This document shows positions 1 to 56,429 of a stretch of 56,429 nucleotides of DNA, one piece after another. Under the pieces are notes generated by a model. The model ran no database searches. It was not told the origin of the DNA and was given only the letters and a program-made list of their open reading frames with translations. The stretch comes from a virus (lineage: Duplodnaviria > Caudoviricetes): IMG/VR virus record IMGVR_UViG_3300032288_000938, positions 1-56,429 of that record, one strand, 5' to 3'. The position numbers and the translations under genes are program-made. Position 1 is the first letter of the stretch, and every line of letters starts with the position of its first letter.

Positions 1-123
1 CTCCACAGTCTCTGCAACGTCTGCCGGGACAGTCTGGGGAGCCGGATTAACCCGGAAAGAAAGAAGGGGGGCCGAAGCCCCCCTCCGGTAGATTAGGCAG
101 CGCCGGGCGAACCGAAGATGCCA
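1..123 (+). repeat. Exact direct repeat of window end (56307-56429); circular assembly overlap
   Basis: 1-123 identical to 56307-56429; it includes the 3' end of the capsid gene, so the contig closes into a 56,306-bp circle. Confidence 0.95.
56..83 (-). terminator. Intrinsic terminator after major capsid gene (copy at 56362-56389)
   Basis: Minus strand GGGGGGC-TTCG-GCCCCCC followed by TTCTTTCTTT. Confidence 0.85.
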
Positions 124-1007
124 AGCGGGTCAGACACGCCGAAGCTATAACGCTCGCGAGCCTTATAGCGGACGTTGCCTGTGTCGAAGTCACCATCCAT
201 CGAGGTGGTCATCGGTGTACGCTCGAAGTGCTTCATGCCATTCGGAACGTCGGTGATGAGGAACCACGCATCGGTGTCGGTCAGATAGTGGTTGACCGAG
301 TAGCCTTCGGGGATCGTCCCGTTGGTCTTGATGGCGTTGATGTCGTTATCGGCAGTCGCCGTGCGGAGTTCAGTCTCCAGCAGGCGGGTAGCCACGAACA
401 TCAGGCTCGGCGGAACAATCAGCTTGCGGGGCTTAGCCGCAATCAAAAGACCGCGCTGATCCTTGAAGGCAGCGATCTGAATGACCGCAGCTTCGAGGGA
501 GGTTTCGTTCAGATCAGCAGCAGTGGAAGGTGTGTTGCTGTTGTAGCCACCACCAACCAGCGGATGCTGGGTGTTGAACAGGGTAACGCCGTCGCCGGAG
601 GTGAAAGCACCGCCAGAGAAGCCGTTGTTCAGCGGATAAGCCGCCTTGACCTGTTTCGTATAGGCCATACCACGGGCCAGAGCCTTGGTATAACGAGCCG
701 AAAGGCTGTCATACAGGTTGTCTTCCATCGCTTCTTCAGTGATGGAGAAACCCATAGCAATGGTTTCGTGGTTGTAACGAGCCGTCCAAGCTTCCTGCGC
801 ATTGTCATAGGCGATGGCAGAGCCTTCAGCCTTGACAGGAGCGGCAGCAAAGCCGGAAAGCTGGACTTCTTCTTCGAAAGAACGCTCAGAAGATTCCGTT
901 TCGTAAATTGCCTCATGCTCGTTTTCGTACTTCTTGTACTCAAGGCCAAACAGAGCGTTTAGGCCGGGGAGCAGTTCTTTGAGGAGTTGTGCGCGACTAA
1001 TAGCCAT
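93..1007 (-). CDS. Major capsid protein (Mu gpT-like)
   Basis: MAISRAQLLKELLPGLNALFGLEY N-terminus and YKARERYSFG C-terminus typical of this capsid family; head-operon position; strong terminator downstream. Confidence 0.9.
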   Translation of the reverse strand: MAISRAQLLKELLPGLNALFGLEYKKYENEHEAIYETESSERSFEEEVQLSGFAAAPVKAEGSAIAYDNAQEAWTARYNHETIAMGFSITEEAMEDNLYDSLSARYTKALARGMAYTKQVKAAYPLNNGFSGGAFTSGDGVTLFNTQHPLVGGGYNSNTPSTAADLNETSLEAAVIQIAAFKDQRGLLIAAKPRKLIVPPSLMFVATRLLETELRTATADNDINAIKTNGTIPEGYSVNHYLTDTDAWFLITDVPNGMKHFERTPMTTSMDGDFDTGNVRYKARERYSFGVSDPLGIFGSPGAA

Positions 1008-1021
1008 GTTCTATGACTCCC

Positions 1022-1693
1022 TTAGAATCCGACCGGGTTCAGGTAAGCATGGCCACCAACCAACGCTGTCGTGGTTGTAGTAGTGGCAGTGCCGCTGGAC
1101 GGGGTCGTTGTGGATGTAGACACGGCGTTAGGCATGTTCCACTTAACCAAAAGGTCAGTGTAAGCATCTCCAACCGTGGAGGTTGTGCTATCCACAAAGC
1201 CAACAATGCGAAGCGGAAGCGTCGCGGTCACATCATAGCTGTTATACACAGCCGAAGTTGTGGAGTTGCCGGTCAATGTGTCGCCGCTGGCCGCGTTAAG
1301 GGCAATGTTATTGCCGAGAGCGGTCTGCGGAACGGTGCCATCGGCCTGAACCTGAAATACCACATCAGGATCATCGACGACATAAGCGTAGGCGTCAGAA
1401 GCCACTGTGCCTGTCGGCCAGTATTGCTTGTAGACGGGGATCTTCAGGTTGGGATCCGTGTAGGCGCAGCCGACAAACACGCCCACAACGCCGGAAGTAG
1501 CCGGAGTTGTGACCGAAGTTGTGACCACAGCCTTACGAAGAGTACCGTCCGAATGAATGTAGACGGGGTCTCCGTAGAAGATATTGGCCGCGTACGCCGA
1601 GGCAATCTTAATAGAGCGGGTTGAACCAGCGTAGGGCTGACCGCCAATAAGATTCACGGGACGAAGACCATAGGGGGCTGCTGTAGTAGCCAT
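1022..1693 (-). CDS. Conserved head-associated protein (possible minor capsid/decoration), Thr-rich C-terminal insert
   Basis: APYGLRPV...IFYGDPV motifs; directly upstream of capsid gene; GAGG RBS. Confidence 0.65.
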   Translation of the reverse strand: MATTAAPYGLRPVNLIGGQPYAGSTRSIKIASAYAANIFYGDPVYIHSDGTLRKAVVTTSVTTPATSGVVGVFVGCAYTDPNLKIPVYKQYWPTGTVASDAYAYVVDDPDVVFQVQADGTVPQTALGNNIALNAASGDTLTGNSTTSAVYNSYDVTATLPLRIVGFVDSTTSTVGDAYTDLLVKWNMPNAVSTSTTTPSSGTATTTTTTALVGGHAYLNPVGF

Positions 1694-1734
1694 ATGTTTC
1701 TACCTCGTTGTTGAATTTGGCGGTCAGTTGCCTG

Positions 1735-2193
1735 TTAAGGTTTCTTTCCGCCGCCGAATGTAACCCTCGTAGACTTCTCTGGTTTCATGAGAGGCATACG
1801 CGGATCGTTTTCACGCATGAAGTTGCGGTCAACTGACTCTGATTGGTTCTCCGCCATCTGTTGATAATAAGCATTACGATCATCAACAATCTCTTGCGGG
1901 GCCTTGCAGAGAAGGAGTCCACCAACTTCAATATTGTCTTGGAACTGGGAATTACGGTCGCGAAGAGCCGTAATTTCTGGATGCTCCTCAGAGCGAACTG
2001 GTTCCCATCCCTGACGGAACTTGGAGCTTACGTTGGTGTTGTCCAGATTCCCACGAGAGGAAGTGCGGACCCAACGATAGGCATAACCATCCTTCCTATT
2101 CGGTTCAGGAAGAACCGAGGGAGGAGTCCAAGTCTTCTTGCGCGAACTAGCTTCGCGGTTCTCGCTTTCGCGAGGTGTGCGCTTATCAGCCAT
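1735..2193 (-). CDS. Conserved head-module hypothetical protein
   Basis: W.PPS.LP, YRWVR, GWEPV and VGGLLLCK motifs; operon context. Confidence 0.7.
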   Translation of the reverse strand: MADKRTPRESENREASSRKKTWTPPSVLPEPNRKDGYAYRWVRTSSRGNLDNTNVSSKFRQGWEPVRSEEHPEITALRDRNSQFQDNIEVGGLLLCKAPQEIVDDRNAYYQQMAENQSESVDRNFMRENDPRMPLMKPEKSTRVTFGGGKKP

Positions 2194-2195
2194 TT

Positions 2196-3125
2196 TTATT
2201 GACCTTTCATCTTTTCGGCGGCGTATTGCTCAACCGTCAGACCGAGACGCTTAGCGAGGGCGACCTCAGTAGCCGTCAGTTTTACCTGCTTGCGCGGCTT
2301 TGCAGCACTGCTGCGTGACGCCGGGGCCACAACATTGGATGTTTGCTGACGACTCTGCCGCTCTGAACGGCTATCATCGACAGGGTCATCAAACATCTCT
2401 GGGAAACGCTTTCGCATCTCCCCATCGAGTGTCTGCCAGTATTCCTCTGTGCGAGGGTCAATACGGTCAAACACAACAATCCGGTCATGGACATGCTTGG
2501 CATAATCAGTCATCAACTGGTCACGCCCGAACCAAGTGTTTTTCTTGGCCCAGTCCACTGCCTTTGGATCAGTCGGCGGACGAACAACAGGCTCATACTG
2601 AGGCTGCCGAACTTCTTCTTCCTGCCTGTAAACAGGACGGTAGTTAACCGCACTGACCTTCTGGACGGAAAGCTCAGCAATCCGCTCTTGGGCGGCTGCA
2701 ATAGCGTCGGCATCGCCGACATCATAAGCTTCCTTAAACTTCTTGCGAGCAAGCTCAAGATCAGACTCGACCCTGCTCTTCGCGTTCTCAACAAGGATTT
2801 CCTCGCCCTTTCGCAGGGCTTCTTCCATCCTCTTTTTCTCATCCATCAGCCTCTTTGCGAGGGCTGTGGCTTCGTTAAGCTGCCGGGCCGCTTCTTCCTT
2901 AGCGCGGCGTTCCTCATGGAACTCATACCGTAGCTTCTTGATACGCTTCTGGACGCCTTCGCTGTAGTTAGCGATTTCATCGTCGTTCGGGATTTCAGGC
3001 TCTTTCCCCTCCGGGCGGCGGGGTCGGCCTTTGTCCTCTTCAGGCGTATCATCGACAATCTCGATTTCAACTTCGTTGGAATCTTCCTTGTCTAACGCGA
3101 CTTCTTTTCCGTCTTCCAGTTCCAT
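2196..3125 (-). CDS. Putative capsid scaffolding protein
   Basis: Acidic N-terminus, long coiled coil, N.WFG motif, C-terminal AKRLGLTVEQYA; between portal and capsid. Confidence 0.7.
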   Translation of the reverse strand: MELEDGKEVALDKEDSNEVEIEIVDDTPEEDKGRPRRPEGKEPEIPNDDEIANYSEGVQKRIKKLRYEFHEERRAKEEAARQLNEATALAKRLMDEKKRMEEALRKGEEILVENAKSRVESDLELARKKFKEAYDVGDADAIAAAQERIAELSVQKVSAVNYRPVYRQEEEVRQPQYEPVVRPPTDPKAVDWAKKNTWFGRDQLMTDYAKHVHDRIVVFDRIDPRTEEYWQTLDGEMRKRFPEMFDDPVDDSRSERQSRQQTSNVVAPASRSSAAKPRKQVKLTATEVALAKRLGLTVEQYAAEKMKGQ

Positions 3126-3487
3126 TATGCCCTCTCAAAGATGCTGGGATCAGTTACGATTCCCTCAACGGTGTCATCATTGATAAGACGGTACTCGCGG
3201 CCCTTGATCTTGAACCGCGTTCCCGAATAGGAACGGAAAATCACATAGTCTCCGGGCTTGCAATAAACGCCGCTAGGGAACCTAGCTTCGTCGGCATAGC
3301 AATCCGGCCCCATATCCAGAACAAGACCGATAATAGATGCAGTCTCTTCCTTTTTGCGAAGATCGTCCGGGCGAATGATGCCCCCGGCTGTCTTCTCCTG
3401 AACCTCGGGGAGAGCGATCAGGATGCGGTAGCCACTTGGTTGTGGCAGTCCTTGTGCAAGCTGGTCAATCTCAGCCTGTGTATACAT
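3125..3487 (-). CDS. groES: Co-chaperonin GroES (Cpn10) homologue
   Basis: P.GYRIL, KTAGGII, GPD, PGDYVIF..YSGT, EYRLINDD; start moved to MYTQAE from ORF 3125..3580. Confidence 0.9.
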   Translation of the reverse strand: MYTQAEIDQLAQGLPQPSGYRILIALPEVQEKTAGGIIRPDDLRKKEETASIIGLVLDMGPDCYADEARFPSGVYCKPGDYVIFRSYSGTRFKIKGREYRLINDDTVEGIVTDPSIFERA

Positions 3488-3550
3488 AAAGCGACTTTCC
3501 GGTGTCGTACCGTTGTGTTGGAGATAAGCGCGAACACAATCCCTAGCACA

Positions 3551-3559
3551 ATAATACCA
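3551..3559 (-). promoter_or_regulatory. Extended -10 promoter candidate upstream of groES
   Basis: TGGTATTAT on minus strand in intergenic DNA; similar elements at 7695, 15340, 50235. Confidence 0.4.
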
Positions 3560-3583
3560 CTCTGGGTGGCTAACCTCCAATAG

Positions 3584-3775
3584 TTAGAGGTCATCGTCCT
3601 TCAAAAGTCTCTCTTCAAGATCAAGGATATGGCGCTCAGCCTGCGCCAAACCCTCAACTTTGCCCACCATGTGCCTATACATTGCGTAATCGCTGGCACC
3701 GCCAGTGGCCATAGAATCCGCCAAATCATTAAGATCTTCGCGGATTTTCTTGCGAATTAGTTCAAATTCCTTCAC
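3584..3775 (-). CDS. Small conserved protein downstream of portal
   Basis: DY..YRHMVG...GL motif; overlaps portal stop. Confidence 0.7.
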   Translation of the reverse strand: MKEFELIRKKIREDLNDLADSMATGGASDYAMYRHMVGKVEGLAQAERHILDLEERLLKDDDL

Positions 3776-6180
3776 GAACCACCCATCAACTTGGTGCTGG
3801 CCTTAACGACCTCTGCTAACTGTTTCGCGTCAAGTTCCTTGTCCCGCACATCAACGTCTGCCATGATTTTTGCCCCGGCAATACGCTCTGCGGAATCCAG
3901 CTTTTCCTTGTCCAGCCGGAGCTTTTCAGCCGCGATCTGGGCGTCAACCATGTCCTTAGCAGCCTTGCGCTGCGACTCCTGAGCCTTGATCTGAAGCTCA
4001 GCCTGCTGCATCTGGATAAGCGGATCCTGAGCCTGAGCCTCGGCCTTCTGGGCCGCAGCCTTAGCCATGCCGTCCTGAAGAACCTTCTGGGCGGCAAGGG
4101 CTTCAACCTGAGCGAGAGTTTGCTCAACCTCTGGTGGGACCTCTTCTCCGGGTGCCGGTAGGGTGACGCCCATCTGCTGCTCAATCTTCTGGCGATACGC
4201 AAAGCCAATATGCTCAGCAATGTGGGATTGCATGGCACCCTGAATGGCACTGGCGAACTGGCTCTGCCCAACCATCTCCTGTATCCGTGGATCTTGGGCA
4301 AACGCCATATGGACTGCCAGATGTGCCTCGTGGTCTTGGTTTGCGAAGGCCATAACCTGATCCTGCTTAAGGATAGCCATGTTTTCAGACACGGGATCCA
4401 TAGGCTTGATTTCGTCCGGAAGCTTCACAATCTCATCGGCTCCCTTGATGCCCATGACTTCAAGGGCCTGCCGGTGGAGAAGCGGGGCGTTGTAAATCTG
4501 CGGGGCCTGCTGCGACATCTGGAGTGCAGCTTGGTACTGCATGAGCCGCTGAGACATGGTGGATGCGTTCGGATCAGAAACCGGGATCACATCAACGCGC
4601 TCGTCAAAATCCTCAAGACGGTTAAACTCGCCGCCGACATCATACTCGTATTCAGGACCCATGTAGTCCTTGATGATCTGAGCGATCAGCTTGAACTCTT
4701 GGTTCATGGCTGCGTGGACGCGAGCCTGCACAGCGGACATGACCTTGAGGTTGCGCTCCAGAAGGGCCAACGTCGTGCCAACGGGCGCGTTCGGGTTCAT
4801 ATCGCCAATGCTTACGTCGGCGATAGAGCCAATGCGGCGACCCTCTTCAGTCAGGGTGCCAAGGAGTTGGTAAAGAACCTGAGATGGCTCCTTATACGGT
4901 AGGAAGGTGATGCTGTCCTTAATGGCACCAGAAGCCACATCAACGTCACGGAACTCGCCCGGCATCAGAGGAGATGAATCACCCTTAATGCGCAGACCGC
5001 GAGCCTTCAGACCGGCGGGGAGGTTTGAGAGCGTACCAGCGTCGATAAGCTGCCGAAGAATAGATGTTGAGGATTTTGCAACCCCGCCAATCAAGTGAAT
5101 AAGCCCGGAGCCGTAGAAGCCAAGGCCCGGCAGATACGGGTAGTGGACAAAGTGCATACGCTTCTGGCGCAGTTCATCATCCTCGCGCCAGTTGCGGCGG
5201 ATGGCCAGAACTTTGCCAGACTGCTTTTCAATTGTGATTACATACGGAAGAGCGATGCCATCTTCGGACTCATAGCCCGGCAGATCGTAGTCAACGTGCA
5301 TCTCAAGGATCAGGTGACGGTCGTCCATATCCCAAGAGGGGTTGTCGCCATCAATCCGGTCGTACTTGTCCTGAATGCTGCTGCGCTCCGGGGTCGGCTC
5401 CGGCAAATCAATATCACGGTAAAAGCCAGACGCCATGAGCTTCTTGACTTCATTCGGATACTTACGCATCACATGAGTGTAGCGCGGGGCTGACTCAAGA
5501 TCAGAAGCGCCGTAAGGGACAATGAAGTCTTCTGCCGGTACGAAATCGGCGCGGGGAACCCGACGAACGGAGTCGTAATAAACCTTCTTGAATGCGGACC
5601 CAGCCAGAGGCTGACGGAACAGAAGCTGCTCCATTTCGGCGCGATAGCCGGGGATCTTCTGCATCACGATGTAGTTCATTTCCTCCCCAACGCGCTCAGC
5701 TTGCTTTGCGCGCTCTGGGGTCAGCTTCCCGATTACCTGTGTACGGACTGGACCTGATGCAGGCACCACTTCCATAATCGTTTGGGATTGATAACGGACG
5801 ACAGCTTCAGCGAGGATTGGGTGATAAACGCCAGAAGCGCCGGGCCACGGAATAGTCCGCTCCTCATACTTCATGCCGAGAAGGTCGAGACCTTCAATGT
5901 AGGATTTTTCCCAATCGCGACGAGATTCCTTATCTGAATTGTAGTCCCCGATCAGGTCGGACGCGATGCTGTCAAGCTCCCCTTCGTCCATAAACTCAGC
6001 AAGGTTAGCATTGAAGTCTTCTTCGTCGCCCTCAATTTCGTCGACCATTTCACCAGAAAAATCTACGACAACCCCGCCGTCCTCGGTCTCGGTTGTTTCA
6101 ATATCGGGGGGAAGCACAACTTCCATTGGCTCTTCCATCGGCAACCCGATTGGGTTTGTCAGCACTGGTTCAATAGCCAT
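3772..6180 (-). CDS. Portal protein (P22-like)
   Basis: 802 aa; PWPGASGVYHP, GSAFKKVY, YLPGLGFYG, LPYKEPS, PVGTT; follows terminase. Confidence 0.9.
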   Translation of the reverse strand: MAIEPVLTNPIGLPMEEPMEVVLPPDIETTETEDGGVVVDFSGEMVDEIEGDEEDFNANLAEFMDEGELDSIASDLIGDYNSDKESRRDWEKSYIEGLDLLGMKYEERTIPWPGASGVYHPILAEAVVRYQSQTIMEVVPASGPVRTQVIGKLTPERAKQAERVGEEMNYIVMQKIPGYRAEMEQLLFRQPLAGSAFKKVYYDSVRRVPRADFVPAEDFIVPYGASDLESAPRYTHVMRKYPNEVKKLMASGFYRDIDLPEPTPERSSIQDKYDRIDGDNPSWDMDDRHLILEMHVDYDLPGYESEDGIALPYVITIEKQSGKVLAIRRNWREDDELRQKRMHFVHYPYLPGLGFYGSGLIHLIGGVAKSSTSILRQLIDAGTLSNLPAGLKARGLRIKGDSSPLMPGEFRDVDVASGAIKDSITFLPYKEPSQVLYQLLGTLTEEGRRIGSIADVSIGDMNPNAPVGTTLALLERNLKVMSAVQARVHAAMNQEFKLIAQIIKDYMGPEYEYDVGGEFNRLEDFDERVDVIPVSDPNASTMSQRLMQYQAALQMSQQAPQIYNAPLLHRQALEVMGIKGADEIVKLPDEIKPMDPVSENMAILKQDQVMAFANQDHEAHLAVHMAFAQDPRIQEMVGQSQFASAIQGAMQSHIAEHIGFAYRQKIEQQMGVTLPAPGEEVPPEVEQTLAQVEALAAQKVLQDGMAKAAAQKAEAQAQDPLIQMQQAELQIKAQESQRKAAKDMVDAQIAAEKLRLDKEKLDSAERIAGAKIMADVDVRDKELDAKQLAEVVKASTKLMGGS

Positions 6181-6188
6181 TTGATACC

Positions 6189-7688
6189 TCAGTAATACGG
6201 TTCATTAGTGGGGAGGCGAGGTGGCACAGGATCGTCCTCCTCATCTGTGTGGATTCTTACAAAGCCGCCTTGGCGGAAGCGCAGGATAGCCTGCGAAACC
6301 GAGTCAACGTAGTCATCATGCGATCCTGCCGGGAACGCGGCGCACTCTTCGATTACTTCTTCGGCCCATCTGGTGTCTGGCACCCATACACAGCCCGATG
6401 CAAAAAGATCCGTGATTGCGTTTACACGAGCAATCTTGTCTTGTCCCCGAGAAGGGGTGAAATCCGTAACCGGAATACCAGCCGCCCGCAGTTCGAAAAT
6501 TAGCGGGGAACCCGAGGCCTTCGCTTCGATTATAACCATATCCGGTGTCCATTGGCGATAATGGTCCATGGCCACCCTCTTCAGTTCCGGAAACTCCATC
6601 TTGTCCTTGAACGCATCCAGAAGGATAATGTTCGGTATCGGGGTCCCCGACTCGTCGTTGTAAAATACGCCCCATGTTGTGCAAGCTGAATAGTCGCTCC
6701 GTTCGGTTTTCTTAAAGGCCGTATCCCACGATACAAGAATTGATTCACAAGGCGGTGGGTGATCTCTGTCCCAGATACGCCACCACTCACGCTTCAGGAG
6801 AGCGCCTTCTTCCGAAGTCGGGTCCTGCTGATACTGAGCAGACCATTTACTAATCGGCAGTTCAGCCTTAAGCTTTTCAAGCTCAGCAAGCGACCAGAAC
6901 TCAGGCCAGAGCGGCTGCCCGGACGGCATGATGGCGGGGAACTCAATAACCTCCCACTCACCAGAGCCATCGCGCTTAATGGACGAATCAATGATCTGCC
7001 CTGTCAGGTCTCGCTTTGACCACCGGGTCATAACGATGATAATGGCCCCGCCCGGCTGGAGACGCTGGCGAGGACCAGAGGTGTACCACTCAAAAACCTT
7101 ATCATACACGCTTGGGTCGAACTGGCCAAGCATGGCTTCCTGTTCCGAGTGCGGGTCGTCGATGATGAGTAGATCAGCACCCTTACCCGTAACAGCGCCA
7201 CCAACACCGATGGCGAAGTATTCGCCCCGCTTGTTGGTAGACCAGCGGCCTGCGGCCTTGCTGTCTGATTGCAGACCTATACCAGAAAACACCTTCTGGT
7301 AGTCTTCAGATCCAACAAGGTTACGAACTTTACGGCCAAATCCAGTGGCCAACTCTGCCGTGTGTGCAGTCTGAATAACCTTCTTTTCGGGGAACTTTCC
7401 CAGAAACCAAGCGGGGAGAAGGTATGAGGCAAACTCTGATTTGGTATGGCGGGGTGCCATATTGATAATCAGGCGTTTGCACTTGCCGTCCGCAACCCGC
7501 TTAAATGCGTCCGCCATAATCTGATGATGCCTGCCGCCAATAAAACCGGGCCACATCATCTTTACGAACTTCATAAAATCATCGCGAGCAGCCTCGCGGT
7601 CTCTCGCCTCGTCAAGGCGGCGCAGTAATTCCAGAATCTCCGGCTTCTCAGAGTCGGGGATTTTTGAGATAATCTCTGCGTAATCCAT
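6189..7688 (-). CDS. terL: Terminase large subunit
   Basis: Walker A variant MAPRHTKS, Walker B LLIIDDP, MTRW, nuclease SWDTA and HDDYVD. Confidence 0.95.
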   Translation of the reverse strand: MDYAEIISKIPDSEKPEILELLRRLDEARDREAARDDFMKFVKMMWPGFIGGRHHQIMADAFKRVADGKCKRLIINMAPRHTKSEFASYLLPAWFLGKFPEKKVIQTAHTAELATGFGRKVRNLVGSEDYQKVFSGIGLQSDSKAAGRWSTNKRGEYFAIGVGGAVTGKGADLLIIDDPHSEQEAMLGQFDPSVYDKVFEWYTSGPRQRLQPGGAIIIVMTRWSKRDLTGQIIDSSIKRDGSGEWEVIEFPAIMPSGQPLWPEFWSLAELEKLKAELPISKWSAQYQQDPTSEEGALLKREWWRIWDRDHPPPCESILVSWDTAFKKTERSDYSACTTWGVFYNDESGTPIPNIILLDAFKDKMEFPELKRVAMDHYRQWTPDMVIIEAKASGSPLIFELRAAGIPVTDFTPSRGQDKIARVNAITDLFASGCVWVPDTRWAEEVIEECAAFPAGSHDDYVDSVSQAILRFRQGGFVRIHTDEEDDPVPPRLPTNEPYY

Positions 7689-7694
7689 GCGAAT

Positions 7695-7703
7695 ATGATA
7701 CCA
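7695..7703 (-). promoter_or_regulatory. Extended -10 promoter candidate giving a leaderless terL mRNA
   Basis: TGGTATCAT ends 6 nt before terL ATG; no SD; upstream terminator at 7718-7754 isolates it. Confidence 0.5.
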
Positions 7704-7716
7704 CGCGGGGTTTAGA

Positions 7717-7843
7717 TAAAGAAAGACCCCCCACGGGGCGAACCATGGGAGGTCAACTAAGCAGGGACTTTCGCGTCTTCAGTGCTGGCTATGACCCAGA
7801 ATGGCATCCCTAACCCGGAGAGGACTTACTCTCTAGCCAACGG
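7717..7843 (-). ncRNA. Candidate ~125-nt structured sRNA with own promoter and terminator
   Basis: TTGACA(7871-76)-17-TAAATT promoter; stem GTTGGCTA/TAGCCAGC; GAGAG/CTCTC; AGGGAT/GTCCCT pseudoknot; terminator GACCTCCCATGG/CCGTGGGGGGTC-TTTCTTT. Confidence 0.6.
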
Positions 7844-7877
7844 GGCCAATTTAGCATCTATTGTTCAGTCTGTCAAG

Positions 7878-7952
7878 TGGTGCCGGGTGAGAGGATTGAA
7901 CTCCCGACCTTCGGTTTACAAAACCGCTGCTCTACCGCTGAGCTAACCCGGC
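7878..7952 (-). tRNA. tRNA-Thr(TGT)
   Basis: GCCGGGTTAGCTCAGCGGTAGAGC...TT-TGT-AA loop...GGGAGTTCAATCCTCTCACCCGGCACCA; cloverleaf with CCA. Confidence 0.95.
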
Positions 7953-8237
7953 GAGGGTTGGGTGCCGATTTAATTTTAAGGGCCGTCCTTAAAAGGCCCA
8001 CCGTTCGCAACCCCGCCACGATAGCGGGCATCTACTAGGCCGAGAAATCCCCTATCGGCTGGGGTAGGTCGTTACCCCTCTTTCTCTTTAACCCAAGAAG
8101 GGACGGGCTATGACCACCGCTACGCAGAAGCCATTGTCTTAAGCCATACCCCCGTCCAGTATGGCAGCATCTCCCTCATCTCTAGGCGGACAAACTTGCC
8201 GCAAGCCAGCCCGCAAGGGGATACAGAACTGGCCGGT
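7953..8237 (-). ncRNA. Candidate structured ncRNA between the two tRNAs
   Basis: At least seven hairpins and a 7-bp loop pseudoknot (GGACGGG/CCCGTCC); no credible ORF. Confidence 0.5.
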
Positions 8238-8314
<77 letters not shown>

Positions 8315-8485
8315 TGTAGGTCCGGGTGGTGAGCTTTTCACCTCGCCTGCTGGCCCGGCCCAGCGCCTCCCCTCCTGCGAACTGCTTGGCCTCTTCAGGC
8401 GGTCCCAAGCAGCCAGAGAGCAACGAACCGTTCCCCACGCTCAACCCCTGAAGGGCTTCTAGGCGGTATCGCTGGCACACTCTCG

Positions 8486-8665
8486 TCACTCCTTTGAGCG
8501 ATCCCGGTAAATCATGTGCATCATGCCATAATCCTCTCCCAAGTAAAGAGGAGCGGGGCTTCCAATTGGCTTCCAGCCATCCTTCTTCATGGCATCAACC
8601 CCGTACATTAGATCTGGGAAATTACTCCCCCATACGATCCTTGTGTCCAAGACCTTGAATGTCAT
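8486..8665 (-). CDS. 59-aa protein, DUF1737-like (not in ORF track)
   Basis: Hand translation MTFKVLDTRIVWGSNFPDLMYGVDAMKKDGWKPIGSPAP...; ATGA overlap with upstream gene. Confidence 0.65.
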   Translation of the reverse strand: MTFKVLDTRIVWGSNFPDLMYGVDAMKKDGWKPIGSPAPLYLGEDYGMMHMIYRDRSKE

Positions 8666-8931
8666 ATTGCCACCGCGATGTATGCGTAGTCTTCGTCACC
8701 AATACGCTCTTGGAAAAGCAATACAGAGCCAGTCTCATAGAACTCCCAAGCCTTTTGGGCCACCCTAAACTCAGGGTAGATCATATCACCTTTTACCATC
8801 TGTGGCATCTTGGACATTCTGTCCTTCATAAGCCAGCCACGATAGTAGCAGATCCGATGTCCCCGCTTGGCGTTTGTAGCCCAGCGGGTGAAATCTTCTG
8901 CGGTGTTGACATATTTGATACCATTAAGCAT
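8662..8931 (-). CDS. Hypothetical protein
   Basis: GGAAGGA RBS; ICYYRG and G.V.L.Q.R...Y.YIA motifs seen in alphaproteobacterial phage proteins. Confidence 0.7.
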   Translation of the reverse strand: MLNGIKYVNTAEDFTRWATNAKRGHRICYYRGWLMKDRMSKMPQMVKGDMIYPEFRVAQKAWEFYETGSVLLFQERIGDEDYAYIAVAI

Positions 8932-8987
8932 TGCTTTTCCTTCCTGCTTTAGCTATAAGAAGATAGCCAGATCAATTGGAGAAGTCA

Positions 8988-9341
8988 ATGAAAAATCGTA
9001 GCTCTTGGACAGAATATGGCGAAGGCCATTACCCTGACTGCCATTATGAGGGGCGGCAATGGCCCGGAAGTGTAAGAGAACTGGTTCTAAACGGCTTCGC
9101 AGACGGAACGTATTTGCGGCAGCTTTATCCAATCCGCTATATCGAAACCGCGTTGTCCGTAAAAAAAGACTCAGAGATAAGGCGGTCAACAAGCAAGACT
9201 TGCTCAAACTGCGCGAATTGGATTGAAACAGACGCCTCGTCCTATGAAGGACTTTGCGCCTCTGAACATAGTTTAGCCGCCACCGCAGATACGGTGGAGG
9301 CTCAGTTCTCGTGCAAGCACTGGAGGGCGAAGGAGTATTAA
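8988..9341 (+). CDS. Counter-oriented hypothetical protein with C-terminal Cys cluster
   Basis: GGAG RBS; CSNCANW...GLC...SCKHW; fills the gap between minus-strand genes. Confidence 0.55.
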   Translation: MKNRSSWTEYGEGHYPDCHYEGRQWPGSVRELVLNGFADGTYLRQLYPIRYIETALSVKKDSEIRRSTSKTCSNCANWIETDASSYEGLCASEHSLAATADTVEAQFSCKHWRAKEY

Positions 9342-9511
9342 TCCTCGTCCTTTGACATGGATGCAATAATTAAAGCGGCTGGCACGGTAATCGGCCACGC
9401 CGCTATATTTACATGAACACGCCAATCTTTCAGATCTGCGTCGTTAGAAATGGCAAACATAAAATCGTTGAGTACCCCAACGACATAAAGGTAGAGAAGA
9501 AACCAGATCAT
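9338..9511 (-). CDS. Small membrane protein
   Basis: MIWFLLYLYVVG...AAWPI; GGAG RBS. Confidence 0.55.
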   Translation of the reverse strand: MIWFLLYLYVVGVLNDFMFAISNDADLKDWRVHVNIAAWPITVPAALIIASMSKDED

Positions 9512-9513
9512 TT

Positions 9514-9720
9514 TCACTCCATGATATATGGGTCTGAGGAAAACACACAAGCATACGAATACAACGGTGGTTCCCCAGTGTTGCTGATTGGACGGAAACC
9601 AGCTTCCTCGGCAGCCTTCACGCAGTCCTCACGTGTCGCATAGATCCCGACCTTTTCACTCCCGGCTGCACCAAAGGAATGCAAAAAGACGAGCATGACG
9701 TAGATGCCAGTCACCATCAC
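9514..9720 (-). CDS. Small secreted/membrane hypothetical protein
   Basis: Hydrophobic N-terminus, two Cys; GAGGAG RBS inside phoH end. Confidence 0.55.
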   Translation of the reverse strand: MMVTGIYVMLVFLHSFGAAGSEKVGIYATREDCVKAAEEAGFRPISNTGEPPLYSYACVFSSDPYIME

Positions 9721-10403
9721 TTCTTCTCCTCTAGGATAAACGCCTCAATCCACATCTTACATATCTCAGAGCGCACCACATCGTCAAGGGTGAACTCAAT
9801 GACGGGTACGGGGATGTTGTATTTCTTCACCATGTGGATGGCCCTACGCAACCCCGAAGTCTCGTGAATGTCGGATTGGGACACATCGCCATTCATAACC
9901 ACAAGACAGTCCTCACCGATGCGGGTGAGAAACATTTTTATCTCATGCGGGGTCGTGTTTTGAGCCTCGTCCAGTATCACGAACGAGTTATCAAATGACC
10001 TACCGCGCATGGTCTCAAAGGGGACGATCTCAATATTGCGGTTCTTGAGCGCAAGCTCCACAACTGCCGGGGTCAAATGCTTGTTCAAAACATCAATGAC
10101 CGGGGCCATCCACGGAGCCATCTTTTCATCAAGCGTCCCCGGAAAATATCCGATAGATTTCCCTGCTCCAATATTGGGCCGGGTCAGGATGATTCTTTCG
10201 ATCCTCTTCTCGTTGAAAAGACTTGCCGCGTATGTGGCGGCTATATAGGTCTTTCCAGTACCGGCAGGCCCTAGAACAATTACCTGTTGGCATTCTTTCA
10301 GAGCCTTTATGTATTCCCCCTGAGTCGGGGTTTTGGGGACGAGAGATATTGACTCTCGCCCCTCATCAAACTTGTTGCGCTTCCGCGTTCCGCTCTTAAC
10401 CAA
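9717..10403 (-). CDS. phoH: PhoH-like ATPase
   Basis: GPAGTGKT, RP, GYFPG, MRGRSF, ILDEAQN, GD..QSD. Confidence 0.95.
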   Translation of the reverse strand: MVKSGTRKRNKFDEGRESISLVPKTPTQGEYIKALKECQQVIVLGPAGTGKTYIAATYAASLFNEKRIERIILTRPNIGAGKSIGYFPGTLDEKMAPWMAPVIDVLNKHLTPAVVELALKNRNIEIVPFETMRGRSFDNSFVILDEAQNTTPHEIKMFLTRIGEDCLVVMNGDVSQSDIHETSGLRRAIHMVKKYNIPVPVIEFTLDDVVRSEICKMWIEAFILEEKK

Positions 10404-10405
10404 TA

Positions 10406-10651
10406 TCAGTACCAGTTTTCGGTCTTGCTAAGGGCATCAACGACTTCCTGAACCGTGTGTTTAACGAACAGGGTATTTGTCTTCTTGCTCATCTTGTTCA
10501 GGGTGTGGGTAATAACCGAAACCCCGGCGTCCTCCGGATGTTGCTCCACAGCCATAATGTTGCTGGGACGAAGGGCGACAGGGACCCCCCGGAGAGAATT
10601 AAAGATAATCATTTTGACTCCTGCTTTGCCAATTTTGTATGTGTGGGACAA
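10406..10651 (-). CDS. Hypothetical protein (start may be 10612)
   Basis: ORF in operon; V....I.AVE and V.HTV.EV pattern. Confidence 0.55.
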   Translation of the reverse strand: MSHTYKIGKAGVKMIIFNSLRGVPVALRPSNIMAVEQHPEDAGVSVITHTLNKMSKKTNTLFVKHTVQEVVDALSKTENWY

Positions 10652-11022
10652 TACGAACTCCCAGCTTCTTTGTCGTGGCCACAGAATAACAGATCTTGCG
10701 GCTCACCCGCAACCCACCGGCAGTGGTTTTGCTCCAACTCCCAGATCTTTACACCGACCCCGTTCAAGGGGATTACCTTGATTTTGGGCGGGCGCACGGG
10801 CTTGATGACCTTTGGTGGACGGAAGCGGATTTTAACCGGGAATCCGGATTTCTCCCGGTAAGGCAAACAAAGGCCGAGCCGATTAGCCCTACCAATAACT
10901 GCATTTCTTGTTTTCCCAAACCTTTTAGCCAGTTCCGTGGCTGACGTTTTCCGATAGTGAAGCCTAAGAATGTCGTCCTGCTCAGGCGTCCATTCAATTG
11001 AGACTACGTTTTGCCCGCTCAT
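10609..11022 (-). CDS. gcrA: GcrA-like cell-cycle transcription regulator
   Basis: WTPEQ...SATELA...TRNAVIGRANRLGL HTH plus ELEQNHCRW..GEP...FCG...SYCPTH. Confidence 0.9.
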   Translation of the reverse strand: MSGQNVVSIEWTPEQDDILRLHYRKTSATELAKRFGKTRNAVIGRANRLGLCLPYREKSGFPVKIRFRPPKVIKPVRPPKIKVIPLNGVGVKIWELEQNHCRWVAGEPQDLLFCGHDKEAGSSYCPTHTKLAKQESK

Positions 11023-11215
11023 GAAGTTCCTCCAAGATTGACATCTCAAGTGTCGCCACAAATGTCTTCATAAGGAAGGACGCATCAAGATCGCTTTCCA
11101 CATTGTGCAGAATAACGCTAGAGCTTCCCTCCTTAACCCCGAGGATAAGGACCACATCGAGATCCAGTCCCATAGCCTCTTTCAGGAGTTCCTTAGCGTT
11201 GCCTTCATCGGTCAT
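10994..11215 (-). CDS. Hypothetical protein
   Basis: ORF with overlapping junctions in operon. Confidence 0.55.
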   Translation of the reverse strand: MTDEGNAKELLKEAMGLDLDVVLILGVKEGSSSVILHNVESDLDASFLMKTFVATLEMSILEELHERAKRSLN

Positions 11216-11754
11216 TTTGTCAAGCTCTTTTTTGCGAATACAGCAAGAACGTACTTTTTCCTGCTCGGATCCTTGGTTTTTGCGTAAATGCCAGCGTTGT
11301 ACAAAAACGCGGCCCTCTTGAGATCCCCGCCAGCCTTGTCAATGGCCATTCTGAGGTACTTCATACCCCAGTATATTCCGATTTGGCAGCCGTTCAAACC
11401 CTGCGCGGAGCCTTTATAACCAATATCGCGGGCAGTTGACGGTTTTATCTGCATAACACCACGCTCATTGGCAGCGCCAATAGCGGAACACCTAAGACTT
11501 GATTCGTGAGTGGCAATGGCAACCGCGAAATCTGCCGGGACACCCCGCGCGCGAGCTTCATCTACCACCATTTGCCGCACTCCACGCTGCGGATGACGCG
11601 CATGGACCTTTGGCGGCTTTACTTTGTGGACTTGGACAGTTTTAACCTTCGGGGTTTCGGGTCCAAGGGAGCGAAAATTTGGAACAACCTTTGAAGCTTC
11701 AGCCCCGGTACACAAGAGAGCCATAAAAGAAGCGGCCAAGATCAACTTTTTCAT
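11212..11754 (-). CDS. Signal-peptide-bearing lytic transglycosylase (SLT domain)
   Basis: MKKLILAA signal peptide; HESS catalytic Glu, GVMQI, G.KYL, YNAG. Confidence 0.9.
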   Translation of the reverse strand: MKKLILAASFMALLCTGAEASKVVPNFRSLGPETPKVKTVQVHKVKPPKVHARHPQRGVRQMVVDEARARGVPADFAVAIATHESSLRCSAIGAANERGVMQIKPSTARDIGYKGSAQGLNGCQIGIYWGMKYLRMAIDKAGGDLKRAAFLYNAGIYAKTKDPSRKKYVLAVFAKKSLTK

Positions 11755-11826
11755 CGGGATACTCCAGATCCGTTAATGAGAAAGACCCCGTCAGGGGTCT
11801 CACCCCTATTATCCCATCCTTTAGGG

Positions 11827-12297
11827 CTATTTATCAACCCCTAAAGGACAAAAATATCCCAGTGCTATTGATTCGTCTAGCTTATTTCCCTTTTTCAGGT
11901 TGTCTTTAGCAGGCAAATACTGCAAATTCTGGAGAATGTGAAGCCCGCAAATGGATTCGTGGCGCAGCGGAACGATGTGATCCACATGAAACCCCGCAGG
12001 ACAATCACGGTAGAACTTGGATATGGCCTTCTTGTCGGCCCAAGACGGCATGGCCTTCATCCTATCGGCAGCCCTGATCCGCCTTTTGTGGATATTGTTC
12101 CTGTCCCAATTGCGCCTCCACAGTTTCCCGGTGGCAGTTTTCAGCCACGCCTTCCTATGCGGAAAGTGACACTCACAGCAACGCCCGCAAGACGACAGCC
12201 TCTGGGCAACATGCCCATGCTTGCATGGCTTGCCGGTGTAATATCTGGTTAAACCGAGGCGCAAAGCCTCAGTGCGGGAGGATGGCAAATCAGTCAA
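11827..12297 (-). CDS. HNH homing-type endonuclease
   Basis: YYTGKPCKHGH...C..C zinc motif; HVDHIVPL...GLH...NLQ...N..K.N. Confidence 0.85.
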   Translation of the reverse strand: MTDLPSSRTEALRLGLTRYYTGKPCKHGHVAQRLSSCGRCCECHFPHRKAWLKTATGKLWRRNWDRNNIHKRRIRAADRMKAMPSWADKKAISKFYRDCPAGFHVDHIVPLRHESICGLHILQNLQYLPAKDNLKKGNKLDESIALGYFCPLGVDK

Positions 12298-12487
12298 CAG
12301 TGGTCCTGCCGAGGGTGATGTTCTTTACGGCGCGAATATGGTCGTTCCGCCAAGTCCAACATTCTCCCGAGTCCTGAAACACAACCCACAACAGGTCGTA
12401 GTCCGGCCCGTAGTCAATCAAGACTTGGGCGTATCCGCTCCCTTTCGGGGTCTCAACGGAAATTGGTGGGTTAAGTTGGAGCATCAC
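12290..12487 (-). CDS. Conserved small phage protein
   Basis: TPKG.G.A..LIDYG...L.WVV...GECW. Confidence 0.65.
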   Translation of the reverse strand: MMLQLNPPISVETPKGSGYAQVLIDYGPDYDLLWVVFQDSGECWTWRNDHIRAVKNITLGRTTVD

Positions 12488-12696
12488 GTTCCCCGGCGCG
12501 CATTGGACATGGCTTCACGCATCCACATGTCGCGCTCAGCCCGCAGTCCCTTGATGTCTTCCTTCAGCATGTCAATCATCTGAAGGTGCTTTTCGCGTTC
12601 CCGGTGCCATTCCAGAAAGTTCTTTTGGCTGAAATCAACCAATCTTTCATCTGGAGTCTTAGGTCCCAATTTAAGCAAGGTCTTAAGGAACTTCAT
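12484..12696 (-). CDS. Hypothetical coiled-coil protein
   Basis: Start set at MKFLK with GGAG RBS. Confidence 0.5.
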   Translation of the reverse strand: MKFLKTLLKLGPKTPDERLVDFSQKNFLEWHREREKHLQMIDMLKEDIKGLRAERDMWMREAMSNARRGT

Positions 12697-12883
12697 CTTC
12701 GGCTCCATTCCAATAGCGGCAATAGAAATGATCCCCCAGCTTGTCAATCAGCCTTTGAGGATACCCCTGCTCAACCAGCCACTCATTTGTGCGGCCCTGA
12801 TGCTCTGGCGGAATTATTTTCGGAAACCCGTAGGCCCAGCCGGACGGTGGGTCGATAAACAGGTTTTTGGTTTTAAGGCTCAT
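12683..12883 (-). CDS. Conserved small phage protein
   Basis: IDPPSGW.YGFPK...WLVEQGYP. Confidence 0.7.
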   Translation of the reverse strand: MSLKTKNLFIDPPSGWAYGFPKIIPPEHQGRTNEWLVEQGYPQRLIDKLGDHFYCRYWNGAEDEVP

Positions 12884-13074
12884 TTACCCTCCAATGCATC
12901 ACGGGCAACATCAGGACAATCATGGCAAGAACCATCTGGAGAAGCGATAAACTCAAGAGCCTTTCGCAACCGCTCAATCTCATCAGCGGCTGCATTGTAT
13001 AAGGCCCCGTCTTCATGAGCATCTATCTTGTATACCGTTTCCCACTTCCGCAGCCGTTCAACAATGTCAGTCAT
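12880..13074 (-). CDS. Small phage protein (MTDIVERLR/AADEIERLR type)
   Basis: Characteristic motifs; ATGA overlap. Confidence 0.65.
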   Translation of the reverse strand: MTDIVERLRKWETVYKIDAHEDGALYNAAADEIERLRKALEFIASPDGSCHDCPDVARDALEGK

Positions 13075-13253
13075 GCCCAACCCATCCAGCGATAAAGCTT
13101 AGATTTTTTGGGGTCAAGGAGGCAGGCCCCGACATCCTCAATAATAGGGATCAAAGCCTCCGACACCGCCACAACAAGATGGACTGCCAGCAGTATCGGC
13201 AGCATAGCCAGTATGTAGGCTACCAAGGTCATGTATTTCAGATTGTCAGTCAT
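13071..13253 (-). CDS. Small membrane protein
   Basis: Single hydrophobic segment; GGAGG RBS. Confidence 0.55.
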   Translation of the reverse strand: MTDNLKYMTLVAYILAMLPILLAVHLVVAVSEALIPIIEDVGACLLDPKKSKLYRWMGWA

Positions 13254-13450
13254 TTCCCCTCCTGCGGCGCTGGTAAAACAATCTCACCCTCAACCATCTC
13301 GACCCAGTCATCAAACTCGATGCGACACGCATTTGGCCAAGCATTGATGGCGGCGGCGATGGCATGTTTCATGTCCACGAAATGACCCCCGCCATACTCT
13401 TCACAAGCGGTATGGATCACCTCATCTGGTATCTGCTCTGGCTTAATCAT
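13250..13450 (-). CDS. Hypothetical protein
   Basis: Start MIKPEQ with GGAGG RBS. Confidence 0.55.
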   Translation of the reverse strand: MIKPEQIPDEVIHTACEEYGGGHFVDMKHAIAAAINAWPNACRIEFDDWVEMVEGEIVLPAPQEGK

Positions 13451-13649
13451 TGACGACCCTCCCCCTCTTGACCTCCAGCATCCACAGGACATCCTTCCTC
13501 AATGCACTAGAAGAATGGCAAACCCGCCCATCATCCTCAATCCAAAGGATGACAATAGGCCGATCCATACCACACCTGTTCAAGGCATCATGGAGAGCCG
13601 CATGGGCGTTCCATTCACGACCCGGCAGGGACTCAATCTCCGCCGCCAT
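13443..13649 (-). CDS. Hypothetical protein
   Basis: Start MAAEIE with GGAGG RBS. Confidence 0.5.
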   Translation of the reverse strand: MAAEIESLPGREWNAHAALHDALNRCGMDRPIVILWIEDDGRVCHSSSALRKDVLWMLEVKRGRVVND

Positions 13650-13887
13650 GCTTGCCCTCCAATATGGCCCGAATCTCCGCTTCAAACCCCGCAGCCAGAT
13701 TAGAATAGTGCATAACGGCCATCCGGCCCGGCGCGGCACACCATGCAATGCGGTTGTGAGCCTCCTCCAACCCCGCCTGAAGGCGCTGAATCTCAGCAAC
13801 GGCGGAGTCGATAATATCGGCGATAGAATCGTCCCCGGCAGCCCTACAGGCCACGGAAGCCGACTTAAGCTTGTTCAGGTCGTACAT
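13633..13887 (-). CDS. Hypothetical protein
   Basis: ORF in operon; AVAEIQRL motif. Confidence 0.55.
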   Translation of the reverse strand: MYDLNKLKSASVACRAAGDDSIADIIDSAVAEIQRLQAGLEEAHNRIAWCAAPGRMAVMHYSNLAAGFEAEIRAILEGKHGGGD

Positions 13888-13890
13888 AGG

Positions 13891-13962
13891 TCAATCCCTG
13901 CTGCCGAAGACCATTAGGAAGACGCCCGATATGAGCAGAAGGATAATGATGAAAGAAAGCAT
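13891..13962 (-). CDS. 23-aa transmembrane micropeptide
   Basis: MLSFIIILLLISGVFLMVFGSRD; AAGGAG RBS. Confidence 0.55.
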   Translation of the reverse strand: MLSFIIILLLISGVFLMVFGSRD

Positions 13963-13978
13963 GGCTCATCTCCTTTGG

Positions 13979-14071
13979 TTATATCTCAAGGTCATCGCTG
14001 AACACAGCCACGACTGCACCCAAAGCGTAGACTATTCCAAGTACGAAGCCATAGATCAGCGCGCTCGTCAT
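13979..14071 (-). CDS. 30-aa transmembrane micropeptide
   Basis: MTSALIYGFVLGIVYALGAVVAVFSDDLEI; fills operon gap. Confidence 0.45.
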   Translation of the reverse strand: MTSALIYGFVLGIVYALGAVVAVFSDDLEI

Positions 14072-14157
14072 AACAAAACCCCGCCAATGTGCCTGCGGCA
14101 ATACGCCTTCGGCTTCTTTGACGGGGTTTTAACACGCGAGGACATTGCTGTCCAGAT

Positions 14158-14436
14158 TTATTTGCGGGATTTGCCCGAACCGGGTTCTGTCATGTATTTG
14201 GACACGATCTTGTCGGTGAGCATTTCCTCAAGGTCATCAATCCTGCATTTGAGGTCAAAGTTGCGCTCAACGAGGGTGTTGATGTTGTCGCTCAAATCCC
14301 GGATCCAGCGTTCAAGCTTCTCAATATCATTGCCGTGGCCAATCAAGGTGGATCCAGAGAAGCAAATAAGAAGCACGATTGAGATTGCACCAATTACCGC
14401 GAGTACAATTAAAGCGATTTCCATAGGGTTCTCCAT
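14158..14436 (-). CDS. Membrane-anchored coiled-coil protein
   Basis: Start MENPME just downstream of promoter; TM then coiled coil. Confidence 0.55.
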   Translation of the reverse strand: MENPMEIALIVLAVIGAISIVLLICFSGSTLIGHGNDIEKLERWIRDLSDNINTLVERNFDLKCRIDDLEEMLTDKIVSKYMTEPGSGKSRK

Positions 14437-14448
14437 TTTTGAAACCCC

Positions 14449-14477
14449 GTTATACGTGAGCCGTCTCCGGCAGTCAA
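14449..14477 (-). promoter_or_regulatory. Sigma70-type promoter for leftward small-gene operon
   Basis: TTGACT-17 nt-TATAAC. Confidence 0.75.
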
Positions 14478-14656
14478 TAACATATACCCCCGTGGGTGTG
14501 GGACTCCAGAAAAAAAAGAAGGGGGTGGGTTTCCCTAGAATGGGTTTTGTGGGGGTTGGGGAAAAGTGGGTCATCGGATGTGGGGAATAATATGTATACA
14601 CGACCCGGCTCGACCACGCCGATTTGCCCCTCCCCCCTCCGGGTGGGGTGCTGCCA

Positions 14657-14671
14657 GAACAAATCGTGAAC
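14657..14671. promoter_or_regulatory. Alphaproteobacterial LexA (SOS) box
   Basis: GAAC-AAATCGT-GAAC matches GAAC-N7-GAAC; intergenic. Confidence 0.6.
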
Positions 14672-14707
14672 CGCTCATTCCGGGCCGCATTGCACCCCGC
14701 ATTGACG

Positions 14708-14730
14708 TTCGGTAATTGGCGATTACCGAA
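14708..14730. repeat. Perfect 9-bp inverted repeat downstream of terS
   Basis: TTCGGTAAT-TGGCG-ATTACCGAA. Confidence 0.6.
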
Positions 14731-14743
14731 GAAACCTTGCGGA

Positions 14744-15262
14744 TCAATGGTTTGCGTAACGCTTGAGCCGCTCGACTAGCTCGCGCTCGATATCAGCGGC
14801 ACTGCCTGCCTGCACTTCCACCTTATCGGTCACCATCCCGGCAAGCTTGGCGGCTAGTGCTGCCGCGCTGACCTTAACGGCGGCAGGTGTTTTCTCGCCT
14901 TCCAGCACATCCCAGACCTGTTTCCAGATCCGATCCTCCGCCCGAGCAGCTACAAGCTGTTTCTGGGCCTGTTTGGCCCTTAATAGCTCCTCCACCCTCA
15001 TTGCCACCTTAGGGTGCTGTGCAAGCTTGCAGGCCTCAGTGTGAACCACTGCCGCCGCCATCCCATCCGCATTGTATGCTGATCGGTATGCCTCTGAATT
15101 AGTTGCGCCATTGGCGAGCGCCTCGGCGAATGCTTCCTGTTTCAGCGTCAGCCCTGATGCCGCCTTTCCCACCGGCCCCGGCTCCACTTTTGCCTTTGGC
15201 TTGTCTTTCCCGCCGTCGATCACCCGCAGCAGGCCTTCTATCGCCTTGTCATCGTCTGTCAT
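14744..15262 (-). CDS. terS: Terminase small subunit
   Basis: LT.KQEAFA...G...SEAYR.AY...A.KL..HPKV..R HTH signature. Confidence 0.85.
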   Translation of the reverse strand: MTDDDKAIEGLLRVIDGGKDKPKAKVEPGPVGKAASGLTLKQEAFAEALANGATNSEAYRSAYNADGMAAAVVHTEACKLAQHPKVAMRVEELLRAKQAQKQLVAARAEDRIWKQVWDVLEGEKTPAAVKVSAAALAAKLAGMVTDKVEVQAGSAADIERELVERLKRYANH

Positions 15263-15452
15263 GTGCCTTGCCTTAATTCCAGGAGCTGCGCCCTGATGTA
15301 TATCCGCCCCTATGTGTGGGGCTGCCTGTTGTGTGTTTCAGTATAGCATGGGCGGCTTCTATCCCCTCAAACGCCGGGTGGCTTTCGGGGTTTTGAAATT
15401 GCGGGGCTTTTAAGATAATTCCCCGCAATGGGCGGTCAATCTCTTTTTGTTA

Positions 15453-15506
15453 TTGACCGTACCAACCCAACCCATATAAAACCGGATTGTTACCGCTCTT
15501 TGAAAT
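15453..15506 (+). promoter_or_regulatory. Early promoter with boxA-like element
   Basis: TTGACC-16-TATAAA then GCTCTTTGAAAT (15495-15506); -35 lies in inverted repeat CGGTCAAT/ATTGACCG. Confidence 0.6.
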
Positions 15507-15812
15507 TGCAAATATGAGCCTTTGGCCCGCGCGATTTACGCCCGCGCGCTGCCAAAACGCCGGGGGTGCTGGCCCCTTAGCAAATCAAGCCAGCCGACGA
15601 AACGCAATGCGGGCAGATGGAACCCGTATCACTGGCCCGGCAAATCGGGGCGGGTGTGCAAAACCACACCAGTGCAAGCGAAAGCTTGACAGCGGGAAAT
15701 AAACCGCTGAAACGCCGCTGATTTAGGGTGCATTGCGTGGAGGGAAAGCGCTGGAACGGGCCGCAAGGCCCGTTCCCCTGCGAAAGCCCGGCAATCAGGC
15801 CGGGCTTTTTCA
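15481..15812 (+). ncRNA. Candidate ~330-nt structured RNA / early leader
   Basis: Many stems with GAAA/GCAA loops, long-range ACGCAATGC/GCATTGCGT, terminator AAAGCCCGGC/GCCGGGCTTTTT. Confidence 0.6.
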
Positions 15813-15825
15813 AGGGAACCAAACC

Positions 15826-15948
15826 ATGCAGCACGACGCCCATGTGAAAGCTTTTTACGCCTATTCAATATTGGCCGCACGACGCGACGCGGGCGCGCGA
15901 TTGCCGTGGGAAGGATGGGGCGACAATGGCCAATGGTGGTTAAAGTAA
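15826..15948 (+). CDS. 40-aa early peptide
   Basis: AAGGGA RBS; MQHDAHVKAF...WWLK. Confidence 0.45.
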   Translation: MQHDAHVKAFYAYSILAARRDAGARLPWEGWGDNGQWWLK

Positions 15949-15986
15949 GTAAAACAATTAATTCCAACCAAGAAAGGGAATGAAAC

Positions 15987-16244
15987 ATGCTAACCGAGGA
16001 ACAAATCGCCAATCAGGCCGAAATTTACAATGGCCGCGCCAATATTGCCGAAATTAACCGGCTTTATCGGGCGCAGGATGAAAGCCACCTATTCCCGATT
16101 TGCGGGAAATTTAACGCCACCGAGCGGGCTATTCGCAAGGCTCGCAAATTTCAATCCGAGGCCGGGGCGGTTTACGGGTTGGAATATTGTTATCTGCTCT
16201 CCGAACTAATCTCCGAGGCCGTGAACGGCCCGGACGCATACTAA
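15987..16244 (+). CDS. Early hypothetical protein
   Basis: CAACCAAGAAAGG leader shared with next gene. Confidence 0.65.
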   Translation: MLTEEQIANQAEIYNGRANIAEINRLYRAQDESHLFPICGKFNATERAIRKARKFQSEAGAVYGLEYCYLLSELISEAVNGPDAY

Positions 16245-16268
16245 TCGCAACCAAGAAAGGAAAAAACC

Positions 16269-17147
16269 ATGAGTAAGTTCAACGCATACGCAGAAGTCAC
16301 CGCAACGGTTCTGGAAGCTATGAAAACAGGCTCGACGCCATGGGTGAAACCATGGCGCGATTTACCAGCGGATCAATCTGGAACGCCCCACAATGCCTTG
16401 ACGGGCCGGGCGTATCGAGGGATCAATAGCTTGTTAGGCTGGATCGCCGCTGAAAAGCATGGCTTTAGCTCGCAAGGTTGGCTCACCTATAAACAGGCGC
16501 TCGAATTGGGCGGCAATGTCAGGAAGGGCGAAAAGGCCCGGCTTCAGGTTGTTTTCTTTAAGCAATTGCAGATTAAAGAAAAGGACAAGGCCGGAAATGA
16601 CGCGCTAAAGAAAATTCCGCTCATCAAGCTTGCCAGTGTGTTCAATGTAGATCAATGCGAAGGCTTGACCTTGCCCAAGCGCAGGACGCCCGCGACACGC
16701 CCGACAAATGCGGATGATCTAGTCAAGGCCATGGCCGAACGGCTCAAAATGAGGCTAAGCATTGCGGGGAACCGGGCTTGTTATATGCCCACGCTCGACC
16801 TTGTACAAATGCCACCCGCCGGGGCGTTCAATGAAGATGCAAGCGCGCTGGCAACATTTTTCCATGAGGCCGGGCATTGGACCGGACATAAAACCCGGCT
16901 CAATCGGGATTTATCCGGGCGGTTCGGAAATGCGGCCTACGCTTTCGAGGAACTAGTCGCGGAATTGACTAGTGCTTTCCTTTGTGCGGCAAACAAGGTC
17001 AACGGGCAATTGCAGCACCCCGAATACTTGCGCCATTGGATCACGGTCATGGAGGGTGACGACAAAGCCTTCATGAAGGCCGCTTCCCTTGCGCAGGCTG
17101 CCGCTGACTATATCAACAAGAGCGAGGAAGTAGAGGAGAGCGAATAA
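16269..17147 (+). CDS. ardC: ArdC-like antirestriction protein (DUF1738 ssDNA-binding plus zincin-like domain)
   Basis: PWVKPW, YRGIN, WLTYKQA..LGG.VRKGEK, VFNVDQ, HEAGHWTGH..RL.R, YAFEELVAEL. Confidence 0.9.
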   Translation: MSKFNAYAEVTATVLEAMKTGSTPWVKPWRDLPADQSGTPHNALTGRAYRGINSLLGWIAAEKHGFSSQGWLTYKQALELGGNVRKGEKARLQVVFFKQLQIKEKDKAGNDALKKIPLIKLASVFNVDQCEGLTLPKRRTPATRPTNADDLVKAMAERLKMRLSIAGNRACYMPTLDLVQMPPAGAFNEDASALATFFHEAGHWTGHKTRLNRDLSGRFGNAAYAFEELVAELTSAFLCAANKVNGQLQHPEYLRHWITVMEGDDKAFMKAASLAQAAADYINKSEEVEESE

Positions 17148-17211
17148 TCCCCTGCGGGGGCTGTCGGGGTTCTAAAAAAACCTTGACGGCCCCGCAAATC
17201 TTCGCTAATAA
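17146..17211 (+). promoter_or_regulatory. Repeat-plus-promoter module, copy 1
   Basis: 26-bp AATCCCCTGCGGGGGCTGTCGGGGTT then TTGACG-17-TAATAA. Confidence 0.75.
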
Positions 17212-17241
17212 ACAATCACCGAACAACAGGAGAGCAGGATC

Positions 17242-17955
17242 ATGACCGCATTTATCTTCACTAGAATTTCCCGCAATGCAAAGACCGGCCCTATCCCGGT
17301 CACAACTACCAGCAAAGATAGCTGCCCGAACGATTGCCCATTTCAAGGCTCGGGATGCTATGCAGAAGCAGGCCCGCTTGGGGCTATCTGGCGGGGCCTC
17401 ACTAAAGCCGGGCCGGATGCAGAATTTCCCAACGGGCGCAACAAAATGGCAAGCCTTGGGTTGGATGCTCTTTTGAAGCACATCCGCAAGCTCCCTGCCG
17501 GGCAATTGTGGAGACACAACCAAGCCGGGGATCTCGTACCCATGCCCGGCACTGGAACAATCGACCGCGACATTTTGAGCAAGCTTGTAGCCTCAAACAA
17601 AGGCAAGCGAGGTTTCACCTACACCCACCACAATGTGCTTCAAAACGAGCAGAACAGGCAGGCCGTGGCGGACGCTGTCAAGGAAGGTTTCGTTATAAAC
17701 CTTTCCGCCAATAACTTGCGCCATGCGGATGCTTTGGCCGATTTAGGAATTGCGCCGGTTTGCACGGTCCTACCCGCCAACGTGATGCAAAACACGACAA
17801 CACCCGCCGGGCGCAAGGTTGTAATCTGCCCGGCTGTTACACGTGATGATGTTTCATGTGAAACATGCGGGCTTTGCGCTAGGTTGCGGGAGGCCATTAT
17901 TGGTTTCCCGGCTCATGGTCCTTCTAAGGCTAGGGCTGGGGCTATTGCGGCATAA
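17242..17955 (+). CDS. Cys-rich putative metal/Fe-S phage protein
   Basis: NAKTG...SCP..CP...GCYA, WRHNQAGD, FTYTH, CPA...C..C.LC. Confidence 0.75.
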   Translation: MTAFIFTRISRNAKTGPIPVTTTSKDSCPNDCPFQGSGCYAEAGPLGAIWRGLTKAGPDAEFPNGRNKMASLGLDALLKHIRKLPAGQLWRHNQAGDLVPMPGTGTIDRDILSKLVASNKGKRGFTYTHHNVLQNEQNRQAVADAVKEGFVINLSANNLRHADALADLGIAPVCTVLPANVMQNTTTPAGRKVVICPAVTRDDVSCETCGLCARLREAIIGFPAHGPSKARAGAIAA

Positions 17956-18009
17956 ATCCCCTGCGGGGGCTGTCGGGGTTTTGACTTTGTCTTGCGTGTT
18001 CGCTAATAA
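17955..18009 (+). promoter_or_regulatory. Repeat-plus-promoter module, copy 2
   Basis: Identical 26-bp repeat then TTGACT-17-TAATAA; shares TTCGCTAATAA with copy 1. Confidence 0.75.
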
Positions 18010-18037
18010 TTCAACACCGATCAAATGGAGGTTTGAA

Positions 18038-18214
18038 ATGGACGTTGTTTCACAAATCATGGCTTACGAAGATGGCTCGCTCGATGAAGCTGGCTCGTTG
18101 GAGCTTTTCCAGCACCTAGTGGATACCGGGCTGGCTTGGCAACTACAAGGACACTATGGACGCACGGCACAACATCTAATTGATGCCGGTATCATCAACG
18201 CGAAGGAGGACTAA
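18038..18214 (+). CDS. Conserved small phage protein
   Basis: FQHLVDTGLAWQLQG.YGRTA; GGAGG RBS. Confidence 0.75.
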   Translation: MDVVSQIMAYEDGSLDEAGSLELFQHLVDTGLAWQLQGHYGRTAQHLIDAGIINAKED

Positions 18215-18217
18215 ACC

Positions 18218-18622
18218 ATGGGACTTGATATGTATCTGTCGGGCCGGAAGGTTCCGCGCTTTGACTTCGAGAACAATGTGGCCACCCGCACCGAGGATGG
18301 CTTCGATCTGGGCCATGTGGAGCTGAAGCTGGCCTACTGGCGCAAGCACGCCGACCTTCACGGCTACATTGTGGAGACGTTCGCGGACGGGGTGGACGAG
18401 TGCCAAGAAATCAATCTTTCCGCCGCAGACTTGCGCCAGATGATTGAGGCTATCAAGGCCGGTAAGCTGCCCGAGACTGAGGGTTTCTTCTTCCGGTATG
18501 ATGGTTATTCCCCTGCTGAGTTTGCTGCCGAGGATGTTCAGAAGCTGGAGAAGGCCCTTGAATGGCTCAACACCAAGCTCGATAATGAGTGGCGGTGTCT
18601 GGTGTATCAGGCAAGCTGGTAA
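18218..18622 (+). CDS. Conserved phage protein (MGLDMY...YWRK...YQASW type)
   Basis: Family motifs, GFFF; AGGAGG RBS. Confidence 0.8.
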   Translation: MGLDMYLSGRKVPRFDFENNVATRTEDGFDLGHVELKLAYWRKHADLHGYIVETFADGVDECQEINLSAADLRQMIEAIKAGKLPETEGFFFRYDGYSPAEFAAEDVQKLEKALEWLNTKLDNEWRCLVYQASW

Positions 18623-18673
18623 CACGCTGCGCTGGCGTCGGGGTTTCAAAATCAATCAACAATGGAGGGTTGA

Positions 18674-18880
18674 ATGTTCTATGTTTACAACTGCACGGAC
18701 GGCAAGCTAGAAGCCGCATGGCGCACAGTCAACGAGGCCGTGGATAGCTGCCAATATCTGACAAAGACACACGCAAAGCAATATTGGGTTCTGGCACGTG
18801 TCTATGACAGCGAGACATACCACAATCAACGGCACGAGGCTCGGATGCAGGCCGAGTTTGACAAATACGGGACCGATTAA
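18674..18880 (+). CDS. Early hypothetical protein
   Basis: GGAGG RBS. Confidence 0.65.
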   Translation: MFYVYNCTDGKLEAAWRTVNEAVDSCQYLTKTHAKQYWVLARVYDSETYHNQRHEARMQAEFDKYGTD

Positions 18881-18890
18881 GGAGAGATCA

Positions 18891-19076
18891 ATGGCTTACC
18901 ATGTAGCAAGAACGAAAGCTAAACCCGGCGAGATCTGGGGCCACCGTTTCACCAATCTGCGCGATGCAATGGTGGCAGCGGAGGAACTCACCCACGACAG
19001 GGGAGAGGCTCACACCGTGTGGGAATTAAAGCAACTCTGGACAGCGGAGGCGGATCATGGAGAGGCGTTGGCTTAA
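18891..19076 (+). CDS. Early hypothetical protein
   Basis: AAGGAG RBS at MAYHV. Confidence 0.65.
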   Translation: MAYHVARTKAKPGEIWGHRFTNLRDAMVAAEELTHDRGEAHTVWELKQLWTAEADHGEALA

Positions 19077-19275
19077 TGAGATCGAGCGCGCCCTGAACCC
19101 TCACGGGATCAGGATTGTTAGTCACAAGGATGGCAAGAAACACGCAAAGATCATGGTGACGGATGGCAAATCAACTCGGTTTATTGTCGTTTCTGTATCA
19201 CCAAGCGACCACCGGGCGACCATGAACATTGTCCAGAACGCGAAAAGGATGCTAAACGCGAGCATCGCAAGATGA
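19057..19275 (+). CDS. Small HicA-like (dsRBD-type) protein
   Basis: GKKHAKI...SVSPSD.R...N pattern; GGAGG RBS. Confidence 0.5.
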   Translation: MERRWLNEIERALNPHGIRIVSHKDGKKHAKIMVTDGKSTRFIVVSVSPSDHRATMNIVQNAKRMLNASIAR

Positions 19276-19472
19276 CGACCTACACCAACAGCATCGCTGG
19301 GTACATCATGCAGGCGTATGATGAACTACCTCAAAGGCTGCGAGAACTGGTGCGGGAAAATGTGGAATTAAAACTGGACCCCGCCCTCTTTATTATTGCT
19401 TTAGAGGACGGGATGAGCGAAGATGAGATCATTAATCTGACAAAAAATGGGAGGGGATGGTGGATGACATGA
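19272..19472 (+). CDS. Hypothetical protein
   Basis: M.AYD.LP..LR motif; ATGA overlap. Confidence 0.6.
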   Translation: MTTYTNSIAGYIMQAYDELPQRLRELVRENVELKLDPALFIIALEDGMSEDEIINLTKNGRGWWMT

Positions 19473-19675
19473 TAGGTTTTGGCAGGCCCGTTCTTGTGCG
19501 GACAAGGCATGAGCTTTTCGGGGGCGTGATCGCCGGGGGTTGGCATGACAAGCACAGCGGTTTGGCTGGGCCGGTTGTGAGAACGCCAGACGGTGCTTTT
19601 GTAAACACCGACTGGAAGCGCATTGTGCGCTACACGGACACGGACGAAATCCCGTGGCAGATTTGGAGGAAATGA
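19469..19675 (+). CDS. Hypothetical protein
   Basis: ATGA overlaps at both ends. Confidence 0.55.
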   Translation: MIGFGRPVLVRTRHELFGGVIAGGWHDKHSGLAGPVVRTPDGAFVNTDWKRIVRYTDTDEIPWQIWRK

Positions 19676-19746
19676 TGCTTGGAATTGTCTTGGTAATGCT
19701 GTTTGGATTTCTTGCCTTCATCAACTACATCTTCGAGGAGGAATAA
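19672..19746 (+). CDS. 24-aa transmembrane micropeptide
   Basis: MMLGIVLVMLFGFLAFINYIFEEE; GGAGG RBS; fills gap exactly. Confidence 0.6.
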   Translation: MMLGIVLVMLFGFLAFINYIFEEE

Positions 19747-19983
19747 ATGGACGATGATGGCTTGTTGGAACGTATCTATATTCTTGGCGAACAACTCACC
19801 GCCGAGATAATCGACCGCACGAACGGCAAAGGTCATTTGATTCTCGGAAGTCTTGCGGTGATCCTTGCCAACCTCGAGGCTCAGCATGAGGGGACAATCA
19901 AAGATGTCCTTGAAGGAACAAAGCTCATTCTGGCTATAAGTAGGGCAGAGGGCGCGGTTCCGGGTAATGATACCATGAACTAA
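19747..19983 (+). CDS. Hypothetical protein
   Basis: GAGGAGG RBS. Confidence 0.6.
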   Translation: MDDDGLLERIYILGEQLTAEIIDRTNGKGHLILGSLAVILANLEAQHEGTIKDVLEGTKLILAISRAEGAVPGNDTMN

Positions 19984-19985
19984 AG

Positions 19986-20015
19986 AAAAAGGGCGGGGAA
20001 ATCCCCGCCCTTTTT
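19986..20015. terminator. Bidirectional intrinsic terminator
   Basis: AAAAAGGGCGGGG-AAAT-CCCCGCCCTTTTT between convergent operons. Confidence 0.9.
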
Positions 20016-20310
20016 ACGCCTTGAGCCTTGTTACGTTGTCCTGCTCTGGTTCCGTGGCAATCTCTCCAGCCAGAGCTATATAAGCTGCCGCATCCACATA
20101 ACTATCAATATGCGTATCTGTCTTTGACAGGCGGCTAATCTTGAGCCACGCCATTGCGCGGGCAACCTGATGGGCGTTGACCGGAACCCCAAAAATCACA
20201 GACCACCCAACGGCAATGTCCTCATGGTTTTTCTTCGCTGGGCCGTAGTCCTTCGCCCGGTCCCCGTTTATCAATTCGCTTGCCGTCTTTAAGATTTCGT
20301 CCCGCGTCAT
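20014..20310 (-). CDS. DUF6378-like phage protein
   Basis: IL..A..LI.GDR..DYG, W, LKISR, DSYVD...Y.AL. Confidence 0.8.
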   Translation of the reverse strand: MTRDEILKTASELINGDRAKDYGPAKKNHEDIAVGWSVIFGVPVNAHQVARAMAWLKISRLSKTDTHIDSYVDAAAYIALAGEIATEPEQDNVTRLKA

Positions 20311-20623
20311 TCTTTTTCTCCAACTCTGTCATTTCAACAATCATCCCCTTCGGGATTGCGATTCTGCCACCAGTAACGGAATCGCCTTCATCTTGGTAAA
20401 GATCCCGGATCACTAAGATGTGATCCTTTTTCTTCGCATACAAGATTCCAACGGTCATAACCTGAACGGGTTCAATTGTGGGATCCCCATGCTTCCATTC
20501 ATTAGTATCCTCAAGAACATCCTTCCAGATGACGAGAACCCAAGGCTTAGAAACCGAAGTCTTTGCTTTCTTTTTGCGGGGCTTGGTCCCCGAAGTCGTT
20601 GTATCGCGTTGTTCCGACATCAT
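20222..20623 (-). CDS. Conserved phage protein
   Basis: VIWKD...W...TVG...IPKGMI. Confidence 0.6.
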   Translation of the reverse strand: MMSEQRDTTTSGTKPRKKKAKTSVSKPWVLVIWKDVLEDTNEWKHGDPTIEPVQVMTVGILYAKKKDHILVIRDLYQDEGDSVTGGRIAIPKGMIVEMTELEKKNDAGRNLKDGKRIDKRGPGEGLRPSEEKP

Positions 20624-22319
20624 AGTAAAGCCTCGTTTCGCCTTGCTTCCCAACCCATGAGAACCTCACCTTCCAAATGTGGATTTGGGCTTCCAGAGGG
20701 TTTTCGTCTGGGATGCGGTGGACAGTCATGCCGCAGTCAGCCTTGGCAAACCAAGCAGCAGAACCACTAATATCATAACCCTTTGGCACAGGCAACTTGC
20801 CATCTGCCCCGCGCTGGAGCTTGGTGGGATGCGCCACAAACCAGATATGGATGCCGTGAGCCATGCAGAATGACTTGATCCGGGTGAGCATCGTGCTGAT
20901 CCACTCGGTCTCAGACACATCACGGGGCCGTTCAATGAAATTGTAGGGGTCAATAACTGCCCCGCGAATACCCATCCGCAGCACTGCCGCCCGGAGCCGT
21001 TCGAGGATGCTGTCCAGATCAGACAATCCACCATCTTCTTGATGAAGAAAAACAAAACGGTCATTCACCCAATCAAACGCTGCTTGGAGTTCATGATCTG
21101 CCATGCGCTTCGTTGGGCCATCAAAGAATGGCTTGCGGACCCTCTTTGAGAGGAGCTTGGCAATATGCAGGCGGGGTTCATTCTCAAATGAGCAGATCGC
21201 AAAGGACCACTTCTCGCTCTCAGCGAGATTAACCATGATCTGATCTACAAACTCAGATTTGCCGGAAGATGGGATGCCGGTCACAACGGTCATCTGCCCC
21301 GGTACAATCGTGTAGAGTTCATCTACGTTATCATATCCGGTTGATGAACCCCGACCGATACCCTTCTCATAAAGTTCACGGATTTGGGCTTCAAACTTGC
21401 CAGCCTCATACAGACCATTGATCGGCCACGGGCTTGGCTTGCTTACAAAGTCTGCAAGGGCTTCCTTGCCATGCGACCTGAGATAATCATTCGCATCCTT
21501 GATGCCTTCCGGCCATTCAATACGCCAACAGCGGTCACGACCAACACGGCGCGCAATCTCTTCGGCAAGGGCCTCACCCTGACTGTCCTTATCAACGGCA
21601 ATCACAATGCGCTTGGCCTTGTCAATAAATGACTTTGCTGCCCACAAGAACCGGAACTTGCTGTCCTCTTCCGGGGTGATCTTGCCATCCACGACCTTCA
21701 TGGGCGCACCATTCGGGACGCTAACGGCAGTAACCCCGGCCTCCATCATGGCTGCCGCGTCAAGCTCGCCTTCAACAATGAAAAAATCCTCACCTTCCAC
21801 GGCATTGCCGATGTTGAAGAATGAGGGAGGCGATTGCCAGCATGTGAACGCCTTGCTTTCAATTGAACGGATTTTTGCACTAACAACCATGCCGTCCTTG
21901 TCAAAGTACGGGAACCCGATGGCGTCTTGCTCTTGACCTACTGCCGGGAAGAACTTGCGGGATTTGAATAAACGAAGCTTATCAGCCGTTTCTTTGGAGA
22001 TGCCCCGCTCTTTGAGCAACCAATCATAATGCTTCTGTTCAAGGGCAGGACATTCTGCGGGGTCCGTCTTTGCGACTGGTTTCTTTTCCATAGGCACGAC
22101 GTTATTCACCCAGCGATCCTCCTTGATTGATCCAGAAACTCCGCAGTGCTTGCAGTCGTAAACAATTCCCATCTCATCTCTCTTTACAGAGAGGCAACGA
22201 TCCTTGCGATTGTACTTGCGTTGATGAGAACAAAATGGACAAGTGGTTCTGGTCTGTCCATAGTTAAGAGCCATCATCTTGATGGCTTGTTCTTCATGCG
22301 AGATGTGCTTTGCGTACAT
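20547..22319 (-). CDS. Twinkle-like primase-helicase (Zn finger, TOPRIM, SF4 helicase)
   Basis: CPFC...CKHC; VEGELD, SVPNGA, D.D..G, KDAND; TGIPSSGKS, IDPYN, VAHP, YDISGSA. Confidence 0.95.
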   Translation of the reverse strand: MYAKHISHEEQAIKMMALNYGQTRTTCPFCSHQRKYNRKDRCLSVKRDEMGIVYDCKHCGVSGSIKEDRWVNNVVPMEKKPVAKTDPAECPALEQKHYDWLLKERGISKETADKLRLFKSRKFFPAVGQEQDAIGFPYFDKDGMVVSAKIRSIESKAFTCWQSPPSFFNIGNAVEGEDFFIVEGELDAAAMMEAGVTAVSVPNGAPMKVVDGKITPEEDSKFRFLWAAKSFIDKAKRIVIAVDKDSQGEALAEEIARRVGRDRCWRIEWPEGIKDANDYLRSHGKEALADFVSKPSPWPINGLYEAGKFEAQIRELYEKGIGRGSSTGYDNVDELYTIVPGQMTVVTGIPSSGKSEFVDQIMVNLAESEKWSFAICSFENEPRLHIAKLLSKRVRKPFFDGPTKRMADHELQAAFDWVNDRFVFLHQEDGGLSDLDSILERLRAAVLRMGIRGAVIDPYNFIERPRDVSETEWISTMLTRIKSFCMAHGIHIWFVAHPTKLQRGADGKLPVPKGYDISGSAAWFAKADCGMTVHRIPDENPLEAQIHIWKVRFSWVGKQGETRLYYDVGTTRYNDFGDQAPQKESKDFGF

Positions 22320-22338
22320 AACCCCCCCAGAGCCAAGC

Positions 22339-22367
22339 ACAATACACGACCAACATTCCCCAGTCAA
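22339..22367 (-). promoter_or_regulatory. Sigma70-type promoter of primase-helicase
   Basis: TTGACT-17-TATTGT. Confidence 0.55.
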
Positions 22368-22419
22368 TAAATATTTAGGTATTGCTCATGAGTTCAGACC
22401 GTTGAATGACAAGCTGATG

Positions 22420-22700
22420 ACGACATAGGAGAACAACCCCCTTGCATTTAAGCAAGAGGGTTGGTCCGCCATGTGCTTGGTCTTGCTCATCGAGACGAGC
22501 CGCCGAACGACAAGGGCGATCTGCTAAACACCGCGATCACCGCCGCATCATCTTATCGGGAGATGGTGTTCTCCCGCTGGCCCCCACAATGCGATTGCAG
22601 ACTCGGGTTGTCGCTTTGGCCAGTACCCACGGTAACGACATATCCCACCGACCCCGCCGTTTGTCCGACAGCCAGTGGGCAACATTCTTAAGGTAACACG
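22420..22700 (-). other. Structured non-coding region (ncRNA or origin-associated)
   Basis: Six or more hairpins and CTGGCC/GGCCAG pseudoknot; no credible ORF. Confidence 0.5.
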
Positions 22701-22707
22701 GCAGATG

Positions 22708-23073
22708 TCATTCCATCAAGATGTCAGAATCCGTGTTCTTTTCCTTATCTACATCTCCAAGGTTGTCATCTATATAAGAACGAATCAAGAACCTGAATGC
22801 CATCGCGCGCTTAAACGCAATTGCTTGTGTTTCTGCCGAGAGGATTGCATTCACGGTATGCCTGACCCGCGTCTGGGACATACCGGCCATGTCGCAAACG
22901 ATCCCAAAATCGTCGCTTCTCATCCATTCAATGACTTCTTTTTTGACTTTGGGGTTGGTTGACGCAGCGTCAATCGCACATTGCATGACTACCGAAATCC
23001 ACAACCTTTGCTCTGGGGTGAATACAGTGTCATCGCCCTTGGCAAGCGGCTCATAGATGCTGCCTTCCATCAC
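22708..23073 (-). CDS. Conserved phage protein
   Basis: PEQRLW..V...A..DA, W..S.DF..VC..AG. Confidence 0.7.
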   Translation of the reverse strand: MMEGSIYEPLAKGDDTVFTPEQRLWISVVMQCAIDAASTNPKVKKEVIEWMRSDDFGIVCDMAGMSQTRVRHTVNAILSAETQAIAFKRAMAFRFLIRSYIDDNLGDVDKEKNTDSDILME

Positions 23074-23423
23074 AGCACCTCTACCAGAATATCAGAGCGG
23101 GGGTTTTCTTTGTCCAAGTGCCAGTAAACGTGGCGTTCTTTGATTTGCCTGTCGTTTTTATAAATGCAATCCTGCATCAAATCCAAGATCAGTGACTCGT
23201 CCAGATCGGGGCGACGCGAGGCATACCAGATGTGGATGGTGACGCGCAAATCTCCCTCAAGGAGGGGGTCCAAGACAGGACATTGCGCCTTGAACATCTT
23301 CCCGTAGTTCAGGGCTTTTTCCGATTTTATGAAAAATTTACCAGTCCATCGCCGGGAATTTGCCTTTGAGGCCGGTTCACCTAAGATTGTGAACTGGATA
23401 ATGCTTGACTCATGGTTTTTCAT
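23070..23423 (-). CDS. rusA: RusA-like Holliday junction resolvase
   Basis: GEPASKAN, RRPDLD, LD.MQ..IY.NDRQI, D..NPR. Confidence 0.8.
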   Translation of the reverse strand: MKNHESSIIQFTILGEPASKANSRRWTGKFFIKSEKALNYGKMFKAQCPVLDPLLEGDLRVTIHIWYASRRPDLDESLILDLMQDCIYKNDRQIKERHVYWHLDKENPRSDILVEVL

Positions 23424-23441
23424 AGGGTATTTCAATGTTCC

Positions 23442-24374
23442 ATGCAAATCACCAATCGCTACAATCTTCCCGCTGCAATCGTTAACAACGTATTGAATGA
23501 CGAGTATTCTCGCGGCGATGCCGTGATTTCCGTCACTCAGTTGTTGAACTCGCCACGCATAGTATTACTACAGCGTGTAAACGAAAGCAAGATGGTGGTT
23601 GACGTTGTGGATCGGCTGCCGTCCATGATTGGCACCGCCATGCACAAGGTCTTGGAAAAAGGAGCAAATCCAGAGGACATTGTTGAGGAGCGGTTCTTTC
23701 TGGACATCCTTGGGTGGCGCGTTAGCGGGGCTGTGGATCTTCAAACCCCGAAACCAGACGGCACTTGGGAAATCAATGACTACAAGATGACCTCCGTCTA
23801 TTCGGTGATGGCCGAGAAGTGGGAATGGGAGGCACAACTTAACATGTATGCCTACCTTATGCGACAATCTAAGGGTAGGCGGGTGTCTTCCATGAAGATC
23901 GTGGCCATCCTTAAGGACTGGAACCGCAAGCAGGGGGCGTTTAAGACCGATTACCCAGAAGCCCCGATTGTTGTGGTGGACATCCCGGTTTGGGATGACG
24001 CCCGGCAGGAAGCCTATATTGAGAGCCGTGTTTTTGAACATCAGAAGAATGCGAACGCGCTTGACAGTGGCGAGCCAATAGACTACTGTACAGACCAAGA
24101 ACGATGGCTCAGGGGCGAGAAGTGGGCTGTCATGAAAAAGGGCCGCAAGTCTGCGGTAAAGCTTTTTGATTCGGAGGAAGAAGCGAATGGATGGATTGGC
24201 AGCCAAGAGGACAGCAACATCCTCTCCGCAGAACACCGCCCCGGAGAACCCATCCGTTGCTCTGGCAACTATTGCGGGGTCGCACAATGGTGCAAACAGT
24301 GGCTTGAGCAATCTGGTCAAGGCGCTGGTGAAGGCTCAGTCGGAATTGAAGAACGCGAGCCTGAACAAGACTAA
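23442..24374 (+). CDS. PD-(D/E)XK exonuclease with C-terminal Cys cluster
   Basis: IGTA.H, E.R, SG.VD, DYK, QLN.Y, RC..YC.V..WC. Confidence 0.85.
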   Translation: MQITNRYNLPAAIVNNVLNDEYSRGDAVISVTQLLNSPRIVLLQRVNESKMVVDVVDRLPSMIGTAMHKVLEKGANPEDIVEERFFLDILGWRVSGAVDLQTPKPDGTWEINDYKMTSVYSVMAEKWEWEAQLNMYAYLMRQSKGRRVSSMKIVAILKDWNRKQGAFKTDYPEAPIVVVDIPVWDDARQEAYIESRVFEHQKNANALDSGEPIDYCTDQERWLRGEKWAVMKKGRKSAVKLFDSEEEANGWIGSQEDSNILSAEHRPGEPIRCSGNYCGVAQWCKQWLEQSGQGAGEGSVGIEEREPEQD

Positions 24375-24756
24375 CCCGCATTTCAAATCCCGTTATGCGG
24401 ACCTTGCGGAAATCCGCGATACGGTTATGCCCGTGCTGTGTAAGCATGGGATTGCGCTTGTGCAGTACACACAGATCGGGGCTGGGGGGTTCTATCTGGT
24501 GACGCGCTTGCTACATGAGAGCGGCGAAATGATCGAGAGCCGTTTCCCTCTTCCTGAGAACACAGACAAGCCGCAGCAGATGGGTAGCGCGATTACCTAC
24601 GCCCGTCGCTATATGATGGCTTCGATTTGCGGGATCACTGCGGAGGAGGATGACGATGGCAATGCGGCGCAGGCTACCAATGAAAGGGGATCGTCCAAGT
24701 CAGGAGGATCCAAAGCCAAACCCGCCACCGCCGCAGCGGACGGAGTCGTATTCTGA
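24304..24756 (+). CDS. erf: ERF-family ssDNA annealing protein (start uncertain; frame open from 24166)
   Basis: AL.KAQ, NPHFKS.YADL, LHESGE, Q..GSAITYARRY, DDDGN. Confidence 0.9.
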   Translation: MSNLVKALVKAQSELKNASLNKTNPHFKSRYADLAEIRDTVMPVLCKHGIALVQYTQIGAGGFYLVTRLLHESGEMIESRFPLPENTDKPQQMGSAITYARRYMMASICGITAEEDDDGNAAQATNERGSSKSGGSKAKPATAAADGVVF

Positions 24757-24961
24757 GGAACCGGGGCAAGACTTCAACTGGGACCTTTACGAGAAAATGA
24801 TGGTAGCCTGTCTCGTAGTTCATAAAACAGTTGATGGCCTAGTCAATATGTGGAAGTCAAACGCCAACATGCTTGACTGGGCAAAGAAGAAGGCACCAAA
24901 CCACTGGCAGCGCATGAGGGATGCGTTCGCCGCCCGTAAATCGGCAATCTTAGGAGAATAA
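24650..24961 (+). CDS. Hypothetical protein (start probably later)
   Basis: L..MWK.N...F..RK pattern; fills operon gap. Confidence 0.45.
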   Translation: MTMAMRRRLPMKGDRPSQEDPKPNPPPPQRTESYSEEPGQDFNWDLYEKMMVACLVVHKTVDGLVNMWKSNANMLDWAKKKAPNHWQRMRDAFAARKSAILGE

Positions 24962-24962
24962 A

Positions 24963-25217
24963 ATGGCCGAGTATGACAACACTAATCGCGGCGTTCTTTT
25001 TAAGAATGATCGCAAAGAGAAGGATACCCACCCCGACTTCACCGGCAGCGGTAATGTTGAGGGCGTAGAGGTTTACATTAACGGGTGGAAGAAAGAGAAG
25101 AACGGCAAGAGCTTTATCTCTTTTAGCTTTAAGCCCAAGGAAGGTGCTGCCCGCCCTGTGGCGAAGCCTGCTCCGCGTCGCGTTGAGCCATCTTTGGATG
25201 ACGAAATCCCGTTCTAA
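24963..25217 (+). CDS. Putative small ssDNA-binding protein
   Basis: YDNTNRG.LFKN..K...HPD.TG; acidic DDEIPF tail. Confidence 0.75.
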   Translation: MAEYDNTNRGVLFKNDRKEKDTHPDFTGSGNVEGVEVYINGWKKEKNGKSFISFSFKPKEGAARPVAKPAPRRVEPSLDDEIPF

Positions 25218-25263
25218 TCGGGAAAGGTTAGGCTGTCGCCCGAATGTACTGATGGCGATAGAG

Positions 25264-25302
25264 CCAGTGGGGTTTTCCTCCTCCCGCGACTGGCACTTTT
25301 TT
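25264..25302 (+). terminator. Terminator-like hairpin after SSB gene
   Basis: GCCAGT...ACTGGC then T-run; preceded by CTGTCGCC/GGCGATAG hairpin. Confidence 0.45.
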
Positions 25303-25797
25303 ATGGAACCCCGCATGTTTACCGTAGAACTCACAGACGCAGAGGTTATGGTTGCCAAGATGCTTGGTGGCCTCCGTTCTATTGTGGGGCGTACTGCCGG
25401 GGTGACAGACAGAAAGGTTGCAAATCTGTCCGGCCTCGCGATTGATGAAGATGGGATGATCGCCGAGTATGCCTTCTGCAAGCACTTCAACATCTTCCCA
25501 GACATCGTGCCGGGGCCTCGTTCGGGGTCCTATGATTGCATCTACAACGGCAAACGCATTGATGTTAAATCAACCCGATACCATTCAGGTAGGCTGCTTG
25601 CCACACTAAAAGACAACCCGGATGTGGACATCTATGTCCTCGGGATCGTAGATGGCAACAAGGTTTACTTCCCCGGCTATGCCACCAAGGCAACCCTATG
25701 CGATGATGAAAATAAAGTTGACCTTGGCCGAGGCGTTGGATATGCCCTTGAGCAAGATAGACTGACCGCCTTTGCCCCCCCACCCAAAGCCGCCTAA
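25303..25797 (+). CDS. Putative restriction-like nuclease-fold protein
   Basis: G.IAEYAF...D...IDVKST. Confidence 0.6.
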   Translation: MEPRMFTVELTDAEVMVAKMLGGLRSIVGRTAGVTDRKVANLSGLAIDEDGMIAEYAFCKHFNIFPDIVPGPRSGSYDCIYNGKRIDVKSTRYHSGRLLATLKDNPDVDIYVLGIVDGNKVYFPGYATKATLCDDENKVDLGRGVGYALEQDRLTAFAPPPKAA

Positions 25798-26062
25798 GCG
25801 CAAGCGCAGCGAGAAGAGAATGCAAGCCGCCAGAGATGGCGGCTGTTCTATCTGTGGGAACCCCGCAGCGGACGCCCACCATCTTCGGATTGTCGGCCAT
25901 GGGCGGGGTCTTGGTGTTAAGAATGGCGACGACTACACGATCCCATTATGTCGGCAGCACCATAATGAGCTTCATTCCTTCGGTGACGAGAAATTATTTC
26001 TGGACATGCACGGACTTGATGTGTTAAGCATACTGGACAAGCTTAATGGAGGGGCTAAATGA
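25772..26062 (+). CDS. DUF968-like HNH/zinc-finger protein
   Basis: CSICG...AHH...G.G.K..D..TIPLC..HH.ELH. Confidence 0.8.
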   Translation: MPPHPKPPKRKRSEKRMQAARDGGCSICGNPAADAHHLRIVGHGRGLGVKNGDDYTIPLCRQHHNELHSFGDEKLFLDMHGLDVLSILDKLNGGAK

Positions 26063-26253
26063 AATCTATGGACATGGTAATGGTTCACGCCAATATCGAA
26101 AATCGCATCCTTTCTTTTGTGAAGGATGCCCCAGATAGCGAATACCAGTTGGGGTATCTCGCTGGCCTTGTGGATCTTTTGGTTGACCTTGGCGGTGTTA
26201 ACTATGAAGACTTCCTTCACATGTGCGTCCACAATTTGAAGAGCAAGGCATGA
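26059..26253 (+). CDS. Hypothetical protein
   Basis: PDS.YQ.GYLA.L; GGAGG RBS. Confidence 0.65.
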   Translation: MKSMDMVMVHANIENRILSFVKDAPDSEYQLGYLAGLVDLLVDLGGVNYEDFLHMCVHNLKSKA

Positions 26254-26393
26254 GCATTTGGTTTCTGTGGGCAATGATGGCCCTGAACGTATTTGCCGCT
26301 GGCTCTCTGCTTATTGACAGGCAATACGCCCTTGCGGTCATGTACGTTTGTTATGCGGTTGCAACAGCAGCAATGACATGGATGGTAAAATGA
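26250..26393 (+). CDS. 47-aa two-TM membrane protein (not in ORF track)
   Basis: MSIWFLWAMMALNVFAAG...; ATGA overlaps at both ends. Confidence 0.6.
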   Translation: MSIWFLWAMMALNVFAAGSLLIDRQYALAVMYVCYAVATAAMTWMVK

Positions 26394-26950
26394 GCAAGCT
26401 TATCAAGTTCGCAAAGGATTTTGCCCTGAAGCACCACGGCAAACAAGAACACGGGTGCCTGAAGATTGACGCCCATCTTGCTGATGTTGCAAAACACGCC
26501 TCGTTGCACATCAAGGACAGTTTCCTTTGGGGTAACTATCACGATGAGGTCGTTGCCGCAGCATGGCTGCATGATGTGATCGAAGACACGAAGGTCACAA
26601 TCCCGCAGCTTTCTGCGGAACTAGATGGGGCCGGGTTTCGTGGGGACGAAGCAGAAATCACCGTTGCCATTGTGAGTGCCGTGACGGATGGGGAAGGTAA
26701 GGGCCGCAAGGAGCGGCACCTGAACACCTACTGGAAGATACGGGACTATCCTCTTGCCCTACTGGTGAAGCTCTGTGACCGCCGCCACAACCACGAACGC
26801 TCCATCAAGTATGGGGAAATCTACGCAGCCATGTATGCGCGTGAATATGATTACTTCAAGTTCGCGCTATGGAAACCTCGCCAGTTTTCAGAGCTTTGGG
26901 CCGAATTAGATAAGCAAAACAAGAAGTTACAGGAGATTGTTGGATGGTAA
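26390..26950 (+). CDS. HD-domain hydrolase, SpoT/Mesh1-like
   Basis: A...H..Q, H...V, AAWLHDVIEDT, V.AVT, VKLCDR.HN. Confidence 0.85.
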   Translation: MSKLIKFAKDFALKHHGKQEHGCLKIDAHLADVAKHASLHIKDSFLWGNYHDEVVAAAWLHDVIEDTKVTIPQLSAELDGAGFRGDEAEITVAIVSAVTDGEGKGRKERHLNTYWKIRDYPLALLVKLCDRRHNHERSIKYGEIYAAMYAREYDYFKFALWKPRQFSELWAELDKQNKKLQEIVGW

Positions 26951-27198
26951 GGAAGGACCGCGACTATGAACAAGAAGCTGAATACCACGCGAAGCCGGAG
27001 CAAAAAAAGCGCCGCGCGCAACGTAACAAAGCCCGTCGTAAGGCAATCAAGGAAGGCCGTGCCAAGAAAGGCGACGGAACCGAGGTGGATCACATCGGCG
27101 CGAAACGCACTGGCTCACTGGATGCCCTGCCTACGCGCGTTGTTGCCAAAAGTGTGAACCGGAAGAAGCAACCCAAGACCAAGGTGCAAGATGTCTGA
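26944..27198 (+). CDS. Small HNH-like protein
   Basis: RDY..E...RAQRN.ARR...KGDG.EVDH...NR. Confidence 0.7.
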   Translation: MVRKDRDYEQEAEYHAKPEQKKRRAQRNKARRKAIKEGRAKKGDGTEVDHIGAKRTGSLDALPTRVVAKSVNRKKQPKTKVQDV

Positions 27199-27322
27199 CA
27201 TTGTGCAGTGGGTAAATGATCTCCCCAAGTGGGGCGGAACCATTTTGTTCCTCGTTTGGTGCTTTGTTTTCACTGGGGTCTTTGCACTTCTTACCTCTGG
27301 GGGTGGCGACGGTCATGACTGA
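27191..27322 (+). CDS. 43-aa membrane peptide (not in ORF track)
   Basis: MSDIVQWVNDLPKWGGTILFLVWCFVF...; AAGGTG RBS. Confidence 0.5.
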   Translation: MSDIVQWVNDLPKWGGTILFLVWCFVFTGVFALLTSGGGDGHD

Positions 27323-27761
27323 GATCCGCGATATTGCGATTAACTTCGAGGCCGTGAAGGTCTCAATGAACCAAGACAAGAATGGCCTGATGCTCAAGCT
27401 CGCCATTCATCCCTCTGACGCGCCGCAAGATCTTGTTGTTGCACCCGTCGGCACCCGCTATATGATTGCTGCCGTAATGCTGAACGACCAAGACGAACCA
27501 ACGATGGGCGTCAAGAAACGTGAAGCGGACACGGTTATATCAATTGCAGGGGCCTTATGTCGTAACAATCGCTTTCAGGATTGGCTGGAGGCAACGGGCC
27601 TTGCGCTTGAGAGTTCCGAGAAGGCTGCCGTTGATGCTGTTCGTGATTTCTGTGGCATCAAATCGCGCAGCGAGTTCTCGACAAACGAAAGCGCGCGCAC
27701 TAAGTTCATGGCGCTGCGTGAACAGTTTGAAGCTGATTATAAAAAGGGGAAGGTAAGATGA
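27315..27761 (+). CDS. Conserved phage protein
   Basis: FEAVK, L.IHP.D.P, GTRY, AG.LC....FQ.W, CGI.SRSE. Confidence 0.75.
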   Translation: MTEIRDIAINFEAVKVSMNQDKNGLMLKLAIHPSDAPQDLVVAPVGTRYMIAAVMLNDQDEPTMGVKKREADTVISIAGALCRNNRFQDWLEATGLALESSEKAAVDAVRDFCGIKSRSEFSTNESARTKFMALREQFEADYKKGKVR

Positions 27762-28570
27762 AAGTAGTTGAAGTCGTCCGCGAATACGCCCGGTCCCGTC
27801 GGTTCACAAACCTTTCCGATAGCACAAAGCGCCAGTATATCTCATCAATGAATGAGATCGAGAAGGCGGTTGGCCAAATGGATATTCAGAGCGTCAAGAG
27901 GCGGGATCTTGTCCGGGCATTTGAGGCATTGGGCGATACGCCAGCCATGGCTAATCGCTTCTGCCGGGTGTGCAGCGTTGTATTCAACTATGCAGTGGAG
28001 ATGGAGTATTGCGGTGGGAACCCCGCCCATCGGCTGACCCCGTTTAAGCTCGGCACGTGGAAGCAATGGACGAAGGAAGAAGTGGACAAGGTGATCGCCC
28101 TTAACCACCCTATCGTAAGTGTGGCTGTTGCTCTGGCCTATTACACGGCGCAGAGAGAGGCAGACATTCTTAAGATGAAATGGTCAGACATCAAGGACGG
28201 GGTTTTGTATGTTAAGCAAAACAAAACCGGGGCTGTCCTTGAGATTATGGTTGCGCCGCAGTTGCAGGCCATTCTGGATAAGCTGCCTAAGACAGGGGAA
28301 CACATCATCCGTTCCAAGGCAGGGGGCCTCGTAACCGGGCCATCGTTCCGGAATATGCTCAAGCGCGTCACGCGGTCTGTCGGGGTTGACGCCCCGTTCC
28401 ACGGATTGCGTAAGACTGTTGGATCGCGCTTGGCAGAGAAGGGCAAAAGCGCAAGTCAAATCGCCGCCATCCTCGGGCATCGTACCCTAAAAATGGCGGC
28501 GCTTTATACGCAACAGGCTGACAGCAAGAAGCTTATCGCCTCTGCTGTCACCTCCCTAGCTGCTGATTGA
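27758..28570 (+). CDS. int: Tyrosine recombinase/integrase
   Basis: R (AQREAD), K (QNKTG), HGLR, LGH and Y (ALYT) catalytic set. Confidence 0.9.
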   Translation: MKVVEVVREYARSRRFTNLSDSTKRQYISSMNEIEKAVGQMDIQSVKRRDLVRAFEALGDTPAMANRFCRVCSVVFNYAVEMEYCGGNPAHRLTPFKLGTWKQWTKEEVDKVIALNHPIVSVAVALAYYTAQREADILKMKWSDIKDGVLYVKQNKTGAVLEIMVAPQLQAILDKLPKTGEHIIRSKAGGLVTGPSFRNMLKRVTRSVGVDAPFHGLRKTVGSRLAEKGKSASQIAAILGHRTLKMAALYTQQADSKKLIASAVTSLAAD

Positions 28571-31500
28571 TTTCATCAATGCGTTGGGTTACGCGGGCTT
28601 CGCGGGAGCGGAGTTCGCGTAGCTTTTCCAGTTTCTGAGACATGGGCGTAACCTTGTCTGCCTCAAGGCGGCGAATCTGGGCGCGGATGTTGTTGAGATT
28701 ATCGGCCATCTTGCGGACCTGTTTGCCCACCCGCAGGACGTTAATGTTTTCCTCGCGGTATTCTCTCAGGGCCTCAGTGTCGCCCATTTTTTTCAGGCGC
28801 GAGATGGTGCGGTTAACCTTATCAACAAGCTGATAAAGCTCATACGCCTCGGTAGCCGCCTGTGGCTGCTTGTCGCGGGCATCCACAAAGAAGCGGCGGA
28901 TGACCGGCAATTGAGACCCCGCAACCGGAAGGCCCTGATTATCAGATCCAAACATATAGGCAGCGCCGCCAATACCCATGCCAATGTAGCTCATGATTGG
29001 GCCACCATAACCGGATATTAGATTGTCAAGCTTGATCGGGCTGATCGGCACAAAACGACCTTCTTCAAAGTCATAGTTGAACGGAAGGAAGCCTGAAAGC
29101 TGACTAAGACCCCGCGCCACATAAGATGTGGAGGCGTTGTATTGCAGGGATGGATCAAGCTGCTCCATGCCGGGCGAGACAAGGGGCTGCCCGGTGTAGA
29201 AATCACGGTTAATCATATTCTCGACAATGGGCAGTGCAGCCTGCGGGATTGGGTTAAACCCAAAAGTGCTGGAGAACTGATTGAACATCAGCTTTGTGGC
29301 AGACCTCATGCTGCGGTTGCCCATGGCCACATCGTAGAAAGTCTGTGGCACGGTCATGAACAAGAAGCCTGCTTCGAACGGCTTCGGGATTTGGAAATAC
29401 TGCCCCTTCTGTCCGGGTATCGGGATCAGAATGTTTGCGTCCTTGATGTATTGAGGAAGCTGTTGATAATCCTCGTCATCTTCAAGGAGCAGTGAGAGGG
29501 CCATCGCTGCGGCTGTTAGTGCCATACCACGGACAAGAACGTGTGTGCCGCGCTGGCGCTCAAATGAAAGCTGCTCACGCCCGGTGACTACGCCTGCGGC
29601 AGCCTTCATGCCCGTGTAGAGAACATCAAAGCCTTGGATGCGCGCGTTCAAGAAGGGAACCATGCGTGTCCACATCCTCAACCCGGCACTGTGACCAGAG
29701 CGAGAGAAGTTCATAATGCTCAACGCGCGGTAGGCTGCGGTAAAGTCGCTGGCCCCATCGCGCTTTGCTGCATCGTAAACCGCAATGCGTGTGGCTGCGT
29801 CTGAAGCTTCGGACCAAGATCCGAGCTTGTCCCACGCTCCCGTCAGGGCTGATGTCATGTTTGGCAGGCCCTGAACTCTTGTCAGCTTTTTGCGCATACC
29901 GGCGACAATCTTCGCCATCGGCTTTTGCGCCTCGTCAAAGGAGCCGACAATGCCATAACTGCGGAGGGCTTCGAAGGATGCGGACGAATTGAGCGCGCTA
30001 ACAAACCCCTTGAATGTTTGGAACGGATTAGCCCCAGAGCCAGCGAGGACCCAAGTGGACACCGAGTCGCGCATCAGGTTGGCGACCATGAAGCCGGGGT
30101 CGCGAGTAACCATTTCGCGGAGGAAGTTTGCGGGCATACCGGCCAACTCCAAGAACAGGCTTGGGGAGGCGAAGTCATTGCCGGAAAGACCAATGGTGAA
30201 CAGTGGGTCCCTTGAAGCGAACGGAACCTCAACGCCATTGATATATGTATAAAACGTCTTATCGTCAAACCCGTCTGCGCGGCTTGGCGTTTCGATGGTC
30301 ACGTTACCATCTTCATCTTCAAAAGCCCGCAACCGCTTAACCACACCTGTGGCTTCGCCAACACGAAACGCCTTTTGAGTAGCCAATGTGCGAAGGATTA
30401 CGTTGTTCCAGAAGGCAACATTGTGCATCATGGCAACGATTGGGTCTGCCATCAGATTGCCGGTTGTGCTGCCTTCATATGGCTTAAAGCGGATGCGCGA
30501 GGCAAGGCCTCCAGAGGTTTCCTGTACAACATCGCCTTCTTCAAGCTGGCGGTACATGCTGTAATAATTCTGCTGGTCGGTGAACTCTTCAAAAAGTTCC
30601 TGAGAAAGGTAGCCACTATCGCGGACCGCCTCAAGCAGCTTCGTATTGAAACGCTGGTATGACTCAAATGCTTCCTTGATGATTGGGTATTGCTCCGCAA
30701 GGGCATCTGCCGCATCAATGTATTCTTGCGTGATGTCTTCTGGAATTTCCTTGCCCTCGGACAAGCGCCTCTTTGACACTTGGGCTACTGCATAGCTGCG
30801 GAATTGTTCGGTAAGATCCCCGCCTCCGGGGCCACCAGTGATGATTCTTTCAAGAACCTTCAGTGGGGAGTCAGCCTGATCCCTTTCAATGTACATATAG
30901 GCCGAGTTTGGGTCAGCCCCCTTACTGATTGAAACCGCCTCGCGCTTCTCATTCAAACCCCGAATTACGGGAGCGCCATGGTACGCAGCTTCCACCGTGT
31001 AGTGGCTTGAGCGTTGCATCATGTCGGCAGCTTGGGTCGCCGAGTATTCTGCAAATTGAGCTTCGTCGGGATTCAGTGCGCCTGTAAGAAACGCCTCACG
31101 CTCTTTCTTCGTGATCTGCCCCGTTTTTTGGACATAATAAACGCGGAACATATCGGCGAGCCTGCCAATGCCTTCACGGCTGCTGATGCCACCGAGAACA
31201 CCCATGAGTTTTTCACCGGGCGTAGAGGCAACATGTGTGGCGGCAAAGATGCGCTTGTTCGCATCTTCCATCTCCGGTGGCATGGGTATAACTTGCGGGA
31301 TCGTAGACAGCTTGCGGACTGCATCCCTGACGGACTGATTGGCCAAGTCAACGTCTGCTTGTGTTGCTTCTCCGGATTTTGTTACATTTTCCGCGATGTC
31401 AACCGCAGTTTTTATTTCAGTCGTGATGCTGGGAATTACTGATAGCTTAATGTTTTCTTCTTCTGGACTAAATGTTCCACGGTTGCTCGTAGATTTAATT

Positions 31501-34500
31501 TGCGTGGCCTTAAATGCAATGTAACTATCGCTACCTTTGTCCTCGTATTGGTTGCGGTATACGATCCCATCATAACCTTCGGACTTTGCCTGAGCTATAG
31601 CTTGATCCCATTCTCCATTTGCCCCACCAAGGTCTGCCATCCGTTTTGGGTTTTGCATTGACAAGTACGCAGATGTTACCGTCCCCAACTCAAGAGGGTC
31701 AGTATCGTCGTTGGCAATCATCTCTAATACATTTGAGCGGCCATGCGCGAGGGCTGTTTCTTGATCCTGAAATCCAACAAACCCAAGCTCTTCGGATGTG
31801 ACTCCGTCTGTATCAAAGTGCCAAAGCCCATCATCATTTTGATATGTTTCAACACCCATTGCGGCGTCATCGGCGCGCTTTCCAGTGGCGCGGTCAATCG
31901 CAGCTTGCCTTGTTCCAAAGTGCATTCCGCTCCTTGGAATATCTTCGTCCTCATTGAATGACCCAAAGTGATGAACAACGAGCGGCTTGCCCTGCTCATC
32001 AAGAACCTTGCTGCGTTTGAACCAGTTTTTGAACTCTTTTGTTTCCACAGCAGGAGCAATGGAGAACTTGCGGGCGGCGGCTTGTGGGGCGGTCACCACT
32101 ACAGATGTCTTGCCTACACCCGGCCCCTTTTCCACCGTGTAGCCATCCGGCACCAAAGATTTTACATAGTTGACAAGCTCTTGACCGTCATATCCTTTTT
32201 GATAGACGTATTTTTTCTCTTTCCGTTCAAAAACCCAATAAGCTTTCGGCTCTTTTGCTTTCTTAAAGTTCTTTGTGCGGTCAATGTCATCCTTGAATGC
32301 GCGAGAACCAATAATTGCGATCCCGCCCGGCGCAACCTTTTTAACGATGTCACGAACAACTTGATCGCGCAGTTCTGGCTCCAAAACATTTACAACATTC
32401 AAGCTAACGACGGCATCATACCTGTCCTTGATTTGGCTTGATTTTGTAAAGCTGGGTGGGATTTTACTCTCCCACTTCTTTGTATTGATTTCATAGGTGT
32501 CTACTGGGGCGGAGTTTTCTTCACGCATAGCGTCAGCGCCAAGTCCCAGACCGGCACCATAATCCAAAACATTCCTCGCCAGCGGAAGGTTTTCCTTGAT
32601 GTAATTTGCAGCTTTCCTGTACGACCCAATAGTTATCGCACGTTGCGTTGAATCAGAACCTTCTTGTCCCGGAATGTCACCTTCATCTTCCGGCAGCGCA
32701 GACAGTTTGCGAACCCCGCCCTCAACAGCGCGAGCTTCGCGAGCGCCAATCTTGCCAGCCTCAATATCCTTGAAGATCTGGCCAATCTTGGCGTCACGAT
32801 AGCCATTGAACAGGCGCTTGAAGAACTCGACAACGCGACCGAACACACCCTTCGGTGTACCTTCCAGCTTGAGCTTGCCAGCGCGGGCGTCACGGAACAT
32901 TTCCGCAACTGCCTCTTCGTGGATCATCTCCTCATTGAGAGAGCCGTCGGGGTTCTTGTAGCCTTCAACGGTGGCGTACATCCGAACCGCGCGGTCGTAA
33001 TAGGTAAATTGGTTGCCTTGGTATTTGGTCCGTTCGGCAGCCTTGAAGAGCGTGGACAGTTCCCCACCCTTGAACAAGCCAAGGTTGGACAGCGAGTGAA
33101 TGACCTCATGGTTCATCACATCAAACAGCTTGTCCACCATCTGGTCGGTGGTGAGGTTTGGATCATAGAGATTGTACGAAAGATATATTACATCTCCCGC
33201 TGGTGACGCCGCGCCCTCGGCGATACCCTTCCCCTGACGAACAACATCATCAAGTTGAATGCGAACATTCTTGCCCACGATGGGTGCAAGCCGGGCATTG
33301 AGGGCCTTTGATACGGCATCCTTCTTCGCCTCGAACTCTTGCAGTTTTTGGACGCCCTCTGGCGCAGTCACGACGGGCTTAAATAAAGCCTGTAGGGACG
33401 GCTTATATTCTTTGGGTGGCTTGGCTGCTGGTTGTTCTTGAACAGCCGCTGGCGGTGCCTCTGTGGGGCTTACAGGGGCTACTGCGGGGGTTGCCTGCGG
33501 CGCTGTCGGGGTTTCAACGGTGGCTGCCGGGGAGGGGAAAATGGACGCCATCGGCGGGCGCACCGGAATACCACCGGGGATGGCGGGCTGTTCGGCTTGG
33601 CTGATTGCAGGCTGTGTCTGGGGAGGAGGGATCTCGGCTGCCGTGGTGGATACCGGTGGAGGTGCCACGCCCTCGGGGGGCGGGGCCTCGACTGGCGCAA
33701 TGCGCTTCTTCTTCCCCTTCTTGGGGACAGCGGGTGTCGCAATCTCGGCGGCCTGTATCGGCGTCGCACCGACTTGCTGGATAGTTTCAGCAATGGCTGC
33801 CCCTGTGGTAGCTTGGCCAACCGGGGTTGTTGGCAATTGAGCCGGAGCGGGAGCCAAGGCACCAGCAGCCTTAAGCTCCTTGGCGATCTTCTTACCCTGC
33901 GCCTTTTCTTGTTTAGTTGTCTTGCCTTTGGTTGTGCGCGCAGCTTCTGCAATCGTCGGACGAACAAACGTCACAGTGCCGGGGCTGTCTTTTTCATACT
34001 GCTCGGCGGCTAAGAATGCGGCATCTTTTGTGCTGAATGTAGCGGCGGGCTTGCCGGTAGAGTCAACAATTTTGTAATTGAACCCCTTCTCGGTATTGTC
34101 TGCCAGCTTGATGCTAATTTCACCACTAGGCGCATTCTTAAGAAGTTCGTCACGACCAGCGATAGCTTCTGCCCGGATGCGTTCTGGTGTCTTTTCGGCA
34201 GCCTGCCGAGCGTTTTCCTTCTCAAGCTGAGTAAATGCAGTGCGCATTTTGCCAGCCTTGCGGCCAGCCATAAGCTGAAGGATAACGTCAAGCGTACCAC
34301 CAGCCGCACCGCCGACGCCTGCGTTTGAGAGGATGCCCTCTGTAATGTCAAGGTCGGGGTTATAGTAACCCTGCTCAACAAGATTCTGAGCGCCTTGCGC
34401 GATGGCTTCCTGCGCGCCTTCTTCTGTGGCAGAAACAAGCGCACGCTTGACGGCATTTTCCACAGTTTTTGCAACCCCGCCTGCTTTTGACACGGGGACG

Positions 34501-35132
34501 CGAGCAAGGATCTCCTCAAGGGGTCCCATGAACCTACCGAGAGGAATAATATCCGTGAGGCCGATAGCCCCGCCAAGACGCTGTGATGCGAGGCGGTCTT
34601 CTGGGGAGACTTCAGCCCCCGTCTGAGCCTCTTCAGCCATGCGACTTTGGATTTGTTGAGTTGTCCCAAGGGGGACCGACTGCGCACCGGCTGCGGCATA
34701 TCCAAGTCCGCGAGCCAGCTTAGCACCCGTTCCAAGAACCTTTGCCCCTTTTGCAATAGCAGTGCCGGGGACAAGAAATGAAGCAAGGCTACCAAGGCCA
34801 CCAGCGACAGCTTCAGCCGTCGTGGCTTCCTTGGTTGGGTCAATCCCGAGAATGTCTTGAGTTATTTTTTTAGCGCCGGTACTAAATTTCCCTGCTGCCG
34901 TTTCTTCTGGCTTGGCAGAGAAAAGACCAGCAACGCCAAGGGGTACGTCAGTAAACCCGGTAACAAACCCCTCTGCCAAAGACGGCAATACTCCTCCGCG
35001 CCCGGTGGGTGCAGAACCCTGTCCAATTTTGGGGAGGATGTCGGTTTCAATTGCAGATGCGATCTGCGTGTCCGACATTGAGTCCGGAAACTCGACATTC
35101 CCGAGTCCGGGGACCTCAACGATCTTTGGCAT
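28548..35132 (-). CDS. Large polyvalent internal virion/ejection protein (zincin-like peptidase, SAM methyltransferase, ART-like, LPD38-like)
   Basis: HEVIH...EEAVAE; LDYGAGLG and YDAVVSLNVVNV; FKNWF...GKPLVV...HFG...GYDGIVY...QIKS; IPKPFE.G. Confidence 0.8.
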   Translation of the reverse strand: MPKIVEVPGLGNVEFPDSMSDTQIASAIETDILPKIGQGSAPTGRGGVLPSLAEGFVTGFTDVPLGVAGLFSAKPEETAAGKFSTGAKKITQDILGIDPTKEATTAEAVAGGLGSLASFLVPGTAIAKGAKVLGTGAKLARGLGYAAAGAQSVPLGTTQQIQSRMAEEAQTGAEVSPEDRLASQRLGGAIGLTDIIPLGRFMGPLEEILARVPVSKAGGVAKTVENAVKRALVSATEEGAQEAIAQGAQNLVEQGYYNPDLDITEGILSNAGVGGAAGGTLDVILQLMAGRKAGKMRTAFTQLEKENARQAAEKTPERIRAEAIAGRDELLKNAPSGEISIKLADNTEKGFNYKIVDSTGKPAATFSTKDAAFLAAEQYEKDSPGTVTFVRPTIAEAARTTKGKTTKQEKAQGKKIAKELKAAGALAPAPAQLPTTPVGQATTGAAIAETIQQVGATPIQAAEIATPAVPKKGKKKRIAPVEAPPPEGVAPPPVSTTAAEIPPPQTQPAISQAEQPAIPGGIPVRPPMASIFPSPAATVETPTAPQATPAVAPVSPTEAPPAAVQEQPAAKPPKEYKPSLQALFKPVVTAPEGVQKLQEFEAKKDAVSKALNARLAPIVGKNVRIQLDDVVRQGKGIAEGAASPAGDVIYLSYNLYDPNLTTDQMVDKLFDVMNHEVIHSLSNLGLFKGGELSTLFKAAERTKYQGNQFTYYDRAVRMYATVEGYKNPDGSLNEEMIHEEAVAEMFRDARAGKLKLEGTPKGVFGRVVEFFKRLFNGYRDAKIGQIFKDIEAGKIGAREARAVEGGVRKLSALPEDEGDIPGQEGSDSTQRAITIGSYRKAANYIKENLPLARNVLDYGAGLGLGADAMREENSAPVDTYEINTKKWESKIPPSFTKSSQIKDRYDAVVSLNVVNVLEPELRDQVVRDIVKKVAPGGIAIIGSRAFKDDIDRTKNFKKAKEPKAYWVFERKEKKYVYQKGYDGQELVNYVKSLVPDGYTVEKGPGVGKTSVVVTAPQAAARKFSIAPAVETKEFKNWFKRSKVLDEQGKPLVVHHFGSFNEDEDIPRSGMHFGTRQAAIDRATGKRADDAAMGVETYQNDDGLWHFDTDGVTSEELGFVGFQDQETALAHGRSNVLEMIANDDTDPLELGTVTSAYLSMQNPKRMADLGGANGEWDQAIAQAKSEGYDGIVYRNQYEDKGSDSYIAFKATQIKSTSNRGTFSPEEENIKLSVIPSITTEIKTAVDIAENVTKSGEATQADVDLANQSVRDAVRKLSTIPQVIPMPPEMEDANKRIFAATHVASTPGEKLMGVLGGISSREGIGRLADMFRVYYVQKTGQITKKEREAFLTGALNPDEAQFAEYSATQAADMMQRSSHYTVEAAYHGAPVIRGLNEKREAVSISKGADPNSAYMYIERDQADSPLKVLERIITGGPGGGDLTEQFRSYAVAQVSKRRLSEGKEIPEDITQEYIDAADALAEQYPIIKEAFESYQRFNTKLLEAVRDSGYLSQELFEEFTDQQNYYSMYRQLEEGDVVQETSGGLASRIRFKPYEGSTTGNLMADPIVAMMHNVAFWNNVILRTLATQKAFRVGEATGVVKRLRAFEDEDGNVTIETPSRADGFDDKTFYTYINGVEVPFASRDPLFTIGLSGNDFASPSLFLELAGMPANFLREMVTRDPGFMVANLMRDSVSTWVLAGSGANPFQTFKGFVSALNSSASFEALRSYGIVGSFDEAQKPMAKIVAGMRKKLTRVQGLPNMTSALTGAWDKLGSWSEASDAATRIAVYDAAKRDGASDFTAAYRALSIMNFSRSGHSAGLRMWTRMVPFLNARIQGFDVLYTGMKAAAGVVTGREQLSFERQRGTHVLVRGMALTAAAMALSLLLEDDEDYQQLPQYIKDANILIPIPGQKGQYFQIPKPFEAGFLFMTVPQTFYDVAMGNRSMRSATKLMFNQFSSTFGFNPIPQAALPIVENMINRDFYTGQPLVSPGMEQLDPSLQYNASTSYVARGLSQLSGFLPFNYDFEEGRFVPISPIKLDNLISGYGGPIMSYIGMGIGGAAYMFGSDNQGLPVAGSQLPVIRRFFVDARDKQPQAATEAYELYQLVDKVNRTISRLKKMGDTEALREYREENINVLRVGKQVRKMADNLNNIRAQIRRLEADKVTPMSQKLEKLRELRSREARVTQRIDEINQQLGR

Positions 35133-35150
35133 ATTCAGAGCCTGTCTTTA

Positions 35151-37526
35151 TTATTGGCCTGCTGGAACTAGCGAACGGGTTGCGGGGTCGTATCTGGTTC
35201 CGGCTGAGCTAATTGTACCACCGAGACCAGCAAGGCTCCTATACATGGCGGCAAGCTGACGCATCTCAGCCAAGGACTCCGGTGTGGCACCTTCCGCCAT
35301 GGCCTTAACAATCTCCGCATCAAGCTTGTTTGCCTCTTCGAAATATTTCTCCTTGCTGATTGCACCAGCCATCGCTGCCTTCTGAGCATCAATCGCAGCC
35401 TGATAACGGAGTTTGGCAATATCGCCTGCCCCTTCAAACGGGGCCATGCGCTGCCTCATTTGAAGTTCGCGAATCTTGTCACGAGCGGCTTGGTCCTGCT
35501 CCTCACGGGCAGAAAACGCCTGCTGTAAGCCACCCCGGAATCCTTCGCCAAGCGGGCCACCCGTGGCAATCATCCCAATCCCAAGCTGGCGAAGAAGGAA
35601 AGGAAGGCCACCAGCCTCTTGCTGACGGGCAAGCATTTCATCCTCTTGCTGTTTGTACTCAGCAGCAAGATCCGTGTCGCGCTTTGTTAAGTACGCAATG
35701 TACTCATCCATAGCGGAAGGTCGCGCGGCCAAGCGAGCAGCCTCTTCTCTCTGGCTGATTTCGCGAGCGCGCCTCATGCGCTCACCGACATCCAGATCAT
35801 ATGGGCGGCTAGGCAATTCGCCATCTTCTGCGTAGTAACCCATCGGACCACGGGGGCCAGTCCTAGAGCCTGCGGGGGCCAGTATCACTCCCGCTTGTCC
35901 ATTGGTTCCCTCAGTGGGGCGAAGTTGCTCAAGTTGCCGCCTGCGCTCTTCAACTACAGAAGGGGGCAGACCCAAAGAGCGGAAGCCTTCCGCCTCGCTC
36001 TCAAGACGACGAAGCTCCTCTTCGCGGCGGATCTGTTCCATCTGCTCGGGCGTCGGGCCACGGCCAACCGCAGGGAATGCACGAACAGGCCCATCAGATC
36101 CGCCAGCCATGCGAACGGCACCGCCTTCTGCCATGTACTGCTGGCGAAGCGTCCTATACCGAGCAAGAATATCATCAACGGACTGACCACCAATATTCTG
36201 GACAAGCCTCGGGTCGCCGCGCTGCATCGGGGGAGGTTGAAGTGGTTCTTGCTTCTCTTGCCCCCTAGCAAACAGAGAAGAGCCAAGCTCACGCATTCCC
36301 TTCTTTGCGTCTGGGCTTCCTAGTGCGCCTGCGAGCAAAGATCCAATACCGCGCTCTTGAGGCTCGGGCATGACCCCGCCAGAGAGGATACCAAATTCGC
36401 GATCTGCGGGGTTCATAATATTCATAGCAACACTCGGTTCTGATTGAGGAATGTCGGGTTTATATGAGTTTAGGGGTGACGCGGGGACGTTTGGTTCAGT
36501 TTGGGGACCATCCATGTCCTGAGCGGTAACGGCAGCAGGAGTAATGACGGGTTCAGGCTGGGCAACACCCATCTTCCGGTTGCTCCAGTTTACCACATCA
36601 GCCGCTGTCATTTTTTTAAGAAATGGATTGGCCTTTATAACTTCTTCGCTAAGGACGCGTGCGGCGGGGGCATTAGGGTCTGCACCAAGAATTTTCTTGG
36701 CACCCCGCCCACCGAGGAAATGAGCAAGATAAAGATTGCCTTCTGATGGCTCATAACCGGCAGAACTCAAAACAGCTGCATTGTCTCTCTTGTACCAGTC
36801 GATTGCGTCTTTTGACATTTCAGGATCGAACTTCAGCCGAAGAGCTTCCCTCTCCCCAACGCGGTCTACGAGACCGGGGTGCCTTTCTTTTAGATACCGA
36901 AGCCATGTGGAGTCAATGAACTGGCCAAGACCAGCGGCGCTGGACCGTGGATTCTTGGCCATCGGGTCAAAGCCGCTCTCGACCCCGACCAACTTATTTA
37001 CGAAAGATCCATCCGCAAGACCGATTATGCCGCCATCGGCATACCCATTTGGCTGCTCATAATAAGATGGGGCGTTTGGCCCATCCTGCTGCCCACCATC
37101 AAACTGAGGCTGCGGCATGGGGATAGACGGGTTCTGGATGCTGATATTGTTGTTTGTTACTGGGGGAGATGCCTGCGGGGTTGTGTTCGGAGTGAACATA
37201 TTAGGCGCTCTGTTATCCATTCCGAACTGCATAGGCGGCTTAGGCGGCTGTGGGGTAAAACCACGTACACCAGCGTTAGCCATGGATTGAGCGGGGGAGA
37301 TGAAGCCGCCGTTAGCAAATGCCTGCGGCGCTGTCGGGGTTCCAATAATATCCTGAACAACCGTCGTTTGCGGAGCGGCAGCAGCCGACTCGCGTATCTT
37401 GTCACGGCGAACAACCTCAGACAGGACAAGGTATTGCGGCACAGTACCCGTTGGCTGAGAAAGCTCCTGCTTCAACCTGTCGTCGGGCAGGCCACGGAGC
37501 ATGTCTTGAAGCTGTACTACGTTCAT
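35151..37526 (-). CDS. Internal virion/ejection protein with lytic transglycosylase domain
   Basis: VESG.DP.AKNP.SSA.GLGQFI.STW, LYLAHFLG; repeated A-x-GG motifs. Confidence 0.8.
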   Translation of the reverse strand: MNVVQLQDMLRGLPDDRLKQELSQPTGTVPQYLVLSEVVRRDKIRESAAAAPQTTVVQDIIGTPTAPQAFANGGFISPAQSMANAGVRGFTPQPPKPPMQFGMDNRAPNMFTPNTTPQASPPVTNNNISIQNPSIPMPQPQFDGGQQDGPNAPSYYEQPNGYADGGIIGLADGSFVNKLVGVESGFDPMAKNPRSSAAGLGQFIDSTWLRYLKERHPGLVDRVGEREALRLKFDPEMSKDAIDWYKRDNAAVLSSAGYEPSEGNLYLAHFLGGRGAKKILGADPNAPAARVLSEEVIKANPFLKKMTAADVVNWSNRKMGVAQPEPVITPAAVTAQDMDGPQTEPNVPASPLNSYKPDIPQSEPSVAMNIMNPADREFGILSGGVMPEPQERGIGSLLAGALGSPDAKKGMRELGSSLFARGQEKQEPLQPPPMQRGDPRLVQNIGGQSVDDILARYRTLRQQYMAEGGAVRMAGGSDGPVRAFPAVGRGPTPEQMEQIRREEELRRLESEAEGFRSLGLPPSVVEERRRQLEQLRPTEGTNGQAGVILAPAGSRTGPRGPMGYYAEDGELPSRPYDLDVGERMRRAREISQREEAARLAARPSAMDEYIAYLTKRDTDLAAEYKQQEDEMLARQQEAGGLPFLLRQLGIGMIATGGPLGEGFRGGLQQAFSAREEQDQAARDKIRELQMRQRMAPFEGAGDIAKLRYQAAIDAQKAAMAGAISKEKYFEEANKLDAEIVKAMAEGATPESLAEMRQLAAMYRSLAGLGGTISSAGTRYDPATRSLVPAGQ

Positions 37527-37528
37527 CT

Positions 37529-38554
37529 TCAGTCGCGCTCCCTCATGATGCGGTCAAGATCCATGACCCCGCCATCCTTGAACCCAAGCATACTGCCAAA
37601 CCAAGGAGACCCAAGGGCATACATACCAAGGCCAGCAATCGTGGAGCCGAAACTGGATGGCTGCTTTTGCGTTGTTTGAGACCCCGCAGGCGCGCCATAA
37701 GCAATGGCTGCATAGTCTGCAAGTTCTTTCTTTGCGATGTCTCTTTGCTCAATAAACTTGCGCAACTCTTCGTCAAGGAGAGCCTGCTGATAAGCCTGTT
37801 GCTGAGATCCGATACCACGGAGTCCCTCAAGTCGCTGAAGCTCCATGGCGCGTTCTTTTTCGCCAAGCTGGCCAAGCTGCTCTGCCGCAGTAAGGCCAAA
37901 CTGGCCACGCTCAAGCGCGGCTTGTTCAGCAAACTGCCGTGATTGCTCTGTGTCAAGCGCCGCTTTACGGGCTGCTTCCTGCTGGCCAATTGCAAGCGCA
38001 CTAGCGCGGTCAAATCCTTCGGCCAGCATCTTGGCCTCAGTGTCTGCGGCAAGCTGGCGATATTCGCGGTTCTGAAGCTCGGACTCAATTGCGCCACGGC
38101 TGCCACCCAAGGCACCGGCTGCGGCCTGACGGGTGCGCAGAGCGGCGGCTTCTTCGCCTTGGCGACGCTGTATACCACCGAGCGCGGCGTCAATAGCCTG
38201 TTGCTGATATGGGTTCAGATATTCGCGGATCTGTTCGCCGGTCAAGCGGTTGGGGTCAAACTGTTGACCTTCAAACCCCGGACGGCCAGATACGGAACCG
38301 GCAGCAGCCCCGGCCATTTCGCCAGCCTCTCCAAGCCTGCCAACACCGGCAGTCAGGTCGCGAATGCCACCAAAGTAACGCTGTGTGTCTGGCGTGAAGC
38401 CAGCAACAGTTTCGCCCTCGTACTGTGGGACCCCTTCCTTGCGCTGCAAATATTGCTGCTTGCCTTGCTGAAGCGCAAACTGAACGTAAGGCTTGAGCAT
38501 TGGATCAAGCTGCTGCGTCGTTGTGGAAGACCCACCGCCCTTGCCGCCACCCAT
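37529..38554 (-). CDS. Putative DNA ejection/pilot protein
   Basis: GGGKGG start, YLNPY, AGALGGSR, Q/A-rich helices. Confidence 0.7.
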   Translation of the reverse strand: MGGGKGGGSSTTTQQLDPMLKPYVQFALQQGKQQYLQRKEGVPQYEGETVAGFTPDTQRYFGGIRDLTAGVGRLGEAGEMAGAAAGSVSGRPGFEGQQFDPNRLTGEQIREYLNPYQQQAIDAALGGIQRRQGEEAAALRTRQAAAGALGGSRGAIESELQNREYRQLAADTEAKMLAEGFDRASALAIGQQEAARKAALDTEQSRQFAEQAALERGQFGLTAAEQLGQLGEKERAMELQRLEGLRGIGSQQQAYQQALLDEELRKFIEQRDIAKKELADYAAIAYGAPAGSQTTQKQPSSFGSTIAGLGMYALGSPWFGSMLGFKDGGVMDLDRIMRERD

Positions 38555-38555
38555 A

Positions 38556-38975
38556 TTATATTTCCTTCTCGAAGATCACGAGGTTTGATTTCCAGCCCCT
38601 TGACTTTAGGATCTTTTCCCAACCCCGCCTGCCAATAAGCTCTAAATTGTTAATTTTGAGATCGCGAGCATAGCTCTCCATAATCTCAAATAGTTCATCC
38701 GCCCATTCATCTAGACGTTCACCGCCAAGATGCTCTCCAGTCAGAGCTGCCCCGGCAGGATATAGCTTTATGCGGATCGTAAAGGCACCAACCAGATTGA
38801 TGGCGGAGCCTTCGTAGGCAACCCAGAGACTCTGGTTCCCTCTCATAAGGTCTTCGTAAACATCTTCCGGTTCAATCTTGTGACTGGAATACTCGAAGGC
38901 TTTAGAGAGGAGGGGAAGTGCCAAGCCCCAATAGTCATCCACCATATCTGGTGGAACGGCGCTAATCTTAATCAA
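38556..38975 (-). CDS. Conserved protein, possible GNAT-like fold
   Basis: LWV, GG.....W, GR.GW motif before ejection genes. Confidence 0.55.
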   Translation of the reverse strand: MIKISAVPPDMVDDYWGLALPLLSKAFEYSSHKIEPEDVYEDLMRGNQSLWVAYEGSAINLVGAFTIRIKLYPAGAALTGEHLGGERLDEWADELFEIMESYARDLKINNLELIGRRGWEKILKSRGWKSNLVIFEKEI

Positions 38976-39481
38976 GCAGGCATAACCTTGTCGTGGTTTA
39001 TTTCGCCATTATCGCGAATGCGCTTTGTGGCTTCACCTTTGACGCGAGAAACCATACCATCAAGGACCTTCGCGCCTGCTTCGCTAGATCCATCGCCCAG
39101 CGCAGATACCACACGCGCAGGGACAACATACTCGCCGTCGGATAGCAAAACCTTGCCTCGGTTGTCAATTGTGCCTGCGATCAGGTCATCAACACCGCCA
39201 CCGGGGCCACGAATCATTCCGCCCTTATCCATTGCATACGCCATCTGCGGGGTTTCGCCCGGAGGGATTGGGGGTAAGTTCATAATGCCTCCCCCATCTG
39301 CAAAATTATATGTCGGATAATTTGCCAAGCCCGGCAGGACTGGCGCGCGTCCAATGGGCATACCCGTAACAGATGTTGGCATAGCCATTCCGCCGCCACC
39401 GGACTGCTGTCCGCCGCCCAAAAGGCTACGGATCCCGCCCATGACGAGAGATGAAAGCATACCTGTGACAAGTGGGATCAT
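38972..39481 (-). CDS. Conserved virion-module protein with GPG..D.I.A...LSDGEYV domain
   Basis: GGMIRGPGGGVDDLIAG...LSDGEYVVPA.VVS.LGDGSSEAGA. Confidence 0.7.
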   Translation of the reverse strand: MIPLVTGMLSSLVMGGIRSLLGGGQQSGGGGMAMPTSVTGMPIGRAPVLPGLANYPTYNFADGGGIMNLPPIPPGETPQMAYAMDKGGMIRGPGGGVDDLIAGTIDNRGKVLLSDGEYVVPARVVSALGDGSSEAGAKVLDGMVSRVKGEATKRIRDNGEINHDKVMPA

Positions 39482-39744
39482 GTTACAATCTTAAGTGTAC
39501 CGCCGTCAGACCACACATCTCCTGATTTCAGGCCGGTGGCGGACGTTGGGATGTTGACGATATTTAGGCCAGATTTGGCTTTGCTGTTTACACCGGCTAC
39601 GGGACCGCATGTAATTGGTCCGACGCTCTGGAACTGATTAAAGATCGTTTCAAGCTGCCGGATAAGCAGATTCATATGCTGCTGAGAATACTCTGGGGGC
39701 GGAAGCGGTAATGCGCCTCTCGCAACGCCGGGTGTAGTTGTCAT
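39478..39744 (-). CDS. Small virion protein
   Basis: LP.PP.EY, PTSA.GL..GDVW. Confidence 0.6.
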   Translation of the reverse strand: MTTTPGVARGALPLPPPEYSQQHMNLLIRQLETIFNQFQSVGPITCGPVAGVNSKAKSGLNIVNIPTSATGLKSGDVWSDGGTLKIVT

Positions 39745-41906
39745 CTGCGGCCATCCAATCTGATGTCAAAACGGGGTGTTCCGAGACGCCAAGCCACACC
39801 CACTTCGTCGCTAGACACCCTTAGTATAACAGATCTACCCCTGATTCTGGTAAACAACTGTTCGGTAAAGCTATTTACCGAATAGTTGTAGCTGACCGGG
39901 TTGCTGTCTGCCGCACCCTTTACGGACCCCGGATACATCTGCGGTTTAATAGCAAAGTCCACAGACCTATTCGGGCTGTAGTCGCCAGTATTACGGAAAG
40001 AAATATCCGGGATAATACGGGATACGAACGCGATCTTGTCGCCATCTTCTATCTCAACGGGGCTGGATTCAATGTAGGCCACAATTGGACTGGGCGGGTT
40101 TGTAGAGCCGTCGTCTGTCCCGACCTCATGATAATAAGTGTAGTTATCAGAGCTTGTCGCGAGAGGGTTCGCACCAAATCCGCGATCTGCCCAAGTCGTT
40201 CGTGACATAGTCCCATAATACCACGCCTTCTCTGCGTAGTTATAGGTGACGTAGCTATCGTTCTCGTCCGAGTTGGCTGATGGGTAGAACCATGTCACCT
40301 CATTGTTTGAACTATTTATGCCAGCGTAAATCTTGTACCGCTGTTCAAAGTTCAAATTCAAAAACACCTTTTCGCGGACCGTGCATGGCATTCGGTTCAC
40401 GGAGCCGTCGTAATAATAAAAGTTGTCGCTGCCCATCCAAAAGGATGTGTTTACGGCAGTCGCTACCGTATTGGGGCCAATAATATCAATGCCACTGGAA
40501 ACCAGTGTTGCAGTGAATACATATGTCCCACCTTGATACTGAAGCGAATACAAAGCAGAATCCGTCCACACGAGAACTTCCTGACGGGTCTGCTCAGCGG
40601 TCATGATGAATGAGCCATTAGACAAGCGCAAGGACCCCGCGTTCTCTGCGGTATCTGCCTCGTCCCAATTAAGATAACTTCGATCCGTTGACCAGCGAAT
40701 GAGCATTTTGTCTTGTGCGCCGCCGCCAAATGGGTCTGCCCCAAAAGCAATCGTATGCTCGCCAATGTCAGACACAAGAACCTTAGAGGCTATGGTTGGG
40801 CAGTCGGTAGCGCCAACTATGTCCACAATATTCTTTGCACGCTGAGTCGGGGTATTCTCCACCCATACATAAATACCGCCATCGCGCGGGTTCATAATCA
40901 GGTCTTCGCCAAAATTGTCAAGTGACCAAAGACGAAGCTGAAGCTGTAAGCTTGATTCGGTCGCGGCTTGTCCCCAGCCGGTAGCAGTGCCGCCATTTGC
41001 AGTGGAAATGTAAGTCAGCATCGTTGCAGCTTCGCTGCTTGTGCCGTTTCCGCTTGCAGTCTTTTGGGTGGTAACGGTTATGGTATTCGTACCAACGGAC
41101 ACAATTGTAAATGCGCGGTTAATGAATTTCACATCAATACCGCCAATGGCCGTTGTCAGGCCCGAAATTACAACAGAATCACCGGCAAGAAGCCCATGAG
41201 AATTGTATGTTATGACAATATCGGCGCTGCCGCTGGTGGCGGCGATGTCGCCTGATGTAACGGTCAAAGAAGAGGTAGGTGCGTTTGCGCCGCCAAATGG
41301 GCCTGCGCCCCAGCCTGTGCCGACAACCAGAGAGTCAAGACCAATGTTAATTTGGTACGCAGCGACTACACTGGCACCGCCACCAGATGCAGAAGAGGTC
41401 GCCGTTGTCGCGACAATGATTTCGTAATTATTGGCATCAATAACATGAGTGACCTCATGCTCCTTATTAAGGTCTGCCGCTGGGACCCCGCCTACAGTTG
41501 TAGCCCCAGAAAAGGTTACATAATCGCCCTCAATACATCCATGTGCGGTGTCCGTGACCTTTACAGTCTTGGATCCGTTTGTTGTCGTAAATGGATTGTT
41601 GTTGATTGTAGAGGATGCTCGGAGTGGAGTAACATCTTGATACTCAGAAAGTGAACCACCATTGATGTACACCTTCTTGCTGGTCGCAACAGATGTATAA
41701 ATTGTCCCGTTCAACGACGCCCAGCGCAAAATATCGCGAGCTGTTCCAAGGAACGGGGTGTTCAAAAACCTTTGCCATCCGCCAATCTTTTCCGGCAGAC
41801 CGTTACGGAAACGCACCTTGTCAGAGTCATACCAACCTCCAGTGTTGGTGTACTCTGTCAAGTCACGGTTGATGCCGGGATTGAACTTTAGCTTGGATAG
41901 AGGCAT
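39741..41906 (-). CDS. Tail/head-closure protein (P22 gp10 / nozzle-like)
   Basis: PGINR, RFR.G.PEKIGGW, WSLDNFGEDL, IRWS, WRLG..R.D...DGRR. Confidence 0.75.
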   Translation of the reverse strand: MPLSKLKFNPGINRDLTEYTNTGGWYDSDKVRFRNGLPEKIGGWQRFLNTPFLGTARDILRWASLNGTIYTSVATSKKVYINGGSLSEYQDVTPLRASSTINNNPFTTTNGSKTVKVTDTAHGCIEGDYVTFSGATTVGGVPAADLNKEHEVTHVIDANNYEIIVATTATSSASGGGASVVAAYQINIGLDSLVVGTGWGAGPFGGANAPTSSLTVTSGDIAATSGSADIVITYNSHGLLAGDSVVISGLTTAIGGIDVKFINRAFTIVSVGTNTITVTTQKTASGNGTSSEAATMLTYISTANGGTATGWGQAATESSLQLQLRLWSLDNFGEDLIMNPRDGGIYVWVENTPTQRAKNIVDIVGATDCPTIASKVLVSDIGEHTIAFGADPFGGGAQDKMLIRWSTDRSYLNWDEADTAENAGSLRLSNGSFIMTAEQTRQEVLVWTDSALYSLQYQGGTYVFTATLVSSGIDIIGPNTVATAVNTSFWMGSDNFYYYDGSVNRMPCTVREKVFLNLNFEQRYKIYAGINSSNNEVTWFYPSANSDENDSYVTYNYAEKAWYYGTMSRTTWADRGFGANPLATSSDNYTYYHEVGTDDGSTNPPSPIVAYIESSPVEIEDGDKIAFVSRIIPDISFRNTGDYSPNRSVDFAIKPQMYPGSVKGAADSNPVSYNYSVNSFTEQLFTRIRGRSVILRVSSDEVGVAWRLGTPRFDIRLDGRR

Positions 41907-41915
41907 TGCATAGCC

Positions 41916-42275
41916 TTACGAAAGCTGCTTGAGCTTGTAGATGGTCTTTAGGTAAATTGCCGTAATTTCGTCAACGATATTTTCCAAAGCCGGTATTTCG
42001 CTTGCAATATGCTCGCGATGTTCATTAATCCAGTTTGCTTCGTCAGACAGGTGAGAGAGAATATCCTTCACTGGTTTGACTGCCGGAATCTCAAGTGGAT
42101 CAACTACTTTACCAGCGGCACCCATATACGCTTCAACAAGCTTGTCAATGCCGTCGATGATGTCATCATAAAATGCACCAAGGGCTTCATGCTCCGCGAA
42201 ACTTTTTGTACGCCAATGGGCAAGATGAGCGCAGTTGCGGGTGCAGAAAACCTTCTGGATAAGCTCGTTCAGCAT
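41916..42275 (-). CDS. Ferritin/Dps-like protein
   Basis: H..HW.T.SFA.H.AL..FY, D..VE.Y.G, YKL..L. Confidence 0.8.
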   Translation of the reverse strand: MLNELIQKVFCTRNCAHLAHWRTKSFAEHEALGAFYDDIIDGIDKLVEAYMGAAGKVVDPLEIPAVKPVKDILSHLSDEANWINEHREHIASEIPALENIVDEITAIYLKTIYKLKQLS

Positions 42276-42284
42276 TTTTCCAAC

Positions 42285-43712
42285 TTATGTCTTGATGATG
42301 TAGTTAAGGATAATTGTTGGCTGCACGTTGTTGTGTGCGCCACCGCCGCCAACTGTCTGCGTAAAAGGTTGCGAAGAGGCTGAGCTAGTCCCAAACCCGG
42401 CATCTGCGGCTTGGGAAGCCAAGCCCGGCACATCTGTTGTTGTTATGCCATACACACCGAGATCAATGTTGCTTTTCGTAAGACCGCCAGACCCGTGTTT
42501 GTGGGCTGGCATTTGTGCTTCTGTAAGGGTATGTGTCTCAAGACCGCCGGTCCCACCAAGGATGTCGCCATCTACGCCGCCAGAGGTGCCAGTAAGACGA
42601 TTTGCGGAAGATCCGCCCATGTCATCTTTACCAGCGGCAGTGCGACCGCGAAGGTCAGGAAGATTGAATGTAGTTGAATTATCGCCGACGCCGTATGTTG
42701 TGCCAATGATAGCAAACAGGTCTGCGTATGTTGAGCGCGATACGGCCTGACCAAAGCTGAGAAGCCAGCCAGATGGCGCGGTCGTTCCCGCAAACGGCAT
42801 CACGGAACCTGTCGGGATCAGAAACCCTCCGGCACCGTTAATAAGAACGGAACCTGTACCTTTTGGGGTCAGGTTAATATCAATGTTTGTGTCTGGGCCG
42901 GTGGCTGCGATAATCGCCGCATTGCCGGTTGTTGCCGATACGTTGGCAGGAGAGGCAATAGTTTTATTTGAGAGCGATTGAGTTCCTGTGAGGGTTGCGA
43001 CCTCAACCCCGCCAGCCTTAACAACGCCAGTCCCCTTGGGTGCAAGCAGAATGTCAATGTTGGTGTCCGACCCACTGCTGGAGATGGAGGGTCCTGACCC
43101 TGTCGCGGCATTTGCCACGGTAATTTCGTTTACGGCTGAAGCAACCGTGTCCATGACAATAAGCTCATTGCCATTTGCATCGGCAACAAACCCACCGTCT
43201 GCAAACTTAGGGGCCGTGAGCGTCTTATTGGTGAGAGTCTGTGTCCCCGTGTTTGTAGTTATTTCGGAACCGCCCACGGTCGCACCGGCGGCGAGATCTT
43301 CAACTGCGTTGTAGAATGTACCGTTGCCACCGCCAGCATCCTTGTCACAAAACACGATGGCGGAAGAGTTTGCCGGTACTGAAACCCCGCTGCCGGAGGT
43401 CGTCTTGATTGTGTGCGAGTCAGCGGTTTCGTTGCGGACGATATAAACCTTATCCACATCGGGAGCAATAATATTGCGGGATGCCCCCGGCGTCCCCTTG
43501 AGGATCAGCGTCATATTGCGAGATTCGTCGGAAGCGCCGTTGGCAAACTCAAGCGTGTAATCGCTGCCAGCCAGCGTGATTTCCTGAACCCCGCAGATTG
43601 CCTGTTCAATCAAGGTCCCAAGGTTTGTGTTGGTCGTGTTGTTCCACGCGCCGGACTGTTCACCGGCACCGATAAGTTCAATACGAAGATTTGGGGAAAA
43701 TGTAGAAGCCAT
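42285..43712 (-). CDS. Tail fibre with tail-collar domain
   Basis: PTG..MPFAG..APSGWL...GQAVSR.TYA.LF..IGTTYG, FNLPDLRGR, HNN.QP...NYIIK. Confidence 0.85.
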   Translation of the reverse strand: MASTFSPNLRIELIGAGEQSGAWNNTTNTNLGTLIEQAICGVQEITLAGSDYTLEFANGASDESRNMTLILKGTPGASRNIIAPDVDKVYIVRNETADSHTIKTTSGSGVSVPANSSAIVFCDKDAGGGNGTFYNAVEDLAAGATVGGSEITTNTGTQTLTNKTLTAPKFADGGFVADANGNELIVMDTVASAVNEITVANAATGSGPSISSSGSDTNIDILLAPKGTGVVKAGGVEVATLTGTQSLSNKTIASPANVSATTGNAAIIAATGPDTNIDINLTPKGTGSVLINGAGGFLIPTGSVMPFAGTTAPSGWLLSFGQAVSRSTYADLFAIIGTTYGVGDNSTTFNLPDLRGRTAAGKDDMGGSSANRLTGTSGGVDGDILGGTGGLETHTLTEAQMPAHKHGSGGLTKSNIDLGVYGITTTDVPGLASQAADAGFGTSSASSQPFTQTVGGGGAHNNVQPTIILNYIIKT

Positions 43713-43720
43713 TTGCGTTC

Positions 43721-44683
43721 CTACGCTGCTATTTCAGTCCAGTTGGGGGACTGTGTGTCTGATACTGGTGTCCAGCCCGGAGACTGGGTGTCTACCACGG
43801 GCGTCCAATTCGGGTTCTGGGAGTCGTTAACTGCCGTCCAATTCGGGGTTTGAGCGTCTGAAACATTTACCCAATTGGCGTTCTGATCTGTGTTAATTAT
43901 ACTCCAGACCAGTACATTTCCGATAAACCCAGTGGCAGAAAGCCCTATTACATAAACAGTTGCCGTATTAACGACCACCGCATTGCCGACATCGCCGGTA
44001 GCGGAAACGCCGGTAACAAAGACCGTTCTTGGCAGTCTGACGGTTACATCGCCAACTGCGCCCGTGCCTTCTACCCCAGTGGGGTAGACATTGGCATCCC
44101 CGGTCGCAACTACGGTCCCGAGCGACGCCGTGAGCGGGGTTCCTACAGGATAGACATTACCCTTGGCAGTGACCGTTACATCGCCAACAGCGCCAGTTGC
44201 GGACACACCTGTAGGCTGTACTGTTGACTTTGCCACAACCGTAACAGACCCCGCCACGCCGGAGGCGGATACCCCAGTCGGATACACATTGGCAGCAGCC
44301 GATACGGCTAAATCGCCGACTTCGCCTGTGGCAAACACCCCGGTTGGGAATATTGTGGCAGACTGCTCGACGGTGACATCGCCAATCTGGCCGGTCGCCT
44401 CTAGACCGAGAACGGCAATATTACCGTCTGTGGATACGGCAACAACGCCAGTCTCGCCAGTTGCCTCTACCCCAGTTACAGGGGCGTTGGCCGCTGCGCT
44501 GGCTGTCGGGGTTCCAAGCTGGCCTGTGGCAAAGACGCCAACGGCGTAGACAAGGGCGTCGGCCTCAACAGCAAGCGTGCCTACGGCCCCGGTGGCCGAC
44601 ACCCCGGTTACATTGACAGACACATTCGCAGAGGACTGGAATGCGGTTGTCTGAAATGCACTAGATTGAAAGGCTGCGGCCAT
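43721..44683 (-). CDS. Repetitive beta-rich virion protein
   Basis: About ten TGV.ATG.VG.V.V repeats; C-terminal 11-aa Q.PNWT.V.D repeats. Confidence 0.7.
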   Translation of the reverse strand: MAAAFQSSAFQTTAFQSSANVSVNVTGVSATGAVGTLAVEADALVYAVGVFATGQLGTPTASAAANAPVTGVEATGETGVVAVSTDGNIAVLGLEATGQIGDVTVEQSATIFPTGVFATGEVGDLAVSAAANVYPTGVSASGVAGSVTVVAKSTVQPTGVSATGAVGDVTVTAKGNVYPVGTPLTASLGTVVATGDANVYPTGVEGTGAVGDVTVRLPRTVFVTGVSATGDVGNAVVVNTATVYVIGLSATGFIGNVLVWSIINTDQNANWVNVSDAQTPNWTAVNDSQNPNWTPVVDTQSPGWTPVSDTQSPNWTEIAA

Positions 44684-44695
44684 AGCCTACCTTAA

Positions 44696-44833
44696 TTAGG
44701 TGGGCTTCACGGGCCACACCGGGTTAAATGGGTCTGAGGTGTTCTCAGGGAGATCACGCAGGGCTTAACGATATGAAGCCCATTCAGCCTGCTTCTCGGG
44801 GCCATAATAGGCCCAGCGGTATAGTAATTGGCA
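44696..44833 (-). pseudogene. Remnant of tail-fibre assembly chaperone gene
   Basis: ...KQAEWASYR*ALRDLPENTSDPFNPVWPVKPT; in-frame TAA at 44765-44767 where Gln is usual; no start. Confidence 0.75.
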
Positions 44834-44846
44834 CTAGATAAGCTCC

Positions 44847-46460
44847 TCAAATTAAGCTTGCAAAGTATGTTGTTATAATAGCGCGTCCGTTTGCGCCAGC
44901 ACCAGAGTTTCCGGTTTCCGAGCCGCCGCCTCCACCACCCGGAGCGGTTCCAGCCGTTGCATTGTTGGCATCAAAAGCTCCAGCACCACCAGCACCGCCA
45001 TAAAAAGAAACACCGCCAGCACCGGGGCCGGGTGAGCTATCAACCGCACCAGCGCCACCGCCTCCGCCTCCATAAACTGAAGAACCACCAGCGCCGTTAG
45101 TATCGCTTGAATTATTTGTTGAACCTCCACCACCACCACCACCAAAGGAGCCATCAGTACCATTTTCGCCGTTCACGCCACTAATGCTGGTTCCGTCACC
45201 TCCATTACCCGCAAGTCCAGCACCATTTCCGGCAGTTCTGCTAGTAGAACTAACACCAGCAGAAAATGGTCCTCCGCCACCACCGCCACCACCAGCCACT
45301 CCATCTACTCCTCCGCCACCACCGCCATATGCATAAACCAATGTTCCAAAGGATGTCGTACCACCTGCGTTTCCATCTGCGTTGGCAGTTACAGACGCCC
45401 CACCCGATCCGATTGTAACTGCGGTATCTGAAAGAGAGGAGTAATTAAGGATTACCTCATTGTATCCACCACCACCACCACCTCCTCCCGGCACTGAATT
45501 AGCCCCTTTGGCACCACTGCCTCCGCCACCCCAAAGCTGGACCTTGACATATTGGAAATTACCAGAAGGTTTTGTCCAAGTTCCACTGGAGTTGAATGTT
45601 TGCACATCAATAGTTGTTGACCAAGATGGAGCAGCACTTGCACCAGAAGACAAAATCACAGAACCAGAAGAACCATAATTAGCGCCGCCGATACCCCACT
45701 GACCAGCATTGCCAATACGGAATCTTTCGGTAACGGTAGATGCGCCGTCTGCCGTTGTGTAAAACGCAATTCTACCCGGCATGTCATTTGTGCCGGGGGT
45801 TCCATCAATCGCCACCTGAATGCGGGCGGTCGGTATAAGAGCCGAATTGTCGGAGCCATAGAAGCGGAAGTCGCCTACGGTATCTCCAGACTGGACAACA
45901 GAATAGGTTCCGTAAGATCCGCCACGGGATTTGCCAAACCAGTTTACCTGACCTGTGGCCGTGTTGCCCCAGTCAACCCCGCCATACCCACCTTCAGCAA
46001 GAACGTCCGTGTGAGACTGGAACTGTGTTTGCACAGTTTCAAGAGTAAGCGTCTGCCCATAACCAGCGATAGCGTGACCAGCGGCAGTAATAACAAATGG
46101 AGTCGAGTCAGGGCTTGTTTCGTCTTCGACACGAAGGGCGTCTGCCGTGCCAAGCTGCGTAATGCGAAGAGCGGGGTTTGAATTATCGGTTGTTTCGATA
46201 ACCTGAGCCGCCGTGAAGGTATTGATTGAGTTAACCTGCGGTGTCGTACTGCTTACAGCAAGCGACCCCGATGATAGGTTTAACCCCGTCCCAACAGAGA
46301 TTTCCTCGGCAGAACCAGTTCCAGACGATGTCCGCCCGATCAAGCGGGCGGTGGCAAGCGTGAGATCGTGTTCAGCGTTCCAGTTGGAAGGCCGAACAAG
46401 ACTGGTATCCCCTCCATCGGCGACTGCCGACTGGAAGTTATGTTTAAGGGAAATCGCCAT
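44847..46460 (-). CDS. Tail fibre with glycine-rich C-terminal domain
   Basis: VRPSNWNA.H N-terminus, DMPGR..F.TT.DG, F.SSGTWTKP followed by GGGG repeats. Confidence 0.8.
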   Translation of the reverse strand: MAISLKHNFQSAVADGGDTSLVRPSNWNAEHDLTLATARLIGRTSSGTGSAEEISVGTGLNLSSGSLAVSSTTPQVNSINTFTAAQVIETTDNSNPALRITQLGTADALRVEDETSPDSTPFVITAAGHAIAGYGQTLTLETVQTQFQSHTDVLAEGGYGGVDWGNTATGQVNWFGKSRGGSYGTYSVVQSGDTVGDFRFYGSDNSALIPTARIQVAIDGTPGTNDMPGRIAFYTTADGASTVTERFRIGNAGQWGIGGANYGSSGSVILSSGASAAPSWSTTIDVQTFNSSGTWTKPSGNFQYVKVQLWGGGGSGAKGANSVPGGGGGGGGYNEVILNYSSLSDTAVTIGSGGASVTANADGNAGGTTSFGTLVYAYGGGGGGVDGVAGGGGGGGGPFSAGVSSTSRTAGNGAGLAGNGGDGTSISGVNGENGTDGSFGGGGGGGSTNNSSDTNGAGGSSVYGGGGGGAGAVDSSPGPGAGGVSFYGGAGGAGAFDANNATAGTAPGGGGGGSETGNSGAGANGRAIITTYFASLI

Positions 46461-47056
46461 TACTGCGCCACTCTGTTGCTCTTACGAATGTTCTCTTCTG
46501 CCGTCAGTATTTGCAAGTTTGACGGTACATGGAGGCCGGATACGGTTTTCCCGCGAAGGGGAATAATGTGGTCAACGTGATGCGGGATCCCAGTGGAGTC
46601 TGTAAGCTCCTGTGCGCGACGATAGATGTTCTCTATCTTAACACGGGAGCCAAAACAGACGGGAACCCAAGGCGGAACTGCGCGCGTTTTGGCCAGCTTG
46701 TAACGCTTCTTGGCCGCATTGGATTTGCCACGATTTTTACGGGCGTATTCCTTGGCAGCTTCGAGGCGCTTTTCGCGGTGTTTAGCGTAAGCCTCGCGGT
46801 TCTGTTGGCGGCTTTTTTCCGGGTCAGCCCAGTATGCTTCTTTTTGAAAGTTTGGGTTTTTGGAGACCCGTCGATTGTAGTACTTTTTTTGTCTCTGCCT
46901 TGACTTTCCCACGTCTTGAAAATATCTTTTCGATGACGCTGCCTTATGGCAGTCCTTGCAGTTACTTCGCAATCCATCAGAAGCAGTCTTGTGTCCATAG
47001 AACTGGTCACAAGTTTTCTCAGCGTTGCATGTAATGCAGATTTTCGTCTGCATCAC
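46460..47056 (-). CDS. HNH homing-type endonuclease
   Basis: K.C..C...K...F...C..C N-terminus; [19 protein letters not shown]...EN..KSN. Confidence 0.85.
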
Positions 47057-47484
47057 GCTATGCGGATTATCGCGTCTGTTGCGTTTGCGGTGGGGAAGAC
47101 CACAACAAAGTCTCCGGAGGTCGATGTCTTATCACCACCAAAAGCCAACACCGCAACAGCTTTATCAGACTTGCTGCTGTTGTAAATCAATGCACCGTTG
47201 GCGGTGATCGTGGCGTTAGACCAAGTCGTATCCGCAAAGTCCGTGAACGCTGTAGTTCCCGATGTAGTCGGGGTCACGTTAGACAGAGTGTTACCACCAG
47301 TTGTGTAGCCGTTACCGTTCGCCACTTCGTTAGATGTGGTGTATGCGGTTGTGGACGCACCGAGTGTGGCAGACGATGTATACAGGGCGATCTTGAATGT
47401 ATCACCTGTAGACGCCGTGAAGTTGTGGGTAGCCGTCAGAAGCTCCTGCTTGAAGCTAGTCGGCATTGCTTGGCTAATGGCCAT
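47053..47484 (-). CDS. Conserved virion structural protein
   Basis: SFKQELL...HNF...[22 protein letters not shown]. Confidence 0.75.
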
Positions 47485-47768
47485 TATAGTCTCCTAATCA
47501 GGTCAGCCACATCATTGTGGCCTGCTTCTTTCAGTTTTGCGGCCAGAGTTGTCCGGTCGCTGTTGATGGCCTGCTTCATGTAGTGAACAATCGCGGGCCG
47601 CATCGCCTCGCGGAATGCAATCGCCTGATCCTTGATGGCAGGTGGTGCAGTATCCGCGATGTGAATAATTTTATTAAGCAGACGCTCCGTCCACTCTTCT
47701 GCCGTAAAACCACGGTTCTGCGTGGTTTCAACGTACACGGGGCCAAGCCCCATCATGGTTTCAAACAT
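47484..47768 (-). CDS. Conserved hypothetical protein
   Basis: TT.NRG...EE, I.DQA.AF, SDRTT. Confidence 0.7.
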   Translation of the reverse strand: MFETMMGLGPVYVETTQNRGFTAEEWTERLLNKIIHIADTAPPAIKDQAIAFREAMRPAIVHYMKQAINSDRTTLAAKLKEAGHNDVADLIRRL

Positions 47769-48400
47769 CAGTTAGGCTTTACTCTGGTCTCGCCGTTGCG
47801 GTAAGTGTCAGACCGATCCCTGCCTTCGCCCAATGTCTTAAGCTGAGTGAGCGCATCAATGTAGCGGTTGGCATACACTTCCATGAGTTCTGGATCACCC
47901 TTGAGAACCGTATAACCCTCAACCAAGCAACCGTACAGAAGCGCATTCTCAGCATTATCGCCTAGCCAGCTTGTACCCGTGTCTACGATGGATGCTGGCT
48001 CATAGTAGTAGTGAAGCTCAAAGTCGTAACCCGATGTCGGGGTTGGACCCAAAAGAAACGTATTGTCGTCGAACAGGGCGTAGTATTTTGGAACCCCGGT
48101 CGTGGCCGCTGTTGGATATGCCTCACGAATAAAAGCAACATCCTTCGGCAGAAGATAAGACTGCTCTCCGCTGACAATCACAGCGAGAGAGTAAGCAGAG
48201 AGGAAATCAGACGGGGTTGCAAGATACTTGACCCCGCCCGTCGCGTTCCCTGTTACGTTCTTGCGAAAGTTAGGAAGCTGCACCGAGCGGACAATACGCT
48301 CTTCGGCCTGCCGGATGATTGTGTCCGTCATGCCTCCGAGGCCATCGTCGTCTGTCTGGAGATAGGCCCAGATCTGGTTTTTAAGCTCGGTGTAGTTCAT
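47768..48400 (-). CDS. Putative head-tail adaptor protein
   Basis: MNY.EL...I, QAE.RI, G.PKYYA, GPTP, LLYG.L.E. Confidence 0.75.
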   Translation of the reverse strand: MNYTELKNQIWAYLQTDDDGLGGMTDTIIRQAEERIVRSVQLPNFRKNVTGNATGGVKYLATPSDFLSAYSLAVIVSGEQSYLLPKDVAFIREAYPTAATTGVPKYYALFDDNTFLLGPTPTSGYDFELHYYYEPASIVDTGTSWLGDNAENALLYGCLVEGYTVLKGDPELMEVYANRYIDALTQLKTLGEGRDRSDTYRNGETRVKPN

Positions 48401-48403
48401 TTA

Positions 48404-48580
48404 TCAGCCGTTCTTGGAGAAGGTCTTACCCTTTGTCGCGGCACCAAAACCACGCATGGTCTTGTCTTTCGCGATCTTGGGCATCAAGCCAGTATACACA
48501 CCCATGGACATGCCGCCTTGGATTGTGGCAACATTCTCTTCTTTCTGAGAACGGGTCTTCTTCTTCACATCGTTTGCCAT
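48404..48580 (-). CDS. Small basic protein
   Basis: MANDVK...MRGFGAATKGKTF. Confidence 0.65.
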   Translation of the reverse strand: MANDVKKKTRSQKEENVATIQGGMSMGVYTGLMPKIAKDKTMRGFGAATKGKTFSKNG

Positions 48581-48581
48581 G

Positions 48582-49121
48582 TTACTTACCCTTAACCTTG
48601 CCGCCAGACTTGAGGTTGGCAGCGGGGATGCGCTTGGCCGACTTGTGGGCAGCAACCTTCTCAAGGCGACCAGACCCAGACCCAGCACCAGCGGTCATCT
48701 TGACAGCACCGCCCTTGGCATACTTAGATACCTTGCCGCCATTTTTGCGGTACAAAGCAGGCATCCCGCCGATAGCTTCCATGGCCCCGCGAACACCTTG
48801 CGGAACTGTCTGGCTGCCGCCTTGTCCGCCCTTGCCGCTGCCGATAGACGGCTTAATTGGCATACCCGGACGGGTTGGGAACCCCGGAAGGGTCTTCACC
48901 ATGTCACGGCCATCACGGCGCATATCGCGGCGCATATCGCGGCGCATCCCGCGATCCATTTCAGCGGGGCCGCCCATAGCCATCTTTGGAACTTTGCCGC
49001 CGGGTGTGGCGTTAGAGCCAGTCCCCTTGCGAGCAATACCGCCGCCCTTGAGGGCCATACCAACGCCCTTGCGGGCCAAACCACCGCCACGCATGGCGGA
49101 CTTACCTGTCTTACCCTTCAT
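48582..49121 (-). CDS. Basic Gly-rich protein with repeated x-x-GG motifs
   Basis: Seven GG motifs; MRRD tandem; AAGGAG RBS. Confidence 0.7.
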   Translation of the reverse strand: MKGKTGKSAMRGGGLARKGVGMALKGGGIARKGTGSNATPGGKVPKMAMGGPAEMDRGMRRDMRRDMRRDGRDMVKTLPGFPTRPGMPIKPSIGSGKGGQGGSQTVPQGVRGAMEAIGGMPALYRKNGGKVSKYAKGGAVKMTAGAGSGSGRLEKVAAHKSAKRIPAANLKSGGKVKGK

Positions 49122-49131
49122 GGGGGACTCC

Positions 49132-49512
49132 TTAGATGTTCGGGTCGTACTGCCCGTTGTTGAGAACGATTACTGTACCGATCTGTCCCTGACAGAATAC
49201 AGCGTTATTTCCTACAATACCACCAACCGAGTTATTCTGCATAAGCGCGACAACATCTTGCCACCCAAACAAAGCCTCGCTGACAACCTTAGCGGTGTCT
49301 GGGCGGGGATCCCGCAAAGCCTGCGGATCGTTGACTGGGAACATGCCCAAGAACAACTGCGGATGGTCTTTATCAAGGCATTCATTGCAAACCTTTAGGT
49401 TTGTATTCCTGCCCTTGATTGGCTGGAAGTAAAGCTTAGCCAAGTCGGCCCTGAACCCGCAACGGTCGCAGAACCCGAATGCCCGCCTACCCTTGGCATA
49501 TGGGACACTCAT
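49132..49512 (-). CDS. Conserved zinc-binding virion-module protein
   Basis: CDRCGF...VC.EC.D.DHPQ...DPQALR.PRPD. Confidence 0.75.
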   Translation of the reverse strand: MSVPYAKGRRAFGFCDRCGFRADLAKLYFQPIKGRNTNLKVCNECLDKDHPQLFLGMFPVNDPQALRDPRPDTAKVVSEALFGWQDVVALMQNNSVGGIVGNNAVFCQGQIGTVIVLNNGQYDPNI

Positions 49513-50213
49513 TAGTAGCCCCCGAAGCCTACATACGGGAGGAAGCGATCTGGCGCGCGGTCTCGGTCTTCAGACGCTGCAAGCGTGAACTGCTCTTCGT
49601 ACAGGCCCTTTAGCAACTGAATGCGATCAGCCGCTTCGGGGTTTTTAAGCGCAATGTAATAAGCCAGACCGGAGACAAGGGCTGGCAGGAAGCGGACAGG
49701 GATGTCAGCGTTATTCGCTGCGCTGGCTCCGGTGTCCTCAATACGTCTCAGATACCAGTATACCAGCGTGTAGGTTGTGCTGCTATCTGGGACCGGCCAA
49801 ACCGTCACCGTCGGTGAGATCTGCCGATTGACGTAAATTTGGAGGGGCCTGCCCTGCGTGGACTTGGTCGGGATTGCGGCATAGTCGGAAACCGAAATGC
49901 GCTGCATCGTAATGTCGGTGTTTACACCAGAGTTGTTGGTGCGGATTACATGCTCGATCATGTCAATCATGTCCGCAGGAACCCCGTTGGCGACGGTATA
50001 TGTTGCTTGTCCGGGGACAAGGGTTATAGTGCCGGTTGCAATAGTCCAAAGGTTCAACCCCATGTTGGACCATTCGGCACACAGCAGATTGAGACTGCGG
50101 CGGGCAGTCTTCATGTCGTAGCCTGAGCGCAACTCAAGACCGGCGCGCTCAAAGGCTTCTTCGACAATCTCTGCGATGTCAAGGTTGAATGTAGCTGTGC
50201 CGCTGGTTGTCAT
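49512..50213 (-). CDS. Putative tail tubular/adaptor protein
   Basis: EEAFERAG, TARRSLNL...W.N.G.NLW, GRP.Q, WPVPD, GLAYY. Confidence 0.75.
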   Translation of the reverse strand: MTTSGTATFNLDIAEIVEEAFERAGLELRSGYDMKTARRSLNLLCAEWSNMGLNLWTIATGTITLVPGQATYTVANGVPADMIDMIEHVIRTNNSGVNTDITMQRISVSDYAAIPTKSTQGRPLQIYVNRQISPTVTVWPVPDSSTTYTLVYWYLRRIEDTGASAANNADIPVRFLPALVSGLAYYIALKNPEAADRIQLLKGLYEEQFTLAASEDRDRAPDRFLPYVGFGGY

Positions 50214-50296
50214 GTATCTACCTATTTATAACCGATTATACCATGAATGCCGTATACAGGGCTATACATAGGTATATAAGGGTAAACCCGTTATAA

Positions 50297-50362
50297 GTGT
50301 GCATCCCCGGCTGATGACCACACTGGGTTCATATACAGCCCGCCTACCCAAACGATGCACTT
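50297..50362 (-). other. Compact pseudoknot-like element
   Basis: GTGCATC/GATGCAC outer stem with interleaved TGGGT/ACCCA and GGCTG/CAGCC. Confidence 0.45.
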
Positions 50363-50372
50363 CCCGACTCTA

Positions 50373-50516
50373 CTAGTACTTACCGCGATCACCCTTCATA
50401 GGGCTTTTGGGACCTAGGGACTTGCTATGGCGTCTTGCCTTTGGCAGGCTGCGACGCTTGCTGCGGGATTTTGATAGTTTAAGAGATGCCCCAATATTGA
50501 TCTTACTGGCAGCCAT
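50373..50516 (-). CDS. 47-aa highly basic peptide (not in ORF track)
   Basis: MAASKINIGASLKLSKSRSKRRSLPKARRHSK...; TAATG coupling with upstream gene. Confidence 0.6.
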   Translation of the reverse strand: MAASKINIGASLKLSKSRSKRRSLPKARRHSKSLGPKSPMKGDRGKY

Positions 50517-52006
50517 TAGACACACCGCCCCCTAGTCTTGCCGCGAGATGCAATGCCGTCTGCCTTGGCAACGCGGCCACCACTCTTCATTGTTTTGGGT
50601 TTAGCACCACGGCGTAGGTGCTTTTTCCCGCGCCTACGGATTGGCTCCTTATCTTCTCCACCGCCCGGCCTGTCCCTAAATGGCCCACCGGAAGAAGAAA
50701 AATTGGATTGTGAAGCACGATCACCGGCAGCAACAACACTTGGAGAAGTGGTTGGCTTCTGAGGCCCCGCAGGGCCACTATACACAGGACCTTCGGTCGG
50801 GCCAGACATGCCCGGCAGTCGGCTTTGATCCTTGTCTAAGAATTGACTTCCGAACTCAGGACCAACGGTTTCACCAGACATTCCCGGCAACCGGCTTTGG
50901 TCCTTGATAGAGCCAAAGGATCGGCTTGAATACGGGGAGGCAGGGTTAAATGAGCCAACCTTCGGGCCGAGGCTTGTCACCCCTGCCCCCTTGGGGACGC
51001 TTACGTTAAAATTGTACCCAGCAATTTTGGCTGGATAAGAGTTGTACGCAGACTCGTCAAAGCCGCTTGGGGTTGGGTATCTCAAGCCAGCGAGTCCACT
51101 CCCAATCAACACGCTGCCTTCAGGGAGTTGCTTGGCAAATTTAGCGGCTTGTTGAGCGGTCATTGGCTTCTGCGAACGCGCGAGCAGGCTTTGACCAATA
51201 TCGGTCTCCGCAAATGGGGTGAACTGCTTGCTCTGAGTGAAGGTAACGCTGCCCGGAACAACCGACTGTTGGTCAAGATAGCTAGGGCGGAATGAAGGAG
51301 CGGCAGGGCTTGCCTGCGTCGGAGTTGGAGAAAATGGCCTTGACGGCATAACCGCAGGCCGCTGCGGGGTTGGAGTCACAGGACGAGCAGGCATTGACCT
51401 ACGCGGCACCGGCTCGCCAGCCGGGGCCATGTAGGGATTTTCCCAATCAGGCGTCATTTCAAGCCGGTCTGCAATCTTGCCCTTCGGGGTAAGTGACTGG
51501 ATAGAAGTCCCCCTAATAGAAGGATCTCTCAAGTCTTGCTGCGCCAAGTCATTATAAACACCAGCCAGCATCTGAGCGCGGCCACTATTGATCCCAGCCC
51601 CCGTCATTGCGCGAGCGGGGTCAGAACCGAGCCGTGCCAATTGCCCAGCGGCAGATCCTCCGCTTGGACCAGACGGCCTCGTTCCACCAAACCCGCCTTC
51701 GCGAGTACTTCCTGCGAGGCCACGCGGTCCCTCACCGCCACCGCCCATCTGGCCTGAGCCACCGGGCCTCATGCCCCCGTCCCGCGTTGAACCGGCAAGA
51801 CCACCACCACCGGAGGAACCACCGGGCCTTGACCCCGCCCCTGCAAACCCACCTTCACGGGTAGAACCGCCTAGCCCGCTAGACGAACGCGCGCTCTCTG
51901 GCTGACCACCCATGAACCCGCCAAGGGACATCCTCTTGACGCCATCGGAGCGGGGGGTTGTTGCTCTCGTAAAACCCTTGCGGGCCTTTCCATCACCACG
52001 GGCCAT
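50516..52006 (-). CDS. Low-complexity G/P/S-rich protein with internal repeats
   Basis: GSTR[ED]GG x3, KDQSRLPGMSG x2; C-terminal DGIASRGKTRGR. Confidence 0.7.
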   Translation of the reverse strand: MARGDGKARKGFTRATTPRSDGVKRMSLGGFMGGQPESARSSSGLGGSTREGGFAGAGSRPGGSSGGGGLAGSTRDGGMRPGGSGQMGGGGEGPRGLAGSTREGGFGGTRPSGPSGGSAAGQLARLGSDPARAMTGAGINSGRAQMLAGVYNDLAQQDLRDPSIRGTSIQSLTPKGKIADRLEMTPDWENPYMAPAGEPVPRRSMPARPVTPTPQRPAVMPSRPFSPTPTQASPAAPSFRPSYLDQQSVVPGSVTFTQSKQFTPFAETDIGQSLLARSQKPMTAQQAAKFAKQLPEGSVLIGSGLAGLRYPTPSGFDESAYNSYPAKIAGYNFNVSVPKGAGVTSLGPKVGSFNPASPYSSRSFGSIKDQSRLPGMSGETVGPEFGSQFLDKDQSRLPGMSGPTEGPVYSGPAGPQKPTTSPSVVAAGDRASQSNFSSSGGPFRDRPGGGEDKEPIRRRGKKHLRRGAKPKTMKSGGRVAKADGIASRGKTRGRCV

Positions 52007-52016
52007 TGTGGCCTCC

Positions 52017-52247
52017 TTAACAGATTCTGCCTTTGGTTTTTACGCGAGAAAGACCATCGCCGCGCACTGCGCCGCCGCTCTTCATACGGGGCTGAAATTT
52101 TTGCATGATTGCGGGTGGGATATTCATACCAGCCTTCTCAAACTTACCAATCATCTTCCCAGCCCATTTACGTGCGCCGCCGTTACCGCTTGGCATACCT
52201 TTTGATTTTGCTAGGCCGCTTAAGTAACTAAATGGATTACCAGCCAT
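52017..52247 (-). CDS. Small basic protein
   Basis: MKSGGAVRGDG...KTKGRIC. Confidence 0.7.
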   Translation of the reverse strand: MAGNPFSYLSGLAKSKGMPSGNGGARKWAGKMIGKFEKAGMNIPPAIMQKFQPRMKSGGAVRGDGLSRVKTKGRIC

Positions 52248-52528
52248 TAGCAGATCCTTCCTTTAGTCTTACCGCGAACTGCGGCACCATCAACCTTACC
52301 GCCATGCTTAAAATCAGAAGGCTTAAAGCCTTCCAGCATAATTTCGTCGTTGGCATCGCCCTGACTGACTACACCGCTTTTTACGTCTTCCACCGTGATC
52401 TTGCGGCGCTTCGGCGCAGGCATCTTGGGGCGGGGCCTCGGGAGAGGCTGCTCCTTCTTCTTGGCATTCTCTTCCATAGCAGCAATCAAGGACTGCATAC
52501 CAAGCTTATCTTGTTCTGAAATGCCCAT
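52247..52528 (-). CDS. Small basic protein
   Basis: FKHGGKVDGAAVRGKTKGRIC. Confidence 0.7.
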   Translation of the reverse strand: MGISEQDKLGMQSLIAAMEENAKKKEQPLPRPRPKMPAPKRRKITVEDVKSGVVSQGDANDEIMLEGFKPSDFKHGGKVDGAAVRGKTKGRIC

Positions 52529-52713
52529 TACTTTTTCTTTCCTTTGCGCGCTTCGCTAAGAGCGATAGCGATTGCCTGTTTCGGGTTCTTCACAACCGGG
52601 CCTTTCTTGGACCCCGAGTGGAGCTTGCCCGACTTGAACTCCTTCATAACCTTTTTAACCTTACCGGGGGCCTTCAGAACTTGTTTAGTCATGCTGGGCC
52701 GAGAGATAGCCAT
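52528..52713 (-). CDS. DUF6496-like small basic protein
   Basis: KVM.EFK.GKLHSG...V.NPKQAIAIALSEAR. Confidence 0.8.
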   Translation of the reverse strand: MAISRPSMTKQVLKAPGKVKKVMKEFKSGKLHSGSKKGPVVKNPKQAIAIALSEARKGKKK

Positions 52714-52714
52714 T

Positions 52715-53200
52715 TTAAGCCTCGTTCCTTGAGAGAGATGTTTGTGCGGTTAATATGACCCGCCCCGTTTTGGAGAGCGGGAATGTTTCAGGCCAGCGGG
52801 TTTCAACGTGACGGTCTTTTGCGACGCGAGCCACATTGACCATATCAGACTGATTGCCGCCAAGAATGTGATAAGCATCTTTGTCTTCCCCAACGTAGAA
52901 TCCAACGTGTCCACCACCAGAGCGTTTGAACACCATGATAGCCCCGACAGTAGGTTCGCAAGCGCGGCCATAGTCAGACCATCCAAGGGCAGAAAGTGCA
53001 TCCTGCTGAACTGGGAACCCAGCAGCCCTAACACAGTGTGCCACAAAAAGGCCGCACCACGGGATAGAGTCATCTTTGTAAAAAGATGAAATCCAGCCGC
53101 CAATATTCTTGGCCCACTGGATAATGACGGGGTTGTTAGATTTCCCGGCAAACTCTTTTGTGCCATTCAGGGAATAGGCTATTTTCATCCACGGTGGCAT
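52715..53200 (-). CDS. TIGR02594-family (NlpC/P60-like) putative endolysin
   Basis: PW...A...G..E, D.IPWC..FV, A..W, GGHVGF, LGGNQSD.V. Confidence 0.85.
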   Translation of the reverse strand: MPPWMKIAYSLNGTKEFAGKSNNPVIIQWAKNIGGWISSFYKDDSIPWCGLFVAHCVRAAGFPVQQDALSALGWSDYGRACEPTVGAIMVFKRSGGGHVGFYVGEDKDAYHILGGNQSDMVNVARVAKDRHVETRWPETFPLSKTGRVILTAQTSLSRNEA

Positions 53201-53421
53201 TATCGGCCTGCCATGAAGTCAAACGCCTTGAATATAAGGCCACCAAGGGCTGCGCCAGCGGTTCCCACCATGAGAAACACGCGCCAGCCGCCAGCGGCTT
53301 GATCGAGCTTCTGACGGATGAACTTGATGTCACCCTTAAGCTCGGCCATATCGTCTTCAAGCTTCTGCACTTGGATTTCTAGTTTACCGACAGCCACGCT
53401 AAGATCCGTAAAATCACTCAT
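53200..53421 (-). CDS. Small coiled-coil membrane protein (lysis cassette)
   Basis: Coiled coil then GGW and TM segment. Confidence 0.6.
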   Translation of the reverse strand: MSDFTDLSVAVGKLEIQVQKLEDDMAELKGDIKFIRQKLDQAAGGWRVFLMVGTAGAALGGLIFKAFDFMAGR

Positions 53422-53422
53422 A

Positions 53423-53632
53423 TTAAAGCTCCGCAGAATCTTGCTTAAACGGAGCGCATGTTCCTGCCCATTTTATAATCTCGCCAGACTCCATCCTCTT
53501 GTTCATGAACTCTTGCACTTGAGGCTTTTCTGGACATTCCGGAAGAACGCTGTGCTTAATTTCCATCATACCATTTGGGAGTACGACTGCGAGAATGAAT
53601 ATATACAGGGTCATTTGGACGTTCCCTTCCAC
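53423..53632 (-). CDS. Hypothetical protein
   Basis: Hydrophobic N-terminus, CP...W..C; operon context. Confidence 0.55.
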   Translation of the reverse strand: MEGNVQMTLYIFILAVVLPNGMMEIKHSVLPECPEKPQVQEFMNKRMESGEIIKWAGTCAPFKQDSAEL

Positions 53633-54015
53633 TTGTCAAAGCTGCGGGCCGCTGTCACACCAAGCATTGCCGTAACAAGAGCCATCATGGCATCTGTATT
53701 TGGCTCGGGAAGCGGGGTTGTAACGCCAACAATGGCGAGAAACCAAGAAAGGATAGGCTGTAGGAGAAAGGCATACCCGAGTGAAACCCCGCCCATCCAT
53801 CCAATAAAAGGACGCCATCCTGCCACGAAGATGCTCGAATGAGCAGCCTCAACCTTGTTGACTTCCATCTGCGCTTCAGACTGTGCGGCAGCATACTTTA
53901 GGAGGTCAGACTGCATCTCAAGGGATGCGCGCTCACGGGCTGCCGGGTCTGGGATCCGGTCAACCAGCTTGCCAATCATTTCGAGTCCGGGGCCGAGGAG
54001 AGCTTGGAACATCAC
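53611..54015 (-). CDS. Holin, GTA-type 3TM family
   Basis: IPDP, NK.EA.H.S.FVAGWRPFIGW, MLG....RSFDK.KG. Confidence 0.85.
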   Translation of the reverse strand: MMFQALLGPGLEMIGKLVDRIPDPAARERASLEMQSDLLKYAAAQSEAQMEVNKVEAAHSSIFVAGWRPFIGWMGGVSLGYAFLLQPILSWFLAIVGVTTPLPEPNTDAMMALVTAMLGVTAARSFDKWKGTSK

Positions 54016-54263
54016 CGATACCCTTTTGCGATTTTTGCAGCCGACTTTGGCTGCTTAGAGAATTGTTTGCCGGATTTAAGCGCCTTGCGCTTCTCACGGG
54101 TGGAAGCTGCATAAACGCCCGGAGGCATGGCCTTAATTGCCTTTTCAGGCAGATAACGCTCGCCTGTGGCCTTTGGCCCCTGCGTGGACGGCTTGCCGGA
54201 TTTTGTCCGCCATTTCTGGGCTGTCCAAGCCTTCAGAGACTGCTGTGGCTTCTTTAGCGGCAT
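54012..54263 (-). CDS. DUF5872-like basic protein
   Basis: Q.SL..WT.QKWRTKSGK, GERYLP, KQF.KQP. Confidence 0.75.
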   Translation of the reverse strand: MPLKKPQQSLKAWTAQKWRTKSGKPSTQGPKATGERYLPEKAIKAMPPGVYAASTREKRKALKSGKQFSKQPKSAAKIAKGYR

Positions 54264-54451
54264 CAGTCTTTATAACCTCCGCCAGCCTTTTTATACTGCG
54301 CAGCGAGCATCTGAGCCTTGCGGGCCGACCACTGGCCGGGTTTACCACCCTTGCCTCCAGCCTTCACACGCTCAAAGATAGCCTTGCGCATACCGGGCTT
54401 TGTGTAGTTACCGGCAGCATTTACTTTGCTCTTGGTTGGTTTCTTTGCCAT
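54263..54451 (-). CDS. Small basic protein (DUF5872-associated)
   Basis: NYTKP..R, GGKPGQWSARKAQ, YK..GGGY. Confidence 0.75.
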   Translation of the reverse strand: MAKKPTKSKVNAAGNYTKPGMRKAIFERVKAGGKGGKPGQWSARKAQMLAAQYKKAGGGYKD

Positions 54452-54711
54452 TAGCAGTTCCACGCCCTGAGAGACTTGTTGATGCGGCTGTTTGGATCGT
54501 TCGCCGTCTTGGAAGATGTGAGTTTCTTCTTCATTCCTGACATCCGCGCGCAGAACGACTTACGGCGTCCAGCGTCAGCCTTTGTCTTTGGCTTAGGTGC
54601 CGGGGGCTTCAGGTTCATGCCCTGAGCCTTCGCAGAGGCGCGTCCCTTAGCGTTTAAACCGCCTTTGGGGTTTTTGCCTTCCTTACGAGTCCATGCTGGG
54701 GAGCTTGCCAT
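54451..54711 (-). CDS. DUF6321-like basic protein
   Basis: PAW.RKEGKNP.GGLN.KGR, RRKSFCARM, SL..W.C. Confidence 0.75.
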   Translation of the reverse strand: MASSPAWTRKEGKNPKGGLNAKGRASAKAQGMNLKPPAPKPKTKADAGRRKSFCARMSGMKKKLTSSKTANDPNSRINKSLRAWNC

Positions 54712-55490
54712 TATGCACCATCGTTCTTTACTAATACCAAAATGAACATCGAGGAGCAGGCGTTATTTTCCGAACTTCCAAAACCCTGCGCCTCAACCGT
54801 CGTTTTTTCGGGGATAGCAACCGGATATTCAAATGCGTAATCGGCAGTGCCGTTGTTGAGAGTAGTTACAGCAGCCGTCAGCCTGATGTCATTTGTCCCG
54901 CGAGTCATAAGCCGACCAGTGACCGCGTTTGATCCTCCAGCCTGACCCGTAGAAAAAAGACCCTGCGCAAGGTAGCCAGTATATCCTGCCGGGATTGTAA
55001 AGCTGCCCGTAATTCGGTTGTTGTAATCGTAGGCCACGATGTCATATATCGTAGCCGGGACGCCAGCGGTTACGGTTCCTGTCCCAATGTATATGTTTCC
55101 GGCAGCCCCATTTAAGCTCCCGGCTGTGGCAACATATGCAGAGTTGATGTGTAGGTATGAGTTGACCGTCGTTACGGCTGTCTGACCGTTCATTGTTACA
55201 GTCTCGGAAATCTCATTGTGGTTTCCGTCAAGACCGCCGATAAATACGGTTCTAGCTCCCGTTCCGTTTGCCGTATCGTTGGCGTTTGCGGAACTAACCT
55301 TCATCTGAATGGCAGCAGCCGGGAACGGCAAAAGACCGCCGCCCGGCCATATGGTTTCTGGAGTTGAGTCAACGTCGGGGTTGTAACCAAAAACCACGAC
55401 AGAACGATGCCAAGCAATCTGGCCACGGGCGACCTGAAGCTCGAACGGCTCAAACTTGCCGCGTTGTGTAACTGAAGCAATCTCAGCCAT
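54711..55490 (-). CDS. Conserved virion-module protein
   Basis: FELQVARGQI, FGYN.DVD, GTGART, IPEKT. Confidence 0.7.
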   Translation of the reverse strand: MAEIASVTQRGKFEPFELQVARGQIAWHRSVVVFGYNPDVDSTPETIWPGGGLLPFPAAAIQMKVSSANANDTANGTGARTVFIGGLDGNHNEISETVTMNGQTAVTTVNSYLHINSAYVATAGSLNGAAGNIYIGTGTVTAGVPATIYDIVAYDYNNRITGSFTIPAGYTGYLAQGLFSTGQAGGSNAVTGRLMTRGTNDIRLTAAVTTLNNGTADYAFEYPVAIPEKTTVEAQGFGSSENNACSSMFILVLVKNDGA

Positions 55491-55502
55491 TCGAGCCTCC
55501 GG

Positions 55503-55784
55503 TTAAGCCTGATAGAACACCGTCACCGAAGTGGCGTTGGTGAGGTCGAGATACACGCTTGACTCAAAAAGGATTCCGTCATTTGGAATAATGATGTTGC
55601 CGGAGTAGTTGGCTCCGATAGCAACAGACAAGCGTGTCGTGCCGCTGGAACCACCATCCTTAAGGACAACAGATCCGGCAGTAGTTGTTGTAACGTGGAC
55701 ACCTTTCACACGGGCGCGGGAGGCATAAATGTCCCCGTCGTCCGTGCGAGTGGTGGCCTGAATATTGGATGTGTTAATAGCCAT
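55503..55784 (-). CDS. Conserved small virion protein
   Basis: RARVKG, LKDGG.SG, IP..GILF, TVFY. Confidence 0.7.
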   Translation of the reverse strand: MAINTSNIQATTRTDDGDIYASRARVKGVHVTTTTAGSVVLKDGGSSGTTRLSVAIGANYSGNIIIPNDGILFESSVYLDLTNATSVTVFYQA

Positions 55785-55806
55785 ATTGGCCTCCTACGAG
55801 GCCGAA

Positions 55807-56283
55807 TTACGACACAGCGGCGCTGAACGGCGTAGCGACGGTTCCAGAGCCAACCAGAACTGCACTCACGATCCAAAGATTCGTGGCGGCGTCCTTAAGC
55901 TCAACATAAGACCCAGCCAGACCGCCAGTTGTGCTGCCGTTCATGGTGATGGTGTCGGATGTAGCTGTGGTATAGAAAGCACCCGGAGTCGAGGCAGTCA
56001 CGACCGCAGCACCCTGCATGACATCGGTGGCGTCGGCCACAGAGATCGTTGTGGAGTTGCTGGTCACAGTTGTGCCGAGAAGGATGCGATAGACGGCCTG
56101 AGTGCCGGTCGCGGCTGGGAGCGTAATGGCCGTGCCAGCGGCGCGATTGATGTTGGCTGTGATGCCGTTGTAGCTGTCATCGAGCGTGAGCGTGGAAGCT
56201 GTGATCGAAGACGAAACGGAGTCTGTGCCAGAAATGAAACCGGCCTGAGATACGACTGGGCCGGAGAATGTAGTGCGAGCCAT
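55807..56283 (-). CDS. Conserved head-associated protein following the capsid gene across the join
   Basis: MA.TTFSGPV.S..GF; TLPAATG; ATPFS. Confidence 0.7.
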   Translation of the reverse strand: MARTTFSGPVVSQAGFISGTDSVSSSITASTLTLDDSYNGITANINRAAGTAITLPAATGTQAVYRILLGTTVTSNSTTISVADATDVMQGAAVVTASTPGAFYTTATSDTITMNGSTTGGLAGSYVELKDAATNLWIVSAVLVGSGTVATPFSAAVS

Positions 56284-56290
56284 GATTGCC

Positions 56291-56361
56291 TCTTGCAGGA
56301 GATAGGCTCCACAGTCTCTGCAACGTCTGCCGGGACAGTCTGGGGAGCCGGATTAACCCGG
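56291..56361 (-). ncRNA. Probable Mu-gpT-DE RNA motif (partial copy at 1-55)
   Basis: Directly downstream of gpT-like capsid gene; pairings CCGGG/CCCGG, GGCTCCCCAG/CTGTGGAGCC, TTGCAG/CTGCAA. Confidence 0.65.
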
Positions 56362-56429
56362 AAAGAAAGAAGGGGGGCCGAAGCCCCCCTCCGGTAGATT
56401 AGGCAGCGCCGGGCGAACCGAAGATGCCA

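Follow-up and report, generated by a model that had tools for sequence, protein, structure and literature searches.

Why do seven late proteins of a single podophage share a seven-residue element built around Gly-Gly, and is one of them, a stand-alone protein of 169 aa, the factor that recognizes it? The window, i.e., the whole stretch of DNA analyzed (56,429 nucleotides), represents the complete genome (56.4 kb) of an uncultured podophage belonging to the HTVC023P/MinM2 type. It is a short-tailed phage with a water source. Searches of the genome with Pfam and PHROGs found no tail tube or tape measure match, with SU10-type adaptors and a nozzle-type protein present. A preliminary description had proposed that the element is a packaging or cleavage tag and that the 169-aa protein is its reader or protease.

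A Gly-Gly heptad in the window and in related loci

All 15 strings listed in the preliminary description are present in the translations of the minus-strand open reading frames (ORFs) it named, and 12 of them, with window coordinates re-derived below, fit a seven-residue pattern with the consensus [FYM]-[AK]-x-G-G-x-[VIL]. The other three, all from the 179-aa protein (MRGGGL, LKGGGI and MAMGGP), fall outside [MFYL]xxGGx[IVLM].

28548..35132, minus strand: polyvalent virion protein of 2194 aa at the end of the ejection module (Pfam LPD38, E 2.7e-35)
32883-33212, minus strand: zincin-like HExxH...EEAxAE cassette of the 2194-aa protein, kept in 6 other giant proteins
35151..37526, minus strand: 791-aa protein (PHROG transglycosylase phrog_4067, E 1.1e-24, residues 178-320)
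36114-36134, minus strand: heptad MAEGGAV of the 791-aa protein, after the SLT region
37023-37043, minus strand: heptad YADGGII of the 791-aa protein, in the linker
37299-37319, minus strand: heptad FANGGFI of the 791-aa protein, in the linker
37529..38554, minus strand: 341-aa ejection-protein homologue (PHROG phrog_4287 "DNA ejection protein", E 7.5e-17)
37562-37582, minus strand: heptad FKDGGVM of the 341-aa protein, 10 residues before the C-terminus and after a glycine-zipper-like stretch
38972..39481, minus strand: 169-aa protein (translation), with a Gly-rich N-terminus, two heptads and a C-terminal GE[FY]V domain
38975-39232, minus strand: GE[FY]V domain of the 169-aa protein (residues 84-169), a conserved C-terminal module of ~85 residues
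39212-39232, minus strand: heptad MDKGGMI of the 169-aa protein
39284-39304, minus strand: heptad FADGGGI of the 169-aa protein
39741..41906, minus strand: 721-aa nozzle-type virion protein (PHROG phrog_3287, E 3.8e-57)
48582..49121, minus strand: Gly-rich 179-aa protein of pI 11.7 (translation), its gene between two adaptor genes
48594-48614, minus strand: heptad LKSGGKV of the 179-aa protein
48702-48722, minus strand: heptad YAKGGAV of the 179-aa protein
49512..50213, minus strand: first SU10-type adaptor gene (Pfam SU10_adaptor, E 3.1e-16)
50516..52006, minus strand: 496-aa basic low-complexity protein (translation)
50519-50590, minus strand: C-terminal tail of the 496-aa protein, heptad MKSGGRV followed by a basic tail
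51911-51931, minus strand: heptad MSLGGFM of the 496-aa protein
52017..52247, minus strand: 76-aa basic protein (translation), with terminal heptad MKSGGAV and basic tail at 52020-52085
52247..52528, minus strand: 93-aa basic protein (translation), with terminal heptad FKHGGKV and basic tail at 52250-52312

We assessed enrichment by permuting residues inside each protein 2000 times, using ORFs hand-picked from the ORF list with short overlapping ORFs left out. The 40 late ORFs (11,488 aa) contain 17 matches vs. 4.05 expected, with at least 17 reached in 0/2000 shuffles, compared with 2 matches vs. 1.14 expected (p = 0.31) in 45 early ORFs (6,149 aa). A second test was conditioned on Gly-Gly sites, which takes out the effect of glycine-richness. 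The seven flagged proteins have 64 such sites and carry both flanks of the pattern at 12 of them vs. 1.9 expected (binomial p = 3.7e-7, for proteins selected post hoc), while the remaining 33 late proteins have 137 sites and 5 matches vs. 3.7 expected (p = 0.32). As the latter are at expectation, we attribute these five extra matches (two in terminase and one each in the nozzle, tail fibre and 2194-aa proteins) to chance; the single matches of the nozzle and 2194-aa proteins are each at chance level, with no enrichment in the latter by shuffling.

Independent replication came from 160 related metagenomic loci, 80 fetched by the GE[FY]V domain and 80 by the adaptor, in which the heptad is limited to two places: the ejection module, made up of the three or four genes that follow the nozzle gene, and the small basic genes directly upstream of the first adaptor gene. 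In the window, the heptad-bearing ejection module is correspondingly bordered upstream by the nozzle gene, and the small basic heptad-bearing genes form a block bordered downstream by the first adaptor gene. Across the domain-fetched loci, the domain ORFs contain 60 A-type heptads (2.2 expected), and 750 other same-strand ORFs contain 67 (6.0 expected). The heptad is found at positions -1 to +4 of the domain gene in 4/76, 34/80, 5/79, 29/74, 14/59 and 3/24 ORFs, respectively, and in 0/429 ORFs at positions -2 to -12; a nozzle homologue is present in 73/80 related loci, with an A-type heptad in 0/73. Adaptor-fetched loci carry it at ORFs -2, -3 and -4 in 41/69, 40/65 and 24/61 cases, and 0/80 adaptor homologues do so.

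The shared heptad of the flagged late proteins is thus real, on the strength of both the conditioned enrichment and this replication. One could still regard it as a chance product of glycine-rich low-complexity sequence, given that the proteins bearing it contain 10-23% Gly and that the pattern was set after the matches had been seen. We give this next to no credence, as it is refuted by the persistence of the enrichment at Gly-Gly sites, by the counts in loci unused for defining the pattern, and by invariant glycines in the 791-aa family, where no column except G165 and G166 is invariant in a 17-sequence alignment of hypervariable, ~20% identical homologues. Ala also occupies heptad position 2 in 101/150 matches, although the pattern did not require it. 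These comparisons support the heptad as a selected element common to a special set of late proteins and not a by-product of composition. Given its restriction to certain gene positions in relatives, the invariant glycines and the unrequired Ala, a fair reading is that it behaves like a functional tag, one for virion cargo loading or processing.

Within the ejection module, the acidic 169-, 341- and 791-aa proteins are encoded directly after the nozzle gene. The heptads of the 791-aa protein bracket its SLT region, as had been described, at residues 70 and 162 before and 465 after a domain at about residues 175-320 (Pfam SLT E 9e-4, under the gathering score). AF2 models place a helical N-terminal domain at residues 1-50 (pLDDT 88-96) and a disordered linker at residues 63-173 (pLDDT 28-43). 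Homologues of the 341-aa protein occur in 58/80 related loci, and some of them terminate in a heptad followed by a short helix of GLxxLALxxM type. In several long ejection-protein forms (e.g., L024, L042 and L053), heptads are placed where the ejection-protein homology ends or close to that point.

Near the adaptors, the 179-aa protein has no family match in Pfam, PHROGs or a further sequence-family search. The 496-, 76- and 93-aa proteins, previously described as otherwise unrelated like the rest, prove to have their entire 21-24-residue C-terminal tail in common, with a Cys at or beside the end in all three, and relatives carry tails of the same type on ORFs lying upstream of their adaptor gene. 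Within the small proteins, conservation is highest in this heptad-started tail (14/21 to 14/24 identical positions vs. 12-43% for the bodies). Compared with orthologues in related locus L088, for instance, the 76-aa protein is identical at 14/22 tail vs. 19/164 body positions and the 93-aa protein, which has 4 close homologues only, at 14/21 vs. 32/74. Four or more mutually unrelated modules have the heptad in front of them (the GE[FY]V domain, the basic tail and two further basic domains), and in many proteins 3-5 copies are spaced by a few residues. The cultured relative CRP-901 shares the head and nozzle genes but has no GE[FY]V domain and about one heptad, so the heptad is not indispensable for this virion type.

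The 169-aa protein and its C-terminal domain

The N-terminus of the 169-aa protein is weakly hydrophobic and Gly-rich (hydropathy peak 1.39 at residues 4-22), and its C-terminal half belongs to an unannotated domain family with 7,357 cluster representatives at E<=1e-3 and 1,057 at 1e-10. Proteins bearing the domain vary greatly in length (81 to 1124 aa among the matches listed), and nearly all have it at the very C-terminus; these are hypervariable proteins that themselves bear the heptad. In 142/143 pattern-positive representatives, the distance of GE[FY]V from the C-terminus is 51-55 residues, with 7/150 representatives falling outside the search pattern. An alignment of 40 sequences reveals a G-x-G-x-G..D loop, GE[FY]V and a G-x-G-S motif, with six Gly, one Asp and one Glu invariant (G92, G94, G96, D99, E117, G129, G131 and G136). 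AF2 models residues 80-169 at pLDDT 80-95, as a beta hairpin at residues 99-114 plus helices.

The claim that this protein is the reader or protease of the motif is not upheld. It carries two heptads of its own, its conserved residues are Gly plus one Asp and one Glu, and it has no match in Pfam, NCBIfam or PDB sequences, nothing beyond tape-measure families in PHROGs, no significant match in fold searches, a result that on its own decides little, and no peptidase signature by sequence families or as a catalytic Ser/Cys/His or metal motif. The same module also closes thousands of hypervariable proteins with the heptad in cis. The 169-aa protein is probably another heptad-carrying cargo protein instead, and its C-terminal domain is a minimal stand-alone form of this widespread podophage module.

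Docking, cleavage and other readings

We tentatively favor a reading in which the heptad stays uncut and serves as a docking strand, bringing cargo into the particle and putting it in order. The seven heptad proteins, i.e., the acidic 169-, 341- and 791-aa ejection-module proteins and the very basic 179-, 496-, 76- and 93-aa set adjoining the adaptors, probably travel with the DNA and are ejected from the virion, as their gene positions and family names suggest. In their disordered, Gly/Pro-rich stretches, the heptad would be a short linear motif for docking. At assembly, it would fold as a short strand onto a common putative partner within the particle, with the portal, the adaptor/nozzle lumen or another cargo protein as candidates. 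Such docking would load otherwise unrelated proteins and set their exit order without cutting, and, if tape-measure C-termini are a guide, the GE[FY]V domain would probably anchor the protein carrying it close to the tail exit. The disordered linkers in the AF2 models and the four or more unrelated modules behind the heptad provide a setting that fits a motif folding on binding.

The location of heptads at module joints and ends, at the ends of long ejection-protein forms, and ahead of short basic tails fits cutting as well as docking. Under a proteolytic reading, cargo and basic proteins would be cut at or beside Gly-Gly, during maturation or after ejection, either by a protease from the host or by the zincin-like cassette in the 2194-aa protein, freeing modules and short basic tail peptides. 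Heptads do lie at the borders of the SLT domain, of the GE[FY]V domain (directly before it in 58/145 representatives) and of the 21-24-residue basic tails, as well as at or near the end of ejection-protein homology in L024, L042 and L053, and the HExxH...EEAxAE cassette recurs in six related giants. Lambda gpH, in which two heptad-like strings can be seen by eye around a GEFV, is cut in its glycine-rich C-terminal region, at a site and by an enzyme described as not known (PMC12617516). Nevertheless, we consider cleavage unlikely, though a live competitor of docking, as 3-5 heptads a few residues apart, found in many proteins, would be odd for cut sites, and a recognized maturation protease is absent: the previous statement that no prohead protease is recognizable stands for the 40 late ORFs, comprising 8 head and 32 other ORFs, by Pfam and PHROGs, with the cassette to be set beside it. 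Known peptidase types in these 40 ORFs are a CHAP lysin only, plus this weak zincin lead, which is under the Pfam cut-off (Peptidase_M13, E 0.047) in a protein that otherwise shows weak ART-PolyVal and methyltransferase matches in Pfam. The terminal proteins of HTVC027P, HTVC023P and Caulobacter phage RW moreover have no HExxH, although these phages bear heptads.

Two further readings were weighed. In a milder version of the reader proposal, the GE[FY]V domain would bind the heptads of other cargo in trans by strand addition, chaining cargo together, much as it may bind its own heptad in cis. The placement of heptads directly before the domain is consistent with this, as are, if they pair, two-residue strand elements assigned by DSSP in the AF2 model at residues 88-89 (the heptad end) and 118-119 (in GEYV), and CRP-901, which is without the domain and nearly without heptads. 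Domain and heptad genes also adjoin in 80/80 loci, by construction, with heptads at +2 and +3 in 29/74 and 14/59. We find this version highly doubtful, however, since 74/145 domains are preceded by G-x-hydrophobic only, two contigs have the domain with heptad-free ORFs upstream of the adaptor, and the domain always occurs appended to the C-terminus of cargo-like proteins, never as an enzyme-like unit by itself. Alternatively, the heptad could act after ejection, as an interfacial hinge by glycine-zipper membrane segments or as a cell-wall contact aiding an envelope channel. It follows a glycine-zipper-like hydrophobic stretch in both the 341-aa protein and lambda gpH, one copy lies immediately before the wall-cutting SLT domain, and 44/150 domain-family representatives have a strongly hydrophobic 19-residue window. 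A post-ejection role nonetheless seems quite unlikely, as the small basic proteins bear the heptad without a hydrophobic segment (hydropathy maxima 0.11-0.77), and the maxima of the 169- and 341-aa proteins are modest, at 1.39 and 0.98.

Comparison with known systems

The ejection module resembles those of T7 (gp14-16) and P22 (gp7, gp16 and gp20) in forming a block of three to four genes after the tail/nozzle genes, with one member carrying a transglycosylase domain and one very large; no sequence relation to them was seen, and we know of no Gly-Gly heptad common to the T7 or P22 ejection proteins. Internal proteins of T4 carry an N-terminal capsid-targeting sequence, removed by the prohead protease at L/I-x-E, and the likeness is that small internal proteins with nothing else in common bear one short peptide that routes them into the head. 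The heptad, in contrast, is internal or C-terminal and often repeated, and the late ORFs yielded no prohead protease, so we reject a T4-type signal.

The adenovirus protease recognizes (M/L/I)-x-G-G followed by the cut on very basic DNA-bound core proteins, and a precursor releases a short basic Cys-bearing C-terminal peptide. The basic proteins of the window likewise end in short basic tails after Gly-Gly, with a terminal or near-terminal Cys, but their hydrophobic residue is five, not four, before the putative cut. Pfam scans found no clan CE protease in the 40 late ORFs and two of the 45 early ORFs (11212-11754 and 14744-15262), leaving the CHAP lysin as the only cysteine protease, and with the register off, an adenain-type site was rejected.

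Lambda gpH offers a by-eye likeness in element order at ~residues 684-790, in the cleaved fragment gpHC: a glycine-zipper-like stretch, an [FY]AxGG string, GEFV ~20 residues on, and a second YAxGG-type heptad. This part is not resolved by cryo-EM (PMC12617516). For the earlier remark that the 169-aa protein resembles a tape-measure segment, there is a weak match to PHROG family phrog_3547 (E 4.8e-4 over residues 55-130) and no significant similarity to lambda gpH: hhalign of the domain-family profile found no match in the C-terminal region of gpH, and a core HMM scored 3.5 bits, equalled by 45/2000 shuffles. Among 40 family members, 4 match phrog_3547 and 1 matches phrog_7025; a BFVD fold search returned tape measures only at E about 1, and 47 long family members have no tape-measure Pfam domain. 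Unlike gpH, the protein is short, at 169 aa, and stands alone in a podophage without a tail tube to measure, and we rejected it as a gpH-type tape measure.

The model adopted for docking is cargo protein C1 (gp45) of crAss001. Pfam crAss_CARG1 (PF25725) has no match among 32 late proteins at E<=0.01, an Atlas search gave no more than a lead, at 0.86, to crAss cargo protein 1, and neither a Gly-Gly motif nor cleavage is mentioned for C1 in the available portion of its description (PMC10172136). C1 is mostly unresolved, is thought to be ejected first, forming a channel, and has short ordered segments that dock on the portal wing, tail barrel and muzzle (PMC10172136), a precedent for the docking proposed here.

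Organization of the genome and its late genes

The window is the whole virus record (56,429 bases) and carries an exact direct terminal repeat of 123 bases (window 1-123 and 56307-56429), which fits the record's class of 'complete'. Its major capsid protein (93-1007, minus strand) shares 74% identity with those of Synechococcus phage MinM2 and Planktothrix phage Pag-Yong1, and 63-68% with those of the next closest records, namely phage DSL-LC04, Pelagibacter phages HTVC027P and HTVC023P, and phage 023Pt_psg01. The late genes are all encoded by the minus strand, and their order runs across the record's ends. Terminase, portal (3772-6180), GroES-like protein, probable scaffold and capsid (6189-7688 down to 93-1007) come first, then a lysis block and a run of genes for small basic proteins; the two SU10-type adaptors (47768-48400 and 49512-50213) follow, with fibres and a 721-aa nozzle-type protein (39741-41906) after them, and a block encoding proteins of 169, 139, 341, 791 and 2194 aa closes the order. 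Within this last block, the 341-aa protein is a DNA ejection protein according to PHROGs, the 791-aa protein contains a transglycosylase and the 2194-aa protein is a polyvalent protein; from its position and content, we take the block to be the counterpart of the ejection and internal proteins of T7 and P22.

The 139-aa ORF (window 38556-38975, minus strand), located between the 169-aa and 341-aa genes, has HTVC023P gp80 as a homologue, and the gene at its place in Roseobacter phage CRP-901 is annotated as a GNAT acetyltransferase. A 300-base non-coding gap (window 50214-50515) between the 496-aa gene and the first adaptor gene is the sole sizeable gap of the late region. Other features along the record are:

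7878-7952, minus strand: tRNA-Thr(TGT), between terminase and early genes
8238-8314, minus strand: tRNA-Pro(TGG), between terminase and early genes
16269-17147, plus strand: ArdC-like anti-restriction protein, early region (ArdcN E 4.4e-33, MPTase-PolyVal zincin peptidase E 4.6e-39)
41916-42275, minus strand: DUF5856 gene (PHROG 'starvation-inducible regulator'), between fibre and nozzle genes
46460-47056, minus strand: HNH/endonuclease VII-like gene, among tail genes

A Gly-Gly heptad in the window and its relatives

The preliminary description had listed Gly-Gly strings in seven late proteins (169, 341 and 791 aa from the ejection module, and the small basic proteins of 179, 496, 76 and 93 aa), every one of which is present in the window translations. 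We write the motif as the heptad [FYM]-[AK]-x-G-G-x-[VIL], with an A-type form and a Lys/Arg form. Its suggested enrichment in late over early proteins was borne out by within-protein shuffling (2000 times, 7-residue pattern), which gave 17 matches vs. 4.05 expected in 40 late ORFs, a count reached in 0/2000 shuffles, and 2 vs. 1.14 in 45 early ORFs. Because Gly-Gly abounds in glycine-rich proteins, we made a second count conditioned on GG sites: both flanking residues were found at 12/64 GG sites of the seven flagged proteins (1.9 expected) and at 5/137 in the other 33 late proteins (3.7 expected). The signal is therefore confined to the seven flagged proteins, with the matches in the terminase, nozzle, fibre and 2194-aa proteins attributable to chance. 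The carriers fall into two groups by charge: those of the ejection module are acidic (pI 5.2-5.8), whereas the small proteins are basic (pI 9.7-11.7). A further candidate heptad, WSDGGTL in an 88-aa protein, was rejected, as the 18 best-matching ORFs in related loci keep a different C-terminal pattern without GG.

The heptad also occurs in syntenic proteins of MinM2, HTVC027P, HTVC023P and Caulobacter phage RW. Across 80 metagenomic loci fetched through the C-terminal GE[FY]V domain of the 169-aa protein (domain loci), the A-type form was present 60 times in domain-bearing ORFs (2.2 expected) and 67 times in 750 other same-strand ORFs (6.0 expected), with 0 in 83 opposite-strand ORFs. Counts by gene position are only approximate, since the ORFs of related loci are crude greedy picks, and place the heptad in 4/76, 34/80, 5/79, 29/74, 14/59 and 3/24 loci at -1, 0, +1, +2, +3 and +4 from the domain gene, and in 0/429 ORFs between 2 and 12 genes upstream, where nozzle, fibres and adaptors are encoded; the Lys/Arg form follows the same positional restriction. 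In 80 loci fetched through the first adaptor (adaptor loci), similarly approximate counts give the heptad in 41/69, 40/65 and 24/61 ORFs 2, 3 and 4 genes upstream, and in 0/80 adaptors. With enrichment at GG sites and replication in related loci, the heptad as a product of chance is excluded.

Proteins and domains bearing the heptad

Among the acidic carriers, the 791-aa protein was aligned with 16 homologues (16-23% identity), which left G165 and G166 of YADGGII as the sole invariant columns, within a consensus GIxxLPxxxMxxMAxGGIVxxAxGxxV directly ahead of the enzyme part. In the AF2 model, residues 1-50 form a helical N-terminal domain at high confidence (pLDDT 88-96); residues 63-173, which hold two heptads, are disordered (pLDDT 28-43), and the SLT domain comes next. 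Long forms of the ejection protein were also considered as fusions of the 341-aa and 791-aa proteins, an idea rejected with the N-terminal domain of the latter found in 0/58 ejection homologues.

The basic proteins of 496, 76 and 93 aa have a whole C-terminal tail in common beyond the heptad itself, made up of the heptad, a few residues and an ending of the DG-x-A-x-RGKT+G+ type, with Cys at or next to the end:

50519-50590, 52020-52085 and 52250-52312, minus strand: basic tails of 21-24 residues, starting with the heptad, of three neighbouring genes

In a comparison with the closest locus, whose adaptor is 89% identical, identity is 14/21 to 14/24 in the tails and 12-43% in the bodies; this tail also terminates adaptor-upstream ORFs in roughly 31/65 loci at position -3 and 31/61 at -4. 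A homologue search with the 93-aa protein returned only 4. In adaptor loci, the heptad also stands ahead of other basic modules, at least three in number. The window encodes additional late proteins that are small and very basic (52528-52713 and 54012-54711, minus strand; pI 10.5-11.4) and match DUF6496, DUF6321, phrog_14910 and phrog_17747. The window's own phrog_17747 copy has no heptad; relatives carry one directly ahead of this and other basic modules, and HTVC023P has one fused to DUF6321.

The GE[FY]V domain, which forms the last 85 residues of the 169-aa protein, has 7,357 cluster representatives at E<=1e-3 and 1,057 at 1e-10. Among the 150 listed, the proteins are 81 to 1124 aa long and 113 hold at least one heptad; 142/143 pattern-positive representatives have the GE[FY]V string 51-55 residues before the C-terminus, and directly ahead of the domain there is a heptad in 58/145 and only G-x-hydrophobic in 74/145. 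In 150 heptads taken from variable parts of the family, position 2 is Ala in 101 although the pattern left it free, and the flanks are Gly- and Pro-rich. The domain is rare in cultured phages (8/50,697 records by tblastn). In a co-occurrence check of the domain with heptad-bearing small proteins, nearly all adaptor loci had the heptad, and four of five contigs had the domain, two of them without upstream heptads, the fifth contig being a 30%-complete fragment.

The AF2 model of the 169-aa protein is confident at residues 80-169, a beta hairpin followed by helices. With this model, Foldseek gave no PDB match at E<=0.001, VIA-align wide reached at best Z 4.0 through the helical tail only, and the 13 BFVD matches at E<=1e-3 were without exception uncharacterized proteins from uncultured phages. 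Searches with the protein and 40 relatives found no Pfam, NCBIfam or PDB-sequence match, and 47 long family members gave one DUF in Pfam and nothing else; when the seven flagged proteins and 40 family members were run against Pfam, NCBIfam and PHROGs, only weak tape-measure PHROG matches bore on the domain. An Atlas search returned unnamed viral clusters only, and 69 homologues carried either 'hypothetical protein' or nothing as source name.

Proposed docking, possible processing and known systems

We tentatively favour the heptad as an uncut docking strand, because it is short, invariant and repeated in disordered linkers, sometimes few residues apart, and because it sits on many unrelated modules but only in genes for proteins expected inside the particle. 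The heptad would dock inside the particle as a short strand, its carriers presumably being virion proteins. Roseobacter phage CRP-901 (15096-21935 of its locus) counts against docking: its nozzle, GNAT and ejection-type genes are kept, while the domain is missing and the heptad occurs only about once. It is also a natural comparison strain.

The main rival, cutting at the heptad, is in our judgement unlikely. It fits the short basic tails and the siting of heptads where modules meet, and it has a candidate enzyme, although this is a weak lead:

32883-33212, minus strand: zincin-like cassette in the 2194-aa ORF (28548-35132; residues about 640-750 of the protein), with HExxH starting the pair at residue 675 and a conserved EEAxAE some 65 residues further on

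Both elements are kept in homologous stretches of six giant proteins from other loci (phmmer E 8e-9 to 6e-4), and besides the CHAP lysin the cassette is the sole candidate peptidase among the late genes; however, HExxH was not found in the terminal proteins of HTVC027P, HTVC023P and RW, and in Pfam the cassette reaches only Peptidase_M13, below cut-off (E 0.047). That the heptad acts instead after ejection, at the membrane, seems rather improbable. The preliminary description had made the heptad a packaging or cleavage tag with the 169-aa protein as its reader or protease. The protease part finds no support, with no peptidase mark in family searches or among the invariant residues (six Gly, D99 and E117), and the milder idea of the domain as a reader seems improbable; the 169-aa protein looks like one more cargo protein, a minimal one. 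A long shot is a phage counterpart of adenovirus-style maturation, with heptads cut in the DNA-filled particle or on ejection by a not-yet-recognised enzyme, which might be a protease of the host or reside in the giant virion protein as its zincin-like cassette. If true, such cutting would free enzyme modules from their anchors, release Cys-bearing basic tail peptides of about 20 residues from DNA-bound basic proteins, and also account for the unexplained cut of lambda gpH.

To our knowledge, how the proteins injected ahead of the DNA by short-tailed phages are loaded, ordered and released is known for few model phages only, and the heptad offers a simple, testable handle on these steps. In a very large group of aquatic podophages, most of them uncultured and some of them relatives of abundant pelagiphages, it is a seven-residue tag common to the ejection proteins and small basic proteins, and it is linked to the unannotated C-terminal domain of 7,357 cluster representatives, which lacks a Pfam model. 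Literature searches, supplements aside, found no description of the heptad or the domain and nothing useful on MinM2 or Pag-Yong1; the HTVC023P-type genome paper (PMC9599517) contains none of the terms 'internal virion', 'ejection', 'tape measure' and 'structural protein'.

Of the proposed comparison with tape-measure proteins, a by-eye resemblance stands: in lambda gpH, a hydrophobic glycine-zipper stretch is followed in turn by an FAxGG string, by GEFV and by a YAxGG heptad. Membership does not, as profile comparison of the domain family with lambda gpH gave nothing in that region and a core HMM scored 3.5 bits, equalled in 45/2000 shuffles. Through this by-eye resemblance, which is not a significant similarity, the heptad may bear on where and how lambda gpH is cut; for JBD30, excerpts of the published account (PMC11445458) mention only a predicted Arg-C site. 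We class the heptad among the cargo tags and docking segments of phage internal proteins, a kind already known. The solved precedent for the docking that we propose here is the crAss001 cargo protein, of which, according to passages of PMC10172136, short ordered segments of an otherwise invisible chain lie on the portal, tail barrel and muzzle.
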